From: Eledone cirrhosa | Taxonomy: Eukaryota | Length of the DNA stretch: 64,000 nucleotides | NCBI GenBank assembly: GCA_964016885.1 | Contig: OZ024741.1 | Coordinates: forward strand, 380,680,001-380,744,000 | Direction: 5' to 3' | In this document: positions 1-64,000 of the stretch, one piece after another | Layout: every line of letters begins with the position of its first letter | Numbering within the stretch: the stretch's first letter is position 1 | The notes under the pieces: generated by a model | The model's database searches: none | The model's input: only the letters and a program-made list of their open reading frames with translations | What the model was told of the DNA's origin: nothing | Position numbers and translations under genes: made by a program

Positions 1-215
1 TCTTCACTATCATAAAGTTTGGTGACTTAGTTGGTTGCATCTCTATTTGTTGTGTGTATTTTCTGGCCTTTGTATTGATGTGAAGCGAGATGCATTTTTG
101 TTTGTGTTTCCTTTCTTGCTTTGAGGTGTTTTGGGAGCTCACCCTCATATTCACTTCAAGATGAGGAGTTACTAGTGTCTGCAGATTTTGCCCTATAAAT
201 CATAGTAAAAGTAAA

Positions 216-400
216 ATTGAATTGGCAGAATTGCTAGGGCAAGCATTGAATTTGCAGTATTTGTTCTGGCATTTCGCCTTCTGAATTCAAATCACACCAT
301 AATCAAATTCACATTTCATCTTTCTGAGGCCAATAAAATGAAGTACTATCAAGTGGTAGCAACCTTGTAGTACCATCAAGATTGGCTGAGGTTGTGCCTA
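216..400 (+). mobile_element. Degenerate copy of the ATT-tailed tRNA-derived SINE
   Basis: Decayed match to the copies at 5136 and 36870 (attggcagaat...gaattcaaatc...tttcatctttctgaggccaataaaatgaagtac...ttgtgcctagattaga). Confidence 0.55.
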
Positions 401-570
401 GATTAGATAGAATTTAACAGGTAGAAGACAAGACCCTTTGCCTCTTTTTCTGTTTTTATTATGTGCCTTATTTGACCAAAGCTTTTCATTATTGTATTTG
501 AAATTAAAGAGATGGCTTACGATTCTGAAAATAATCAAGAATGTGGAGGACTGTAGAAATATAATTAACT

Positions 571-913
571 TTGTTGTTATCAAGCCTTGCTTTGGAGCAT
601 AATTTAAACAAAAATATCTTACATGAAACTTTGGTGATTATACTCTTGTTTCATAGGACAATTAAGTGATATAAATTAGGAGTGTTAATCATTTATTTAA
701 TATATTTCACACAACAGATACTCTATTTTATTTATTCAATGAATTTTACTAAAATTTTAAATGATTTCATAATTAAGATTTGTTTTTGTCACATACATTA
801 AGAAATGGTTAGATAAAGTTATATTCTTAGGTTTTAATTTAAATAAGTTTTAAATGAGTGGTTTTATTTCATAGGGCCAGAGGCAGTTTTGGCTGGGTTG
901 GTAGCAAAAGGGT
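571..913 (-). mobile_element. TTAA-flanked MITE (piggyBac-like ends), degenerate
   Basis: Right end ggtagcaaaagggTTAA is the reverse complement of the left ends at 3134, 3866 and 53015. The left boundary is uncertain. Confidence 0.45.
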
Positions 914-1487
914 TAAACTTAACTTACCTTTAATGTTCTTATGTTTATTGTTCATTTTTGTCTTCATTAAATAATCGGAGATATTGTTTGTATCTATGCT
1001 AGGACTACTGAGAAAATTATCAGAACTAAGCATCTATACTGATTCATTCAATTGTCATATCACCCAGTGTTCTTTTTTATCTATGTTCTTCATTTTATTT
1101 CACAAGTGATGAGGTCATTAGTATGATAATGTTTAGTTTGAATAGTGAAAGGCTGAAAGAAGTATCCTAGAAAATTATCTGTTTAATAATGGCTTGTAAC
1201 TTTCATAATCAGATTGGAAGTAAAGTCTGTTACCTTGAAATTATAGATATATCAATACAGTTTTTTTTTACAAGATAAATCTCTGCTGGCTATGTTATGG
1301 CTCATGATAGGACTTGTGACTGTGTTGAGCATATAAAATTCTTGTCACCCAATAATTCAAATGAAATAAGGGGAAATAACTAATTAACTAACGGACATTT
1401 TATAGTTGCTTCATTTAATTATTTATCATTTAACGCATAACTTAAATATTTGTTTTACTAGATACTCATTTTATGGCTTCTAATAAT

Positions 1488-1612
1488 TGTTTCTACTTTT
1501 GGCACAAGGCCAGCAATTATCCCAGTGTATTACTGGTACTTTATTTTATCGACCCCGTAAGGATGAAAGGCAAAGTTAACCTCGGCGGGATTTGAACTCA
1601 GAATGGCAAGGG
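1488..1612 (-). mobile_element. ATT-tailed SINE, 5'-truncated
   Basis: Reverse complement of the SINE 3' two-thirds. Flanked by an imperfect TSD ttctaat(a/g)at (~1478-1487 and ~1613-1622). Confidence 0.85.
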
Positions 1613-3133
1613 TTCTAATGATGTTATATGCTTCTCTCTTTTTAGTTTAACTCATTCTATAATTTGGAGAAAGAATATTTGAGAAATTTCTTTCATCATC
1701 TTCACATACAATTTCTTCAGGGCTGCAAACTTTTGTGTCAATGTTTTTTCTAGATCTAGATGCCTTTCCTGAAGTCAACACATACTTTATGTTAAGTATA
1801 ATATATATACACCTAATGTTCATCAAACAACTATGTATCGATTATGGAAGACATAAACAATGTTACTGCTAAGGTATTTATTAACAATGTCAGTATCATA
1901 TTTTGCAACAACTAACATACACACACACATCCATGAATAATGGCTGCATCCTGATTTCAAGAATTGCGTCCACTTGATCCTCCTCTCACACATGGGTGGC
2001 ATGAACATGTCTTTAGCCCTGCCAAGGATCTATATTTTCTGGATATGCTGCAGGAATGAACATTACTTCCACTTTGGTTCGCTGTTGTGTTTTGGTGATT
2101 TTTTAAATGGAGTTTGATGCAAATCTAGTCACATTCATTGCTACAAAATCATTTTGAGCATCTGAAAATTGAGGTAAATTAATATCATATAGACTCTTAC
2201 AAAGACCTCTCTTCAATTTTCCATGATTTTTCAAATTCCTGTTTTCCATTAAACACTATTTTCCTCCAAGATATTCGACCTAACGTAATGTCTTCCCAGT
2301 TATCTTCTCTTAAGCTCTTTAGATACAGTCTTTATACATACATAAGATAGTCTGCTTACAGTTTCCATCTATCAAATTAATACACAAGTCATTGATTGGT
2401 GCAAGAAGATAGTAGAAAAAACTTACTGAAGGTGCTACTACATAGTAGGGTTAAACCAGAAAACATTGCTCAGTTGCAACTTTTGTAATCCTGCAGCCAT
2501 ATTTTGCATGATAGAATACACCTTGAGTAACTTTACAGGAGACCATTTGTTGTAAGCATTCACACAAAGAATATGTAACTATGTTTTCTTCTATCACCCA
2601 CCAATCACAGTGGCCTAACTAATATTATTTTGTTTTAAGCTGCATAATAAGGAAAATACCACCATATTAAAGCAACTATTTGTATCTATTTTTAGTAAAG
2701 ATTGTTTTTAACATTGGGACACTAATTAGATTAAATTATTAAGTCTACTTAATTATGTTTTTACCTTCTATTTAAAGAAATGTTAAGATTCTTTTGTTAG
2801 TTTGAATTATTGGAATGGGCCATGCTGGGCCACCACCTTCAAGAATTTAGTTGTTCATATCATCCACTAGTACTTATCTGTCGAAGACCAGTGCTTATTT
2901 CATCAATCTCTATTTTCTTAAACTTATGTTACAGGAGTTAAACAAATACTTTTTGAAAAGCTGTGTAGACATACTTAAGCACAGACACATACTGATATAA
3001 ACACATATACATGTATTCATAGTTAATTCACAAGGCATTAGTCAATCCAAAGTCATAGTAGAAGACATTTATCCAAGATACCATTGAGGAAACCAGAGCC
3101 TAAAACCACATAATTGCAAAGCAAACTTCTTAA

Positions 3134-3520
3134 CCCTTTTGTTATCAAACAGCCTGAAATTGCCCCTAGTTCTATGATACAAAACTCTCTGTTTTAAATA
3201 TTTATTCATCAACATCATCATTCAACATCTGGTTTTCCTGCTAGCAACTGTTGGATGGATCCACATAGACCAAGTAAGTACTAATGCAGAATCACAAACC
3301 TCCTAGACTGGCCAAAGGCTCTGTATCTTGCTTACATACCATCATATCGAAAAACCATTCAGCATAATTTTATAGAAAAACCGTTGTGAATGTATGCTCT
3401 CCAACAACCTTAATATCAAGAAAGTAATTACATTACTAAACAACTAATTCTTGATTATTTACAACATTATTTGAATATTTTAGGCTGCATATTTTTATTG
3501 GAAATCTATTAATGAAAGGG
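3134..3520. mobile_element. TTAA-flanked MITE with CCCTTT...AAAGGG termini
   Basis: TTAA|ccctttt at 3130-3140 and gaaaggg|TTAA at 3514-3524. Carries an internal (CAT)n-tailed retroposon remnant at ~3210-3340. Confidence 0.6.
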
Positions 3521-3865
3521 TTAACCAAGTAGATATGTCTAGAATGAGAAGTAGTATTGCAATCTCTCATTTTTTCTATCTTTCTATGACTAATGTTCAG
3601 TGTATGAGAAATGGTATTAACTGTACCAGTATGCAATGCAAGGAAGAGATATTCTAAAGGCTGGTTTGTTTGAATTTAGCCAGTTTGAGATATCGATTAA
3701 TTCACTGTTCAGTAGTTTAAAAAAACTGTTTTAACCTAACTCTCACCGAGGGAAAAGTTGTATTGTTGGCAAACAGAAATAGTTGTAAATGTATGGCTGC
3801 ATTCAAATAATTTATGTATTGTTGTTTTTGTTGTTGCTGTCTAGTCCCTGTTCAGCTCATATAAA

Positions 3866-4120
3866 TCCTTTTGATACCGAACTGCTTAAACTGCTCCTGG
3901 TTTATGATATTAAGCTGTTTGCTTTAAAGTGTTTATATTTATATAAAATCTTTCCATCAACATTCTTTGTAAGAAGCTTTGCTTAGTTCTGTTCTAAATA
4001 CAGGCTAAATAATAAGAATGATAGTTATATTATTGAATATTTTCAAATTCATAATTATTTTCAAATTGATTTTAAAATTATAGGCAGTGTCTTTCCTCAG
4101 AAATATGGTAATGAAATGGT
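3866..4120. mobile_element. Second copy of the same MITE family, degenerate
   Basis: ccttttgatacc...ctggttttatgata start and aatgaaatggTTAA end parallel the 3134-3520 copy. Confidence 0.45.
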
Positions 4121-5135
4121 TAAGCTTACCTATGCTCAAATGTACTCCAGCAGTAACCATCCATTATTTTTTAACCATGTAGGACTATATTGACCAGTGT
4201 ATCTTGTCTTTACTTAAGATTATAGGATGTGAGACTTTTTAATTTGGTTGCTACTTCAAGCATTTCAAGTAGCCACATAGAGATCCTTTCTATGAAGTGT
4301 AAATAATGGTGGCTAAAATTTTTAAGTTATACTAATGTAGAGATCTGATATTTAAGCTATACTAATGTCTGGACATCACTTATCAGATAAACAGTTGTAT
4401 CATTATCATTAGCATCATCATCATCATCACTTAACTTCTGTTTTTCCTGTCAGAAAGATTTGGATATGTTGTCATATCACACAAATACTTAAATGGAGCT
4501 ACTGACCTCTCAGTCAGTTCAGGGACTGCATTTTGTGATCATATGTTCATGCACTCTGCCAAGTACTCACATTTCATTTACATACGTTCCTGTGTCCAAC
4601 TAGTGCTATGTACAGAGTGTACTGGCTTCCATTAGCATGCACATCATCTGTTTTAACTAGTGCTATTTTTTGTATACCAACACATGTTTTTGACAAACCT
4701 GAAGAGTACTCTTAAGCCTTTTTTGGCAGTTTTTCTGCAGATGGATGTACTTCCTATTCTCAACCACTTTACAGTGTGTACTGGATGCAATTATGATGCA
4801 GATCATCTGCAGAAATACCGTGAAAGTCTCAACATGCCTCAACATTTTTTAGAGTAAAACACCAGCATTCTTTCTTGCAGTGTGTAATTGAGTACGCACA
4901 ATTTTTAGCTAAACATAAACTAGAAGAAAACCAACATAGATGTGCAAGCATTGCTGTGTGGTTAAGGAATTTATTTAATTATGACAAGGTGTTCGGTTCA
5001 ATCTTGTTGGTGGCAAGTGCTTTCTACTAAAACCTTAAGGAATTAAATGTTGAAGACAAAACTGCATAGAAGTCCATCATCTATGTGTTGGTATCTATGT
5101 GTGATTGTTTATGTTCCATTATTTAGCAATTTGAC

Positions 5136-5319
5136 GGCGGTGGATTGGCAGTATCGATAGAGGGTCGGACGCCATGCTTTCCAGCATAGTTACGTCCCTT
5201 TGCGATCTGAGTTCAAACCCCGCCGAGGTTGACTTTGCCTTTCATCCTTACGGGGTCGATAAAATAAAGTACCAGTAATGCACTGGGTAATTGCTGGCCC
5301 TGTGCCTAAAGTAGAAACA
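5136..5319 (+). mobile_element. Near full-length ATT-tailed tRNA-derived SINE (Deu/Nin-like central domain) with 18-bp TSD
   Basis: A-box-like tggattggcag, B box gagttcaaaccc, central gactttgcctttcatccttacggggtcgataaaataaagtaccag. Exact TSD attatttagcaatttgac at 5118-5135 and 5320-5337. Confidence 0.92.
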
Positions 5320-7099
5320 ATTATTTAGCAATTTGACAAAAATAGATTTATGAATTAAATATCAGGCTTGGAAAACATACATATTGGAGGTGATATGATC
5401 AACTACATCCTTTCAAAATGTTGTTTCAGTATGGCCTCAGTCTATTCTTTGAAACCAGTAAAGGAAGTTAGACAAATATGTGCATAAATGTTTTAAACAG
5501 ATGTATATATAAGAAATTGTTTTAAACAGAGACTACTGTATCACATGGTGGTGATATGCTTGTATGGGTGAAACTACCACCACACCACCAATTTCTAACT
5601 AATTGGTGACAGAAGAGTTAGAATAATGTTATAACAGAATTGTTTAATATACAATCATACATTTCCTACTTCAAACACATGCTTAGCCAAAGCATGATTT
5701 ACTTGGATCATTCACATACCTTATTTTGTTATATCAGACAGGAAATTAAATATCTATGGTAGCATCTGTTATGAAGGGTTGCTAATAAAAGGGCCTACAC
5801 ACTTGAATTATCTAAATCATATTATTATTTGTGTACTTTGATTTGATTTGAAAATGATGAAAATATCAACACTTGATATAAAATACAAACAGAGGCTGTC
5901 GCCTTTGGTAACTCTATGTCTAGTAACTTTACTCTTCAACTTTTAGAATTTAATTTGTAAATAAGATCCCATAAGCAGTAGTGTAGTGATATAAAAGAAA
6001 TCTTACTACTTTATAATTAGATTGAGGTCATTAGCAGCGCCAGAGGAATTCAGACTTGTTTTCTTAACTTTAATGCAATAATGTTTACATTTAGCTTTGT
6101 AAGGTTTTCTCACTTGATGTATTTCAAGTCCTTTCAAGTTAAATTCTTTTATAAGTGATTTGATTATTTCATCAACAGTATTTTCTTTTCAAGTTTCCTC
6201 AAGTTGTTTAGCTTCTCTTAATAGAATATAAATAAACAACATACACACAAAATAGCAAATTATACAAGAAATCATGAGATAGGGCAGTAAGGTCAAACAA
6301 TTAAGACATATAGCGCTAAAATAATACAGTATTTTTGTTACATATAAGTAGATAGGGTACATTTCCCAAAACTTTCATGACCGATAAGTGAGCTGTACCA
6401 TAGGTGAGCCAACAACAGCGCTTCAACATGACCACTTAACATTCTAGAAATTGCAGACACATTCCCTAAATAACAATCTACCATCTTCTTGTATATGAGT
6501 ATAATATGTTATCTAAAACTAAGAAGGGGTGGTATAATGACTTGAATGCATCAAAATACGACTTTAGGTTTGCTCATATTCTTGAATTAAAGCTGTGGTT
6601 AGTTAGAATTGCCTAAATTATCATCCTCACATCTATCAAATTTAATCATTAATAGACTGTTTAATGTTTTCTAAAACTTTCTTTAAATATTTATCATCAG
6701 GCTCTCATCAATGTCTGAATATAAACATTTTTTTAAAATAAATTTGTAATTGTAGTAGGTTCTGGCATGTACTTTCGGGTTCAGTCAAACTTACCATTGT
6801 AAATTAGCTACTAAAGTCTTGGATGACCAATGCTTTATGAGTGAAATTTGGTACAGAAGCCAGTAATATATATATATCCATGCACAACAATTTGACTTTA
6901 GAATCTTTTCGAAAATTTATTATTTGAAATATACTTTACCAATTTTCTCAACTCTTATTTATAGTAATCAGCTTGCATGAGGAGTACCGTCTTTCTTTTC
7001 CCCATCATCATCAGACCAAAACACCTGAAACTACCCCTGGATACAAATCCATTTGTTTTAAAGTGTTTTTATTTAAATTTAAATTTCCTTCTATACCCA

Positions 7100-7420
7100 C
7101 TTATTCCTGAGAGGGTTTGGGGGTCTTGTTAGAAGCAATCATCTCCAATTGATCCAGCTGGATCTCCAAGCAAGACCAGTTGAGCTCATGGATGTTATCC
7201 AAACATCTTGCTCAGGGTTTCTCTGGATCTCCTGCCAGTTGGTTTTGACATTCTAACTTCATGCCACAGTATAGGATGTGTGACTTCTCAATTTGGAGAA
7301 GTAGCTGGAGTGATGCTCAGATCTCTAGGTAATGCAGTCTATCAAGTAATGTTACTCCAAAGGCGTTTTGGCACAACCCCATTTAAGCCACATGTATTTG
7401 CAATCATACTATTTTAGTTA
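7100..7420 (-). mobile_element. 3' relic of an RTE/Expander-like LINE
   Basis: Visible nucleotide similarity to 57400-57715, the 3' part of the degenerate RTE-like element. Confidence 0.5.
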
Positions 7421-7647
7421 TTAATGAATATAATTTTATCTAAAATATTTTATTATGTTTCAAATACTAACTTAAAAATGATAATGTTTGTTATACTTCT
7501 GAACTCCTTCAAATTCTTGATAATTGTCAAAATTAATTGAAAATTATTACCTGTGTCTTTCAGTAGAAATGAGAAATGGTTTTGTAATTCTAACCTCAGA
7601 TTTTCATGAAAGTAAATTTATATTCATTAATACTGAATTTATATTGC

Positions 7648-8010
7648 ATCATCATCGTTTTTATTTCTATTTTTCCATGCTCACATGGTTTGATGGGTGC
7701 TTTTCCACACAGTATCTTTCTACTCAGCACATTCCTTTATCATCTTCTATGTGACTCTCAGCAATTCGAGATCAGCTCTCTCCACCCCTGCCCAAGTTTT
7801 TCTTGGTCTAACTCTATTGTGGCTTCCTTCCACTGATATTTCCTGGTATTTCTTCACCCAGCAATCATCATCCATACACATCAAATGTCTGTACCAATGC
7901 AGTCTTCTCTCTAGTACACCACTTTGAATTCCTCTTAAACTCAGTTTTTTCCTCAGTTCATCCATGCTCTGCCTTTCTCTCAAATTTATATTGCACATCC
8001 AATGAAGCAA
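7648..8010 (-). mobile_element. 3' fragment of an RTE-clade LINE with (GAT)n tail
   Basis: ORF 7747..8058 reads RRLHWYRHLMCMDDDCWVKK...RPRKTW...DL, a typical RTE C-terminus. Related to 49020-49371, with a catcatcatc tail on the plus strand. Confidence 0.8.
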
Positions 8011-8029
8011 GATGTAACAAAATATATTG

Positions 8030-8236
8030 ATTTCTGATTTAGGTACAAGGCCAAACATTTTGGGAGTGGAGAAAGTCGGTTAAATCGACCCCAGTACATT
8101 ATTGGTACTTTATTTTAACGACTCCACAAAGATGAAAGGCAAAGCTAACCAAAGCAGGATTTCAACTCAGAACGTAAAGGGATATACTTATATTCCCGCA
8201 AAGCATGTTTTCTGATACTGCCTATCCACTGCCATT
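8030..8236 (-). mobile_element. ATT-SINE family copy (long subtype)
   Basis: ggtactttattttaacgactcc...gatgaaaggcaaagctaacc...tttcaactcaga. Confidence 0.75.
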
Positions 8237-10619
8237 TAGATGTGACAAAGTATAATAAGACAAACCAAGTGTAATCTAAATAGGAAAAGTTTCATAATAT
8301 ATGAAAATCAACTTCTTGCTATAGAATGGGTGAAAGATGGAGGTCTCATGCTAATAAAGATAGATGCCAGCATACATGTATAGTCCTGTAACTCCTGACA
8401 GAATTGTAGGGGTACATTATTGACATAAGTTGTTTCTAGGTCACTTTTAAACCTGATGAAGCCCATCTACACACCAGGTCTGACTACAGAATATTTCTTC
8501 CAGTAAAGGAAAAAGAGTGGCAGAGTGTAAGTAAAAAAGATATATAGAAGGAGAATTGAACCCTGTATTAGATTGGTACTATTTTATCAACTTCAAAGTT
8601 GATCAATAATGATAAATACTGCATTGAAATAGAGAATATTCAAGCTTTATGTATGCTAAAATTGTTCACAACATGCAGATTAGATTTCAGAACATGGCTT
8701 TACATATGAATTGAAACTAGACCAAGGTATTGTATTGTAGATTTTTAAAGCCCCTAAATAGATGCTGTGTTAATGATGTAAATAAGAAAAGAGCAACGAT
8801 TTCCTCCCCAAATGAAAACTAATGTGAGTTTTGCAAGCTATACATTGCATAGAAAATATTGGCTGTAAAAATCATTACTTGATGTTCCCCCAGTTTTACA
8901 AGCAAAGCTTTTATGCCTAACTCAATATAATCATCACATTACACATTGTTAATATATAATCACAGTTTAATGTCTATTTCCCTTTTTTGCAAAGGTTAGA
9001 CAGGTTCTCACTTTATGACACAAGTCAGGTTACCATGTCTTGCACATATGGAACTGTTTCTGGCTTGGTTTTCTCAGAAGAATGCCCTTCGTAATGCAAA
9101 CAACATTAGAGTTTGTACTGTGTGCTTTTGTTGTGGCACCAGCCTTATTACCATACAGTAAGGAAAAAGTGTGTTTTGTCATTGTAGTAGGACTGTGGAA
9201 GAGTAGGTGAGTGGAACATGTCAAGTTTTTCATGCTTGTAAGCATAGGTTGGACTGGAGAGGTGTATCAGAGGTGTGGCAGGTAGGGGTTGGGAATAAGT
9301 ATATGATGTTATTTTAAAGTGCTTCAACCAAAATGTAGAAATATTTGAGAATTTAATGTTGGTAATATTTTATAAGCTTGTTGATTATTGCGATATCCTC
9401 CTCATCATCATCATTATCGTTTTAACAACTGATAGCAAGTGCTGGATGGGTCTACATAAATGAAGTCAGTACTGAAGCGAGGGCTACTGATCTCCCAGAC
9501 ATAGCAGAGTCTGTTGCGTCACTTATGTTGTTTCATGTTCTAGTGAATGCACAGGCAAGGTTGTCATGTCTTTGACATAATTAAGGGTCTTCACAACCTT
9601 TTGTTTGGCAAGCTTTCTATGGCTAGATGCCCTTTCTTTCACCAACCAATTGACAGCATGTACTGAATGCATTTGTCAAGGAGATCACCAACACTAGGAA
9701 GGCTGTCATGTTCTTGAAATTACTGAAGGGTCCTCCCAACCCTTTGTTTGGCAAGCTTTCTTTGGATGCATACCCTTCCTATTGCCAACCACTTTACAGC
9801 ATTTCCTGGGTGCATTTACCATGCAGATCATCAAACACTCGGGAGGGCCTAAGACTAGGGAAGCACCAAACACTTCAAAATCAACACACCACATATCTTA
9901 TACATACATATATTAGCATATATACAAATATATGTGTATGCATTGCCATTACCATTGCTTGTATATTCTGTTTTACATTTTTCAATGTTGTAATTATATT
10001 TTATATCTTTTGATATCAATCTGCCTTAAACCCCTCTTGATTCTATGATGAAAGACCATTTGTTTTAAAATGTTCATATATACGATAGGTTTCCATGCAG
10101 TTTTCATCTACCAAATTTCACTTACAAGACATTTGTAAAACTGAGGCTACAGTGAGACATTTGCTCAAGATACCACGCAGTTTGTTTGAACCCAAAACCC
10201 TGTGGCTGCAAAGAAAACTTCTGAATCATATAGCAAAGCCCAAATCTATGTTTTCAAAATTGCAGTTACATGGCAACAGTACCAGAGAAAATAACAACAG
10301 GGCATGATATCATTCATATCAAGTACCGGAATAAAAACAGTCTCTTAAGCTTAATATTTATATTTCTGTACATATGATTTCATATAATTTGATAATTGAA
10401 TTAAATTGGTCAGGCATTTCATTCATTAGCTGTTAAATCTTATTATAGATCAATAAAATAACTATTTAATTAGTGATATTGTTTAAATTATTGAATGGAC
10501 ACAATATAGAGAAATGCTATATGAATCAAAATAACCCAGAATAATAAATAATTAAATAAATAAAATGAAATAAAGAGCTAAATAAATCAAATAAAATATT
10601 TATGGAATATTCTATATTT

Positions 10620-10830
10620 TACTATTTATTACTATAATATGGAATATCTGAATAGATGTGACATTTATTAACAATTTGACTTTATTTAAAGAAGAAAACT
10701 ATTCAATCAATTTCTTGGATGTTGAACCCAAGATGACATCTCATAAAACTATTGACATTAGTTAACTGTATGGCTGTTAAGATATATCAAAATAGAAAAT
10801 ATTGGCAAGACATCAATACCAGATGAAAGT
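10620..10830 (+). pseudogene. Highly decayed Penelope-like RT remnant
   Basis: Frameshifted translation EYLNRCD...QF...KEENYSINFLDV...KIYQ resembles the PLE motif 'YLN..I.FT.E.E.N.SINFLD....YRK' that follows the YxDD motif. Confidence 0.4.
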
Positions 10831-11344
10831 AATACACAAAGTAAAAATATAAAACAAAACTATATTTAAGAAATGAATCACCAATGAAGAGATGGGTAAA
10901 TATGTAATTTTTAAAAGTTGTTTTGGTTTGCAAAGCTTCCACAACAACTGTTAACTATAAAATAGTTGGAAAATGCAGGAAATAACCCCTGGAGGCAGAA
11001 AAAGGTAGTTTCATAATAACTGTGGGAATTGACCCATCATTAACTATAGTTAACATTCATTATGGTAGGTTTGTAATACAAAATGTGCCTTCAAAGAACT
11101 ATTTTAATTTAAAATGTGGTAGTAGTAATTTTTTCTTTTCTGAAAATATGTAGAATAAAAATAGATATATGATTCTTTAAAATAAGGTTTGGTCCCATAA
11201 CGCCCAAAGAAGTTGTAGGTATTCTGTATTGACATACTCATATGGTGTTTCATGGGAATTTTAAGCCTGGTGCAACTCATCCCTCTCCAAGCCTGAATAC
11301 TGTAGATTTCTTCCAGAGAAGGATAAAAAGTGAGAGAGAGGAAA

Positions 11345-11518
11345 CGAGAAATAGATATAAAGGAGGAATCAATCCCCATTCTTGACTGATACTTTTTTAT
11401 TGACCTCAAAAGGATGAAAGGCAAAGTTCACCTGATTCGGATTTGTTACAGAGAGCTGGAACAAATACCACAAACCATTCTATCCGACATTCTAACGACT
11501 GTGCCAATTTGCCACCTT
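11345..11518 (-). mobile_element. ATT-SINE family copy, degenerate
   Basis: gatacttttttattgacctcaaaaggatgaaaggcaaagtt...tgccaatttgccacc. Confidence 0.65.
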
Positions 11519-11668
11519 TAATATATACAGATTGATATATCTATTTATTTAATATTAAGATATTTAAAAACTTTAAATTTTGAGATTGAAAACTGGTAGT
11601 GATCTTATATTGGAGAGGGTGAATCCTAGCAACTGAAAAAAGTCTTAAATAATAGCAACCAATAATGC

Positions 11669-11670
11669 AT

Positions 11671-11713
<43 letters not shown>

Positions 11714-11770
11714 ATTGTGTGTATATATATATATATACGTGTGTATTGTGTGTGTATATATATATATATT
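11669..11770. repeat. (TA)n/(TG)n microsatellite
   Basis: Seen directly. Confidence 0.9.
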
Positions 11771-12169
11771 ATTCAAAATGTTAATAAATGAAAAATATTC
11801 TAATAATCAAAATATATATTTTATTATACATATTTCAAAGGTACAATGGTGTTTAAGTACGTTTTCTTCAGACAAAATATATGATTTGATATGTGACATA
11901 CCGCTACAGTTTTGATTATTCAATTCCAGTATTAGCATATATATATATATATCCAATTAGGCAGACTCTTTCCACTTAAGAAAAAGAAAATAAACAGAAC
12001 ATTTTAAAAGAGAACTCTTTAAACTGCACCATTAGACAACAGTTATCGGGATACAGTAATTAAAGAGCAGATAACTATCTAGAAATTAATTGTAAAATCT
12101 GATCAATAAGGTGAGTGGTTTTCAAATAATTGTTGTAATACCATGCATGTACAGCTAAAATTATTATTA

Positions 12170-15100
12170 CTTTGATATCTCAGTCATTGTCGTTATGTAA
12201 CTGGAAAATTTAACCTAATTAACATCAAGCCACTACTCAGATAATCAGGACATATCTGTCAATCCTTGCAGTTCCCAGTAGACATGCCTCCTGAAGTGTT
12301 TCAAGAAAGGCGGTTGGGCTGATTTAACCAGCCATGGAAACTCTTGGAGATAGTACCTAGAGCTCCTATAATGATGGTGACGACTTAGATCTCATGACAA
12401 TCCTAAATTTTTTTCAGTTCCCAATTCAGATCCTAGTACCAATCAATTTCCTCCTTTTCCTTTCTTGCACTCTTGTGTCAAAGGGGCAAGCTACATCTAT
12501 AATCAAGTAAGATCTTTTTTCCTTCTCAAAAGCCACCAGGTCAGGCCTATTGTTTTCTAACTTTTTGTCCATTTGTATCCTGAAATCCCACAGCAGCTTC
12601 ACCTGATTGTTTTCTATCACAGACTCTGGCTTATGCTTGAACCATTTCCTAGTATGAGGTGATTTGTTTAGTTTGCATAAATGCCAGTGAATCACTTTTC
12701 CTATGATACCATGTCTCCATCTTTTACGAATCTGGCTTAGGGCGTTTACACTTGGATACGATGTGAGCCACAGTTATCTCTCTCCCAACAGATCCTACAG
12801 AGCGAGTTCAGTATTTACACACAGATATGATGTAAGCCACCGTTTTTTCTTTCTCTCCACAGATCCTACAGAGCAGGCTAGCCTCCTCTTTGTCGATATG
12901 GTGCCTCATCCACTTTTTTGTAAGGGCTTTCTCCTGGGCATTCCCTCCTTAGCTTTTTTAAGATCCCCTTTCTATAACCAGTTCTATGAATGTAGATCTC
13001 TGAATTCGGTTTTCTTCAAAAAGATGCTATGAATGGCCTTTTCATTCAGGTTGTTTTTCCTCTTTGTTGTTACTTCTTTCTTGGACATCACCCTGATCTA
13101 CTATCTCCTTATTAACACAACCTTAAGCATTGGCTCATTACTCGTAGACACATATTTGTGTAAACAGTTCTTCTCCATTTGAACACAATCCTCCATGCTG
13201 GTTAGACATCTTCCACCTTCAGATCTCTTTCAGTATCAACGTCACCATTCTTATGAAACATACTGTAGGTAATCATTAATTTCCTTTTCTTTCTATCCAG
13301 TTCTTTTTGCTCATTTTGATTCCATTTAAGAATCCCTGCACTGTACTTAAAAGATAGACACAGCTCGGAATTTACTGCACTTATGGCATTTCTACTATTA
13401 AGTTGTGATTTTAGTATGGGCCTTACTCTCCTTATATATTCAGATCTTATTATTTCCTTCATTTGATTGTCCTTCGTGATATCTGCCTCCAGTACACACA
13501 AATATCTATATCCCTCTTCTGTGTCAATCTCTTTTAGCATCTCACTCATTAGTACCTCAATTCCTTTGCATTTTTACAATTTATCTCTCTTCATGCTTAT
13601 TAACACCAAATTCCATACATATATCATGGCTGAAAGTTTGCATAGTGTTAGCAAGTATATCCAAATCATTCTCATTGTTGCCAAAGAGTTTTAGGTCATC
13701 CATGAAGAGGAGGTGGTTGATGGTAAGCTCTTTTATTCCCAGTTCATATCCTGCCTTCACTCTTTGCAAATCAAGGTACAAGGATATGAGGGTAAGGACA
13801 AACAATAAAGGGAACAGACTATCATCTCCTTGCAAGATATCTCTCTTGATTTTCACTCCTCCCAAGGATTCTTCCCCTGATGTTAGCTTTACCTCCAAGG
13901 TCTTCATGCAGTCTGTTGTTTTACTGCCACCATGAAGATTTCCAGACACTCAGTTATCCAAGAATGAAGAACCATGTTGAATGTCTTCTTGTAATCTATC
14001 GATCCCATGGCATGACCAGTAAGCCTCCCCTTGCTGTTCCTTATTATAATCTTGTCAATAAGTAACTTTCTGTTCTTCCGGCAATAAGTTATTTATGTAG
14101 AGATGGTGGTAAATTTCCTCAGACGTAATCCTTGTTAGCAATATCCACATCAAGGACATATATGTGGTAGGCCTATAGTAGCTAACGTCATTTCCTTTGG
14201 CATGGTCATTAAAACCATGGTACTCTTTGTCAACCACTGAAGTTCTTCACCTGACACTAAGCAGTCATTGATCATGGCTGTCAGTATTATGTGAAGAGAC
14301 GTCATATTTTTAGTTCACTATACTTACACATCATCTGGGCCTGGCGATTTCCAGTTGGTTAATTTATTGGCCTGCTTTTTAAGGGTTTCAACCAAGATCC
14401 TCAGATCAGATTGTTGGTGTGCTTGTTCATTAACCTCCATTTAACTGTCTCAATCCATTGTGCCCCACTATTATGCTAAACATCCTGCTCCTATATCCCT
14501 CTCCAAAATGTGTTGGTCTGCTCAACCTCAGGAATAGCATCATTGGCTCTTTCTTTCCTTTCACCTTGTTCAAATAATATTTTTTGGTTGTTGTCAAACA
14601 CAAAGTTTTGTTTATACTGGCTATCTTTGCTCTCATAGCTTTTAATTTTTTCACTTTTGGCTGACACATTGCTTTAGTTCCTTTATTATAACATTTAGCC
14701 CTTGTGTTGTATTTCCTTGTCAATCTATCCTTAGTACCTATGTTTTGTAAAGACTTAAGCTTCCCTTCTTATATCTTTGATTTGACCATTTGACCACTTC
14801 TTCCATCAGGGTTCTATTCTTTTTTATCTGTTTTCCTTCATTTTAATACCAAACAATTTTTTCACCACATATGCAGCTGCTTTGAGGATGTTGTTGCATT
14901 GTTGAGGATTATTTACCTCAAAGTATGGTTCTCCCCAGTTTACCTTAACTATTCTTTCTTTTAACTGTTTTTTGTCTAAAAATCTTAGATTCATAGGTTT
15001 TCTACTATCATTATTCATTTCATCCACCACTAATTCAGAATATCAACAAAATCTTGCCCTAGCCCATCAGCGTTAATTTTCTCAATAGCCGTATCTTTAC

Positions 15101-15640
15101 TTGAGATGTTATTTATCTCAACCATTAGATCATTGTCTTCATCAGTTACTTCCTCAGATGTTACAACCACTTCACTCCCATTTTCTGCTGGCTCATTTGC
15201 CTAATTTACCCCACTTTACATTTCCAGCTTAATCTCTTTACTCAGTTCTTCCAATTCCAACTCACTTATTCATCCATTAGTTCTTATTACATGAGCCTGA
15301 CCCACTAGTTTTTGTTCACTTAATTCAAATAGCACAATATCGTTCCAGATTTTATGCATTAATTCCCCTTTCTTAGTGGGATCACTTTCAGATAACATTA
15401 CATTAGTTTTATTTAATTTCTTTCTCCAGTTGGTTCTTGCCCAATTCCTTCTTCTTCCTCCATCACCAGCAGTATTTGAATGACTGCCTGATTCCTATTG
15501 CTGGGCCAGGGCGTACTTGCTGGGTGAGATTCCTTCACATGAATTTCCAGCCTCCTTCACACCAGGTTTAATATTCAAGCACTCATAAAGAGGATTACTG
15601 AATTCTAAGTTTGCACTATTACCAGTGTTTTTAAGGTGAC
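12170..15640 (-). mobile_element. R4/Dong-like non-LTR retrotransposon (RT + restriction-like endonuclease), near full-length, heavily decayed (copy A)
   Basis: ORF pieces: RT (ILQGDDSLFPLLFVL, HLLFMDDLKLF; 13581-13949) and RLE (WDFRIQMDKKLENNRPDLV...IIDVACPFD; 12426-12695). N-terminal region is homologous to 30561-31478, and the 3' UTR matches 26821-26868. (ATT)n on the plus strand at both ends. Confidence 0.9.
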
Positions 15641-15660
15641 TATTATTATTATTATTACTT

Positions 15661-15692
15661 TGTGTAAACCCTTGTGGTTAATAAAGAAAGCA
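15661..15692 (+). mobile_element. 32-bp 3'-terminal stub of a Tx1-like LINE
   Basis: tgtgtaaacccttgtggttaataaagaaagca matches the terminus at 16622-16653. Confidence 0.8.
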
Positions 15693-16653
15693 TCAAGCGA
15701 AGACCGAGAGGGAGTGCTTAGAGACTGAAATGTCTTCAGGCGCTCACAGCCCTCGACCAATCGGGCAATGTGATTGGTGGAAACTCCACCTCGGTGTTCT
15801 ATAGAGGATTAGTGGAGGGGAAGAGCGACGCCGTTCTTGGGGTAACTCTAGGCATCGACGAAAATCAACTAGCCAATCTCTTCGTAAGAACTCTCAGACC
15901 GGGGCCTATGGACAACTTCCAGAAATCCCTGGGCTGGCAGTGCTACCGAGGAGCTTTGCCAGTTCGCGATAAACTCTACAGGCATGGAGGTGCCATCAGC
16001 AGGGCATGTCCTAGATGCGCGCAGGGCGACGAAACCGTCCTGCATGCACTTGTCCAATGTCCGAGCATTGCTGAATTGTGGGTTTATGTCAAACACCTGC
16101 TGTCGCATGTAGAATGGATCTGTCTATCAGCTGAGTCCATCGTGAGGATTGCCCCGTCCTCTTCCTTTAGCCGGGAAGGGCAGGCAGTTTTTATCTGTCT
16201 GGTGGCCATGGCGAAAAAGATAGTATGGTGGAAACGTTTGAAAGGGCTGAAGACAACCACTTACCTCTTCGGTGATGCTCTGATTAACTTTTCCAAATTT
16301 CATTTGAAAAGGAAAATCAGGGTAGAGAGGGAAGTGCTCTCTTCCCAGCATTTTATTGAAAGATGGGTGAGAGAAGCAAGAATGGCCCGAGTGAATGGGC
16401 CTACTCTGAGTAAGTGTCTGTAAATTAAAGGTGGAAAACTGGGAGAGGGCACTTGCCCTGGTGGTCAGGGTCACTGTGATCTTTTAATTGGCTTTCTCCA
16501 CAAATGTCCCTCTGAAGTTTCCCCCTATTGGGGAATTTTTTATTGTTATTATTTGTTACATCCTCTGAAATGCCCATTTGTACCGTCCTGTATTGTCCTG
16601 TACTTTCCTTAATGTCTACTTTATGCAAACCCTTGTGGTTAATAAAGAAAGCA
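15693..16653 (+). mobile_element. 5'-truncated Tx1/L1-clade LINE (ORF2 C-terminus + 3' UTR)
   Basis: ORF 15770-16423 with C-terminal zinc motif CPRC...ETVLHALVQC. AATAAA, then an (ATT)n tail. Same subfamily as 26911-29810. Confidence 0.92.
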
Positions 16654-16899
16654 TTATTATTATTATTTGAGTCTTACTTCAAATTCTGCTTCTTTCACAA
16701 ACCAGAAGTATGAGGCTAAATTTGATAATACACACATTTACAATCAATTGCCATACATATGAGTAAAAGTCTTTGCAGGGATTTTAAATTGAAAATATCC
16801 TTCCCAGGATTTGAACAGTGACAGTCAGTACTATTTTTTGTATCTCTTACAGAGATGACTTTCTAGGTATCTGGTCAAAATATTTTTACAGTACTCTTT

Positions 16900-17103
16900 T
16901 GGCAGTAACGGTAGAGCATCAGACAATATGCTTTATGGCATAGGGTTACCCCCCTTTACAATCTGAGTTCAAATCCTGCTGAGGTTAGCTTTGCCTTTCA
17001 TCCTTACAGGGTCGATAAAATAAAGCACCAGTAATGCACTGGTGTTGATTTAATCGACTATCCCCTTCTCCCAAATTGCTGGCCTTTTTCCTAAAGTAAA
17101 AAC
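16900..17103 (+). mobile_element. ATT-SINE (long subtype)
   Basis: SINE consensus followed by an (ATT)n/(CTT)n tail at 17104-17180. Confidence 0.85.
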
Positions 17104-17138
17104 AATTATTATTATTCTCATTATTCTTCTTCTTCTTC

Positions 17139-17180
<42 letters not shown>

Positions 17181-17368
17181 GGGTGGTAGTTTGGTAGAAT
17201 CGGTAGGGCGTTAGATACCATGCTTTGCAGCATAGGAGTTTAGGCACTTTATATTTTGTGTTCAAATCCCGCCAGGTTAACTTTGTCTTTCATCCTTACG
17301 GGGTCAATAAAATAAAGTACCAGTAATGCACTGGAGTAATTGCTGGACTTGTGCCAAAAGTAGAAACA
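17181..17368 (+). mobile_element. ATT-SINE (short subtype), inserted in the tail of the previous SINE
   Basis: Full SINE consensus ending ttgtgccaaaagtagaaaca. Confidence 0.88.
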
Positions 17369-17395
17369 TAATAATAATAATAATAATAATAATAA

Positions 17396-17510
17396 TTGTT
17401 TCTACTTTAGGCACAAGGCCAGCAAATACCCAGTACATTACTGGTACTTTATTTTATCGACCCTGTAAGGATGAAAGGCAAAGTTAACCTCGACGGGATT
17501 TGAACTCAGA
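17396..17510 (-). mobile_element. ATT-SINE 3' half, inverted
   Basis: Reverse complement of the SINE 3' half, with (AAT)n on the plus strand on both sides. Confidence 0.88.
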
Positions 17511-17827
17511 TTGTAATAATAATAATGATAATAATAATAATAATAATGATTTCATTTATTGGCCACAAGGACCGACATATAGGGGACAATACAAAAGACT
17601 GGGACAGTGGGGTTTTACAGAAAAATCGAGTAAACAATATGAATAACAATAACAAAGTAACAATAACAAAGTAACAATAAAGTAACAATAAAATTACAAC
17701 AAGAGAAAATTCCCCAATAGGGGGGATGACCACCTAGGGTTCGCTCAGGTACCCCACCAGTCCTGAACGACCCGACGCTTCGAGAGCACCCTGGAAGGGC
17801 ACCCCTCTCCTCCTCAAATTTACCTAC

Positions 17828-20800
17828 CTACAGCCACATGACCAGAGTAGGCCCACTCACACGGGCCATTCTCGCCACATTCACCCACCTTTCAGTAAGG
17901 GGGGGGCAGTACTTCTCTCTCCACCCTCACCTTCCTTTCCAAGTGAAACTTGAAAAAGTTGATAAGGGATTGGCCGAAGGGAAAAGTGTATGTCTTCAGT
18001 CCTTTCAACCTCGTCCACCATACAACCTCTTTCGCTACTGCCACCAGACAGAGGAAAATTGACTGCCCTTCCTGGCCAAAAGAAGGCGGCGGGTCGATTT
18101 TCACTATGGACTCGGCCAATAGCCAGATCCGTTCTACACGCGACAACGGCTGTTCAACATAACTCCACAAATCAGTAATGCACGGACACTGGACGAGTGC
18201 GTGCAGAACAGTTTCGTCGCTCTGCGCGCATCTCGGGCCAGTCCGTCTGACAGCACTTCCGTGCCTGTAGAGTTTATCCCGAACCGGCAGTGCCCCCCGG
18301 TAGCACTGCCAAGCGAGGGATTTTTGGAAATTATCCATCGTCCCCGGTTCGAAAGTCCTCCGGTACAGACTGGTTAGTTCGACTTCGTTGACTACCAGAG
18401 CCTCTCTGAGTGCGTCGTCGCACTTGCCCACCACTAATCCTCTATAGAACTCGAGAGTGGAAGTTCCACTGACCGTATTTCCCGCCTGGTAGAGAGCAGT
18501 GAGTGCCTGGCAACATTCCAGATGCCAGTCACCCAGTCTCGGTCTCTTCTTGACCCAGGACTGCAGCTCAGTCAAAGAAACGAGCTGCGGAAAGGCCCGT
18601 CTGACAAATAGCGACCACACCTGTTCACCGTTTAGGCAGAATATCTGGAGATGCCTCAGCGCGTGCCGGCGCATCATTAGCCACGGCATGCCCAGCCCTC
18701 CACATAGAGGGTGCTGTCAACAGATGGACTGCCTCACCAGCGGAACCTGACCCCTCCACAAGAATTTAAAGACGAGCCGCTCCAAGATGGCGAGGCGCGA
18801 ACGGGGGCACGGGACGACGGTCAGACGGTAGTAGATGTACGCGTTCGCCACCTTCACCCGACCTTTCAGTGATAGCTTCATCCCAGTCCATTTCTGGGTG
18901 AGACTGGCTACTCTGCCCGTCACCTCGTCCCAATTCTTATCCATCTGGAGGTCTGGCCTGAACCAAACCCCTAGCAACTTTACCGGTCCATCCGTCCAGC
19001 GCCTAACGATGCTGTTGGACGGTATGGACTTTTCCGGGTTAAGTTTTGCTCCCGTCAACCTTTCATATTCCTCCAATAAGTTGCCGACCACCTCGATTTC
19101 TGAGGTGTCCGACACCATCACGGTGATGTCGTCCGCATAAGCCGACACAGCCTTTCCGCGTCCTGGTTCGAGCAGGATGCCCTGCAACAGATCCAGCTCC
19201 CACAGTAGAGGGCTCGAGAGTCAATATGTACAGAAGGGAGGAGAGAGGGCACCCTTGACGGACAGATCGGGAGACCTGAAACAGTTCCGAGAGGTAGCCA
19301 TTAATTTTGACCATCGAGCAGGTGCCGCTGTGCATTGCAGCGATCCAGCTTCTGAAGAAGGGGCCGAAGCCAGCCTCCTTGAGTACAGCCTCCAGGTGCC
19401 GATTGTCGACCCTATCGAATGCTTTCGATTGATCTAAATTGATCAGAGCCCCACCGCATTAAGTGGAGGTTGTCGTGTATGGACCTGGTTGAGATTGCGC
19501 AAGTTTGCGCCTCCCCAACCAAATCCCCGACGACAAGCGCCAACCTCTTCCCTAACACCCTGGCCAAAATCTTAAACTCTGTGTTGAGCAGAGTTATGTG
19601 CTTGAAATTGTCTAATGTGTCCCTCTTGCTGTCGTCTTTCCTTATCAGCGTCACTACGCCCCGGCTCACAGAACTAGGAATACTCCCGTTTTGCTGCCAG
19701 TTGCAATAGAGGGCTTCGAGGAGATTGGAGAACAAGTCTGGCATATTTACATAAAGCTCGTAGGGCAGACCATCCAAACCGGGTGACTTGCGCCTCATGC
19801 AGCCGACAAGGGCATCCTGAATCTCGGCTGAAGTAATTGGCCTTTCGCAGCGCCCAGCGACAGCCGTCGAGAGTTGCGGCAAGCCATCGAGGTAGGGACT
19901 GAAGTCCGCCACCATCTCTGACCCGCCACTTCCCCTGAACAACCGGGCAAAATGTTGGCGAAAGGCCTCACACATCCTCTTGGAATCGCTCATCTCGTGC
20001 CTGTCTCGGTCCGTCAAAGACCGAATCGTGGTTTTAATACCACGCTGCGCCTCTGCCACGCGGGCCCATCGGACAGCTTTGGTTCCCTCGTTTCTCAGAG
20101 CACGCGCCTTAGCTCTGACAATGCAACCTTCGTCTTTCGCATTGAAGAAATGGTCTAAGGCCATTCTCGCCGCTAGCACGTCAGTTGCAATGCCACTACC
20201 AATAGCCTCGTCTAACTTATCTACCAACTCTCCCTCCTTTCTATTTTTCTCTAACGCAACTTCTTTGCTAAACTCTATCGACATTACTCTAATCTCTCTT
20301 TTGAGAACCCCCCACCATCTATTGTTGACGACTCCCCTGTCAACTTTTTCTTAACTAAATTATTGACCTGGTCCCTGTAAGCATTACGTGCCGGAAATGA
20401 CATGTTTAGCTTCCAGTAACCAGGTCCTAACCTACGCGTCTTATCTAGGTCGACCATACAGATCACAAACTTGTGATCTGAATAGGCGACCGTTTCAAAA
20501 CGTGGACAGCTTACACTATTTCTGTCTATTTTCCTAATGAATATCTTGTCTATATACGATCTAGATGGCCCTATGCGGTTAGCCCAGGTTCACACTCGCA
20601 CATTAGGGAAATCTAATCGGTACCTGTCAGACAGTTGGAACTGGCTGATCAGGTTCTTGAGGCTTTTGCACCCCCCGCTCCTATCGGATACTCCCACACA
20701 GTCCCAGCGTGCGTCTAAGATGCCGTTGCAGTCCCCCGCTAACAGTAAAAGCCGAGACGTACACAGAAAGGCTTCCAAGCGTCTAAAGAAGTCCAGCCGT

Positions 20801-21152
20801 CCTGCCCCAGTAGGAGCATAGACGGCCACCAGTCTAAAGGCACCACTTTCGTTATTGTTCACGTCCCGGACCACCAACTTCCCGTCCGGGTCCCGGAAGA
20901 TCGACCTTACCTCGAGATCCAGCCTTTCCTAAACAGCACTGCAGCCCCGCTTCCCATTCCCGGCCGGCTAACAGATGCAAATATCTGATAGTCGTCGAAA
21001 ATGGGGGCTAGTGCGCGCGTGTAGGAAATCCTGGTCTCGCTGACGGCAATTACATCCATTTCTATAGACCTGAGGTCGTTGAGCAGGTGACCCTGCTTCC
21101 AGGACGATCCCAGGCCTCGAACATTTAAACATCCTACTCTTAATACGGCCAT
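17828..21152 (-). pseudogene. Tx1-like ORF2 (APE endonuclease + reverse transcriptase + C-terminal zinc motif), disrupted
   Basis: MAVLRVGCLNVRGL...AVSET; AVYAP; AGDCN; PGYWKLN; KSPGLDGLPYELY; RQGCPLS; AYADD; RC...HALVQC. Spread over several frames. Confidence 0.92.
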
Positions 21153-21187
21153 GTTGGCAGGTTAAAAAGAGAGAGAGGAAGGTTTAC

Positions 21188-23050
21188 TTACCTTCCGGGC
21201 TCTTGTGAAGGTCGGGTTGTTCGACCTCCATAGTTGGTGGGATTTCTTTTGGGAACCCTTTTAAAAGTATTGAAGTGGGTTTTACGTTCGGGTTCCCACG
21301 TCCCGAGGAAAGATGTCTTGTATTTCTTTGAATAAATCGTGCGACATTCGCACCAGAACCAAATCTTCCGGCAGGCGAAATGTGCTCGATTTAAAGATTT
21401 CCCTCTCTTTTTGTATATTTTCACTTCGTGCTACGAGGGCCATCAGTTCCTTGTTGGCCCTCCTGACGAGCACGAAGTTTTGTATGTTTTATTGGTGTGA
21501 TTTTATTTGTTTGCGTGGCTGTGGTGGTGATGGTTTTGGTGGTGTTGTTTCGGTTGTATCTGTGTTTGTTGTGAGTGCGGTGTCTGTGGTTTCAGATGTT
21601 TGTGTGTATATTTGTTCTTGCGTCTGTTTAGGTTGTTTGCGTTTGGGGGATTCTGGTGATGGTGATGGTGGTGTTGATGTTGCTGTTATTGCAGAGATGT
21701 TTGCATGGGTGGTGTCTGCGTTTTTTTTTATTGTGGGTGATTCTGTGCTTTGTTGAGTTTTTTTTTTCTTTTTGTGTTTCCTCTTTTGTATTTTGGGGAT
21801 TTTGGTTTTCCCTCATCTTCACTACTGGTCGATGAAGGGTCTGTGTATGTAAGTGTGTCTGTACGTATGTTTATGGTTTTATTGGTGTGTGTATTTTGGG
21901 GGGGAGGGGGAATTTGACAGCTTCCCTCATTTCCCCCCTGGATGGTCAATGTTGGTGGTGGTCTTTCTATTGGTGTTGTTGTTGGTGGTTTTGCCGGTGC
22001 TGGTGTTGGTTGTGGTCCTCGCCCCGGCGTCGGCAGTAGTGGAGCCTTTCGACCCCTTGCCTCTTTCAGCAGTTGAGGGAAGAAGGCTCGCAAATTGGTT
22101 TTTTCCCCACAAACAAAACACTGCAGCCTTTTGCCTTCGGTCATAATGTGAATGACCGTCCCATTCTGAAGGCGGATGTGGTTCGGGATTGTCTTCACAT
22201 TCTCGGACCTGATCTGGAGAAGGATCTCCAGGTCAACCCCGGACCAGTCCTCTCTGGCCGTTCTGGTCACTTCTATAGGGACGGTATCCGTCCCCTCCAC
22301 AATCACACATCCCAGAAGCCACCACATGTCAAGTTCTGGTGGGATTCTGGGAATGCGGAGACGGGCCGTTCTTTTTCCTATGACCTTGCTGGTTTTGCAA
22401 GGAGTCATAGCGTGTTTCATAGCGAGGGCTTCTGACTTGAACAACACCGAAATGGTGCTGTACGGTCTGCCCCTCTCTATGTATTCGGTGTCTTCTCTGA
22501 TGCACCTCAGCGCGACTTCGACATCTTCTTGTGGGATTAAAGCTGCTCTTTCGGTTTGTGCTGAGATGCATCTATAATGCACTGTTCTGCGCTCCACTGC
22601 CTCCATAGCTTCTGCCCGGGACAGTTAAGTTGGCCCAGGTTTGCTCTTGCTTGATGAGCTTCCATGCCTGGGCCAACTTTTCATCTTTGTTTGAGAGGTC
22701 CATGTTGAAGCATGGCCTCTTTTTTGCTGCTGCCGCAGCGAAAGTGTTCTTCTTGTTTTCGTTGGGGGTGTTGTTGTCGTTGTCGTTGTTCTTGTTGATG
22801 TTGTTGTTAGCACTGTCGCTGTTATCATTGTTGTCTTTGTTGCTTACGTTGTTATCGGTGCAGTTGGTATTGTTGGTGTTGGTGTTGTCGCTATTTGTTT
22901 TCATGTTAGTGGTGTTTATATTGTTGTTGCATTTGTTATTTTTTTTTTTGTTATCTGTAATTTCGTTGTCGCTGTTACTGTGATTTTTTTCAAAATTAGA
23001 GTTCTCATTGGTATCATTGGTGTTTTTGTTTACATTGTTTGTGGTGGTGT
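21188..23050 (-). pseudogene. Tx1-like ORF1 (Asn-rich N-terminus, degenerate zinc knuckle, Pro/Thr-rich tail), disrupted
   Basis: ORFs 22572-22904, 21728-22606 (CFVCGEKTNLRAFF) and 21282-21473 are homologous to ORF1 at 37237-38835. Confidence 0.8.
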
Positions 23051-23454
23051 TTGTGTTAATTTTGTTGTAGTGCTCCTCTCAACTTCTACATCGTTGTCGC
23101 ACGACAGCCGACATATCGCTGGGGGGCGTGGCTCAGCAATGTTTTTTTTTTCTCCGTAAATTTTTTAACATGTAAAACAGTTCAAATATTTGGGCCAAAA
23201 GGCCCAAATATTATACTTTGCCTTTAACAGGGCAAAGTCTAAGGCCTTATATCCCTTACACAACAAGAAATATTTAACAACAAATAATTTTAACAGGCAA
23301 ATAAAGCGACTTACTGGGAGCGAGCAAAATACGTCCGCTTAGAATAATAATAATAATAATAATAATAAACGTAAAGAAAAGAAAAAAGAAAAGAAAAACA
23401 AACAAACAAACAAAAAACTAAGTCAGACATTCAAACATTACATTACAATGAAAC

Positions 23455-26400
23455 TTATGCTCATTTTTTAGGTTTTTACCTATTTGTTTGTTTGTTTATT
23501 TATGTTCGTCTACAGCGTGATAGTACCACGTTAAATCACTGGGGGTGATGAAATCACCGGTGGTTATGTAAACACACATTCACCAATCCTCGATATTAGT
23601 GTTTAAATGTCGAACCTAATCGAATAACGGTGAAGTGGAGACTGGAATGTCATGTGACAGACTCTCACCCAGCAGGTGCTCCCTGGCCCAGTGGCAGGGA
23701 CCTGGCTGTCATCCAAATACTGCTGGTGTTGGAGGAAGAAGAAGAAGGAAAGGGACCAGAACCAACTGGACGAAAGAATTGAATAGAACTGTTATGCAGT
23801 GTTACCTGAAGAGTAACCCAAGGAAAATGGCTATAGGAAACGGATGCATAACATCTGGAACGAGATGCGTCTATTTAAATTAGATGAACAAAAATTAGCC
23901 GGGCAGGCTCGGGTAATAAGAACTAATGGGTGGATAAGCGAGCTGGAACTGGAGGAACTCAACAGAGAGATTAGATTGGAAATGGAAAGTGGAGTATGCC
24001 AGGCAAACGAGCCAGTCGGAGATGAAGGTGAAGACGTTCAGGGAACGAAGGAACCATCCGAAGCAGACAATGATCTGAATCCTGAAATAAATGATACCTG
24101 GCACAAAGATACGGCCACTGAGGAAATAAATACTGACGGGCTAGGACACGATTTGGTTGATATCCTCAACTTAGTGGTAGATGAAATGAACAATGAAAGT
24201 GGGAAACTATGAACCTAAGATTTGTAGACAGGAAAAAGTTAAAAGAAACAACAGCTAAGGTAAACAAAGTCATCCCATACCTTGAGGCGAGGAACCTTCA
24301 CCAGTGCAACAATATCCTCAAAGCAACAGCAAATGCGGTGAGGAAATTACTTGGCATGAAAGCGAGAGGAAACAACAAACAAGAAAGATCAGAACCTTGG
24401 TGGAAGAAACGACTGAATGGTCAAATCAGGGAAATGAGAAATGGCATTGGAAAGCTTGAGTCCCTACTGAATGGGACACTACAAAACATAGACACTAAAA
24501 ATACACTGGAAATAAAGTACTGGTGTTGAACATAATGATCAGGCAGTGTAGATTGAGACAGTACAAAAGGAGATTAGTTAACAGGCACACCAACAAACTG
24601 ATTTGAGTATCACAGTTGAAACTCTTAAGGGGCAGCCCAGAAAATTAACCAACTGGAAATCACCAGGCCCAGATGGTGTGCAGGGGTATTGGATTAAAAA
24701 TACAACATCCCTCCACCTGAAACTGACAACCATGTTCCATGACTGTTTGATATCAGGTGAGGTACCAGAGTGGTTGACAAAAGGTACCACAGTTCTGGTA
24801 ATGAAAGACCGAACCAAGGGTAATGATGTTACCAACTATAGACCTATCAGATGTCTGTCTGTAATGTGGAAACTGTTAACAAGCCTTGTGTCTGAGGAAA
24901 TCTACCATCACCTCCACATAAACAACTTGTTACCGGACGAACAGAAAGGATGCTGAAAGAAGTATCGTGGTACAAAGGACCAGTTACTATTGATAAGATG
25001 GTAATGAAGAATTGCAGGAGGAGACACACTGGTCTTGCCATGGGATGGATAGACTACAAAAAGGCATTCGACATGGTACCTCATTCTTGGATAACCAAAA
25101 GCCTAGAGATCTTCGAGGTGGCAGATAACATCAGACAGTTGTTGAGCAAAAGTATGAAGTCCTGGAAAACAGAGTTAACATCGGGCGGAGAATCCTTAGG
25201 AGGCGTGAGGATCAAGAGAGGTATCTTCCAGGGAGATAGTCTGTCCCCTCTGTTGTTTGTCCTTGCCCTGATCCCCCTGATTATTATACTGCGAAAAGTG
25301 AGAGCAGGATACAAGTTGGAAAAGCGAGAGCTTACCATAAATCACCTCCTCTTCATGGACGATCTTAAGCTCTTCGGGAGGAGTGAGAGGGGGTTGGATG
25401 TGCTTATTGACACTATCCGTATTATCAGCAATGATATATGTAAGCAATTTGGTATTAGTAAGTGTGGAGTCCTTGTGACGAAGAGGGGTAAATTGAGCAG
25501 AACCAACGGAATCCAGGTACCAACAGGTGAGATGATAAAGGAAATTGATGCTGAAGTGGTATACAAATAGTTAGGTGTTCTGGAGGCTGATGACATCAAG
25601 AACAAAAAAATGAAGGAATTGATAAGATCTGAATACATTTGGAGAGTAAGGAGCGTACTAAAGTCACATCTGAACAGTAGGAATGCCATAAGTGCAGTAA
25701 ATTCCCGAACTGTGTCTATTATCAGGTACAGTGCAGGAATTCTGAGATGGAAAGTTGCTGAACAAAAAGAAATGGATAGGACGACTAGGAAGCTATTGAC
25801 TATCTACAACATGTTCCACAAAAGGAGTGATGTCGATAGACTCTACTTAAGGAGATCTGAAGGTGGAAGAGGTCTTATCAACATAGAGGACTGTGTTCAG
25901 GGGGAGAAAAGCAACCTACACAAATACGTGACTGATAGTGGGGAGCCAATTCTCAGAATTGTACTGAAGGAGAGGACAATAGACCATGGATGTCCAAGGA
26001 GGAAATAACAACAAGGAGAAAGAGCACCTTAATGAAAAATCCCTTCATAGTGCCTTCTTTGAGAAAACTGAATATAGAGATCCACAGACATGGAACTGGT
26101 TGAAAAGAGGAGACCTTAAAAAGGCTACAGAAGGAATGCTAATGGCTGCGCAAGAGCAGGCCCTCAAAACGAAGTGGCTGAAACACCATATTTACAAGGA
26201 GGAGGCTAGCCCACTGTGTAGGATCTGTGGAGAGAGAAAGAGGAGACTGTGGCTCACATTGTATCCGCGTGTAAACACCTAGCCCAGACTCACTATAAAC
26301 GCTGGAGACATGATATGATAGGCAGGGTGACCCACTGGCACCTATGCAAAGTAAACAATTTACCACATTCTGAGAAGTGGTATGAGCATAAGCCAGAGTC

Positions 26401-26868
26401 GGTGATGGAAAACGATCAGGTGAAGGTGCTGTTGGATTTTAGGATACAGACGGACAAGAAACTGGAACACAATAGACCTCACCTGGTGGTTTTGGACAAG
26501 GGAAAAAGATCGTGCCTGATTGTGGATGTAGCCTGCCCATTGGACACGAGAGTGCAAGAGAAGGAGAGGGAGAAAATTAACCGATACCAGGACTTAAAGT
26601 GGGAGGTAAAAAGGATTTGGAACTGCCATGAGGTCAAAGTGGTCTGATTGTCATAGGTGCACTAGGTACTATCTCAAAGAGATTCCAAGGATGGTTAAAG
26701 AAAATTGGTCCCGCCCCGTTTTTTTGGAACACTTCAAAAGGGATGCTTGCTGGGAACAGCAAGAACCCTCCGATACATCCTGAATATCTGATGCTGCAGG
26801 TAGGGGCAAGATATTCATTTCAACAAACTTTCCAGTTAACTAACATCAATGACTGAGACTCAAAGAAC
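23455..26868 (+). mobile_element. R4/Dong-like RT-RLE retrotransposon, near full-length, disrupted (copy C)
   Basis: N-terminal RTNWTKELNRTVMQCY; NWKSPGPDGVQGYW; WIDYKKAFDMVPH; IFQGDSLSPLLF; LFMDDLKL; CRIC...HIVSAC; NRP.LVV...IVDVACP...K..RY. (AAT)n tail from 26869. About 250 bp is deleted near 24522 relative to copy E. The 5' UTR may extend to ~23370. Confidence 0.94.
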
Positions 26869-26910
26869 AATAATAATAATAATAATAGTAATAATAATAA
26901 TAATATTAAT

Positions 26911-29810
26911 GATTTCTTTATTAACCATAAGGGTTTACACAAAGTAGACATTAAGGACAGTACAAGACAATACAGGACGGTGCAAATGGGAATTTCTGCA
27001 TGTGAAAAAACAAAAAACAGAGGATGTACCAAAAAAAGAAGAATTAAAAATTCCCCAATAGGGGAGAGTCTTCCGAGGGCCATCGTGGAGAAAGCCCATT
27101 AAAAATCCACGGTGACCCTGACCACCAGGGCAAGTGCCCTCTCCCAGTTTTCCACCTTCAGTTTACAGGCATATACTCAGAGTAGGCCCATTCACTCGGG
27201 CCATACTTGCCTCTCTCACCCATCTTTCAATAAAATGCTGAGAAGAGAGCACTTCCCTCTCTACCCTGATTTACCTTTTCTAATGAAATTTGAAAAAGTT
27301 AATCAGGGCATCACCGAAGAGGTAAGTGCTCGTCTTCAGCCCTTTCAAACGTGTACCCAAAACTATCTCTTTCGCCATGGCCATCAGACAGATAAAAACT
27401 GCCTGACCTTCCCGGCTAAAGGAAGAGGACGGGGCAATCCTCACGATGGACTCAGCTGATAGCTGGATCCGTCCTACACGCGACAACAGGTGTTCGACAT
27501 AAACCCACAAGTCAGCAATGCTCAGACACAGGACGAGTGCATGCAGGACGGTTTCGTCACCCTGCGCGCATCTCGGACATGCCCGGCTGATGGTACCTCC
27601 ATGCCTGTAGAATTTATCGCGAACTGGCAAAGCTTCTCGGTAGCACTGCCAGGGATTTCTGGAAGTTGTCCATAGGCTCCGGCCGGAAAGTTCTACCAAA
27701 GAGATTGGCTAGTTGATTTTCGTCAACGCCTAGAGTTACCCCAAGTATGTCGTCGCTCTTCCCCTCCACTAATCCTCTATAGAACGCCAAGGTGGTGTTT
27801 TCACCGATCACATTGCCCGATTGGTCGAGGGCTGTGAGCGTCTGAAGACATTCCAGTCTGCAAGCGCTCCCTCTCGGTCTTCGCTTGACCCAGGACTGCA
27901 GCTCCATCAAGGAGATGAGCTGGGGAAAGACGCGTCTAGCAAACGGCGACCACACCTGATAACTTTCGAGGAAGAGGTGGAAATGTCGTAGCCTGAGCGC
28001 GTGTCTGCGCATCATCAGCCACGGCATGCCCAGCCCTCCACGTAGCGGGTGTTGACAGCAGATGGACCGCCTGACCATCGAAGCGCGTCCCTTCCACAAA
28101 AGGCGAAAAAGCAAATGCAGTCAGGCGAGGCTTAGGACAAGGCACGGCGGTCAGACAGTAGTAGATGATGGACGTGTGTACGCGTTAGCCATCTCCGCTC
28201 GACCTCTCAGGGATAGCTTCCTCTCCGCCCATTTCTGGGTGAGAGAAGCCACCCTGCTCGTCACCTCGCCCCAGTTTTTGTCCGTCTGGAGGTCTGGACC
28301 GAATGAAACCCCTAGCAATTTAACCGGTCCATCCGTCCAGCGCCCGACGACGCCCTTGGACGGCATGGACCTGCCTCTCCAGGTGCCGAGCTGCAGGCCC
28401 ACCGACTTTTCCTGGTTGATCATTGCTCCTGTCACCGTTTCGTATTCTCTTAGTGTAGTGCCGATCGCCTCGATATGTTTGGCGTTCGTCACCAGTATGG
28501 TGACATTGTCCGCATATGCTGACACGGATCTTCCGCATCCTGGTTCGCGCGGGACCCCCTCAACGTCTCCAGTTTGTTCAGTAATGGCTCGAGAGTCAAT
28601 ACGTACAAGAGGGACGTACAATACGTACAAGAGGGATTTTTCTCCTTGGCGGACCCAGCTCATGATGTTGAACGGTTCCGAAAGGTGACCGTTCACTCTC
28701 ACTACAGAGCAGATGTTGCTGTGCATGGCAGCGATCCAGCCTCTGAAAACGGGCCCAAAGCCAGCCGCCCTAAGGACTGCTGCCAGATAACTATATTCGA
28801 CTCTATCAAAAGCTTTAGACTGATCTAAACTGATCAAGGACCCACCCGTGCCGGGTTCCCTAGCTACCCGCTCTACGATGTATCGCATGAGGTGGAGGTT
28901 GTCGTGGATGGACATGTCAGGATTGACGCATGTCTGCGCCTCTCCTACCAGACCACCAACCACAAGCGCCAACCTCTTGGCCAAAATCTTGAACTCTGTG
29001 TTTAACAGAGATATGGGCCTGAAATTATCTATGTTATCCCCCTTGTTCAGATCCTTTTTCAGCAGCACCACCACTCCTCGGCTCACAGATGTGGGAATTC
29101 TCCCGTTCTGTTGCAAGTTGCAGTAGACGTCCACTAAGAGGCCTCCAAACAAGTCTGGCATCTATACCTAAAGTTAATAGGGCAGACCATCCAAACCAGG
29201 CGATTTACCCCTTGTGCAGCCAGTCATTGCCTCCCGTACTTCAGCTGCTGTTATCGGCTTTTCACGACACTCCGGCTCAGTGGCCGAGAGCCGCGGCAGT
29301 CCGTCGAGGTACACACTAAAGTCCATCCCTCGATCCGGCCCATGGCTGCCCCCGAACAGCTGAGCGAAGTGTCGCTGAAAAGCTTCACCCATTTGCCCGG
29401 GATCATGTAGCATGCGCCCGTCGTGGTCCACCAAAGACCGGATCGTGGCTTTGTTGCCACGACGTGCCTCTGCAACTCGGGCCCATTAAACGGCTTCGTC
29501 CCCTCGTGTCTGAGAGCACGCACCCTAGCTCTGACAAGGCAGCCTTCGTGCTTTGCATTGAATAATTGGTCAAAGGCCAATTTCGCCGCAAGTACCTCGG
29601 TCGCGATGCCTTTGCTAAGCGTCTCGTCTAATTTTCTAACTAGTTCTCCTTCTGCTATATTTTTCTCGATTGCTAAACCCTTACTAAACCTCATGGACTC
29701 TGTTCTAATCGCTCTTTTCGGAGCAAACCATCACTTGTTGACAATGGCCCCCGTCAACGCCCGCTTAACTAGTTCGCTAATCCGGTCTCTGTAGGCCTTG
29801 CGCGCTGGTA
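26911..29810 (-). mobile_element. 5'-truncated Tx1/L1-clade LINE (copy D)
   Basis: RT ORF 28151-29161 (NFRPISLLN, LDQSKAFD, AYADN), C-terminal CPRC...HALVLC, and a 3' UTR like 16424-16653. Microsatellite on both sides. Confidence 0.93.
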
Positions 29811-29841
29811 AATAATATAATAATTATATTATTATATTATT

Positions 29842-31660
29842 GTTCTTTGAGTCTCAGTCATTGATGTTAGTTAACTGGAAAGTTTGTTGAAATGAATATC
29901 AAGCCACTACCTGCAGCCTCAAATATTCAGGACGTATCGGAGGGTTCTTGCTGTTCCCAGCAAGCATGCCTTTTGAAGCGTTCCAAAAATCGTGGCGGGG
30001 CCAATCTTCTTTAACCATCCCTGGAAACTTTTTGAGATAGTACCTAATGCTCCTGTGACAATCGGGACCACTTTGACTTCATGGCAGTTCCAAATCCTTT
30101 TTACCTCCCACTTTAAGCCCTGGTATAGGATAATTTTCTCCCTCTTCTGACATGGTTGTCAGTTTCGGGTGGAGGGATGTTATATTTTTAATCCAATACC
30201 CCTGCACACCATCTGGGCCTGATGATTTCCACTTGGTTAGTTTTTTGGCCTGCCCCTTAAGAGTTTCAACTGTGATACTCAAATTTGTTGTTGTGCCTGT
30301 TCACTAATCTCCTTTTGAACTGTCTCAATCCACACTGCCTGGTTATTATGTGTAACATCCTGCTTCCATATTCCTCTCCAGAATGTCTTAGTTTGTTCCG
30401 CCTCAGGGATCAAGTCGTTGCCTCTTTCTTTCCCGTCAAGCTGTCCAAACAGCATCTTCTGGTTTTTGTCAAACATGCGTTCTGTCTATACTTACTGACT
30501 GACTGCTCTCGTATCGCCTAATTTCTGCACTCTTTGCTACAATGCGTTGCTTCAGTTCCTCTATGATAATATTAGCTTTTTCCTCCTAGTTTTGTACTTT
30601 ATTTCCAGTCTATTTTTAGGGTCTATGTTTTTTAGTGTCCCATTCAGTAGGGACTCAAGCTTTCCAATGTCATTTCTCATTTCCCTGATTTGACCATTCA
30701 GTCGTTTTTTCCACCAAGGTTCTGATCTTTCTTGTTTGTTGTTTCCTCTCGCTTTTATGCCAAGTAATTTCCTCACCGCATTTGCTGTTGCTTTGAGGAT
30801 CTTGTTGCACTGGTGAAGGCTCCTCGCCTCAAGGTATAGGATTACTTTGTTTACCTTAGCTGTTGTTTCTTTTAACTTTTTCCTGTCTACAAATCTTAGG
30901 TTCATAGGTTTCCCACTATCATTGTTCATTTCATCTACCACTAAGTTTAGGATATCAACCAAATATTGTCCTAGCCCGTCAGCATTCATCTCCTCAATGG
31001 CCGTATCTTCGTTCCAGGTATTATTTATTTCAGCATTCAGATCATTGTCTGCTTCGGATGGTTCCTCCGTTCTCTGAACCTTTTCACCTTCATCTCCCAC
31101 TGGCTCGTTTGCCTGGCATACTCCACTCTCCATTTCCAATCTAATCTCTCTGTTTAGTTCCTCCAGTTCCAGCTCGCTTATCCACCCATTAGTTCTTATT
31201 ACCCGAGCCTGCCCGGCCAATTTTTGTTCATCTAATTTAAATAGACCCATCTCGTTCCAGATGCTATGCATCCGTTTCCTGTAGCCTTTTTCCTTGAAGT
31301 TACTCTTCAGGTAACATTGCATAACAGTTCTATTCAATTCTTTCGTCCAGTTGGTTCTGGTCCCTTTCCTTCTTCTTCCTCTGACACCAGCAGTATTTGG
31401 TTGACAGCCAGGTCCCTGCTGCTGAGCCAGGAAGCACCTGCTGGGTGAGTGTCTGTCACATGATATTCCAGTCTCCACTTCACCGTTATTCGATTAGGTT
31501 CGACATTTAAACACTCTTATCGAGGATTGGTGAATGTATGGTTACATAACCACCGGTGATTTCATCACCCCCAGTGATTTTATTGTGGCACTATCACGCT
31601 GTAGACGAACATAAATAAACCAACAAATAGGTAAAAACCCCCCAAAAAAGAATAAGCATA
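29842..31660 (-). mobile_element. Internally deleted R4/Dong-like element lacking the RT (copy E)
   Basis: The 5' UTR and N-terminal ORF (30561-31478) join at ~30148 directly to the last part of the RLE and the 3' UTR. Sequence equivalent to ~24736-26560 of copy C is absent. Confidence 0.9.
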
Positions 31661-32292
31661 CCTGCAGCCTTAGATATTCAGGACGTATCGGAGGCTTCTT
31701 GCTGTTCCCTTTTAAAGTGTTGCAAAAGCCGGGGCTGGACTAATCTTCTTTAACCATACTTGGAAACTCTTTGAGATAGTACCTAGTGCGCCTATGACAA
31801 TTGGGACGACCTTGACTTCATGGCAGTTCCAAATCCTTTTTACCTCCCACTTTAAGTCCTGGTATCGGTTAATTTTCTCCCTCTCCTTTTCTTGCACTCT
31901 CGTGTCAAATGGGTAGGCTACATCTTTTTTTCTTGTCCAAAACCACCAGGTTTGTGTTGTAACTTCTTGTCCGTCTGCATCCTAAAATCCCATAGCACCT
32001 TCACCTGATCGTTTTCTATCACCGACTCTGGCTTATGCTCATACCATTTCTCAAAATGTGGTAAATTGTTTACTTTGCATAGATGCCAGTGGATCACCCT
32101 GCCTATCACATCATGTCTCCAGCCTTCATAGTGAGTCTGGGCTAGGTGTTTACACTCGGATATAATGTGAGCCACAGTCTCCTCTGTCTCTCCACAGATC
32201 CTACACAGTGAGTTAGCCTCCTCCTTGTCAATATGGTGTTTCACCCACTTCGTTCTGAGGGCTTGCTCTTGCGCAGCCATTAGCATTCCTTC
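31659..32292 (-). mobile_element. R4/Dong-like 3' fragment (zinc finger + RLE; copy F)
   Basis: ORFs 31918-32286 (CRICGETEETVAHIISEC) and 31712-31897. Abuts the 5' end of copy E with no tail. Confidence 0.9.
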
Positions 32293-32316
32293 TTCTTCTC
32301 ATTAATATTCTTCTTC

Positions 32317-32358
<42 letters not shown>

Positions 32359-32360
<2 letters not shown>

Positions 32361-35300
32361 CCCACCAACCATGGAGGTCGAACCACCCGACTTTTACAAG
32401 ACCCCGGGAGGTAAGTGAACCTTCCCTCTCTCTTTTAGCTTGCTAACATGGCCATATTAAGAGTAGGAAGTTTAAATGTTCGCGGCCTGAGGTCACCCTG
32501 GAAGCAGGGTCGCCTGCTCAACGACCTCAGGTCTCTGGAAATGGATGTGATTGCCATCAGCGAGACCAGGATTTCCAACACGCGCGCACTAGCCCCCATT
32601 TTCGACGACTATTAGATCTTCGCATCTGTTAGCAGGCCGAGAATGGGAAGTGGGGTAGCAGTGTGGTTTAGGAAAGATCTGGATCTCGAGGTAAGGTCGA
32701 TCTTCCAGGACACAGATGGTAAGTTGGTGGTCCTGGATGTGAACAGTAGCGACGGTGGTGCCTTTAGACTGCTGGCTGTCTACGCCCCTATTGGCGCCGG
32801 ACGATCAGACTTCTTTAGGTGCCTGGAAAACTTTCTGGGTACGTCTCGCCCTCTACCGTTAGCGGGGGACTGGAACGGCATCTTAGACGCATGTTGGGAT
32901 TGCATGGGAGTAGCTGATAGGAGCGGGGGGAGCAAAAGCCTCAAACACCTAATCAGCCAGTTCCAACCGTCTGACAGGTATTGACTAGATTTCTCCAATG
33001 TGCCAGTGTGGACGTGGACCAGCCACATAGGGTCATCTAGATCGTATATAGACAGGATCTTTATTAGGAAAAGTGTAGATAGAAATAGATAGAAATAGTG
33101 TAGGCTGCCCAATTTTTAAAACGGTCGGCTATTCAGATCACAAATTGATGATCTGTTTAGTCGACCTAGATAAAACGCGTAGATTGGGACCGGGTTACTG
33201 GTCATTTCCGGCATGTAAGGCTCACAGGGACCGAGTCAACAATTTAGTTAAGTAAAAGTTGACAGGGGGATCATCAACAACAGTTGGGGGGGGGGGGCTC
33301 TCAAAAGAGAGATTAGAGTAACTTCCATAGAGTTCAGCAAAGAACTAGCGTTAGAGAAAATAGAAAGGAGGGGGAGCTGGTAGATAAGTTAGACGAGGCT
33401 ATTTGTAATGGCATTGCAACTGACGTTCTAGCGGCGAGAATGGCATTAGACCATTTCGTCAATGCGAAACACAAAGGTTGCATTGTCAGAGCTAAGGCGC
33501 ATGAGCTGAGAAACGAGGGACCCAAAGCTGTTCGATGGGTCCGCATAGCAGAGGCGCAGCGTGGTAATAAAACCACAATTCGGTCTTTGGCGGACCGAGA
33601 CACTGACACGAGATAAGCGATTCCAAGTGGATGTGTGAGGCCTTTCGTCATCACTTTGCTCGGTTGTTTGGGGAGAGTGGCGAGTCAGAGAGAGTAGCGG
33701 ATTTCACTCCCTCCCATGAGGGCTTGCCGCGCATCTCGACGGTCGACGGTGAATGCTGCGAAAGGCCGATTACTTCAGCCGAAATTCAAGACGCCCTTGT
33801 CGGCTGCATGAGGCGAAAGTCACCTTGGCAGGATGGCCTTCCCTACGAGCTTTACGTAAATATGCCAGACTTGTTCTCCGATCTCCTCGAAGCACTCTAC
33901 TGCAACTGGCAGCAGAATGGGAGTATTCCCAGTTCTGTGAGCAGGGGAGTGGTGACGCTGATAAGGAAAGACGAGAACAAGAACGATACATTAGACAAGA
34001 GGGATGCATTAGACAACTTCAGGCCCATAAATCTGCTCAACACAGAGTTTAAGATTTTGGCCAAGGTGTTAGCAAAGAGATTGGCGCTTGTCGTCGAGGA
34101 TTTGGTTGGGGAGGCGCAAAGTTGTGCAATCCCAACCATGTCCATACACGACAATCTCCACCTCATGCGATACATCATAGAGAGGGTAGGGTGTAAACTT
34201 GGCTTCGGTGGGGCACTGATCAATTTAGATCAATCGAAAGCATTCAATAGTTTGTCCTCAAAGCAGCTGCCTTATGCTCTGACTTCAGAAGCTGGATCGC
34301 TGCAATGCACAGCGGCACACGCTCGGTGGTCAAGGTTAATGGCCACCTCTCGGAACCATTTCGGCTCTCCCGATCAATCCGTCAAGGGTGCCCTCTCTCT
34401 TCCCTTCTGTACGTATTAACTCTTGAGCCTTTACTGCGGAAGCTGAAGCTGTTGCATGGCATCCCATTCGAACCGGGACGTGGAAAAGCAGTGTCGGTTT
34501 ATGCAGACGACATCACCATGATGGTGTCAGACACCTCAGAAATCGAGGTGGTCGGCACCTTATTGAAGGAATATGAAAGGTTGACAGGAGCCAAACTTAA
34601 CTCGCAAATGTCGGTGGGCTTGCACCTCAGAACATGGAGCGGCAAGCTTATGCCGTCCAACAGCGTCGTGGGGCGCTGGACAGATGGACCGGTAAAGCTG
34701 CTCGGGTTTGATTCGGACCATTCCTCCAGGTGGAAAAGAATTGGGATGAAGTAACGAGCAGAGTAGCCAGTCTCACCCAAAATGGGCTGGGAGGAAGCTA
34801 TCACTGAAAGGTCGCACGGAGGTGGCGAATGCGTACATCCTGTCCATCATCTACTACCGCCTGACCGTCGTGCCTTGCACCCGTCCGCGCCTCGTCAAGC
34901 TGGAAATTCTTGTGGAAAGGACAAGTTCCCTTGGTGAGGCGGTCCATCTGTTGCCAGCACCCTCTACGCGGAGGGCTGGGCATGCCGTGGCTAATGATGC
35001 GCTGAGGCTGCGCTATCTCCAGATATTCTGCCTAAACGGTGAACAGGTGTGGTTGCCGTTTATCAGACGGGCCTTTCCTCCAGCTCGTTCTTTGACTGAG
35101 CTGCAGTCCTGGGTCAAGAAGAGACCGAGACTGGGTGACTGGCACCTGGAATGTTGCCAGGCACTCACTGCCCTCTACCAAGCGAGCAATGCGATCAGTG
35201 GAACTTCCACTCTTGAGTTCTATAGAGGATTAGTGGCGGGCAAGTGCGATGACGCACTCGGAGAAGTTTTAGGCCTCGACGAAGTTGAACTGACCAGTCT

Positions 35301-36116
35301 GTACCGGAGGACTTTCGAGCCGGGGACGATGGACAATTTCCAGAAATCCCTCGCTTGGCTACTGGGGGGCACTGCTGGTTCGGGATAAACTGTACAGGCA
35401 CGGAAGTGCTGTCATACGGACCTGCCCAAGATACGCACAGAACGCCGAAACCATTCTGCACGCACTTGTCCAATGTCCGTGCATTACTGACTTGTGGAGT
35501 TATGTCGAACAGCTACTGTCGCATGTGGAACGGATCCTGCTATCGGTCGAGTCCATTTGTGAAGATCGACCCGCCGCCTTCCTTAGGTCAGGAAGAGCAG
35601 GCAAATTTTCCTCTGTCTGGTGGCCGTTGCGAAGAGGTTATATGGTGGACGAGATTAAAAGGACTGAAGACAGACGCTTTCCACTTCGGCCAATCCCTCA
35701 ACTTCTTCAAGTTTCATCTGGAAATAAAGGTGAGGGTGGAGAGAGAAGTGCTGCTGCCCAGTACATTTGCTAAAAGGTGGATGAATGTGGCGAGAATGGC
35801 CCGTGTGAATAAGCCTACTCTGACCATGCGATTATAGGCTAGCTAACTTGAGGAGAGGGGTGCTCTCCCTGTGTGCCCTAGAAGCGCAGGGTGGTTCAGG
35901 ATTGGTGGAGTACCTGAGTCACCCCTGGGTCGTCCACTCCCTATAGGGGAATTTATTTTGTTATATTTATGCATAATTTATTTTATATTTTTATATTTTC
36001 ATTGTTAAATTAGTCTTGCTATTGTGCACTTTTACTAGACCTTATTGTAAACCCCCACTGTCCCTGTCTTTTTATTGTCCCCTACATATCGGCCCGTGTG
36101 GCTAATAAATAAAATC
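32359..36116 (+). mobile_element. Tx1/L1-clade LINE truncated just upstream of ORF2 (copy G, same subfamily as B)
   Basis: ORF2 ATG at 32448 (MAILRVGSLNVRGL), APE and RT fragments (VYADD), end of ORF2 at 35837. (ATT)n on both sides. Confidence 0.93.
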
Positions 36117-36154
36117 ATTATTATTAGAAACAATTATTATTATTATTATCATTA

Positions 36155-36217
36155 TATTGTCCTGTACTGTCCTTAATGTCTACTTTATGTAAACCCTTGT
36201 GGTTAATAAAGAAAGCA
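36155..36217 (+). mobile_element. ~63-bp 3'-terminal stub of a Tx1-like LINE (D subfamily)
   Basis: Near-identical to 16591-16653 and embedded in (ATT)n. Confidence 0.88.
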
Positions 36218-36253
36218 ATATTATTATTATTACTATTATCATTATAGTTGCAT

Positions 36254-36740
36254 TTATCTTCCCATTATTACTATCTTTTGTATTTCTCCTATACGCGGGT
36301 TTCCTGGGATTTGCGATAAGTAATCATTAGACCCCTTAGGTATCATTCCTAGAGCGCCTACAACCACTGGTATTGTTTTAGTTCTCAATTTCCACATTTT
36401 TCCAATTTCTATCTCCAGGTCCTTATACTTGCTCAATTTTTCAAATGTTTTTATATATACATTCTTGTCTATTGGAACGGACATATCAATTAGCAGGCAT
36501 ACCCTCTTTTTAAAGTCCTTCAGTATTATATCAGGTCTATTTGCATCTATTTTTTAGTCAGTTTGGATGCTAAAGTTCCACAAGATTGAGATGTGATCTT
36601 TTTCAAGTATGGGAGGTGGTTGATGCTCCCACCAATTCTTTTGATGGGGCAGGTCAAAATGCTTACACATTATCCAATGTATGTATTGTGCAGCTCTGTC
36701 ATGCTTATTTAGGTATTCGGTTGGAGCTATAGGACTGCAT
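36254..36740 (-). mobile_element. RLE-domain fragment of a second, divergent R4/Dong-like family
   Basis: Translates C..IAPTEYLNKHD...IHW..CK...WNFSIQTD...NRPDII...LIDMSVP...EKLSKYKDL...IPVVVGALG. Flanked by microsatellite, and clearly diverged from copies C, E and F. Confidence 0.87.
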
Positions 36741-36757
36741 TATCATTATTATTATTA

Positions 36758-36852
36758 GGTTGACTTTGCCTTTCATCCTTATGGGGGTCGATAAAATAAA
36801 GTACCAGTAATGCACTGGTTAATTACTGGCCTTGTGCCTAAAAGTAGAAACA
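36758..36852 (+). mobile_element. ATT-SINE 3' half
   Basis: SINE 3' consensus between (ATT)n tracts. Confidence 0.88.
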
Positions 36853-36869
36853 ATTATTATTATTATATT

Positions 36870-37054
36870 GAGGGCGGTGAATTGGCAGTATCGGTAGAGG
36901 GTCGGATATGCTTTCCAACATAGTTACGTCCCTTTACGATCTGAGTTCAAATACCGCCGAGGTTAACTTTGCCTTTCATCCATACAGAGGTCGATAAAAT
37001 AAAGTACCAGTAATGTACTGGGTATTTGCTGGCCTTGTGCCAAAAGTAGAAACA
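36870..37054 (+). mobile_element. ATT-SINE, full length
   Basis: SINE consensus. Its (ATT)n tail leads directly into Tx1 copy H. Confidence 0.9.
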
Positions 37055-37236
37055 ATTATTATTATTATTGTTGGTGAAGCCACGCTTCTTATCGCCTCCA
37101 GTCTTTTTCAACGTTTTACCTCTTTTTCAACCGTTCTAAACCTTTTATTCAAGTTTTAAGTTTGATAAAAGTTTAGAAGAAGTGACCCACCTAACACAGG
37201 GGTTCACTAGTAAATAATACGGCACTCCTTTACGGG

Positions 37237-38835
37237 GTGTCGTATTCGTATATGTGTAAAAATATATTTTTGAAAAATTTCAACATGGATAACACAAGAA
37301 AGAGAGAGAGCGCTGTCAGACAACACAGAGAGAGGGAGACTTTATCAGCATGTCAACAAGACAGCGTTCAAGCGGAGGTAAATATAAACGAAAATATTAC
37401 AAACGAAAAAAAGTTTGTTACAGATTTAAAATTACCAAATATTTCTAACACAAACAACACCAACAATAACACCAACAACATCACCAACAACAACACCAAA
37501 AATAACAGCGGTAAAGTCGAGAACGACAATAACAAAAATAACAGCGGTAAGGTCGAGAACGACAATAACAAAAATAATAGCGGTAAGGTCGAGAACGACA
37601 ATAACAACAGCCACAACAACAATAATAGTAGGAACAGTATCAACAAAAACAACAATAATAACAACAGCCACAATAACAGTAACAGCAGCAACAGTATCAA
37701 CGAAAACACCAACAACTGTACCAGCGAAAAGAACAACAATGACACCGATACCTGTAATAGCGACCTCAGCACCACCAGTAAGACCAGTAGCGGCAGCAAT
37801 AGTGGTGCTGCTGAAAAAGGGACCACTTCTTTTGCAGGTGTCGCCCGAAATATCGAGACAGTGTTAGTCACAGAGGAGGAGATGGCAGTCGCAAGGGCCA
37901 TGGTGACAAGAAGCGCAAATAGAGTTTCCCTGAAACCTCCACCCAATTTTTTCAAGGACCAGCAACTACGGACGGTGACTTACCGCACCGTAAGCAAAAT
38001 CTCACATCGAGTGGAGAGAGCCACGGAGGCTCAAATCCAAAAGGCCTTGGGGTGCGTCTGGGCACGCAAAACCCACGTCACCCGAGGCAGAAAGTACGCC
38101 ACAGTAGACGTACTTTTCGCCACTCCCCAGGAAGCAAAGTCTCACTCTTTGGAAACCCTAAAGAGTGAGGAGTTAGTCTTGGTGCCCTCCTACTGCGGGC
38201 AGAAAATTGTGAGGGTCCCACCCGACGTGCCTATACCTTGGTTGGCCGCGTCTGTCCTTGCTGGAATTGAGAACAGGGCGACCATGCTGCAAGTAGAAAA
38301 AATAGGGAGAGAGAACTGGTCAGGTATAGGCATGCAAATGCTTATACAAACTGACCAGGAATGTATCGAGGCTATCCCCGATATCATAGACTTCGAGGAA
38401 GGACTCCAACTCCCTATAAGTGTAGAAGGAAGACGGCCAAAATGTTATCTCTGTGGGTCGAAAGGTCACCTCAGGGCCTTTTGCCCGCAGAAGACACCGA
38501 AGAGGGCCCTTCTCCTTCCAATACCTGGTCCGCTGCTACCAAGAGCAGGACAGGCAACAAACGAAGAAGCCCCTTCCACGGTGAGTAGGAAGGCAACGTC
38601 CGTAGCACCCGTACCAAGGCCACGGATAACTAAAGCAGCATCATCAGTAGCGGCAACACCAATAGCTACATTTGAAATAGCTACACCAGCAACAAAATTG
38701 CCGAAGAGGGCTCCACTACCACCACCAACAGCTGTGGAGCACATACCCCTCCCAGACGTCACAGAATCCGACATGGAGTTTGAGGCGGGAGTGATGTGGC
38801 AAACAGTCTGCCACAAAAAACAAAAAAACCCTTAG
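37237..38835 (+). CDS. Tx1-like ORF1p (Asn-rich repeats, CCHC zinc knuckle). Probable start ATG ~37285; probably continued originally to ~39942 via a frameshift in the A-run at ~38815-38828
   Basis: 532-aa open frame with CYLCGSKGHLRAFC (CX2CX4HX4C), collinear with ORF1 of copy B. Confidence 0.8.
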   Translation: MSYSYMCKNIFLKNFNMDNTRKRESAVRQHRERETLSACQQDSVQAEVNINENITNEKKFVTDLKLPNISNTNNTNNNTNNITNNNTKNNSGKVENDNNKNNSGKVENDNNKNNSGKVENDNNNSHNNNNSRNSINKNNNNNNSHNNSNSSNSINENTNNCTSEKNNNDTDTCNSDLSTTSKTSSGSNSGAAEKGTTSFAGVARNIETVLVTEEEMAVARAMVTRSANRVSLKPPPNFFKDQQLRTVTYRTVSKISHRVERATEAQIQKALGCVWARKTHVTRGRKYATVDVLFATPQEAKSHSLETLKSEELVLVPSYCGQKIVRVPPDVPIPWLAASVLAGIENRATMLQVEKIGRENWSGIGMQMLIQTDQECIEAIPDIIDFEEGLQLPISVEGRRPKCYLCGSKGHLRAFCPQKTPKRALLLPIPGPLLPRAGQATNEEAPSTVSRKATSVAPVPRPRITKAASSVAATPIATFEIATPATKLPKRAPLPPPTAVEHIPLPDVTESDMEFEAGVMWQTVCHKKQKNP

Positions 38836-39280
38836 ATTCACCCTCCAAAAGCGAAGGCATACAAAGAGGGGTAAAGGCAGCAAGGAAACTTGCAGCAACA
38901 CCACCACAAACACCAACAACGCAAACACAACAAGACACACACACCAAACAGCAACAAGAAGAAAATAGCAACAAAATCACCCCTCCCGCCAAAAAGTGCA
39001 CAGCCATAAACATGGCAAAAAAAAAACTCACACAATATATAATGCAGCACACAGACATCACAGAAAAAAACTACTACACCCCACCAACACCAAGAACTCT
39101 CCCGACAAACATAAGCATCATCGAAAGAAGAAAACGGCAACAAAATCCCCCCTCCCCCAAAAAGTACACAGCCAAAAACATAGCAAAAAAAGAACTCATA
39201 AAATATATAAAGCAACACACAGACATCACGGAAAAAAACTACTACACCCCACCAACACCTCTCCCGACAAACATAAGCGA

Positions 39281-39696
39281 TGTAGTGACCTACATTCCGC
39301 GGCTCACATACATTCTCTGTGCGGGATTTGGCTCAGCTCAGCCAATCAGCGCCAGTAGAAGAGGATGTATCCCTACGCGTTCTGAGGGAGAAATAGCCCG
39401 CAAAGATTTGAGGACGCTATCTCTTCCAGCTAGGCCGTGCTAAGGTAAACACCACTTGTTCTTTTGCTCCGTAAGCACAAACAATATGTAACGACAAAAC
39501 ATTACCTACGAGCCTGGCCAAACGCCTTCAGCCAGTTGCCCGTATTTTCTCTTGTAATCTTAATTGATTTGTTTTATTTCTCTTGGCATGCCAACTCAAC
39601 CTCTGTTAATAAATAATGTAAAACTAAGCTGAAGTCGTTGTTGATATTCCTATCACATCTTTCTGCCAAACCTGGTTCCTCGTGGCAACCTTACCA
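39281..39696 (+). mobile_element. Putative solo LTR-like insert within ORF1 of copy H
   Basis: Abrupt compositional change. TG...CA ends (tgtagtg...ttacca), CCAAT at ~39342 and AATAAA at ~39608. No counterpart in copy B, and no TSD recognised. Confidence 0.45.
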
Positions 39697-39974
39697 ACTT
39701 CTAAATACTTCTCCGCTAAATTGGTGACTTATATTCAACAAAGAGAAACATTCTTTTCCTTTAGCATCATCGAAATCTCAATAGAACAGTACAAACCCTT
39801 AAAACAAAAATTCCCCAACACAGTTGGAGACTTCAGAGGGACGGTTACCAAGAGGATATACACCGACATCCTCTTGGAAACACCCATGACCAGCGAAAGG
39901 GACGGTTCTACTGTCCCTTCACCACACGAACAAGGTAAGTGACCCTTTCTCATTTGCCCCATTTCTCATCCAAT

Positions 39975-42900
39975 ATGGCTGTACTCAGAATAGGCAGTAT
40001 AAATGCACGTGGCCTGGGGTCATCTTGGAAGCAGGGTCACCTGCTCAATGACCTCAGGTCACTAAACATAGATGTGGTGGCCATCAGTGAAACCAGAATC
40101 TCCGAGGCACGGGCCTTCGCACCGATCTTCGGCGGCTACGATGTATACGCATCTCCCAGCCGTCCAGGATCGAGGGGAGGGTTGGATCTCGCAAGGCTAT
40201 CTTCTTGGACCCAGAAGGTAAGTCGGTGGTGCTGGACGTGACCGGCAGTGAAGGCAATGCTTTCAGGCTAGTAGCCGTCTATGCCCCAATGGGGGCAGGA
40301 TGGCCAGATTTCTTCAGACGTCTAGAGACTTTTCTTGGAACGTCCCGCTCTTTAGTGTTAGTGGGCGACTGGAACGGTATCTTGGATGCACGCTGGGATC
40401 ATGTGGGGCTAGTGGATAGGGGAGGAGGGTGCAAGAGCCTCACCAACCTGCTCAGACGTTTTGAACTGTCTGACAGGTATCGACTGGATCACCCGAATGT
40501 GCCAATGTGGACATGGACAAAACGCATCGGGTCATCCAGATCGTATCTAGATAGGGTATTCTGCAGGGAACTAGATAAGGCTAGTATAAGGTGTCAACAA
40601 TTTAAAATAGTCGACTACACAGACCACAAATTTGTGATCTGTGAGATCAACATAGACAGACTTCATAGACAAGGGCCTGGTTACTGGAAGCTGAACGCGA
40701 CTTTCCCAGCGTGCAAGGCCTACAGAGACCGGATTAGCGTATTAGTTAAGCGGTCGTCAACAACAGGTGTGGTTCACCCTGAAAAGGGCAATTAAAGTAG
40801 AGTCGATTAGGTTTAGCAAAGGAGTAGTGATAGAGGAAAATAGAGTAGAGGGAGAGCTAGTCAGAAAGCTAGAAGAAGCGTTTAGGACAGGCATCGCAAC
40901 CGACGTGCTTGCGGCCAGATTGGCACTCGACCAATTCTTCAACGCAAAACACGGAGGCTGCGTTGTCAGAGCTAGAGCGCGTGCTCTGAAACACGAGGGG
41001 ACAAAAGCCGTCCAATGGGCCCAGGTGGCCGAGGTGTGACGTGGCAACAAAGCCACAATTCGGTCTTTGCCTGACCAAAACGGGTGCGTGATGCTCGAAC
41101 CCAAGCGGCACTTGGTTGAACTGTTCGGGAGTGGTGGTGGCCCGGATCGGGGCATGGACTTCAGTGCATACCTCGACGACCGCAGCACAGTGTTGCAAAG
41201 AGCCAATAACAGCCGGTCAAATACGGGAAGCGATGGCTAAGTGCACAAGAGGTAAATCGCCAGGTTTAGATGGTCTGCCCTACGAGCTTTATGCATTTAT
41301 GCCAGACTTGTTCGGTGACCTCTTGGCAGACGTCTACTGCAACTGGCATCAGAACGAGAGCATTCCCAGTTTTGTGAGCTGAGAAAAGACCCGAACAAGG
41401 GAGATGTTATTGATAATTTCAGGCCCATAACGCTGCTAAACGCAGAGTTCAAGATTTTGGCCAAGGTGTTAGCAACGAGGTTGGCGCTTGTCGTCAGGGG
41501 TCTATGGGAGAGGCGCAGACATGCGCCATTCCGGACAGAGCCATACACGACAACCTCCACCTCATGCGATACATCATAGAGAGGGTGGTTAAGGAACCTG
41601 GCAAGGGTGGGGCCCTGATCAACTTGGATCAATCCAAAGCATTCGATAGGGTCGACCATCGGTACCTGGCGGCGGTTCTCGAGGCAGCCGGTTTCGGGCC
41701 CGTTTTCAGGCGTTGGATCGCAGCAATGTACAGCGACATCTGCTCAGTTGTGAGGGTGAACGGTCACCTGTCGCAGCCGTTCAGAATCATGCGCTCAGTC
41801 CACCAGGGTTGTCCCCTCTCGTCCCTCTTGTACGTATTGGCTCTCGAGCCATTACTGCACAAACTGGGGGTGATGAGGGGCGTCCCACACGAACTAGGAT
41901 GTGGGAAATCCGAGTCGGCTTACGCTGACGATGTCACCGTGGTGGTGTCGAGCACCAGACACCTCCAGATGCTCGGCACCGCTCTCAAGGAATACGAAGC
42001 GGTGACAGGAGCAAAGATAAACCAGGAAAAGTCGGTGGGCTTGCAGCTAGGCACCTGGAGAGGCAAGTCTATGCCGTCCAACAGCGTCGTGGGGCGTTGG
42101 ACGGACAGACTGGTTAAATTGCTTGGGATTTGGTTTGGACCGGACCTCCAGATGGAGAAAAACTGGAACGAGGTGACGAGCAGGGTGGCCTCCCTCACCC
42201 TGAAATGGGCGGAGAGGAAGCTGTCCCTGAAAGGCCGGGCGGAAGTGGCGAATGCGTACATCGCATCCGTCATCTGCTACCACCTCACCGTCGTCCCTTG
42301 CTCCAGCCCAACTATCACCAAAATGGAGCGCCTCCTCTTCCACTTTTTGTGGAAGGGACGCGCTCCCATGGCCAGACAATCCCTCTGCTGTCAACACCCG
42401 TTGCGTGGAGGACTGGGCATGCCATGGCTGATGATGCGCAAACATGCGCTGAGGCTGCGACATCTCTGGTGCTTCCTTGATGGTGAACGGGTGTGGTCGC
42501 CGTTCGCCAGGCATGTTTTCCCCCAGCTCGTCTCCTTGACGGAGCTGCAGTCCTGGGTCAAGCGAAGACCGAGGGATAGCGCTTGGAAACTGGAATGTCT
42601 CCAGGCACTCACTACCCTCTCCCAGTTGGGCACCAGTATCGGTGGAACATCCACCTCGGCGTTCTATAGAGGACTAGTGGAGGGGAAGAGCGACGACATT
42701 CTCGGGGAGATCCTGGGCGTCGAAGAAGATCAGCTGTTTGCTCTCTTCCGGAGAACTTTCAGCCCGGGGCCTATGGATAACTTCCCAAAATCCCTGGCCT
42801 GGCAGTGCTACCGGGGAGCGCTGCCGGTTCGAGATAAGCTCTACAGGCACGGAAGTGCCGTCAGCCGAGCCTGTCCGAGATGCGCGCATAGCGACGACAC

Positions 42901-43291
42901 CGTTGTGCACGCACTCGTTCAGTGCCCGAGCATTACTGACTTGTGGAGGAGCTATGTCGAACAGTTGCTGTCGCGTGTGGGACTGATCCGGTTGTCGACT
43001 GAGTCCATTGTGCAGATGGTCTCGTTGTCTTCCTTCGAGGAGGAAGGGCAGGCGGTTTTCATCTGCCTGGTGGCCATGGCTAAAGAGATGGTGTGGTGGA
43101 CAAGGTTAAAAGGATTAAAGACAAACACTTTCCTCTTCGGCGAATCCCTGATTAACTTTTTCAAATTTCACTTGAAGAGGAAAATCAGGGTGGAGAGGCA
43201 AGTGCTGCTTTCTAGCAAGTTTGTTGAAAGGTGGGTGAATGTAGCGAGAATGGTCCGAGTGAACGGGACCGCTCTGAATATACGTCTGTAG
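39975..43291 (+). pseudogene. Tx1-like ORF2 (APE + RT + zinc motif). 5' half frameshifted; last 595 codons open
   Basis: MAVLRIGSINARGL...AISET; VGDWN; YLDRVF; TDHK; LDQSKAFDRVDH; HQGCPLS; AYADD; CPRC...HALVQC. Confidence 0.93.
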
Positions 43292-43618
43292 TTTGAGAGA
43301 TGGAAAAATTGAGAGAGTGCGCTTGCCCTGGTAGTCAGGGTGGCCGTGGTCTTTTGTGTGGTTTTCGCCACGAGTAACCCTCGGAGGTTTCCCCCCTATT
43401 GGGGAATTTTTCATTGTTTCAATTTTCATTTTATTGTTTATATATATATATGTTTTATGTCTTTTTTTTCTTTTCTTATATAAATAATAAAAATATTTAC
43501 ACGCACAAACCCACATCGTACCGTCCTGTTCCGTCTGTGATGTTTTTCTTGATGTCAGCCCTTGTGGCCAATAAAGAAATCATTATTATTATTATCATTA
43601 TTATTATTATCATTATTA

Positions 43619-43830
43619 GTGGATTGGCAGTGTCAGTAGAGCATCAGACAACATGCTCTACTGACATTGCCAATGGCCCTTTACGTTCTGTGTTCAAATC
43701 ATGCTGAGGATAGCTTTGTCTTTCATTCTTACAGGGTCAATTATATAAAGTACCAGCAATGCACTGGTGTCAATTTAATCAACTTTCCCCTACTATAAAA
43801 TTACTGGCCTTGCACCTAAATCAGAAACCA
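43619..43830 (+). mobile_element. ATT-SINE (long subtype) with (ACT)n-like tail
   Basis: SINE consensus immediately after the tail of copy H. Confidence 0.82.
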
Positions 43831-44959
43831 TTACTACTACTACTACTACTTACTTACTTATACATGCAACAATGCAAATATCTAGATTCGTTGATCAGAG
43901 GTAGCAATTAGTGGGTGATCATAATTATTTATTTCTTTGATGTGAGGAAACAGTTGATTATGTTAACCCCAGTACACAACTGGTACTTACATCTCAATTC
44001 TGGAAGAATGCAAAGCAATGTTGATATTAGCATGATTTTAAGTCTGAATATAAAGAGCCACAACTAAATATCAGAAGGCATTTTGTCAGTGGCGCTATCA
44101 ATTCTTCTAAGCCAGTACTCTCAGACAGAATTCTTTTGTCATCTAAGATATCTAGATGAAATAATACAATTGATAAAGTACTAACTGGTGGTTTACTGTT
44201 TTCATTTATGTTCCCTTTGTTATACACATTGTTATTAAGATCGTTCATTATTGTTAGTCATTGTGTTGATTCTAAGGGAAAGACACAGCTAGCTTTTGCA
44301 AAGATTCAAACTTGTATAAAAATGTAAATGTAATATTCTAAGCCCTGTGTTATTTGCCAATTGTCAAATATATTTGATTTATATTTATATGTACGTGATT
44401 TTATATAAAGTGACATCAAAGAGAAATGTTCTTGATTTGTTGAATAGAGCAATCCTTTATATTTACAATGATTATTCTCCTTTAAAGATAAATAATTAAG
44501 TCCTGAAATTAATCCTGCTTCAGTAAGCATACTTTGAATATTGAGAAAGCAACAGTCTTCTTCATGTAAACATGGAAAATGGACATTAAACTCCAAATAT
44601 ATACTCATAAATTTTTATTTTGGCTCTGAATGCTTTGACTGATTTATAACTGTCATAACATATGGAATGCATTCTATATTTGCTGTATGAAATAGAAACA
44701 AACAGAAAATGACATTCGATTAAATGAATTTGACAATATAGGTTGCAGAGAGAATATTTTTCCTTTGCAACTTGCAATACATCATAATGGCTGTCCATGG
44801 CATCTTGCCAATCTCTTAGTTAAGGTCAACATGGTGTAATGAATAGAGTGGTGAAGTTTAGACAGGTGAAAAAGGTTCAATCCCAGCTGTCAACAGAGAC
44901 ATTACATTACTCTTGAGATTTCTACTGTATTACATATATTAGACAGAGTTTAAGAGCAT

Positions 44960-45310
44960 ATAGGCGGTCTGGTGTATAGTAGACAGTTCTTACATTACAT
45001 TTACTATTAAAGTTTTCAGGTAGGTCAAAGGCATACCAATGGATGGGAACTGTAACTCACTGTTGGTGGATTTATATTTATCCTCCTATGAGTTTGACTA
45101 TCTAGGGGTTAAAGGAAGCTTAAGAAAATAGGCCTTATTAGGCAGTTGGGTGGATGTTGTAAGTATATTGATGATACATTTGTTTCTAATTATAGGCATT
45201 TCAGGGATATTTGTTGATTTAACTCAAAGTAGTCCATAAAGTTTCCATATCTGGGAAGTACTATTAACCAATATTGCACATTAGATAATGAAATAGACTC
45301 GTAATTAAAA
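44960..45310 (+). pseudogene. Penelope-like element reverse transcriptase relic
   Basis: IVDSSYITFTIKVFR*VKGIPMDGNCNSLLVDLYLSSYEFDY (~44976-45100), then CKYIDDTFVSN (45158-45190). These match the PLE motifs 'QxxGIPMGxxxSPLLADLYL' and 'RYIDD'. Confidence 0.75.
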
Positions 45311-45439
45311 ACAAAAGCAACTGATTCTTGTTCAAGTCTTAGGATACATCTTTGGAGTTGGACTGGAATTAGAAAAGAGAGAAAATTTGCAATATACAAT
45401 GTATGTGTTCCGTCTATTCTCTTGTATTTTTGTGAGAAC

Positions 45440-46175
45440 TAGGTTGTCTATTGCAGGCACATTAAACTACCGGGTTCACTGGATTATACACAAAACAAAC
45501 ACTGAAATATTACAAAATGTAGGTGCAGTCAGCATTGAAGCTAACACCCACAAGCACCAGTTCTGATGGGTATGTTGAATTGTTAGATCTGACAACAGAA
45601 GAATCCCAAAGCAAAACCTTTATGGCAAGTTAATAACTGGTGCAAGATCACAACACAAACTAAAACTGCAATCATATATTGTGTGAAAGATTCCTTAACA
45701 CATACAAAATTGATCATTCTCATTGGAAATGGTGGGACATGACATTAGAAAGAAACAAATAGTGCACCTTTATATCTAATCGTGTAAGACTTCTTCAGGA
45801 GTCAGCTACAGGGTGGTCTAGCATTAAGCATACAGTGAAGAAAAACCAACATGTGGAGACCTCTGTACATCAATTTGTATACAATGTATATGGACAAATA
45901 TGCCTGTCAAAAGCTGACTATACAAGTTACCTATGTAAGCATACAGAAATGTCATGGATCAGATTTGACTAATTCCTTGAAACCACTTTGACATTTGTTA
46001 CATGTGGCAAAAAATGTTTATACATATCAGGATGTATAATGTATTCAAAAATATATAATCATTGTCTGGATCAGTCTAAAGAGCTGAATGATGGAAGGAG
46101 TAAATTTCAATGCTTTTATGCAATAAAATATGCAAGTCACTAGCAGGGTTTAAAAGCCACTATAGGGCTCCCAAA
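45440..46175 (+). mobile_element. Decayed 3' end of an RTE/BovB-like LINE with C-terminal C2H2-like fingers
   Basis: TNTEILQNVGAVSIEA...RIPK..LYGKL..G.R....KL, followed by finger-like segments (see findings). Confidence 0.6.
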
Positions 46176-46814
46176 CACTGATGTAGACATAATACTTGTT
46201 GGTGATAGTATTACTTATCTATTGAGTTGACAGCCATTATATAAGTATGTGTAAAACCTGCATGGTCGGGTCATTGGTGACTAAGGATGAAAAACAACAC
46301 CTGTCATAGGGCAGAGGAAATCAGGAGAGTCAACGGACATCCAATAAAGATTTTTGTTTGTTATTTTTCTGTGGAGCGATAGACTCCTAGTCTTCATTAA
46401 GACATTTCTCTAGAAGATCATTCTGATATAAAACCTATGTCTTTGTTTGCAACCAATGATGTAGACCAGTTATACTTTTTGGGTAAATGCATTCAATGTT
46501 CAGAGAGTGAGATTGGTCCCATGCAAAGCCTTTCCTCACTTCAGAAAGCTTCAAATGCAGGCATTACTTGATATGTGACATTTCTTTGGAATGCATAGCA
46601 TTGTTGGACATAGGCAAGTCACTAGTAGGACTATAAAGCTACGTCCATGATGTCCATGCGTAAGTATCAAGCGATGGCATTGCTCAAAATGGAGTTGCAG
46701 ACATCATGTATGTATGTATGCATTTATAAGATTTGTAACAAATAGATAGTATCAGCAATGCAAACAACAATGGAAACACTTTCCTTGGTCAAATCTCATG
46801 ATTGTCTCATTTAC

Positions 46815-46819
<5 letters not shown>

Positions 46820-46862
<43 letters not shown>

Positions 46863-46870
46863 GATATATA
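46820..46870. repeat. (TA)n microsatellite
   Basis: Seen directly. Forms the left flank of the RTE element. Confidence 0.9.
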
Positions 46871-46871
46871 T

Positions 46872-49371
46872 TTGGTGATGCAAGTACACTAACCATTTAC
46901 AACACTAACTTCCAGAAACCTGCCAACCACCTAATAACCTACAAATCAGGCGACTACATAGGCCAGATTGACTTGTTACTAATTAGGCAGCGGGACAGGC
47001 AGATTGTGTCAAATACCAAGGCATACCCTGGGGAAGAATGTACCCCAGAGCATAGGTTAGTCATTAGTGATATCCCAGGAAGCAAGAGACGGAATGAGAC
47101 ATACAGGAAGGTGTGGAGAGCTAAAAGACCTTTCACTAAATACAAATTTAGGAAAGCCCTTCAAGATGTGTATGACAAAAAAGAAGACGATTTAGAGTCG
47201 TATGACAGATGATAACTGGAATTTCTTATGTGACAACTTACTGCAGGCTACTAATGAAACGTGTGGCTGGAGCAGAGCTCCAACCAGACAGAGAGTCACC
47301 TGGTGGTGGAACAGCACGGAAGATAGGGCCATAAGGGACAAAAGACTAGCATGGAAGGCTTGGAAAAAGGGTGGGAGATGGGAAGATATACAGCCACTAA
47401 GAGAGAAGCTAGACGTCAGATGTACTTAGCACACAGGGAGGCTGAGAGTAGGAGGTTTGCCAATGTTCTGCGATGGGAAGATCAGAGACGTGCGGTGTTC
47501 CACATTGCAAGGCAGTGTGTCAATGCAAATCAGGATGTTGTTGGAGATAAATGTGTCCGAAATGATTCCGATGTACTTAGTGTCATGAATGATCAGAAAA
47601 AGGAGGCCTAGAAATTTCATTATGAGAGACTGATGAATGTGGAGAACGAATGGGAGAGAGAGAAATTACCCTCAATAGATCCGACAGAGGGACCAGCTAT
47701 TGAGATTGACGAATATAAGGTCCAAGAGGCGATTAAGGAAATGAAAAATAGTAAGGCCACTGGACCGTCAGGGATAGTTGCTTGATGCTGAAGGCATCAG
47801 GGGACGTAGGCACTAAACTGGTTGCACGCATCATCATCAGGCTATATATGGCGGTGTCATACCCAAAGACTGGTGCAGCAGTATTCTCATAAATTGCTAT
47901 AAAGGTAAAGGGGATGCTCTGGAGAGGAGAAATTATAGGGGTATAAAACTGATGGATCAGAAAGGATAGTAGCACAACTAATTAGAGAAAGGGTCAAACT
48001 AGATGAGATGCAGTTTGGTTTTGTGCCTGGGAAAATTATAACAGATGCCCTCTTCTTGGTGAGACAATTACAAGAGAGGTTCTTAGAGAAGAATAAGCCA
48101 CTATACTTAGCCTTTATTGACCTAGAGAAGGCCTTTGATAGGGTACCCCGATCTGTCATCTTGAGGTCCCTAAGGAAACTAGGTGTTGAGGAATGGCTTG
48201 TGAGGACAGTGCAAACTTTGTACAGAGGTGCTGTCAGTAAAGTGAGTGTAGGAATGGAGTTTAGTGGGGAATTCCAGATACAAGTAGGATTTCATCAAGG
48301 TCCTCAGCCCGCTCTTGTTCATTATAGTCCTCCAAGCCATAACAGAGGAGTTTAAGACTGGCTGTCCATGGGAACTTCTCTATGCTGACGATCTGGTTCT
48401 TATAACAGAATCAGTAGAGGAGCTAGAGAAGAAATTCTGGCTATGGAAACAGCAGTTGGAATCAAGAGGACTGAGAGTGAACCTAGCTAAGATAAAAGTG
48501 TTGATGAGTAGAAAAGAGGACAAAACTCTGATTCCATCAGGGAAATGGCCATGTTCAATATGCAGAAAAGGAACTGGCATAAATTCTATAAAATGCAAAC
48601 AATGCAGATCCTGGGTACACAAGAGATGTAGTGGGATAGCAGGCAAACTAACAGGTAGGGAGAAATACGTATGCAGTAGATATACAGGGAAATTAGACAG
48701 TAGAAGTCACATTGATAGACACATTTTTCAAATGCAGGTGGGTGCTATAGAAGTGGTTGATAGCTTCCGGTATCTAGGAGATCAGATTAGCATGGGAGAG
48801 GGGGTGTTCCAAGGCCATAGTATCTAGAATAAGGACGGGTCGGAAGAAGTTTAGGGAGCTGCTTCCTCTGCTGACGAAGAAGGGTTTCTCCCTGCGTACG
48901 AAAGGCCGGTTATATGTTGCCTGTGTGAGGAACGCGATGCTGCTTGGTAGTGAGACCTGGGCAGCAACTGCAGAGGATATGCAACGGCTGGAGAGAAATG
49001 AGGCAAACATGCTCCGTTGGATGTGCAGTGTCAATGTGCATGAATGTGTTGTGAGAGAAACTGTGTCTGAGAGGGATAGATTGTAGTGTGCGAGAGAGGA
49101 GACTGCAATGGTATGGCCATGTGATGCACATGGAGGATGGCCGATGAGTGAAGAAGTGCCAGGATATGCCAGTTGAAGGAAAACGTGGTAGAGGTAGACC
49201 ACAAAAAATATGGGCGGAGGTGGTGAGAGCCGACCTCAGATTGCTGAACATCACGGTGGAGATGACGAAGGACCGTGACAAGTGAAGAGATATTGTGCTG
49301 AATAGGACCTGTCCCACCCTTGCAAACAGGGAAAAGTGGATGCAAAATGATGATGATGAGGATGATGATGA
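46872..49371 (+). mobile_element. 5'-truncated RTE-clade LINE (end of APE, RT with internal PHD-like finger), disrupted
   Basis: TNFQKPANHLITYKSG...QID...EHRLV; MQFGFVPG; FIDLEKAFDRVPR; ELLYADDLVL; WPCSICRKG...CKQCRSWVHKRC...C; FRYLGD. (GAT)n tail, with (TA)n on both sides. Confidence 0.92.
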
Positions 49372-49373
49372 TA

Positions 49374-49408
<35 letters not shown>

Positions 49409-49414
<6 letters not shown>

Positions 49415-49575
49415 TATGAGTTTCAGAAGATCCCGTTAAGGGTGAAAGCAGCGATTCTTTGCTTAAACTTTAATCTGTTATTTTAATAAATATTTGCTCT
49501 ACGGTTCTTATATATTTGATATATATTTTCCTTATCGAGCCCTCTTTGGATTTTAGTCTTCAATTTTATTATTAT

Positions 49576-49578
<3 letters not shown>
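49409..49578 (+). mobile_element. Short (TA)n-flanked repeat with a hammerhead-like motif (probable Penelope pseudo-LTR relic)
   Basis: 3' part (cgagccctctttg.attttagtcttca...ttattattattacta) recurs at ~51711-51757, also between TA tracts. Confidence 0.55.
49418..49470 (+). ncRNA. Type I hammerhead-ribozyme-like motif with U4-to-A core change
   Basis: gagttt-CAGAAGA-t ccc gttaa ggg t-GAAA-gca...tgc-tt-aaactt. Stems I (6 bp), II (3 bp) and III (4-5 bp) all pair. Confidence 0.5.

Positions 49579-49652
<74 letters not shown>
49579..49652. repeat. (TA)n microsatellite
   Basis: Seen directly. Confidence 0.95.
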
Positions 49653-49655
<3 letters not shown>

Positions 49656-49993
49656 TGGTTAGAGCATTGGCCTTGCAATCGAAAGGTTGTAAGTTCAATT
49701 TGCAGACTGGGTGATGTGTTGTTTCCTTGAGCAAGACATTTTATTTCACATTGCTCCAGTTTACTCAGCTGTAGAAATGAGATGATAGGGACTGGGTTCC
49801 CTATCATTCCACTGCAAAGTGGCCGTGTAGGTGCCATGGCAAAAAAGCACCCAGCATTCACTGTAAATGAGATTGGTGTTAGGAAGGGCATCCAGCTGTA
49901 GAAATCAAGCCAGCATCAGTTCCCGTCCCACCCTTGCAAGCAGGGAAAAGTGGACGTAAAATGAAATGATGATGATGATGATGATGATGATGA
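49653..49993 (+). mobile_element. tRNA-derived SINE with CORE-like middle and RTE-derived 3' tail
   Basis: tRNA-like head (tggttagagcattggccttgcaatcgaaaggttgtaagttcaatt), middle ttccttgagcaagaca, 3' end shared with the RTE at 49311-49371, and a (GAT)n tail. Confidence 0.88.
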
Positions 49994-51781
49994 TATATGT
50001 GATAGAGTTATAGCTGTATAAATACAGAGTGTGTAACTGAGACTGCACCAACTGGTATAAATATGTACACATATCTAATATGTAGGCATGTGTATATATT
50101 TATACACATTTGTGCAGTCTTGGTTTCACACTTTGTATCTATCAAAATATAACCCTATAACCCTATCATATACTTTGGCTGCTTGTGCACTTATTAATAT
50201 ATGTAGGAATATATATCTATATGTATACACACCTACACACACACATATATATTCATGCAGATGTGTGTTTAAAAATGTAATGTTAAAAATTTCGGAAATA
50301 CCATTTAGTCCGGTTACCACTATTACATGGACATTTAGTACAGAATTTTGATCATTAAAACAACTTTAATTTATTTCCCCCTGGAAGCTTATAATTGTGA
50401 ATGCTAGGATAAATTGTCTGCTCCCTTGAGCTTGAAAGTGTTTTTTTTATTACATTCTCTAATAATAGCTTTCATCAATAAACATGCCTTAATGCTATTT
50501 CTATAAAAGCTTTTATAATATATATGAAATAAATGAAACTTGTAGTGCTGTAAGAATATGGTTGCTTTGGGAAAGCTGGTACAATGAAAATTGGAAACAA
50601 GACTGAAGAACAAAGTAATATAAAGTTAAAAAAACCAGCTAAATCAACAGTTTATACTTTTACCTTGTAGGTCATTATTTTTTTTTTTTAAATCATTATC
50701 ATTTAACATTTATTTTCAGTGATTGCATGCATTAGATGGATTGTTATGTCCTGGGACTTGATTTTAACTTACTTCCTACAGCTGGGTGCCCTCCTTAACT
50801 AACATGGTGGACTGAATGTTTTTTTTTTGTCATAGTACTAACATTTTCACTTTACAGTGTTGGCTGAGTGCATTTTGTTGTGGCACCTACCCTACCACTT
50901 TTCAAACCTAGACTGCTCATTTTGTTGTTCTTAGCCAGGTTGAGAGGGCAGTGAAAGAAGTGTGAGGAAACATGAAATATAATGTCATAATATAAACTCT
51001 TTTGTTTTATTTTTCTTATACTACTCTATGTTTCAGTCTTCTATTTCTAATATGCCTTCTACTGTTTCTTCCAAAACAACCATAACCACATATTTCACAA
51101 TACATCATATATACTATATTGATATAAAAATGATTTTGTTTTCTTGAGGCTATAAAACATAATACAATATGAAATTTTTAGTAAATTGAAATGTTAACAA
51201 CAGATAAGTAGTCAAATAAATTAAATCGTGAACAGTATGAATTATGAATTCAAGCAAAAAAAAAAGAGATAACCAAAATCTTAATGGTAATCAAATAAAA
51301 ATTTAATTTCCATAAATATCCAGAAAATTAGGTTTCTGGTAGATCTGAAAGCAATCTTAATGGAATATACAGTGTGCTATTATTTAATTATTTTACTGGT
51401 TTCTGTCATTAGACTACAGCTTTGCAAGGCTCTGCCTGAAGGTGATTTAGATGATCACATCATCCTCACTACTACTTATTTGTGTACTTATTTTATTGAT
51501 CTATTTTTGTGGAGCAGCTAAGTTATACAATATAAATAAACAGTTATACACACATAACATAATACACACTCACATATAAATATATATATATACATATACT
51601 ACCCTAAGTATTGAGTACTCTGGTGCATTATGGTCCATCTGGTTCCTTACCACAATTCCTTTGTTATATATATATATATATATATATTAAAATAAATCTA
51701 TTTATTAAAATCGAGCCCTCTTTGCATTTTAGTCTTCACATTTATTATTATTACTATATATAAATATATATACATATATAT

Positions 51782-52231
51782 TTATTTAGGTTTGTTGGTT
51801 CACCACTGGATAGAATTGGTCATTTTGTATGGTCAATCTTGATCTAATATTATGGAGAGTACTCAACGTAATGCAGCTCACCCGTCTTCATTTGTGTAGT
51901 TGGTGGTGCGAATATGGAGTTAATTATTATAAATAAAATAACAGGAGGCTGGACTGGTTTATTAGACTGGTTTATTATACTATTATACTATTGAAAGGTT
52001 TATTATACTATGATCATTTCAATGACCAGGTTCCGTATGAATCTGGTGATATCATCAGGTATTCGAAATATAACAAAGGAACATAACAGATAAAATCCAT
52101 GGGTCCGAAAATCAAAGACAAAGAGGATGACTGACCAACTAGCTGCTTTCACCTTGGTCAGTCGCCCTCAAGTGATGACTACTCGGTCTACTAATGACCA
52201 TCTGGTGAGGGGGCAAAGGCTTATAATGTAC
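51782..52231 (-). mobile_element. (TA)n-flanked ~450-bp non-coding element carrying a hammerhead ribozyme (Penelope-derived or retrozyme-like)
   Basis: TA tracts on both sides and an intact hammerhead core inside. Confidence 0.55.
52005..52062 (-). ncRNA. Minimal type I hammerhead ribozyme
   Basis: Minus strand: atac-CTGATGA-t atcaccag attcatacggaac ctggtcat t-GAAA-tgatca-TA-gtat. Intact core, 4-bp stem I, 7/8-bp stem II, palindromic stem III ATGATCAT, AUA cleavage triplet. Confidence 0.78.
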
Positions 52232-52399
52232 TATATATATATATATATATTTATATATACATTTTTTCTTTTTTTCCTAGATGCCCACTCTGCCTGTTGC
52301 AGACTGCATATCAACATGAGGTATTCATCTCCACAAAGTTTGATCACCAACAGCAGGGGTTAAAAAGCAAAGGTCAAATCCAGTCCATAAGTTGACATT

Positions 52400-52765
52400 A
52401 TCAAGATAGTTTTGCAACTCAAATTTGAATCAGCCAGTTGTTTTGTTACATGAAAGTTTCTCTAAGTTAACTTTCAATGGTATTTTAGTTCTTTGTGGCC
52501 AAACAATGTTGATACAAAATCTTGTGTGCATTCTAATATACTTAATCTTGCTGAAAATGTTTTTGTTATGATAAAGTCGATTTGATTTTTAGTTATACTG
52601 TCTGAGGATATCCAAGTTAACAGGTCTTTCTTTTGAAATATTGTGTTGGAGATCTGCATATTATTCTTTGTACAACACTGGGCTAGAAGTTCACCTCTCA
52701 AGTTAAATGTACCTATGGTATATTTCCCAATATTTGATGGGATGACTGATTTAGTTGCCTAATTT
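52400..52765 (-). pseudogene. LINE APE endonuclease relic
   Basis: RGELLAQCCTKNNMQISNTIFQKK..LTWISSDSITKNQIDFII. Confidence 0.7.
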
Positions 52766-52766
52766 T

Positions 52767-52800
52767 GAAGAAGAAGAAGAAGAAGAAGAAGAAGAAGAAA
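52767..52800. repeat. (GAA)n microsatellite
   Basis: Seen directly. Confidence 0.9.
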
Positions 52801-55800
52801 CTTGCAAAAGTAACTTATAAATAAAAATACACATATTTTTCAAAATTTTAACCCTTTTAATATCTACCTAACCAAACCTTGCTTTGGATATATGAAACCA
52901 CCCATTTCTAAGGATTCCTATTTAAATTAAAAACTTCCAATATAATTTTTGAAAGAACTTATATAAGGAAAATTGATATGTGTTTTAACTTGGAATTTAG
53001 GAACTAAAGATTAACCCTTTAAAAACCAACCAGTCTGAAACCTCCCCTGCTAAAGTATTCAAATGTTGTATTGAAGTCCCCCTGTTACATAACAGATAAT
53101 ATTAGATTTCTTTTATTAAATAATTTGTTGTATATTATTAAGTTGAAGGTAGTTATTTTCCTAAACCTCTCATAATTCTTAATCATTTTGAAAATTTAAA
53201 CTCAAAGACAGTAGATTATTGATTGGAATATGGTCTCAAAAGCATTTTAATAGAAATGTTCATTTGTATGTCAGTTGTTGATGTGACTGTCTACTTGAAG
53301 TGGTGAAAGTGGTTTTTCCAAAACATTAGTATTCAAGTGGATAAGTACAAAGGGTAAATAAACTGCTAATTGTATATTTATTTTAGCCATGGAATACAAC
53401 AAGACTCTGTTAACCTTATATCATTTTACAGAATTCAACAGAAAGTATTTCTTGCAATATTTTTAGGTGAAATTGTATTATTGAAAATTATTTTGTATTA
53501 TACATGCCATTTACAGAGAAAGACAAGCTACATTTGTATGAGGAGAGAATGTGAGAGAGTAAGAACATAAAGCAGTGGGAGTATATGTCTATCGCTGGCT
53601 AGCTATGGCCATCTATGGCTAATAGTGACAATCATATGGTTGAACAAGATGAAGTATGAAAAGGAAAAAGAGCAGAGAGAAATGTTATGGTCTGCAGGTG
53701 TATATACCTCTAGGTACCCAACTACCAGGCCACAGTAGTGAGATGCATAGAAAGTATAAAAACATTTTTTCCATTTTATTGACTATCGTGGTCTATTGTA
53801 TGATTTATTGTGAAAAATGATCCCTTCTGTTTGGGCCTCATTTTCATGGTCGTCCCAGTCACAGATTCCTTCTATCCACACAAGCCAACTCTAGCAGAAA
53901 TGAGTAGAAAATAAACCTTCCTAGAGAGCTTTGTTGAAAAGGGAAAAATTGGGACCATCTAGTTACAGGCAAACATGCTCAAGGTTCCCACTGATTCTGC
54001 ATTGTGTTGAGTTCAGTCACATTTTCAGTATAAATGTAATGATTAAATTGATAATAAAATTATCTAATATGCACTTCATTGTTTATGTTTTGTTATGCAT
54101 GTGATAAACACCACCACTCCCACCCCTTGGTCCATGGAAAAACTTTCTTGCATGACATCAGTCCATGGTGCAAAATGTTTGGGAACCTCTGCTCTAGGTG
54201 ACCTCATGGATTTTTTTTTGTTGGAATTATTGAATATTACATGTATGCTATGGTTTTTAGAGTAGCAAATTTCACCAAATGATACTTTTGATAGAGGTTA
54301 TGAGACATTTCAACTCAGAGCATACTTTTTTTTTGTTAACTCAAACTTATATTAAAATTCACAAAAGAACAGAAGAAATTATGGAAGAAGTCTAACTTGA
54401 TAATTTCAGATATATTAGGTATAAAATATTATTAGTGCTGATATAGAAATCTACTATTTAAATATTGGATTAGATAGTTCATGATGTTTACTTACTCATT
54501 GCTTATGATCCATATCACCACAATGACACATTATCTGGACAATATTAAGATGTTTAAGATATTGACAAATAGATACTTAATTGCTGAGAACACCCAAGTG
54601 AATAAGGATAACATGAGTCATATGGTTTGTTACTTTGAAAAGAGCCAATACACTGTACTCTAGAGAATTTTACAATTTATGAAAGGATTAATGACTTGTT
54701 CATGTCAAGAAGTTAAAGGTAAGGCTTAGGAAAATATTACATCTATTGGAGCATTTAATTTTCAAGCTGAGTTATTTCATTGATAATCAATTTCCATGTA
54801 GTCCCTGAAAACCTTTTGATTGCAATTACTATTTAGAATCCATTTAAGCTTTTATGTATTGATGAGCATAAGAGAAGTAAGGAGAGTCACGTATTTAAAG
54901 CTGATGACAACTGTAAGGCTTCTCAGGACATACAAGATAAATTCTCTTAAATGCCATATAAAAACAGTGAGGACAAATCAATTTCAAGTAACCTGAGAAA
55001 GATAATTCCAGCAAGGAAACTCTCTTTTGCTATACTGAATTTGCACTGGATAGGAGATACAGTGATATCAGAGAGATAAAAATGAGATAGGAATTATTAA
55101 AAAATTCCATTAAGGATGGAGGAGATAAATAGACTGGTTAAGGAAGTCCTGTAAAATAATAAATCATGTAAATTAATACAGAGATCGTTTTCTGGAAAAG
55201 CATTAACTCTATGAAAGCAAAGAACTTGATACATGAGTTGTAGTGCACCTGAGTAGTGTACACAATAATTTCATTATTATTATTATTATTATCAAAATAG
55301 GGAAATAACATTTTAAAAATTAATTTACTATAGAGTATTACCTATGAGTTTGTAAAAGATGAACTGTTGACAGCATTCTTTTACTGGGGACTTGTTATTG
55401 AACTGGTCAGTTGAAAACAAACTTTCGGTGAGAACAGAACCTTAACTTCAGGGGTAGATCACTCTTTCTTATGTTTGTCAATATTGGTAAAAAAAATAAA
55501 TAACAGTTCAACAAATTACAGTTTGTTGTTGTTTTGCATATAGTTTAATTAAAACTATAATATTTATTGTGTCAAAAGATAAGAATCCTACTATTTAGCT
55601 TAAAGTTCTTCTTAAAGTTCTTCTTAAGAGAGTGAGATTTGGCAATTGTTATGAGAACATAGTATAGTAGTAGGAGGAACCTGTATGAGGGGAGATGGGG
55701 GAAGTGAGGAGAGAATAATCGGATGAGAAGGCAGTAAGTAAACATAATAATGGTATAAAGAACAAAACATTGTAAAGTGGTAGGAGGTTGGCCAGAAAAA

Positions 55801-57299
55801 GGAGTAATTCATAAAGTAGAGTAAAAAGGAAATAGTAAACAAGCAAATTATTGTATAATTGTGAGCAAATTATTGTATAATGGAAGACGATGGGTTTGTC
55901 TCATTTACAAGCAATTTGGGTTGGGTGACTGTGTCTCACTCATATAGGACTGTTTCCGGCTGGTTTTATATGGCTGGATGCCCTTCCTAGTGCCAACCAC
56001 ATTCACGGTGTGTTCTGGGTGCTTTTTGCCATGACTTTTACACAACTACTTTAAAAGACACGGCAAAGTGATAGTAAGTAATATATGAAATAGTGGTTGA
56101 AAAAAAGGTATAATATAGAGTGGGGGAGAAATATATAGTAAGGTGATCAGAAGTAATGCATTTGAAGATAACAGGGAGCAAGGTATATTTTAATGGTGTG
56201 GGGAAGCATAGTACAGAAAAAAAGTAGAGAAGGTGGTATACTAAGGTGGTAGAGAGAGAGAGAGAGATAAGCTTAGTATGCATAGTTGGAATAACAATTA
56301 AGCAAAATAAACACATGCTTAGAGCACCAAGAGAAGTGGGACATAATTTTATACAAATTTGTCATCATTCCAAAAATCATTTTTTGCAGACTGGGGTAAC
56401 ATAATCTTTTAAGTGCTTTGGGCTAATCTGGTCTTGTTAATATAGTTGTTGGGAATAATGTGTGGTATGGTGATAATGAAATATTAATGAAGCAGTGAGC
56501 AAAGTATAGCATAAAATCCCCCACACCTCTCTTGAACATTGTATATATATATAGGATTGCAGTATTCAATGTTACCTTTGCCTTTCATATTTTAGGATGT
56601 AATTAATAGGTGATTTGACTGTTATTTTTAGCAATTCAAACATATTGAGGTTCCATTGTTGGATCATGGTAGTACAATCGGAGAGATTGGAGCAGCCCAC
56701 ATGTGTTTTAGAACTGATTGTAATGTTAAACATGTGGAAAATGTGACAAGCATGGTATCTACAGAAGAAGCATTAAACAATTCTGGAATTTGTGTAGGTT
56801 GGACTGTGTATGATCCTGACAAAAATGCTATGGAAGGATTTGTCCTTTTTATAAAGAGATAATGATTGAATGAGATATGGTGAGAAGCTGCTGGGTAAGA
56901 TGGAGAAGACTGAACAGGCGGAGAATAGAATAATGTAAAAGAAAAGTTGACAATCGGGGAGAAAAATTGAGAAAACAGTCAATGCTACTTAAGTATGCTT
57001 CCATTCAGCACAGATGTTCTGTGCTTCTGAAGCCAGATCAGACCTAACAGAGAATAGCCTTAACAGATTTGATACTAACAAATATGAAGCTGTCTCTAAA
57101 ACTGTTTGTTTTAAAGTGTAAATATGTATCTAAAACATTTCATCATAATTTTATGTAAGAACTTTTGTGAAGTTATAATCCAAACACCAACTTAATAATG
57201 GTTGGGGGAAGGAAAATAGGATACATTAATCCTGTACTTGACTGATACTTTATTTTATCAATCAAAGACGGACGAAAGGCAAAGTTAACCTTAAACTTT

Positions 57300-59950
57300 G
57301 CTTTTTTTCACCCATTTATCCCCAGGAGGGTAATGTGGGCAGTGTTCTGAGAAATGTCTTCCAGAGGGTTCTATCAGAAGCAACAAACTTCAATTGATCT
57401 AGCTAGATGTCCAAGCAAATCCATCCAAACTTATGCATGTCATCTAACCATCTTGCTCACAGTCCACTGTTGGGTCTCCTGTCAGCTGGTTTTGCCTGTA
57501 AAATCTGTCCACCAATTCTTTCCTTTGACATTCTAACTGCATGTCAGTAGTACCAGAGTTGTGATCTCTCAATTCATTGAAGTAGCAGTTCTACATAAAA
57601 TGACTCACTGATACCTGTAGCTACAACCCTATTGAGTAATGTTACTCCCATGAAATTTTGGAGGAACCCAATTTTAGTTGCTTGTATTTGCAATCATATT
57701 CTTTTGGTTATTACATGAACACCAAATGAAATATAGCGAGTTTGGCTTTTAAACCTACTTCCCTTCATCTCATATCTAAATGCTGAATCTGGTGTATTAC
57801 TGCAAAAGCTCCAGCAATTCTTGCACTTAATTCAACTCCATGCCTTCCATTACTCATAAAAATGATCCTGAAATACAGGATCTTCTCCACCAACTTCAGT
57901 GTAACTCCATTCACATGCAGAGTACACTGTGCAAGCTTTTCTGAGAGGAAATGTATCAGAGTCTTTGCAATATTGATTTTCATTCCAGTCACGCAGCACT
58001 CTGCAGCAAACCTTTCCAGTACATGTTGCCCATCGCCTTTGAACAACATGTTATCTGTAAATTTCAGTTAATTGATACTACACTCACCAGTTTTGATACC
58101 ACTTCCATTCCAACTGCACACGTCAATCTTATGCATGAAGATTATGAACAGGTAATTGGTTTTGAATTATGGTATCTGAACACAAATGCTAGTGTATAAA
58201 TAGAGGGACTTCAAGGCAACAAGATACTGTCCAAGCAATTCCCTACTCCTACACAACCTTTCACAACATGTGCTGGGGTTTGTGGCTACATGTGTTTTTG
58301 AGGTCTAAGCATACACTACTTGGTAATAAACACACTATTTCTTGATGAACTGCCACAGAGTAAAATTTCCTTTTTGTACTACCTCAGAGGTGAAAACCAG
58401 AATGTGTTCATCAACTGGGCTTGAAAATATCTCTACATCTCTAGGCCAGACACTTAACATCAACTTTAACAGGGTGGCTTAATAATGAGATTCCTCTAAA
58501 ATTAGAGTAATACTTCTTGTCTCCCTTTTGAAAATTGGAATTATCATTCCCAATTACCATTACTTAGGTACCTTTCCAAAGATCCAGGCCACCTGATATA
58601 CATGAGTCATCCAGGGTATAACTTCTCATCCTGGGTCAAATGATATCCTCCCCAGAAGCCTTGCCACATTTCAGCTCTTTCATTGCTCTAGGGATCTCAA
58701 CCCCTGAGAGGTTACACTTCAGTCCTGGATGCACCTCATGTACATCAGATTTTGTGACCAGAATTAGGAGATCAGCAAATTATTTTTTTCCAATTTGTGA
58801 GGATACAACACTCTTCAGAGAGAAGAATACCAGATGATTTCTTGATAGCAGATGGTCTGCCAGAATACTGTATTTGTTGACCTAAATTCAGATTCCAGCT
58901 TAAACTCAAAGTCCCCTCATGCCTTAGATGTCTTGTGTCTTCTTTTTGTGCCTTCTTATGAGTGCAAGATTACAGACTTATTTATAAACCAAGCTTTGTA
59001 ACTCTCCTTCTTTGCTCAGGTATCATCTTTAACCTCTTCATTGAGCCAATGGTATTCCTCTCACATAATGCCACACTGAGCCACTTTGCCCACAGCATAT
59101 AACTGCTGATTTCAACAGTCTCCACTATATTTCAGCATCCTCAGTTTATTCAGGAAGTTCTGGTCCTGACCTCTTCATCAGCCACTGCTTCCCACTTCAT
59201 CCTGTAGGTCGAGCTTGATCTGATAGTTTTGTAGATTTCTTGATATTATGTAGTCTTAGGCTGCAGAAAATAGATGGTGACCAGTTGAGAGCTCAGCCCT
59301 TCTCTTTAAAAAAGACATCCAGTACAGAATCAAAAAGATCAAAGACGATAAAAAATCAATCAATGACCTCTGTCTCCATTTTCCCTTGCACCATATATAA
59401 TTATGGATATATTTGTGCTGGAGGAAGGTGTTCGTAATAGAGAGCCCATTACTAGAAGTTTAATAAGGCCTTTCTGTTTGCATTTAGATTGGGTTCCTCA
59501 TTCCTTCCAGTCACTCCTTTCCATGACAAGTAGTTAGTACCAACATGTTAGTTGAAGTCTCCCATAAGAATATATGACTCAGTAATAACTACTTCTAATA
59601 CTGCAGTGACTTCATCAAAGAAGGATCTGTATTTGGATATTCTGGTGCATAAACTCACACCATACACAACTGGGAACGTGTGATTATCCCTACACCTACT
59701 TGTGCAGTTCTATCTGGCACTACATCTGAATAGTGCAGTTTCCATCAACCATCCAAATCTATGGTACCACAGCCATGGATCTTTGTTAAAGAAACTTCAA
59801 CTGTATCTGGCCTCCTCTACTAGTCCCAGCACCTTACCCATTTGGGTTGTAATATTCCAGTTGCTGATTTTTAATCTTTGTTTCCATTTAGACCATTTTT
59901 GGGATCTCAGAATATGCACATTTGAGCATCAATCCCACACCTTCCAGGAC
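57300..59950 (-). mobile_element. Old RTE/Expander-like LINE, strongly decayed
   Basis: APE motif ILMGDFN.HVG at ~59540-59575 and RT-thumb segment QHVLERFAAECCVTGMKINIAKT...VEK..Y..I.F...GR (57765-58049). Confidence 0.75.
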
Positions 59951-60009
59951 AGGTAGCAGGTCAGTCGCTGTTGCTTAGGTGCTAGATGTAGACTGCATTG
60001 TTTTTTTAA

Positions 60010-60229
60010 CCCTTTAGCATTTAAACCAGCTGTATCCGTCCAGAATTCTCTCACCTTTTTCTGTTCAAACCGGCTGTAACTGGCCACTCATACTGATGTT
60101 AAGGTATTGTTCTCAAAATAAATAATATCAAAATCTCAACAATTCGATATTATGTGAGATATTATGTGAGAAAAAGCCTTTACTGCAAAAATACAACAGT
60201 AAATATAGAGTAATGTGAATACTAAAGGG
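60010..60229. mobile_element. MITE with TIR CCCTTTAG(C/T)ATT and TTAA/TTTA flanks (piggyBac-like ends)
   Basis: ttaa|ccctttagcatt ... aatactaaaggg|ttta. Confidence 0.75.
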
Positions 60230-61053
60230 TTTAGTATTCACATTCCTTTAACTAAGGCCTGAATGCATCCCTTGTTAACTCATATGAAGGACAATGTGGT
60301 ATGATTCGTTTTAATGCATCTGGTCATATAACAATTTTATCTGGTAATTTTATCAGGCCTACAAAAACTAAGCTTTTTTAGAAGTGGCTTTTTCTTGCCT
60401 CATAACTACATCACTGCGTTATGAGAATTTTCTTGAGAACTAACAGTGTCATCCATTGCTCTATCTCCTCAATTAGCTTACCATTGTTTGATCTGGGGTT
60501 GCTTATTTGTCCAGCAGGAGCCCATTTATACTGCATCTAGCCATTATATATTTTGTTCCCATCATTATCCACTACTTGAGGCCTGTTCTCTAGCAGAATA
60601 GCTCTGCTGAGAAAGATTTAAACTCAGAACATAAAAAAGTCTTTCGGATTTAAAATCTGAATATTAGAATTTTGTCTGACACCCTTAGGATTCTGCCACT
60701 CCACAGAGAACATCTGCGACTAACCCAGGTTCTGCTGCACATCGGGCTGAGGAGGCCATGCTCCTCAAATACTGGTTGCTCTCTGACAGGTTTGCAGTTG
60801 TACATCTGGCAGTGGAGACTTCTGGTGTCCTCGGCCCTAGGGCTACCGCCTTACTCACCACCATAGATGCTGAGCTGGCCAACCGCAGGTGTGAACCCCG
60901 CGAGTCAAGATAGTCTATATATTGTTACTCACCCTACAAGAAATAGCAACCAAGTGAACAAGTTTCCCTCAATTCCCAATCTACTGTTGTAAATTAAAAA
61001 AAACCCACTGGATGGTGTAGTTTTAGATATGCTATGATTGACAAAAAAATAAT

Positions 61054-61220
61054 TGTTTCTACTTTAGGCACAAGGCCAGCAATTATCCAGTACATTACTG
61101 GTACTTTATTTTATCGACCCCGTAAGGATGAAAGGCAAAGTTAACCTCAGCGGGATTTGAACTCAAACCGTAAAGGGACGTAACTATGCTAGAAAGCATG
61201 GCGTCCAACCCTCTACCGAT
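61054..61220 (-). mobile_element. ATT-SINE, slightly 5'-truncated, with 15-18-bp TSD
   Basis: Very close to the 5136 copy. Direct repeat gattgacaaaaaaataat at 61036-61053 and 61218-61235. Confidence 0.92.
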
Positions 61221-62580
61221 TGACAAAAAAATAATACAATGTAGTTACTATTTGAATTGTCTGGCTTATAGGTCTACTTGGTGTGAGGTGATCTAGAACT
61301 TATCAACAACAACAACGAGATGAACATGCTAAACTTCAAATAAATATAAGCACTCCCAAAAGTCCATTAAACACTATTGAAAGTGAAAGTAGGTTTCCTG
61401 TTAGATGAGTGTAAATAATGACTACATAGGGGGGAAATAAAATGTAAAAATCTTGCAGTTCACAATGTAGGTAAGGGTTAAATGGAGAGAATAAAAATGA
61501 TGTTGATTTTATTAAATCACTTTCATTGGAAATAATATTGATGAAAATGTTTGAATATTTGGGACAAAAATCTATTCTGCTGTATATTTTATGTAGAGGG
61601 GAAAAGATATTTTCATACGAATTCATTTTACTTTTATTTAGTAAAAAATCAAGTGAAAAACAAAAATGATAATACTTGCAAATCATGTTTCTGGAAGCTA
61701 CTAGGAATGCAGATTGTTTGTGCATGCAGTGTGTGTGTATATATGTGTGTGTATGTGAGTATGCATTTGTGCGTGTACATTCAATAGAATCTAATAAATA
61801 TTTAATAAAGAAAGGTAAAGTTTGGAAAGAATGATAATATCTTATATTTTTCTGTCAGATGGCAACTAAACTGCTCTAAAAGTGAAAACACTTCTATAAA
61901 TGCAACATAGCATTGGCAATGTATCATTGTTTAATAAAAACAAGTGTCTAAAGTTGTTGGTATTGATTGCATTGTCTAAACAGATTTTATTGAATACTAA
62001 CGCATTGTTTTCTAAAAATAATTTTGCAAAATAGGAAATTTAGAAAAAAAAGTAAGGTTAAGAGATTAAGGGAATCGAAATTTAACAAAAAAAGGAAATA
62101 ATATTATATAAATAATTAAATATAGATATGTAATAAAACGAATGAAGAAATAAAATATAATTATAAAAATTTTCAAATTTACCCCCTCCCCAACTCAGGA
62201 AAAAAATAAAATAAAAGAGTTTCCTCTATTCGAACACAGATGTCATAGAAATATTTTTATGAAATGGTGTTTTAGAGAAGAAAAATCAATTGTTAGGACG
62301 AATGATCATAAATGTACATTTTTCAATGTGTAATTGGAAGAATGAGGAATAAATATTTTTAGAAAATGGAAATCAGGCGTTTTAATGATTGCAATATTTT
62401 CAGACTTAAAGGACGGAGAGTTTATTTTAGCTTCAAATAATATAAGTGAGCTTATTTAATAAAAAAAAAAAATTAACTATAATTTTGATGATGATTTTAA
62501 TGTCCAATTCATTTTCAGATTTTATATTGTATATTGAAATTCAGCTGTATGTAAGCCAAGACACACACATGCATACATAC

Positions 62581-62584
<4 letters not shown>

Positions 62585-62658
<74 letters not shown>
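62585..62658. repeat. (TA)n microsatellite
   Basis: Seen directly. Confidence 0.95.
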
Positions 62659-62659
<1 letters not shown>

Positions 62660-62962
62660 GAGTGCGATTATGTGTACATGGAAATTTGCTTAAAACTATG
62701 TTATATATATGCTGAAATGTCTCTACACTTACACAAATGTTCACAAATGCCTATTTACATATGGTCATACTCACACATGAATAGATAGCTTTGAGAAAAT
62801 TAATGCTACAAATGGATAGACATTCCTGTGTGCAATTTAAATATATATGAATATATCATCATCATCTTCATTTAACATCTGCATTTCATACTCAATGTGT
62901 ATATAAACATATAAACACAAACACAAAGACTCACATACATACACATACACATCATATATGTG

Positions 62963-62966
<4 letters not shown>

Positions 62967-63016
<50 letters not shown>

Positions 63017-63099
63017 TAATGAGGGAGAGAGAGAGAGAAAGAGAGATAGAGACAGAGAGATGGAGACAGAGATAGAGAGATAATGAGAGAGAGAGATGG

Positions 63100-63150
<51 letters not shown>
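62967..63150. repeat. (GA)n-rich microsatellite
   Basis: Seen directly. Confidence 0.95.
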
Positions 63151-63156
<6 letters not shown>

Positions 63157-63394
63157 GAATTATGTTGCAGTATATTTGTATCAGTGTATTCTCTTTTACA
63201 TATATGTAATCTATAGAATATATACATGCACATCCATATATATATATATAATGTCCAATTTTCCAATACTTTGATTTTGCCAACTTTCTTGGTGCCAAAC
63301 CAGTCTCAGGCAGTCATCTGAGGATGACTTTTCCAAGCTAAAACAAATTCTATATTTGTAAGATTTATTCAGATAAAAGAATTCAAAATTAAGT

Positions 63395-63565
63395 GTGGGT
63401 TAATGTGCCATGTAGCATTTAGGCATGACCTTTATAATCTGAGCTCAAATCCCAGAAGGGTCACATTTGCTTATTATTTGTCTGTGGTCAATAAAATAAT
63501 GTACAATTCAATTTAGTTGACTATACCTGCCACCAGAATATGTGTTTTTGTACCTGTTAGAAATC
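63395..63565 (+). mobile_element. Degenerate ATT-SINE family copy
   Basis: tctgagctcaaatccc...gtcacatttgc...gtcaataaaataatgtac...ttgtacctgttagaaatc. Confidence 0.5.
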
Positions 63566-64000
63566 AATAATTCATTCAAAAAGAATTATGGCTGGATAAC
63601 CACAGAAATATTGGCAGGAGCAGAAAATGAAATTCCGTGAAGATTTTAATTTTGGACATATATGCAAGATGCAAAGATAAGATTGTAGCATCACTTGTGT
63701 CTCTAAATATATATAACCTTGAACCTCAGTTCATGAACTTAATTTGTTGCTGAAGGCAGTTCGTCATCCAAAATGTTTGTAAACCGAAACTATTTTCCCA
63801 TGCAAAATTTTGTGAGAGAAATGCAGAGAGAGAGACTGTGTGAAAGACACATAGATATCACCATAGTAATTAACTACACAGCAAGTGACACTTTCCCACC
63901 AATAATGGCTTGCATGTTCATGACTTGAGACATCGTTTGTAAACTGAGAGGCGTTATGTTGGAAAAGATTGTTTGTGAGTCAATTTATTCATGATGTGAG

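Follow-up and report, generated by a model that had tools for sequence, protein, structure and literature searches.

Among the LINE–SINE pairs described in the literature, those of the L2/CR1 type and those of the plant L1 clade are close to the system considered here. The ORF2 protein of L2 reads both the loop sequence and the stem pairing (PMC4176376) and, by the accounts of UnaL2/UnaSINE and ZfL2-1/2 (PMC4176376; PMC3747384, Table 1), the partners have a short common 3′ end with a constant loop and varying stem letters, as found here; as a further likeness, a lower, second stem below an internal loop is predicted in Tx1 A, H, K, M and P. The present pair, a predicted one, differs in having a partner from the L1/Tx1 group, and the repeat that follows its end is for the most part a copy of the target and not a tail encoded by the element. 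In the L1-clade pairs LINE1-1_ZM with ZmSINE2/3 of maize and L1-1_CR with SINEX-3 of Chlamydomonas, PMC3747384 describes a tRNA SINE, a common 3′ hairpin and compensatory changes, much as proposed here, whereas our case concerns an animal, a target-specific Tx1-type lineage, another loop and a shorter stem. A Tx1 partner is absent from the 58 SINE–LINE pairs of Table 1 in PMC3747384, and no tail-sharing Tx1–SINE pair was found in the literature searched, Repbase lying outside the search. The term "TX1" in PMC4176376 names mutant proteins and not the clade.

The initial annotation of this DNA cited crocodilian SINEU as a precedent for tail sharing with Tx1. This is wrong: the SINEU-1 3′ end is reported in PMC4494074 to be common to no LINE, and Kojima (2015) tied SINEU, which has a poly(A) tail, to Tx1 through target preference and U1/U2 heads (PMC4494074). 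The finding of a Tx1–SINE tail is therefore more novel, not less. As in the case of SINEU and Tx1-Mar, for which a common target and overlapping age led to Tx1 being proposed as the SINE driver, target and age are among our arguments; SINEU, however, is headed by snRNA sequence, ends in poly(A) and has its 3′ end in common with no LINE (PMC4494074), while the SINE considered here shares both the 3′ end and the target. The microsatellite-specific Tx1 elements Kibi and Koshi and the crocodilian (TTCC)n/(TTTC)n group likewise insert into simple repeats (PMC4494074), whereas the elements considered here target (ATT)n and (TATC)n; the two sets are likened by description, not by sequence.

Tx1 and SINE copies in Eledone cirrhosa

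The window is a stretch of 64,000 nt of Eledone cirrhosa DNA (GCA_964016885.1, contig OZ024741.1, positions 380,680,001–380,744,000, forward strand), and sampling took in 1 Mb of evenly spaced stretches together with targeted loci, which amounts to about 0.06% of the whole genome. Copies found in the window are collected in Table 1.

Table 1. Tx1 and SINE copies in the window; the hairpin positions are those named in the initial annotation, all of which were verified in place.
Feature	Position	Strand	Remarks
Tx1 H	37070..43581	+	apparently near full length, broken ORFs; 3′ hairpin 43558-43568
Tx1 H, ORF1-like piece	37195-38835	+	
Tx1 H, EN piece	40091-40795	+	
Tx1 H, RT/C-terminal piece	41417-43291	+	
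Tx1 B	17548..23342	-	broken; hairpin 17561-17573; (ATT)n at either side
Tx1 G	32358..36116	+	broken; hairpin 36091-36103; (ATT)n at either side
Tx1 D (A-like)	26911..29810	-	5′-truncated, 5′ limit approximate; hairpin 26923-26935
Tx1 A	15700..16652	+	5′-truncated; hairpin 16628-16640, third pair A-U
Tx1 A, 3′-end fragment, 35 nt	15657..15691	+	hairpin 15667-15679; no (ATT)n behind
Tx1 A, short 3′-end fragment	36156..36216	+	hairpin 36192-36204
SINE, short form, near full length	36870..37054	+	central body; hairpin from 37030; Tx1-like last 25 nt = 37030-37054
SINE, short form	5136..5319	+	18-bp target duplication 5118-5135 / 5320-5337, begins ATTAT
SINE, short form	61054..61218	-	hairpin in 61054-61078; ~18-bp target duplication, begins ATTAT
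SINE, short form	36757..36852	+	5′-truncated; hairpin from 36827
SINE, short form	17397..17516	-	5′-truncated; hairpin in 17397-17421; inserted behind Tx1 B
SINE, short form	17176..17368	+	tail-to-tail with SINE 17397..17516 across one (ATT)n run
SINE, short form	1488..1625	-	5′-truncated; hairpin in 1488-1512
SINE, long (older) form	16890..17104	+	loop mutated
SINE, long form	43617..43829	+	mutated stem; follows directly on (ATT)n of Tx1 H
SINE, long form, degenerate	8021..8235	-	limits approximate

The Pfam families Exo_endo_phos, RVT_1 and zf-RVT were all recognized in Tx1 H, which thus contains an APE endonuclease, an RT and a C-terminal zinc-binding region. The best solved match of its RT is human L1 ORF2p (E 1e-22, against about 1e-10 for R2), and matches named TX1 149 kDa protein reach 36–38%; by these features the elements are assigned to the L1/Tx1 group of non-LTR retrotransposons. 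The target-sequence preference that marks the Tx1 clade, as distinct from L1, was also observed. The C-termini of ORF2 are 57–92% identical among 11 Tx1 sequences compared; their tree, built without curated Tx1 references, has poorly supported deep forks and gives no clear separation of the (ATT)n from the (TATC)n subfamilies. The 5′ end of Tx1 H adjoins an (ATT)5 located behind a SINE. The Tx1 D copy sits tail-to-tail with an R4/Dong element.

The second kind of element has the properties of a SINE, being non-coding, short (about 185 or 215 nt) and of high copy number, with target duplications and 5′ truncation. Its tail gave 181,340 exact matches genome-wide and the reversed tail, taken as a control, 0. 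An A- and B-box-like head was noted by eye in the copy at 36870..37054, a search of the window with ARAGORN and Rfam for a tRNA-related head gave no match, and the SINE is likely transcribed by Pol III. The short form is younger and has lost about 29 nt upstream, with the Tx1-like end retained. The SINE may resemble the MetaSINE superfamily with its 66-bp Meta central domain. The octopus SINEs OK, OR1 and OR2, reportedly described by Ohshima and Okada in 1994, are likewise abundant, and are of the tRNA type, the likeness being one of description only. According to PMC13282606, SINEs make up about 12% of the genome in an octopus, and no driver named for the present family was found in the literature.

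The 3′ end common to Tx1 and the SINE

A 3′ hairpin motif shared by Tx1 and the SINE, as proposed in the initial annotation, does exist in the sequence, but the supposed 4-bp stem does not hold: with its outer pair present in no more than 6 of the 14 ends aligned, the stem is conserved over 3 bp. (Two of the 16 listed ends, the loop variant of G and Q with its 6-nt loop, were excluded from this alignment.) On a genome-wide scale, the 12 sampled Tx1 subfamilies keep the 3-bp stem and a 5-nt loop just before the poly(A) signal. A pattern of the Tx1-type end with the hairpin left unspecified gave 33,541 matches in the genome versus 1,156 for the control, and the stem was formed in 84 of the first 100 matches listed, counted by eye. 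The wobble pair of B and the loop variant of G are minority forms within their own families, and the loop variant of D is rare among A-like relatives; for this reason, all three are probably single-copy mutations.

Changes that keep pairing are present, as had been claimed, although covariation was overstated and comes to about two independent family-level events in the core stem, both of them double changes. One stem pair is flipped from C-G in Tx1 to G-C in the SINE. In the alignment, 83.9% of stem cells are paired, against 71.7% after shuffling (0 of 500 shuffles as high, the shuffling ignoring relatedness) and at most 62.5% in slid registers, and RNAalifold predicts the same three pairs. 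In 60-nt windows, the hairpin is dominant in 5 of 6 Tx1 groups (median probability 0.79–0.98), Tx1 J being the one in which it is not folded (probability 0.0). For the SINE, the median pairing probability falls from 0.44 in a 60-nt window to 0.04 in 185 nt (n = 55), and the hairpin was absent from both 46-nt minimum-energy folds. No cross-species stem variants occurred among the matches listed in three contig runs against positions 36000-37075, where the tail region of G and A is masked as a repeat.

Ends of 12 Tx1 and 14 non-Tx1 elements, the latter without L2, Hero and R2, were compared with the SINE end without gaps. Identities amount to 12–18 of 25 for Tx1 and 7–13 of 25 for non-Tx1 ends; the terminal 25 nt of the short form have 14–18 identities with 11 of the 12 Tx1 ends and 12 with the twelfth, and the long forms have 13–18 with Tx1 against 7–11 with the others. 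Shuffling gave p of at most 0.004 for 10 of 11 Tx1 ends. A profile built from 11 Tx1 ends only scores the SINE at 11.2 bits, a value reached at 2 per 1 million shuffled positions, and the best non-Tx1 end at 2.6. Between the loop and the insertion point, the SINE has the same spacing (shift 0) as Tx1 A, H, K, M and P, and the two kinds of elements share the 3′-terminal sequence by which a stringent LINE–SINE pair is recognized. The closest ends are those of K and P, which target (TATC)n (16–18/25; the (ATT)n group, 12–17/25). CR1-2 and RTE-1 reach 13/25 with the short SINE (p 0.01 and 0.03) but not with the long form. A search for a LINE clade with a better match, as advised in the initial annotation, yielded none among the 14 non-Tx1 ends, CR1 included and L2, Hero and R2 outside the panel. 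R4/Dong (ends of complementary repeat, 8–12/25), RTE ((GAT)n ends, 7–13/25) and CR1-2 (another tail repeat, and no target duplication apparent at the 9 5′ ends that were called) were rejected as partners.

Target sites and the probable route of SINE copying

The (ATT)n behind the ends was earlier regarded as the tail of the elements. It is mostly duplicated target DNA, since Tx1 J, K, M, N, O and P have the same hairpin followed by (TATC)n-like targets, while A, B, D, G, H, I and Q lie in (ATT)n, and since SINE target duplications usually start at the first A; no (ATT)n stands behind the copy with its hairpin at 15667, to which one had been ascribed. ATTAT stands behind the SINE at 85 of 112 ends sampled at random, and behind Tx1 H at 35 of 38 ends (background 0.28%). 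A (TATC)n-type 5-mer behind the SINE end was found nowhere in the genome, the positive control being 2,674 ends followed by T. Genome-wide, (ATT)3 follows 32,446 of 181,340 SINE ends (18%), versus 32 of 38 Tx1 H ends. A duplicated flank of at least 9 nt was seen at 68 of 125 SINE ends, counted without a matched control; the duplications are 9–22 bp long, with insertion at ATTAT. For Tx1, 13 of 33 called 5′ ends showed a duplication, nearly always within (ATT)n, where its length is not sharply defined. Divergence is 4.0% in the short SINE (n = 57) and 5.0% in Tx1 A (n = 7). In target site, target duplication and age, the SINE fits the (ATT)n-targeting Tx1 group.

In our opinion, the protein that copies the SINE in trans is likely ORF2 of the (ATT)n-targeting Tx1 subfamilies, and it is predicted to recognize a small terminal RNA hairpin; we give this reading a probability of about 0.7. 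The mobilization by Tx1 proposed in the initial annotation is favoured by shared end, register, target, duplication and age; the putative binding of the loop by ORF2 is weakened by the poor predicted folding of the hairpin in SINE RNA. The SINE tail may have been taken from Tx1 RNA by template switching, after which the poly(A) signal, needless for a likely Pol III transcript, would have been lost. ORF2 would bind the hairpin in SINE RNA and nick the strand opposite ATTAT, and reverse transcription would begin 16 nt past the loop. Read-through RNA of Tx1 may anneal to longer stretches of (ATT)n than the SINE transcript does, which would account for the looser target use of the SINE.

Tx1 may also mobilize the SINE with ORF2 responding to primary sequence close to the terminus or to pairing with the target, the hairpin being incidental or serving the 3′-end processing of Tx1. 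In agreement with this, the hairpin is predicted to fold weakly in SINE RNA and Tx1 J, covariation events are few, and the Tx1 hairpin lies immediately before the poly(A) signal, but both core-stem changes preserve pairing and the SINE has kept the stem and not the signal, so we consider it unlikely, if worth serious attention. It is quite improbable that the SINE acquired its tail from Tx1 in the distant past and is now copied by another LINE, for instance a young (ATT)n-tailed CR1 primed by short ATT microhomology. CR1-1 is indeed very young (two copies 99.4% identical, many intact 957-aa frames), (ATT)n terminates each of the 30 copies fetched, and the SINE uses its target more loosely than Tx1; yet the CR1-1 end matches the SINE at only 8–10/25, target duplication, usual in the SINE, was clear at 1 of 28 called 5′ junctions of (ATT)n-tailed CR1 (by eye), and the young short SINE dropped its upstream segment and retained the Tx1-like end.

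A closer tail in an unsampled family (L2, Hero, R2 or a rare CR1) is still less probable. The sample is a small part of the genome, and cephalopods are reported to carry L2, Hero and R2 (PMC8967140, PMC13282606); on the other hand, none of the 275 SINE-like tails fetched is preceded by recognizable LINE sequence, 264 following a SINE body and 11 resembling truncated or decayed SINEs. A genome-wide pattern of SINE-type stem and Tx1-type spacer gave 269 matches, of which 30 were inspected and could be put down to SINEs or to ends or remnants of Tx1, apart from unassigned single matches. Twenty extra endonuclease loci belonged mostly to CR1 and RNase H families already scored, and two LINE ends found late, L358 and L368, bear no likeness to the SINE by eye. 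Coincidence aided by A-rich composition would be in keeping with a match of just 25 nt with 7–13 mismatches, but the rarity of the profile score and the position of the match exactly at the insertion point make it extremely improbable.

A broader reading, in which a microsatellite-targeting Tx1 drives the dominant octopus SINE via a conserved 3′ hairpin, as the first tail-sharing Tx1–SINE pair and as a case of RNA choice by structure and not poly(A) in an animal L1/Tx1 group, is put forward tentatively, its chances being slightly below even. If true, it would mean that an animal protein of this group uses stem-loop recognition, and it would bear on whether the poly(A) dependence of mammalian L1 is a derived state. 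Twelve subfamilies with one hairpin and two targets form a natural series separating RNA recognition from DNA targeting and supply ready-made stem and loop variants.

Tx1 elements and their 3' ends

The window (G000:C2:380680001-380744000, in a genome of 3.0 Gb) consists of broken non-LTR elements nested around (ATT)n runs, and its content, namely Tx1, Dong-R4, RTE, CR1 and Penelope elements with a very abundant SINE, agrees with the octopus repeats described in the accessible part of PMC13282606. Endonuclease, reverse transcriptase and zinc-binding domains were detected in element H, a Tx1 subfamily, which matches proteins named TX1 149 kDa and has human L1 ORF2p as a nearer relative than R2. 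Placement in Tx1 rather than L1 is suggested by protein names and target specificity, the ORF2 tree having left this split unresolved.

Ends of 12 Tx1 subfamilies were gathered from stretches sampled at even intervals (1 Mb in all) and by targeted searches. ORF2 C-termini are 57–92% identical (11 compared), and the targets are (ATT)n for A (and the similar D), B, G, H, I and Q, and (TATC)n-like repeats for J, K, M, N, O and P. All of these ends carry a 3-bp stem and a 5-nt loop (6 nt in the single Q copy), after which come a poly(A) signal and a tetramer rich in purines. Searched genome-wide with the hairpin unconstrained, the Tx1-end pattern gave 33,541 matches vs 1,156 for the control, and the stem is formed in 84 of the first 100 matches listed, as counted by eye.

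All hairpins named in the initial annotation were found where it placed them. The B wobble and the loop variants of G and D are present in the window copies, but among genome copies of these families the B and G forms are not the majority and the D form is rare. The (ATT)n said to follow each hairpin is absent after the Tx1 A fragment with the hairpin at 15667.

A 3' end common to the SINE and Tx1

The short SINE (~185 nt) is the younger form (median 4.0% from the majority, n=57), and the long one (~215 nt) is older (10.8%, n=9). The 1-Mb sample contained 140 SINE bodies, 112 of them with the tail, and exact tail matches number 181,340 genome-wide. A- and B-box-like motifs were recognized by eye in the head, Rfam and ARAGORN gave no match, and the poly(A) signal is absent from all common variants of the SINE.

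The last 25 nt of the SINE align to Tx1 ends without gaps, with equal loop-to-insertion distance in the SINE and Tx1 A, H, K, M and P. Identities with the SINE end were 12–18 of 25 for 12 Tx1 ends vs 7–13 of 25 for 14 others (three CR1, five RTE-type, four R4, one RNase H LINE and one Penelope). A better CR1 match, a possibility raised in the initial annotation, was not seen: the three CR1 ends lay below most Tx1 ends, and CR1-2, like RTE-1, was nominally significant against the short form (p 0.01 and 0.03), but not the long one. A profile built from Tx1 ends alone gave the SINE 11.2 bits, a score attained at 2 per 1 million shuffled positions, and other ends at most 2.6. No LINE bearing the SINE's own tail was found among 275 tail matches in fetched DNA or among 30 inspected of 269 hybrid-pattern matches.

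A full-text literature search, with repeat databases and Ohshima and Okada 1994 outside its scope, yielded no Tx1–SINE tail pair, so an earlier description is possible. Table 1 of PMC3747384 lists no Tx1 partner among SINE–LINE pairs; the accessible part of that paper does describe pairs whose LINE belongs to the L1 clade, from monocots and from Chlamydomonas, with compensatory changes in the hairpins. Crocodilian SINEU, previously invoked as a precedent for tail sharing, does not serve as one: as far as the accessible text of PMC4494074 goes, SINEU is tied to Tx1 through target and heads and SINEU-1 lacks a common 3' end, whereas the octopus SINE has its 3' end in common with Tx1. The accessible parts of PMC4824008, PMC5786205, PMC8967140, PMC10294476 and PMC4758252 name no partner for the octopus SINE.

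Support for the hairpin

In an alignment of 14 ends, pairing is kept in 83.9% of stem cells vs 71.7% after shuffling (0 of 500 shuffles as high, in a control that ignores relatedness) and at most 62.5% in slid registers; the three pairs of this stem are also predicted by RNAalifold. No variation is seen in the closing pair, the middle one is C-G in 11/11 Tx1 but G-C in 3/3 SINE forms, and the third is G-C except in family A, which has A-U, and in one end where it is mismatched; core-stem covariation thus amounts to about two independent events. A fourth pair is formed in 6 of 14 ends. With so few events, the idea that stems vary yet keep pairing is overstated.

Minimum-energy folding gave the hairpin in 6 of 7 Tx1 46-mers, five with a lower stem beneath, vs neither of two SINE 46-mers. 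Median hairpin probability at 60 nt was 0.79–0.98 in five Tx1 groups and 0.0 in J; for the SINE it fell from 0.44 in 60-nt windows to 0.04 in windows of 185 nt (n=55), and a full SINE copy from the window had the hairpin in its best fold with probability 0.31. The predicted hairpin therefore has good support in Tx1, whereas in SINE RNA it is no more than plausible.

Insertion sites and the candidate driver

Of the SINE ends sampled, 85 of 112 have ATTAT immediately behind them, as do 35 of 38 ends of Tx1-H (background 0.28%). Flank of at least 9 nt is repeated upstream at 68 of 125 SINE ends, mostly over 9–22 nt and in most cases starting with the first base (tandem arrays counted; no matched control). 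Thus, (ATT)n is largely target DNA and not the element tail it had been taken for. For Tx1, 33 junctions were called and 13 of them showed a duplication, in almost every case inside (ATT)n. Divergence of Tx1 A (5.0%, n=7) and K (2.5%, n=4) overlaps SINE ages in these small samples.

The common end, flipped pair, common target start, duplications and overlapping age are observed. A LINE–SINE tail partnership of the known kind, but with a Tx1-type partner, is real and well supported, its function being predicted. In our opinion, Tx1 is probably the driver of the SINE (about 0.7). No SINE end precedes a (TATC)n-type 5-mer (a positive control was run), which points to a driver in the (ATT)n-targeting group; against a simple match of this kind, (ATT)3 follows only 18% of SINE ends vs 32/38 for Tx1-H, and the tails nearest to the SINE belong to (TATC)n-group Tx1. 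A live rival driver is the very young CR1 family CR1-1, with 99.4% identity and many 957-aa open frames (L356, L357), but this family, despite ending in (ATT)n in 30/30 cases, shows clear duplication at 1 of 28 called junctions.

L2 ORF2 reads both loop sequence and stem pairing, according to the accessible part of PMC4176376. By analogy, Tx1 ORF2 would bind the hairpin, nick opposite ATTAT and prime reverse transcription with a constant spacing to the loop; recognition of the hairpin itself is less probable than the role of Tx1 as driver.

Minor features of the window and fetched loci (L-numbers)
Location	Feature	Observation
15657..15691, +	Tx1 A 3'-end fragment	35 nt
37195-38835; 21728-22624	Tx1 ORF1-like frames	Asn/Thr-rich low-complexity parts, CCHC-like motif; no Pfam match at E 0.001
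48288-48827	PHD-finger match	After RTE-type RT fragment
17176-17516	Long inverted repeat	Two opposite SINEs on one common (ATT)n run
26869-26910; 36217-36739	R4/Dong	End in complementary repeat, tail-to-tail with Tx1 in one microsatellite; pairing seen again in many fetched Tx1 loci
L181-L225, L292, L329, L332, L335	Six (TATC)n-like-targeting Tx1 subfamilies	Same 3' hairpin retained
	Family J	In degenerate (TATC)n-like repeat
L297, L302, L303, L314, L315	Tx1-like 3' end remnant	Stem broken; inside another dispersed repeat, flanks shared
L063, L110, L112, L117, L339	Older repeats with SINE central body	Other, pyrimidine-rich 3' part; possibly sister SINE with different tail
L085:2650-2840 and reverse copy, L014	Unassigned repeat ending before (ATT)n	Inverted pair, perhaps DNA transposon end
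L356, L357	CR1 3' end	Two hairpin-plus-(ATT)n units in succession

Follow-up and report, generated by a model that had tools for sequence, protein, structure and literature searches.

Strand-polarised piles of Tx1-type, Dong/R4-type and SINE retroelements joined by ATT repeats in Eledone cirrhosa

The window, the whole stretch of 64,000 nucleotides analysed here, contains a dense pile of retroelements between positions 12160 and 43860. About 18 end-to-end insertions had been proposed in a first-pass annotation, and the same 18 were counted: seven Tx1-type copies (five large copies and two stubs), five Dong/R4-type copies and six SINEs, covering 30,955 of 31,701 bp (97.6%). The features as read from the sequence are:

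12160-12169 (+), short ATT tract, left edge of the pile
12170-15640 (-), Dong/R4-type family A copy, old, degraded, 5'-truncated; 72-75% identical to the 23369 copy, best other copy 77.5%
15658-15692 (+), Tx1 3' stub of 35 bp, preceded by (TAT)n at 15641-15657
15693-16652 (+), Tx1-type copy, 5'-truncated; 5' junction tract-free, (ATT)5 behind
16668-16898 (no strand assigned), older unrelated repeat between the two parts of the pile; 417 candidates, other copies 73-83% identical
16890-17104 (+), SINE 1, old; followed by an ATT/TTC/ATT tract at 17105-17180
17181-17368 (+), SINE 2; AAT in the 3' flank marks the left polarity flip
17397-17513 (-), SINE 3, 5'-truncated; own-strand ATT on both sides
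17548-23342 (-), Tx1-type copy, full-length, degraded; ORF1 and APE-RT ORF2, own-strand ATT on both sides
23369-26868 (+), Dong/R4-type family A copy; RT (PF00078), about 600 bp missing at the 5' end, (AAT)n on both sides
26911-29812 (-), Tx1-type copy, 5'-truncated; the mixed AAT/ATT tract at 29811-29841 marks the right polarity flip
29842-31659 (-), Dong A copy with internal deletion; three pieces, 90-94% identical to the 23369 copy
31660-32293 (-), second Dong A copy, 3' part; abuts the 29842-31659 copy with no tract between
32359-36116 (+), Tx1-type copy truncated just upstream of ORF2; TTC/ATT tract 32290-32358 before it
36155-36217 (+), Tx1 3' stub of 63 bp, ATT tracts on both sides
36246-36740 (-), Dong/R4-type family B copy, 5'-truncated; own-strand AAT on both sides
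36758-36852 (+), SINE 4, 5'-truncated
36870-37054 (+), SINE 5, full length; pol III A- and B-box-like motifs by eye
37070-43581 (+), Tx1-type copy, full-length; ORF1 37195-38835, APE 40091-40795, RT and zinc finger 41417-43291
43619-43830 (+), SINE 6, old; ATT then (ACT)n at 43831-43850 closes the pile
17369-29825 (-), 12.4-kb block, presumably inverted, with tracts and elements all reversed relative to both flanks

Repeats had been claimed at nearly every junction. An ATT or AAT tract is present at 15 of the 17 element junctions, and each of the 15 tracts named in that annotation was found in place:

Left part: 15641-15657, 16653-16667, 17104-17180, 17369-17395, 17515-17547, 23343-23368, 26869-26910
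Right part: 29811-29841, 32318-32357, 36117-36154, 36218-36245, 36741-36757, 36853-36869, 37055-37069, 43582-43618

The tract-free junctions are 15693 and 31659, the latter a deletion-like join of one Dong copy to another. The tract at 29811-29841 is imperfect, reading AAT first and then ATT, and TTC runs occur inside the tracts 17104-17180 and 32290-32358. Tracts of at least 12 bp reach a density of 0.47 per kb in the pile versus 0.063 per kb elsewhere (25 tracts in 399.8 kb sampled at fixed genome positions). None of the 18 elements lies within the body of another; interruptions had been called almost absent before. The older 231-bp repeat at 16668-16898 divides the pile into two.

The polarity of the tracts reverses at 17368 and at about 29825, and from the sequence the 12.4-kb block in between is likely to be an inversion with its breakpoints in two tracts. 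Among the 36 element ends of the pile, tallied by eye, 29 follow the polarity rule of their family, five are tract-free, one is opposite and one has ATT and then (ACT)n. The elements differ in age: stubs excluded, they are 77-98% identical to the best other copy examined, and the Tx1 copies of the pile, which fall into separate subfamilies, share just 68-88% identity with one another.

The APE-RT family, which we take to be Tx1 from its architecture and known motifs, is best preserved at 37070-43581. Its ORF2 matched PF03372, PF00078 and PF13966 in Pfam, that is APE, RT and a C-terminal zinc finger, and its ORF1 of 546 aa contains a weak, putative CCHC knuckle (PF00098, E 0.0038, below cut-off). 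The best PDB matches of the endonuclease were L1 endonuclease variants, and protein homologue searches returned almost no named matches. Intact ORF2 frames of 1139 and 1145 aa occur elsewhere in the genome, and intact ORF2 proteins bearing the APE catalytic motifs were found both for the ATT-type and for the ATCT-type lineage described below. In the Dong-type copies RT (PF00078) was the only Pfam match, with no APE; the C-terminus aligned weakly with R2 RLE domains (E 0.005, PD..D..K in register). The predicted order, RT followed by CCHC and a putative restriction-like endonuclease, agrees with the Dong/R4 architecture. No named reference was among the 120 listed of 1897 homologues. The Dong 5' end is similar to the local Tx1 5' ends, and a search for an HDV-like ribozyme in two loci with full Dong 5' ends gave no Rfam match, only AT-repeat artefacts.

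Enrichment of the repeat in 5' flanks and clustering against a random model had been suggested as checks, and both hold genome-wide. ATT occupied the 5' flank of all 30 best-scoring copies in one Tx1 subfamily, whose neighbours further upstream varied, and in a second, young subfamily ATTATT stood at most 4 nt before 806 of 813 minus-strand 5' ends. This near-invariant phase before full-length 5' ends could stem from repeat that the transcript itself brings along. For Dong, (AAT)n precedes the 5' end of 27 out of 30 copies, whose truncation points are many and varied. A tract was found at the 5' end of truncated copies in 19/29 cases for Tx1, 33/47 for Dong A, 8/8 for Dong B and 10/21 for the ATCT-type (background 3.3% and 0.15%), counts which are pooled, take in cluster neighbours and are not independent. 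Position-ordered sets inspected by eye gave 10/18 for Dong and about 4-6/12 for Tx1; in the latter set 2/12 had (TTC)n and 1/12 the opposite strand.

At the 3' side, AAT was found on the sense strand of 73/75 and 17/17 Dong ends. Flanks conforming to the rule were more frequent at 3' ends than at truncated 5' ends, both for Tx1 (67/74 vs 19/29) and for Dong A (73/75 vs 33/47). Counting only tract-adjacent ends, ATT was read at 106/107 Tx1 and 109/113 SINE ends and AAT at 119/123 Dong ends. The strand rule is thus fixed: ATT for Tx1 and the SINE, AAT for Dong. Dong family A alone has 3,365 exact 3' ends in the genome. Tail-to-tail junctions of Tx1 with Dong number 169 versus about 0.14 expected, those within a family only one site (Tx1-Tx1) and two sites (Dong-Dong); Dong3'-to-Dong5' (one site) and Tx1 3'-to-Dong5' (none) are too few to inform. 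For 25 of the 40 Dong ends in the region C1:1-55.5 Mb, an ATT-type Tx1 end is found no more than 20 kb away, against 3.4 under a null shifted locally within the region.

A sister Tx1 lineage targets (ATCT)n, with 6,155 ends in a pattern search; a DNA similarity search with its 3' region gave no match, probably since common words were skipped, and the pattern search was used instead. ORF2 of the two types is 67-69% identical. ATCT-type elements form piles apart from the ATT piles: none of the 40 Dong ends lies near an ATCT-type end, and tail-to-tail junctions of ATCT-type Tx1 with Dong number zero. The hairpin loop of the endonuclease differs consistently between the types, with ancestry as a confounder (the lineages were placed by a quick tree).

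Target-site duplications of at least 8 bp flank 20 of 32 SINE copies and 0 of 32 controls, and they start with ATTA. The 3' repeat of the SINE is therefore mostly target-site duplication, which speaks against the earlier statement that the tail of each element is the repeat; several Tx1 copies contradict it as well (L075, L131, L139, L198 and L207 show an exact duplication or a target-type repeat and no added tail). SINE insertions are also widespread in unique DNA, at short ATTA sites. Their 3' end is identical to Tx1 ends at 16, 14, 12 and 10 of 24 positions and to Dong ends at 8-9, a modest similarity for Tx1, the free-alignment score being matched by 2 to 199 of 1000 shuffles. The SINE may resemble the MetaSINE superfamily with its central Meta domain. 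In the accessible part of the supplements of PMC4824008 the motifs were not found.

We interpret the pile, with a probability of roughly 0.7, as the product of separate insertions of different ages into tracts whose strand rule results from nicking of opposite strands by Tx1 and Dong, each insertion splitting and partly duplicating its tract. Within one and the same repeat, the Tx1 APE endonuclease would likely nick the AAT strand, and the restriction-like endonuclease of Dong the ATT strand; the orientation of each family would be fixed because the two enzymes cut opposite strands. For target-primed reverse transcription the nick would lie at the TpA step, judged from the phase of the 3' junctions to within a base or two. 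The pile would likely grow because each split and partly duplicated tract leaves repeat on both sides, a feedback suggested by adjacency, and slippage would lengthen the tracts. Element bodies would be spared because the repeat is absent in them. The ATCT-type Tx1 would act likewise on (ATCT)n, and the SINE, with its Tx1-like polarity and similar 3' end, would be mobilised by ATT-type Tx1 and, being abundant, would seed short ATT sites. The earlier proposal that an APE and an RLE family converge on one triplet repeat thus stands insofar as both insert there genome-wide, even as 5'-truncated copies; they use opposite strands, and choice of the site by the endonucleases is only likely. A wider reading is doubtful: a guild in which Tx1 split between (ATT)n and (ATCT)n by a small hairpin-loop change (Ile-Gly vs Ser-Gly), Dong took the opposite strand of the TpA step and, through cohabitation in the piles, captured a Tx1 5' module, and the Tx1-driven SINE seeds new sites across the genome. 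If true, much of the long ATT repeat in the genome would owe its origin to the guild as well as housing it.

From the junction sequence alone, an endonuclease preference looks the same as annealing of AUU RNA ends. RNAs ending in AUU (Tx1, SINE) or AAU (Dong) might prime at loosely specific nicks, and only on the exposed complementary strand; the endonuclease specificities would therefore not have converged. Such annealing would produce this polarity too, as well as SINE duplications that begin with ATTA, it fits the better obedience of 3' than of truncated 5' flanks, and according to the available text of PMC1950540 targeting also depends on factors other than nicking specificity. We nevertheless consider it unlikely, as the five Tx1 copies without an added tail and the hairpin loop that tracks the ATT and ATCT types, though confounded with ancestry, stand against it. 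Broad insertion with survival only in repeat-rich, gene-poor, low-recombination DNA, the tracts being leftover tails, is far less probable still. Passive accumulation is proposed for Drosophila Waldo in the accessible part of PMC3812793, and since SINEs settle widely on short ATTA sites selection may shape the persistence of 6-kb copies. As the sole cause, however, survival is largely refuted already, for it leaves unexplained the 99% ATT right before 5' ends, the strand polarity and the fact that ATT and ATCT piles keep apart in one region under the locally shifted null.

Tandem duplication or mis-assembly through microsatellites, the latter a danger already named in the first-pass annotation, can hardly account for the array. 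No read or contig covers the entire pile (contigs end at repeats, other runs are RAD-seq), an orientation error might explain the flipped 12.4-kb block, and another pile holds identical Dong fragments. Against this, the Tx1 copies of the window are 68-88% alike and of separate subfamilies, the strand rule is not expected from mis-joins, and the same junction types, Dong 3' ends adjoining (TAT)n and Tx1 joined to Dong through ATT, occur in raw reads of two other individuals. The read runs X1-X3 may come from the assembly's own sample.

Insertion by Tx1 and Dong into simple repeats has precedents. Dong targets TAA repeats (available part of PMC3812793), which lie upstream on the sense strand (primer, PMC3774820). 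Known Dong elements of the R4 clade (Bombyx mori Dong, DongAg, Biomphalaria DongBg) and the copies described here have in common RT, C-terminal CCHC and a PD-(D/E)xK nuclease, the latter predicted here; unlike them, the Dong elements here form two families with thousands of copies, are interleaved with Tx1 and have a Tx1-like 5' end. The accessible text of PMC4494074 gives as Tx1 targets (TC)n for Kibi, (TTC)n for Koshi and (TTCC)n/(TTTC)n in crocodilians. Like Kibi and Koshi, our elements are APE-RT elements specific for a simple repeat, but (ATT)n and (ATCT)n are outside the targets given there, the Kibi/Koshi-type TTC occurred in only the two truncated 5' flanks noted above, and sister lineages here split two repeats within one genome. 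In the literature examined, no Tx1 element was described as targeting ATT or ATCT. In crocodilian SINEU/Tx1-Mar, use of Tx1 by the SINE was inferred from a common target, and tandem SINEs flank a duplication (same part of PMC4494074); that target is a Mariner element and ours a microsatellite, and the SINE here is pol III-type with some 3'-end likeness to the LINE. The SaTar arrays of guayule, rice, sorghum and citrus are non-nested, microsatellite-linked arrays of unrelated elements, as here, with occasional linker-deletion fusions (available part of PMC5907723). SaTars belong to the Mutator-like DNA transposons with terminal inverted repeats, sit mainly at (TA)n and, in the examples shown there, form clusters of a few kb, whereas the piles here reach 30 kb, show strand polarity and consist entirely of SINEs and of non-LTR retrotransposons from two nuclease classes. 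The strict polarity is new here.

APE-type targeting of microsatellites is called poorly understood in the accessible part of PMC3812793. For the mapping of specificity, and for repeat-targeted gene insertion tools, this genome provides a ready-made system: two intact enzymes of sister lineages (about two-thirds identical) that differ in target and have left thousands of natural insertions, together with a nuclease of unrelated type that probably acts on the other strand of the ATT repeat. Transposon hotspots are reported for Octopus vulgaris, with no mechanism given in the available part of PMC13282606; ATT piles offer a sequence-level cause for hotspots of this type. ATT markers in such genomes call for caution, as they will often lie at mobile-element junctions.

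The window is not exceptional: its pile is one among many of the kind, and two further piles of 27-32 kb lie within 55 Mb. Duplication rather than insertion seems to have produced some units in other piles, where two Dong fragments are 100% identical over 819 bp. Unequal crossing-over was considered as the origin of a tandem at C1 55.4 Mb and found no support, five copies showing no hybrid pattern. At least two further families also end in ATT, accounting for 9 of the 25 background tracts.

All 15 (ATT)n/(AAT)n tracts that the first-pass annotation had reported were present in the window sequence, which lies at G000:C2:380680001-380744000 in a 3.0 Gb animal assembly, probably from an octopus-like cephalopod judging by its repeat types. 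The pile at window 12160-43860 is occupied to 97.6% by 18 elements, has a tract at 15 of the 17 element junctions and shows a tract density about 7.5-fold that of the background (40 fixed-position samples of 10 kb). One pile family encodes ORF1 and an ORF2 with APE, RT and zinc finger and is read as Tx1-type; the other encodes an RT, a C-terminal CCHC motif and a restriction-like nuclease and is read as Dong/R4-type, both classes being assigned by domain architecture. An older 231-bp repeat divides the pile. Tandem duplication was ruled out as its origin, because the copies span different subfamilies and different ages. The last seven bases of the SINE, AGAAACA, occur within the tract at 36117-36154 and are possibly a nineteenth, minimal insertion. 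Outside the pile, at window 47000-49422, a LINE remnant with RT and PHD finger precedes (ATG)n and (AT)n runs.

Since a repeat 3' of an element proves nothing about its target, the 5' flanks were examined. In the subfamily of the full-length Tx1-type copy at window 37070-43581 (plus strand), ATT lies ahead of all 30 best-scoring 5' ends, the window's own copy included. By eye, the upstream neighbour of the other 29 was a Tx1 3' end in nine cases, a SINE 3' end in nine and an opposite-strand Dong 5' end in five. The enrichment proposed for 5' flanks was borne out in a second, young Tx1 subfamily, where ATTATT was found within 4 nt of 806 of the 813 minus-strand 5' ends (plus-strand counts double up and were left out), and likewise for Dong, with (AAT)n preceding 27 of 30 5' ends, some complete and others cut short at any of a dozen points. 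At truncated copies from pooled loci the 5' repeat was present in 19/29 Tx1, 33/47 Dong A and 8/8 Dong B copies, compared with 3.3% of background windows; this pool excludes copies that run past the locus edge or extend to the start of the reference, and it includes cluster neighbours. Position-ordered sets, judged by eye, were weaker (10/18 Dong and about 4-6/12 Tx1 truncated copies). Some Tx1 copies carry duplications without a tail. For Dong, tail and target are inseparable. The Dong copy at the sampled locus L044 has an inverted 5' segment, resembling twin priming, and (AAT)n still lies ahead of it.

The proposal that the tail of each element is the repeat mostly fails for the SINE. In 20 of 32 two-ended background copies a duplication of 8-28 bp begins at ATTA or close to it, as against none of 32 controls, and no more than 5 of the 32 background copies had at least three ATT units 3' of the SINE end; therefore the SINE "tail" is mostly duplicated target. 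Its polarity and the likeness of its 3' end to Tx1 ends (at most 16 of 24 positions identical) point to Tx1 as its carrier. Within 399.8 kb of background (L121-L160), a small sample with wide error, Tx1-like sequence makes up 4.8% and the SINE 2.8%.

The elements follow a strand rule. Read on the element's own strand, the tract is ATT at 106/107 Tx1 and 109/113 SINE ends and AAT at 119/123 Dong ends, counts that leave aside 295 tract sides without library match and in which a few Tx1 5' ends were tallied as Dong owing to a contaminated reference. Exact ends number 7,811 for ATT-type Tx1 and 3,365 for Dong A genome-wide. Tail-to-tail Tx1-Dong junctions, 8-38 nt apart, were found 169 times versus about 0.14 expected by chance, an expectation that errs slightly low, since the motif counted is longer than the one used for junctions; the spacer is ATT among the 100 matches listed. 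Tail-to-tail junctions within a family were found at one site for Tx1 and two for Dong. In the window the polarity reverses at 17368 and at about 29825. Both flips would follow from a single inversion whose ends fall within two of the tracts; alternatively, the block between them could be mis-oriented. Raw reads of two other individuals contain Tx1-ATT-Dong joints and about 17,000 loose ends in which (TAT)n adjoins a Dong 3' end. These derive from many loci, and no read spans the window pile.

Insertion is directed by the repeat, and the resulting piles are mixed. Clustering held against a locally shifted null: in G000:C1:1-55.5 Mb, 42 of 100 ATT-type Tx1 ends have a second such end no more than 10 kb away (null 5.7). 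For Dong, a Tx1 end was present at this distance or closer in 16 of 40 cases (null 1.9), and in 13 of these the two ends are on opposite strands. Two of three ATT regions chosen for dense ends contain long chains, one of about 32 kb and the other of 27 kb or more, so the window pile is ordinary for its genome and one instance of a genome-wide pattern. One region, G000:C1:55.423-55.456 Mb (L252-L256), has five Tx1 copies of full length that share about 99% identity, and in several of them the ORFs are intact. It also has two Dong B fragments that share their truncation and are 100% identical over 819 bp, which a simple crossover does not explain.

The background samples also exposed a sister Tx1 lineage with an (ATCT)n terminus and 6,155 exact ends genome-wide. 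ATCT was found at 29/41 of its 3' ends and 10/21 truncated 5' ends (background 0.15%), and its ends cluster with each other in 13/54. None of 40 Dong ends in G000:C1:1-55.5 Mb lay near it, and a genome-wide pattern search gave no tail-to-tail junctions with Dong. In a quick tree of 17 proteins the lineage branches as sister group of the ATT types as a whole (support 85), and one database protein falls within the ATT group. It has piles of its own and an intact ORF2 (L268:5299-8733, L133, L161-L190, G000:C1:52.84-52.86 Mb).

Target-primed reverse transcription is established, and from it we infer that Tx1 would prime off the AAT strand and Dong off the ATT strand, with a shared TpA step as the probable site. 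Each insertion would split and duplicate the tract, slippage would lengthen it, and later elements would settle between earlier ones and not inside them. Nicking is the more likely step to pick the insertion site (probability about 0.7), and annealing of the RNA end is the less likely one. Grafting of the endonuclease hairpin loop changes the specificity of L1 (PMC1950540). Among ATT types this loop is mostly Ile-Gly, with two degraded copies deviating; the others, only one of which had its ATCT end in view, have Ser-Gly. This difference is confounded with ancestry.

The locus is mechanistically informative and represents a form of already known microsatellite targeting. In the parts of these sources available, Dong targets TAA, including in a snail (PMC3812793), Tx1 targets on record are TC, TTC, TTCC and TTTC (PMC4494074), and plant DNA transposons form non-nested, microsatellite-linked arrays (PMC5907723). 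The accessible parts of cephalopod repeat surveys name Dong-R4 and L1-Tx1 and contain no target analysis (PMC13282606 and supplement; PMC8967140; PMC9068888). The literature covered contained neither an ATT- or ATCT-specific Tx1 nor Tx1-Dong convergence; Kojima and Fujiwara 2004, Repbase and the supplements of PMC4494074 lie outside this scope and may bear on it.

Within its initial 110 nt, Dong A has TCGCTCC..GTAAG plus a T-rich motif in common with three ATT-type Tx1 5' ends, with a score reached by 0-1 of 500 shuffles, on the same strand only. In the same shuffle test the likeness of the Dong A motif to the subfamily of the 37070 copy was not significant. The motif may reflect a shared promoter or splice-donor module, convergence or capture.

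Sites of the 5' motif of Dong A and Tx1
L036 and L046, sampled loci: Dong 5' end
Window 23212-23342, minus strand: motif site
L092, L102 and L107, sampled loci: motif sites

Other repeats also contribute tracts. A frequent family with a fixed TTATTATTATTA terminus followed by (TA)n is the source of 5 of 25 background ATT tracts.

Sites of the family ending in TTATTATTATTA
Window 49534-49653: family member
Window 51710-51788: family member
L121, L138, L151 and L155, background loci: family members

Another family terminating in ATT tracts (window 55240-55292, L128, L150) accounts by eye for 4 of the 25 and itself hosts Dong and SINE insertions. Beside an ATT pile, at L266:2134-5208, lies a 3-kb tandem repeat with a 1025-codon open frame of short repeated units.

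What the first reader, a model, noticed from the sequence alone, without database searches (positions are those of the whole stretch)
12170..43830. Strict strand rule: Tx1 and SINE insert with (ATT)n sense, Dong-like with (AAT)n sense
Seen: where the plus strand reads (ATT)n (12.2-17.37 kb and 29.83-43.8 kb), every Tx1 and SINE is + and every Dong-like copy is -. Where it reads (AAT)n (17.37-29.82 kb), Tx1 B, Tx1 D and the SINE are - and Dong C is +. I found no exception, including the divergent Dong family at 36.3 kb. Inference: the two machineries prime on opposite strands of the same repeat. Neighbours are therefore head-to-head or tail-to-tail, and read-through from one family gives antisense RNA of the other (possible small-RNA source).
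Basis: partly seen in the sequence, partly recalled or inferred. Interest (0 to 1): 0.7.

Follow-up and report, generated by a model that had tools for sequence, protein, structure and literature searches.

The report
Opposite-strand retrotransposons sharing ATT repeats
In a 32-kb pile of 19 jumping-gene copies, two unrelated kinds face opposite ways relative to the same three-letter repeat, likely because each kind cuts and starts copying on the opposite DNA strand; silkworm telomere elements are known to do this, but I did not find it described for this pair.

Summary
The rule is real. Of 19 elements in 12171-43831, 14 have a clear repeat at their 5' flank. All 14 obey: Tx1 and SINE read (ATT)n, Dong-like copies read (AAT)n. 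Four tracts lie between two 5' ends, so the rule is not just tails.

Corrections: same-machinery neighbours are head-to-tail (10 of 11 pairs). The SINE is not repeat-specific: 4 copies lie outside repeats. It shares a 3' hairpin with Tx1, so it is probably Tx1's passenger. Two junctions break the neighbour rule; both are the ends of block 17369-29824, probably a later inversion, because reading it on the other strand restores the SINE end and a 14-bp target duplication.

Likely mechanism: opposite first-strand nicks, plus RNA-tail pairing that renews polarity. Precedents: TRAS1/SART1 on telomeric repeats, and Dong's published (TAA)n-sense flank. I found no paper on an (ATT)n-targeting Tx1, but those searches were weak. 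Raw reads support the Dong half in other copies; the Tx1 half and the antisense/piRNA idea remain untested. The scan noted this pattern three times before on other pieces of this genome (unchecked notes).

The parts
12171..15640 (-). Dong-like RLE retrotransposon A, near full length, decayed; (AAT)n sense on both sides
   Evidence: 41-59% identity to intact relative P0122
15641..15655 (.). (ATT)5 tract between two 5' ends (nobody's tail)
15656..15692 (+). Tx1 3'-end scrap (37 nt), no tail, joined directly to Tx1 A
15693..16652 (+). Tx1 A, 5'-truncated, (ATT)5 tail
16668..16896 (.). 229 bp not assigned to any element, probably host DNA separating two nests
   Evidence: no self-BLAST hit
16897..17104 (+). 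SINE (longer subfamily) with non-repeat 5' flank; its ATT tail probably seeded the second nest
17105..17180 (.). compound (ATT)/(CTT)/(ATT)14 tract; resembles 32289-32358, likely an old target duplication
   Evidence: 21-nt common string; CTCATTA at 17117 and 32298
17181..17368 (+). SINE with (ATT)14 5' flank and no own tail; left polarity switch
17369..29824 (.). block of reversed polarity, probably inverted after or during insertion of Tx1 B
17397..17513 (-). SINE, 5'-truncated, (ATT)n sense on both sides
17548..23342 (-). Tx1 D, full length (ORF1 region plus APE-RT ORF2, frameshifted)
23343..23369 (.). (AAT)8 tract between the 5' ends of Tx1 D and Dong C
23370..26868 (+). Dong-like C, near full length with an internal deletion, (AAT)n sense on both sides
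26911..29810 (-). Tx1 B, 5'-truncated, tail-to-tail with Dong C
29811..29841 (.). right polarity switch: 14-bp perfect inverted repeat around a 3-nt spacer
29842..31658 (-). Dong-like E, internally deleted (RT missing), joined directly to F
31659..32288 (-). Dong-like F, 3' part lacking its last ~70 nt; 5' flank (AAT)14 plus (AAG)n in sense
32359..36116 (+). Tx1 E, truncated at the end of ORF1, (ATT)14 5' flank
36126..36132 (+). last 7 nt of a SINE plus (ATT)5: minimal insertion or duplication remnant
36155..36217 (+). Tx1 3'-end scrap (63 nt) with probable target duplication (ATTATCATTAT at 36145 and 36235)
36246..36737 (-). divergent RLE element (3' part, PD..D motif; 39.5% to P0122), flanked by ATTATCATTAT at 36235 and 36739
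36757..36852 (+). SINE, 5'-truncated
36868..37054 (+). SINE, full length
37070..43581 (+). Tx1 F, full length (ORF1 with weak CCHC hit; APE, RT and zf-RVT in a broken ORF2)
43619..43831 (+). SINE (longer subfamily), (ATT)n 5' flank, (ACT)n tail

Best explanation
The block is a nest of 19 non-LTR retroelement copies separated by short ATT/AAT tracts, in which Tx1 and SINE copies read (ATT)n and Dong-like copies read (AAT)n, likely because the two enzyme systems make their first cut and start reverse transcription on opposite strands of the same repeat. Steps. (1) Shown: orientation follows the flanking repeat in 14 of 14 scorable 5' junctions. (2) Inferred: the Dong-type restriction-like endonuclease first nicks the ATT-reading strand, and that 3'-OH pairs with an RNA ending in (UAA)n. 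(3) Inferred: the Tx1 AP-type endonuclease first nicks the AAT-reading strand after ...AATAAT, and that end pairs with an RNA carrying (AUU)n read from the element's own tail. (4) Shown: the SINE ends in the same small CUUGU-loop hairpin and ATT tail as Tx1; inferred: Tx1 proteins copy it, so it follows Tx1's polarity. (5) Inferred: every insertion leaves a new tract of the same polarity, SINE tails included, so nests grow and keep their polarity. (6) Inferred (about 65%): the reversed middle block is one later inversion, with breaks at the left edges of Tx1 B's two target-duplication copies.
For: 14 of 14 clear 5' flanks obey, p about 5e-4. Four tracts lie between two 5' ends and all 4 obey. 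Of 4 SINEs outside the block, 2 have clean 18-bp target duplications, and both start with ATTATT; that word occurs at 92 of 64,000 strand-sites outside the block. All 7 Tx1 ends have AATAAA, yet none is followed by an A-run longer than 3, which fits priming inside AUU repeats. The last 30 nt of SINEs resemble Tx1 ends: for Tx1 F at most 1 of 2000 shuffles scored as high against each of 5 SINEs, while for the 4 Dong-type ends at least 802 of 2000 did in all 20 comparisons. The shared 4-bp hairpin is 84.6% paired with 12 double-sided changes, above all 500 shuffles and all 6 slid controls. In raw reads of run X7, the three largest loose-end rows at the Dong 3' end (129,575, 32,105 and 17,028 reads) continue as the same repeat. 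Five of 15 joints shown link a Dong tail to a same-sense Dong interior and one links it tail-to-tail to a Tx1 end (direction read with the restriction map). Bombyx Dong has (TAA)7 upstream in sense (PMC3774820, methods and legend passages). TRAS1/SART1 enter one repeat in opposite directions (PMC7265360, discussion passage).
Against: The Tx1 5'-flank rule was not tested outside the window: the targeted read lay showed only internal subfamily differences in the 6 of 248 loose-end rows displayed. Only 15 of 2162 joints were shown, two of the six used have a short side of 23 nt, and X7 may be a related species. Tx1 B ends resemble SINE ends only weakly (40-481 of 2000 shuffles as high). The hairpin has only 4 pairs, the outer one unpaired in 6 of 13 sequences, and related sequences can beat shuffles. 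Two of the 4 outside SINEs lack a clean duplication. No nick site was measured. None of the 32 distant Tx1-like metagenome loci has an ATT/AAT array, so the target is not deeply conserved.
Confidence: 0.72

Rival explanations
1. Tx1 has no repeat-specific endonuclease. It uses any nick (its own relaxed cut, or the second-strand cut of the Dong enzyme), and only pairing of its AUU tail fixes the orientation.
For: The SINE, probably copied by the same proteins, lands at ordinary AT-rich sites that merely start with ATTATT. In SART1, repeat-like RNA bases may anneal to the target (PMC7265360 passages).
Against: All 7 Tx1 pieces lie in the block and none outside, against 4 of 11 SINEs outside; this is not significant (p about 0.11, by hand). 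Endonuclease swaps move target choice between TRAS1 and SART1 (PMC7265360 introduction passage).
Confidence: 0.15
2. The rule is a tautology: the tracts are only the elements' own 3' tails, so polarity simply mirrors orientation.
For: 10 of 18 neighbour gaps are pure tail tracts of at least one neighbour (counted), and 3' flanks are not independent evidence.
Against: Four tracts lie between two 5' ends and are nobody's tail, and all 4 obey. Random orientation would give polarity clashes at about half of the 5' junctions; 0 of 14 clash.
Confidence: 0.05
3. Orientation is random at insertion, and copies in the disfavoured direction are lost later (instability of inverted repeats, or selection for alternating strands that yield silencing RNA).
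For: Inverted neighbours of one family can be unstable (recalled). Molluscs have transposon-rich piRNA clusters (bioRxiv 10.1101/250761, abstract and passages).
Against: Close inverted pairs persist here: SINE 17181/17397 at 85.6% only 28 bp apart, Dong C/E at 90-94%, Tx1 A/B at 88%. Loss would not tie orientation to the strand of a 15-bp tract.
Confidence: 0.05
4. For the reversed middle block only: Tx1 B inserted the wrong way (a true exception, about 20%), or the block is an assembly error (about 15%), rather than a real inversion (about 65%).
For: Tx1 B's 5' end marks the right edge of the block. No contig or read piece shown spans the locus. A similar imperfection (ATTATTATATT) also occurs at 36859, so the match of the arms is not unique in kind.
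Against: Reading 17369-29824 on the other strand gives the canonical SINE end GAAACAATTATT and turns the 14-bp inverted repeat, found once per strand in the window, into a direct duplication around Tx1 B. A wrong-way insertion leaves no direct duplication. The window has no N gaps.
Confidence: 0.35

Closest known systems
TRAS1Bm and SART1Bm of Bombyx mori on (TTAGG)n (PMC7265360, passages read)
   Same: Two target-specific non-LTR families insert into one simple repeat in opposite directions; the endonuclease sets the site, and repeat-like RNA bases may anneal to the target.
   Different: Both carry AP-type endonucleases (recalled: both are R1 clade), end in poly(A) and sit at telomeres. Here an RLE family and a Tx1 APE family share an interstitial trinucleotide repeat, both end in the repeat itself, and a SINE joins in.
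Dong (Bombyx), DongBg, Darwinula Dong1/2 and Rex6; R4 clade (PMC7998251, PMC3774820, PMC1635306, passages read)
   Same: Single-ORF RT plus C-terminal RLE, (TAA)n target reported for insects, molluscs and cnidarians, and the same sense polarity (TAA upstream of the 5' end).
   Different: Nothing essential. A second, divergent RLE family uses the same polarity here. The 5' ribozyme and Myb domain were not established.
Microsatellite-targeting Tx1 families: Kibi (TC)n, Koshi (TTC)n, crocodilian (TTCC)n/(TTTC)n (PMC4494074, passages read)
   Same: Tx1-like APE-RT ORF2, preference for simple repeats, and a SINE partner with shared targets (SINEU/Tx1-Mar).
   Different: The target here is (ATT)n, which is not among those listed in the passages I saw. 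It is shared with an RLE family on the other strand.
Stringent SINE-LINE pairs with a shared 3' stem-loop (PMC3747384, passages read)
   Same: Shared 3' end with a variable stem and conserved loop; repeat tail in place of poly(A).
   Different: The shared part is only about 25 nt, and the partner is a Tx1 element.

Membership tests
Tx1 clade (L1 group) | ORF2 with N-terminal APE, RT and C-terminal zinc domain | tested here: met
   Pfam Exo_endo_phos, RVT_1 and zf-RVT on pieces of copy F; collinear tblastn to the 1148-aa relative P0001
Tx1 clade (L1 group) | closest named relatives are Tx1 proteins | tested here: met
   most of the 120 hits listed are unnamed; the only family name given is 'transposon TX1 149 kDa protein' (P0047 36%, P0089 38%)
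Tx1 clade (L1 group) | ORF1 with zinc knuckle | tested here: inconclusive
   zf-CCHC E=0.0038, below the curated cut-off
Tx1 clade (L1 group) | RT phylogeny inside Tx1 with named references | not tested
target-specific Tx1 family (more than 20% of flanks, criterion of PMC4494074) | target at the flanks of copies genome-wide | tested here: inconclusive
R4/Dong clade | single ORF, central RT, no APE | tested here: met
   relatives of up to about 1130-1170 aa, nearly all with RVT_1 as the only Pfam family and none with an APE family among the 120 listed; best solved relatives of P0122 are R2 proteins; collinear match
R4/Dong clade | C-terminal CCHC knuckle and PD..D restriction-like endonuclease | tested here: met
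   motifs visible in P0122 and in the divergent copy (motif definition recalled); the phmmer match of this part to R2 is weak (E=10)
R4/Dong clade | (TAA)n target in sense | tested here: met
   3 of 5 copies clear at the 5' flank, 1 by eye, 1 without repeat; read tails
R4/Dong clade | 5' HDV-like ribozyme | tested here: inconclusive
   no relevant Rfam hit in 23300-23800; a conserved AATCCT block in 3 of 3 5' UTRs, fold not tested
R4/Dong clade | N-terminal Myb/SANT-like domain; RT phylogeny against Hero and NeSL | not tested
   not run; the clade of the divergent copy at 36.2-36.7 kb is therefore open
SINE mobilised by Tx1 (stringent pair) | shared 3' end with covarying stem-loop and shared tail | tested here: met
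SINE mobilised by Tx1 (stringent pair) | mobilisation in trans by Tx1 ORF2 | not testable with these tools
   needs a retrotransposition assay
tRNA-derived Nin/Deu-domain SINE (label recalled) | tRNA-like head and Nin core | not tested
   no Rfam match at gathering level in the window; no comparison with Nin references
piRNA cluster | piRNAs mapping uniquely to the block | not testable with these tools
   no small-RNA data could be laid

The most novel reading that the evidence does not exclude
A two-enzyme, strand-partitioned system in an octopus-like genome: SINE tails seed ATT tracts, Tx1 and Dong-type elements take opposite strands and regenerate the target for each other, and the resulting alternating arrays assemble themselves into dual-strand piRNA sources in which each family silences the other, while the endonucleases re-cut their own duplications and invert whole blocks.
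Probability: 0.1. Interest if true: 0.65.

Novelty: new variant of a known kind. Interest (0 to 1): 0.36.

Why it matters
It adds (ATT)n as a probable Tx1 target and gives a case where two different endonuclease classes split one repeat by strand. That makes an open point directly testable: whether the enzyme's cut or RNA-DNA pairing fixes orientation. It also explains how SINE tails can seed multi-kilobase element piles, in a genome type where Dong-R4 and L1-Tx1 are among the most active LINE groups (O. vulgaris: 1129 and 421 recent insertions, PMC13282606 Table 1 passage; the host assignment is my inference). The principle itself is known from TRAS1/SART1, so a specialist would find it tidy rather than surprising.

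Tried and rejected
No RNA holder was listed among the runs; this says nothing about expression. A read lay on 28015-28312, meant to catch 5' flanks of truncated Tx1 copies, displayed 6 of 248 loose-end rows, all internal subfamily differences. A 27-nt Tx1 3'-end pattern found 0 matches in metagenome contigs. A profile search gave 32 distant loci (24-53% identity in the best segment), 0 of 32 with an ATT/AAT array; many are short or cut by contig ends. Rfam: 0 matches at gathering level and one chance snoRNA match (E=1.7) in the Dong C 5' region. The loose-end rows at 29567 and 30135 were dropped because they coincide with AATT restriction sites. Literature: 0 papers; 0; the terms probably cannot match '(ATT)n' as printed; 3 papers: two read in passages with no Tx1 on ATT/TAA repeats, one an E. 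coli paper seen only as a listing. One review was not held. Kojima and Fujiwara 2004 was seen only as a citation, and Repbase entries and supplements were not seen; they may already list such a Tx1 family. Rejected: 'the SINE is (ATT)n-specific' (4 of 11 copies lie outside repeats); 'all neighbours face opposite ways' (11 of 18 pairs are co-oriented); 'segmental duplication explains the pattern' (copies belong to subfamilies 70-94% alike).
Full report
What is there. The window has no N and is AT-rich outside 12-44 kb. Reading the block, self-BLAST, Pfam and tblastn with intact relatives give 19 retroelement copies or pieces that cover 30,949 of the 31,661 bases from 12171 to 43831. Seven are Tx1-like: D and F full length, E, B and A truncated, and two scraps of 37 and 63 nt. 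Five are RLE-type: Dong-like A, C, E, F and a divergent 3' piece at 36246-36737. Seven are SINEs or SINE ends, one of them only 7 nt. Every long copy matches its intact relative in several pieces, i.e. it has frameshifts, stops or deletions. Between them lie tracts of 9-76 nt, except two direct joins and one gap holding 229 bp of unassigned DNA. The host is probably an octopus-like cephalopod. That is an inference from the element content, from the O. vulgaris repeat table (PMC13282606, passages) and from earlier scan notes, not a test.

The observation. A 3' tract is the element's own tail and proves nothing, so I scored 5' flanks separately. Fourteen of 19 elements have a clear repeat there and all 14 obey: Tx1 scrap 1, D, E, scrap 2, F and six SINE pieces read (ATT)n; Dong A, C and the divergent copy read (AAT)n. 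Tx1 B and Dong F have imperfect or compound tracts that the script left unscored and that obey by eye. Tx1 A, SINE 16897 and Dong E have no 5' repeat. Leaving out the 7-nt remnant, 13 of 13 has a chance of about 5e-4 when each machinery may take either sign. Four tracts sit between two 5' ends (Dong A/Tx1 scrap, Tx1 D/Dong C, Dong F/Tx1 E, divergent copy/SINE). They cannot be tails, and all four obey. The rule is therefore real at this locus.

Of 18 neighbour pairs, 7 are cross-machinery (6 opposite, 1 co-oriented) and 11 are same-machinery (10 co-oriented, 1 tail-to-tail). The two odd pairs are exactly the two polarity switches. At the left switch SINE 17181 has no tail and abuts (AAT)9. At the right switch a 14-bp perfect inverted repeat surrounds a 3-nt spacer, and the 14-mer occurs once on each strand in the whole window. 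If 17369-29824 is read on the other strand, SINE 17181 regains the canonical SINE end and the 14-mer becomes a direct repeat on both sides of Tx1 B and the elements nested in its tail, which is the normal shape of a target duplication. I read this as one inversion (about 65%), with breaks at the left edge of both duplication copies, where a Tx1 first-strand nick would fall. A wrong-way Tx1 B insertion (20%) or an assembly error (15%) are not excluded: no piece shown spans the locus, and a shorter version of the same imperfection occurs at 36859. If the inversion is right, the whole block once had a single polarity.

The SINE. Four further copies lie outside the block, none with a microsatellite at its 5' flank. 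Two of the four have clean 18-bp target duplications and both begin with ATTATT, a word found at 92 of 64,000 strand-sites outside the block. The other two have no clean duplication. So the SINE prefers a short match to its tail, not a repeat array. An earlier scan note (e1-9580941) suggested that this SINE shares Tx1's 3' hairpin, and I tested it. The last 30 nt of five SINEs match the Tx1 F end better than all but 0-1 of 2000 shuffles, match D, E and A well to moderately (0-90 of 2000), match B weakly (40-481), and do not match any Dong-type end (802-1950 in 20 comparisons). On 13 aligned ends a 4-bp stem around a CUUGU loop is 84.6% paired with 12 double-sided changes, above all 500 shuffles and all six slid controls. 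The outer pair fails in 6 of 13, and related sequences can beat shuffles. The SINE is thus probably copied by Tx1 proteins, which leaves two machineries, not three.

Evidence from other copies. Run X7 is a reduced-representation library of an unnamed organism that holds the same families; its read piles start at GCATGC sites, and the large ends I checked lie at AATT sites. One pile runs through the Dong 3' end. The three largest loose-end rows there (129,575, 32,105 and 17,028 reads; agreement 0.87-0.94) continue as the same repeat, so Dong copies in general end in (AAT)n in sense. Of 15 joints displayed out of 2162, five join the Dong tail to a same-sense Dong interior and one joins it tail-to-tail to a Tx1 3' end. 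None of these six lies at a restriction site, two have a short side of only 23 nt, and the direction was deduced from the restriction map. All six fit the rule. A second lay aimed at Tx1 5' flanks showed only internal differences. Distant Tx1-like loci from metagenomes have no such arrays (0 of 32). The scan has three earlier notes of the same polarity on other pieces of this genome (e1-9522035, e1-9592150, e1-9561528). I could not check them and do not count them as evidence.

How it likely works. In target-primed reverse transcription (established knowledge) the first nick lies next to the element's future 3' end, so orientation reports which strand was nicked and primed. Dong-like copies therefore primed on the ATT-reading strand, and Tx1 and SINE copies on the AAT-reading strand. 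This step is inferred from geometry. Imperfect repeat words support ordinary insertions with duplication: ATTATCATTAT flanks the divergent RLE copy (36235, 36739) and Tx1 scrap 2 (36145, 36235), and CTCATTA-containing compound tracts at 17117 and 32298 look like the two halves of an old site. All 7 Tx1 ends carry AATAAA 3-7 nt before the end, yet none is followed by more than three A. That suggests the RNA carries a few AUU units from the tail and that copying starts there by pairing with the AAT-ended primer. Pairing makes polarity heritable: each insertion leaves a tail that is a new target of the same polarity for both machineries. How much comes from endonuclease preference and how much from pairing cannot be separated here. 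I give 0.72 to opposite first nicks plus pairing and 0.15 to pairing alone.

Antisense RNA. Two cross-machinery tail-to-tail junctions (Dong C/Tx1 B; Tx1 scrap 2/divergent copy) would give antisense RNA if transcription crossed them. No RNA data could be laid. Tx1's poly(A) signal, and the self-cleaving ribozyme that frees Bombyx Dong from upstream RNA (PMC3774820, passages), would limit stable read-through. I could not establish that ribozyme here. Molluscs do have transposon-rich piRNA clusters (10.1101/250761, abstract and passages), so the idea stays open at low odds. The alternation needs no selection to explain it.

Comparison with what is known. Dong's (TAA)n target is reported for most insects, molluscs and cnidarians (PMC7998251, passage), and a primer in PMC3774820 shows seven TAA units upstream of Bombyx Dong in sense, so the Dong half of the rule is published. 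Opposite-direction use of one repeat is known for TRAS1 and SART1 (PMC7265360, passage). Tx1 families on (TC)n, (TTC)n and (TTCC)n/(TTTC)n are known (PMC4494074, passages). I did not find a Tx1 on (ATT)n, or a Tx1/Dong pair. Those searches handle bracketed repeats badly, and Repbase, Kojima and Fujiwara 2004 and all supplements were not seen. Family labels rest on domain order, motifs and named hits, not on a tree.

Verdict. Observation confirmed with corrections; interpretation partly supported. A new variant of a known kind: a probable (ATT)n-targeting Tx1 lineage and its passenger SINE share a repeat with Dong-like elements on the opposite strand, plus a probable local inversion. Interest 0.36.

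Noticed in passing
21183-21195 (-), 32409-32418 (+), 39933-39942 (+): All three Tx1 copies that keep the ORF1/ORF2 border carry a splice-donor-like GGTAAGT a few dozen bases before the ORF2 start; earlier scan notes report the same motif.
   Followed up: no
21244-23342 versus 37070-39932: The ORF1 and 5' regions of the two full-length Tx1 copies give no BLAST match to each other, although their ORF2 regions are 70% alike.
   Followed up: no
23185-23212: Perfect 12-bp inverted repeat with a 4-nt loop in the 5' UTR of Tx1 D.
   Followed up: no
23570-23640 (+), and the matching parts of Dong E and A: Conserved 5' UTR block around AATCCT with short complementary segments, possibly a decayed HDV-like ribozyme; no Rfam support.
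   Followed up: partly
12811-12940: About 130 bp duplicated in tandem inside Dong A.
   Followed up: no
31659: Dong E's 5' UTR is joined directly to a Dong F piece that lacks its last ~70 nt; likewise a tail-less Tx1 scrap is joined to Tx1 A at 15692/15693. Template jumps or deletions.
   Followed up: no
47939-48827 (+): Unrelated RT fragment followed by a PHD finger, outside the block and next to (AT)n arrays.
   Followed up: no
49566-49652, 51742-51788, 55273-55290: ATT tracts outside the block with no Tx1, Dong or SINE copy attached: apparently empty targets.
   Followed up: no
60212-60244: Perfect 15-bp inverted repeat with a 3-nt loop.
   Followed up: no
43832-43860: The last SINE's tail reads (ACT)n then (TTAC)n instead of (ATT)n; the nest stops there.
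   Followed up: no
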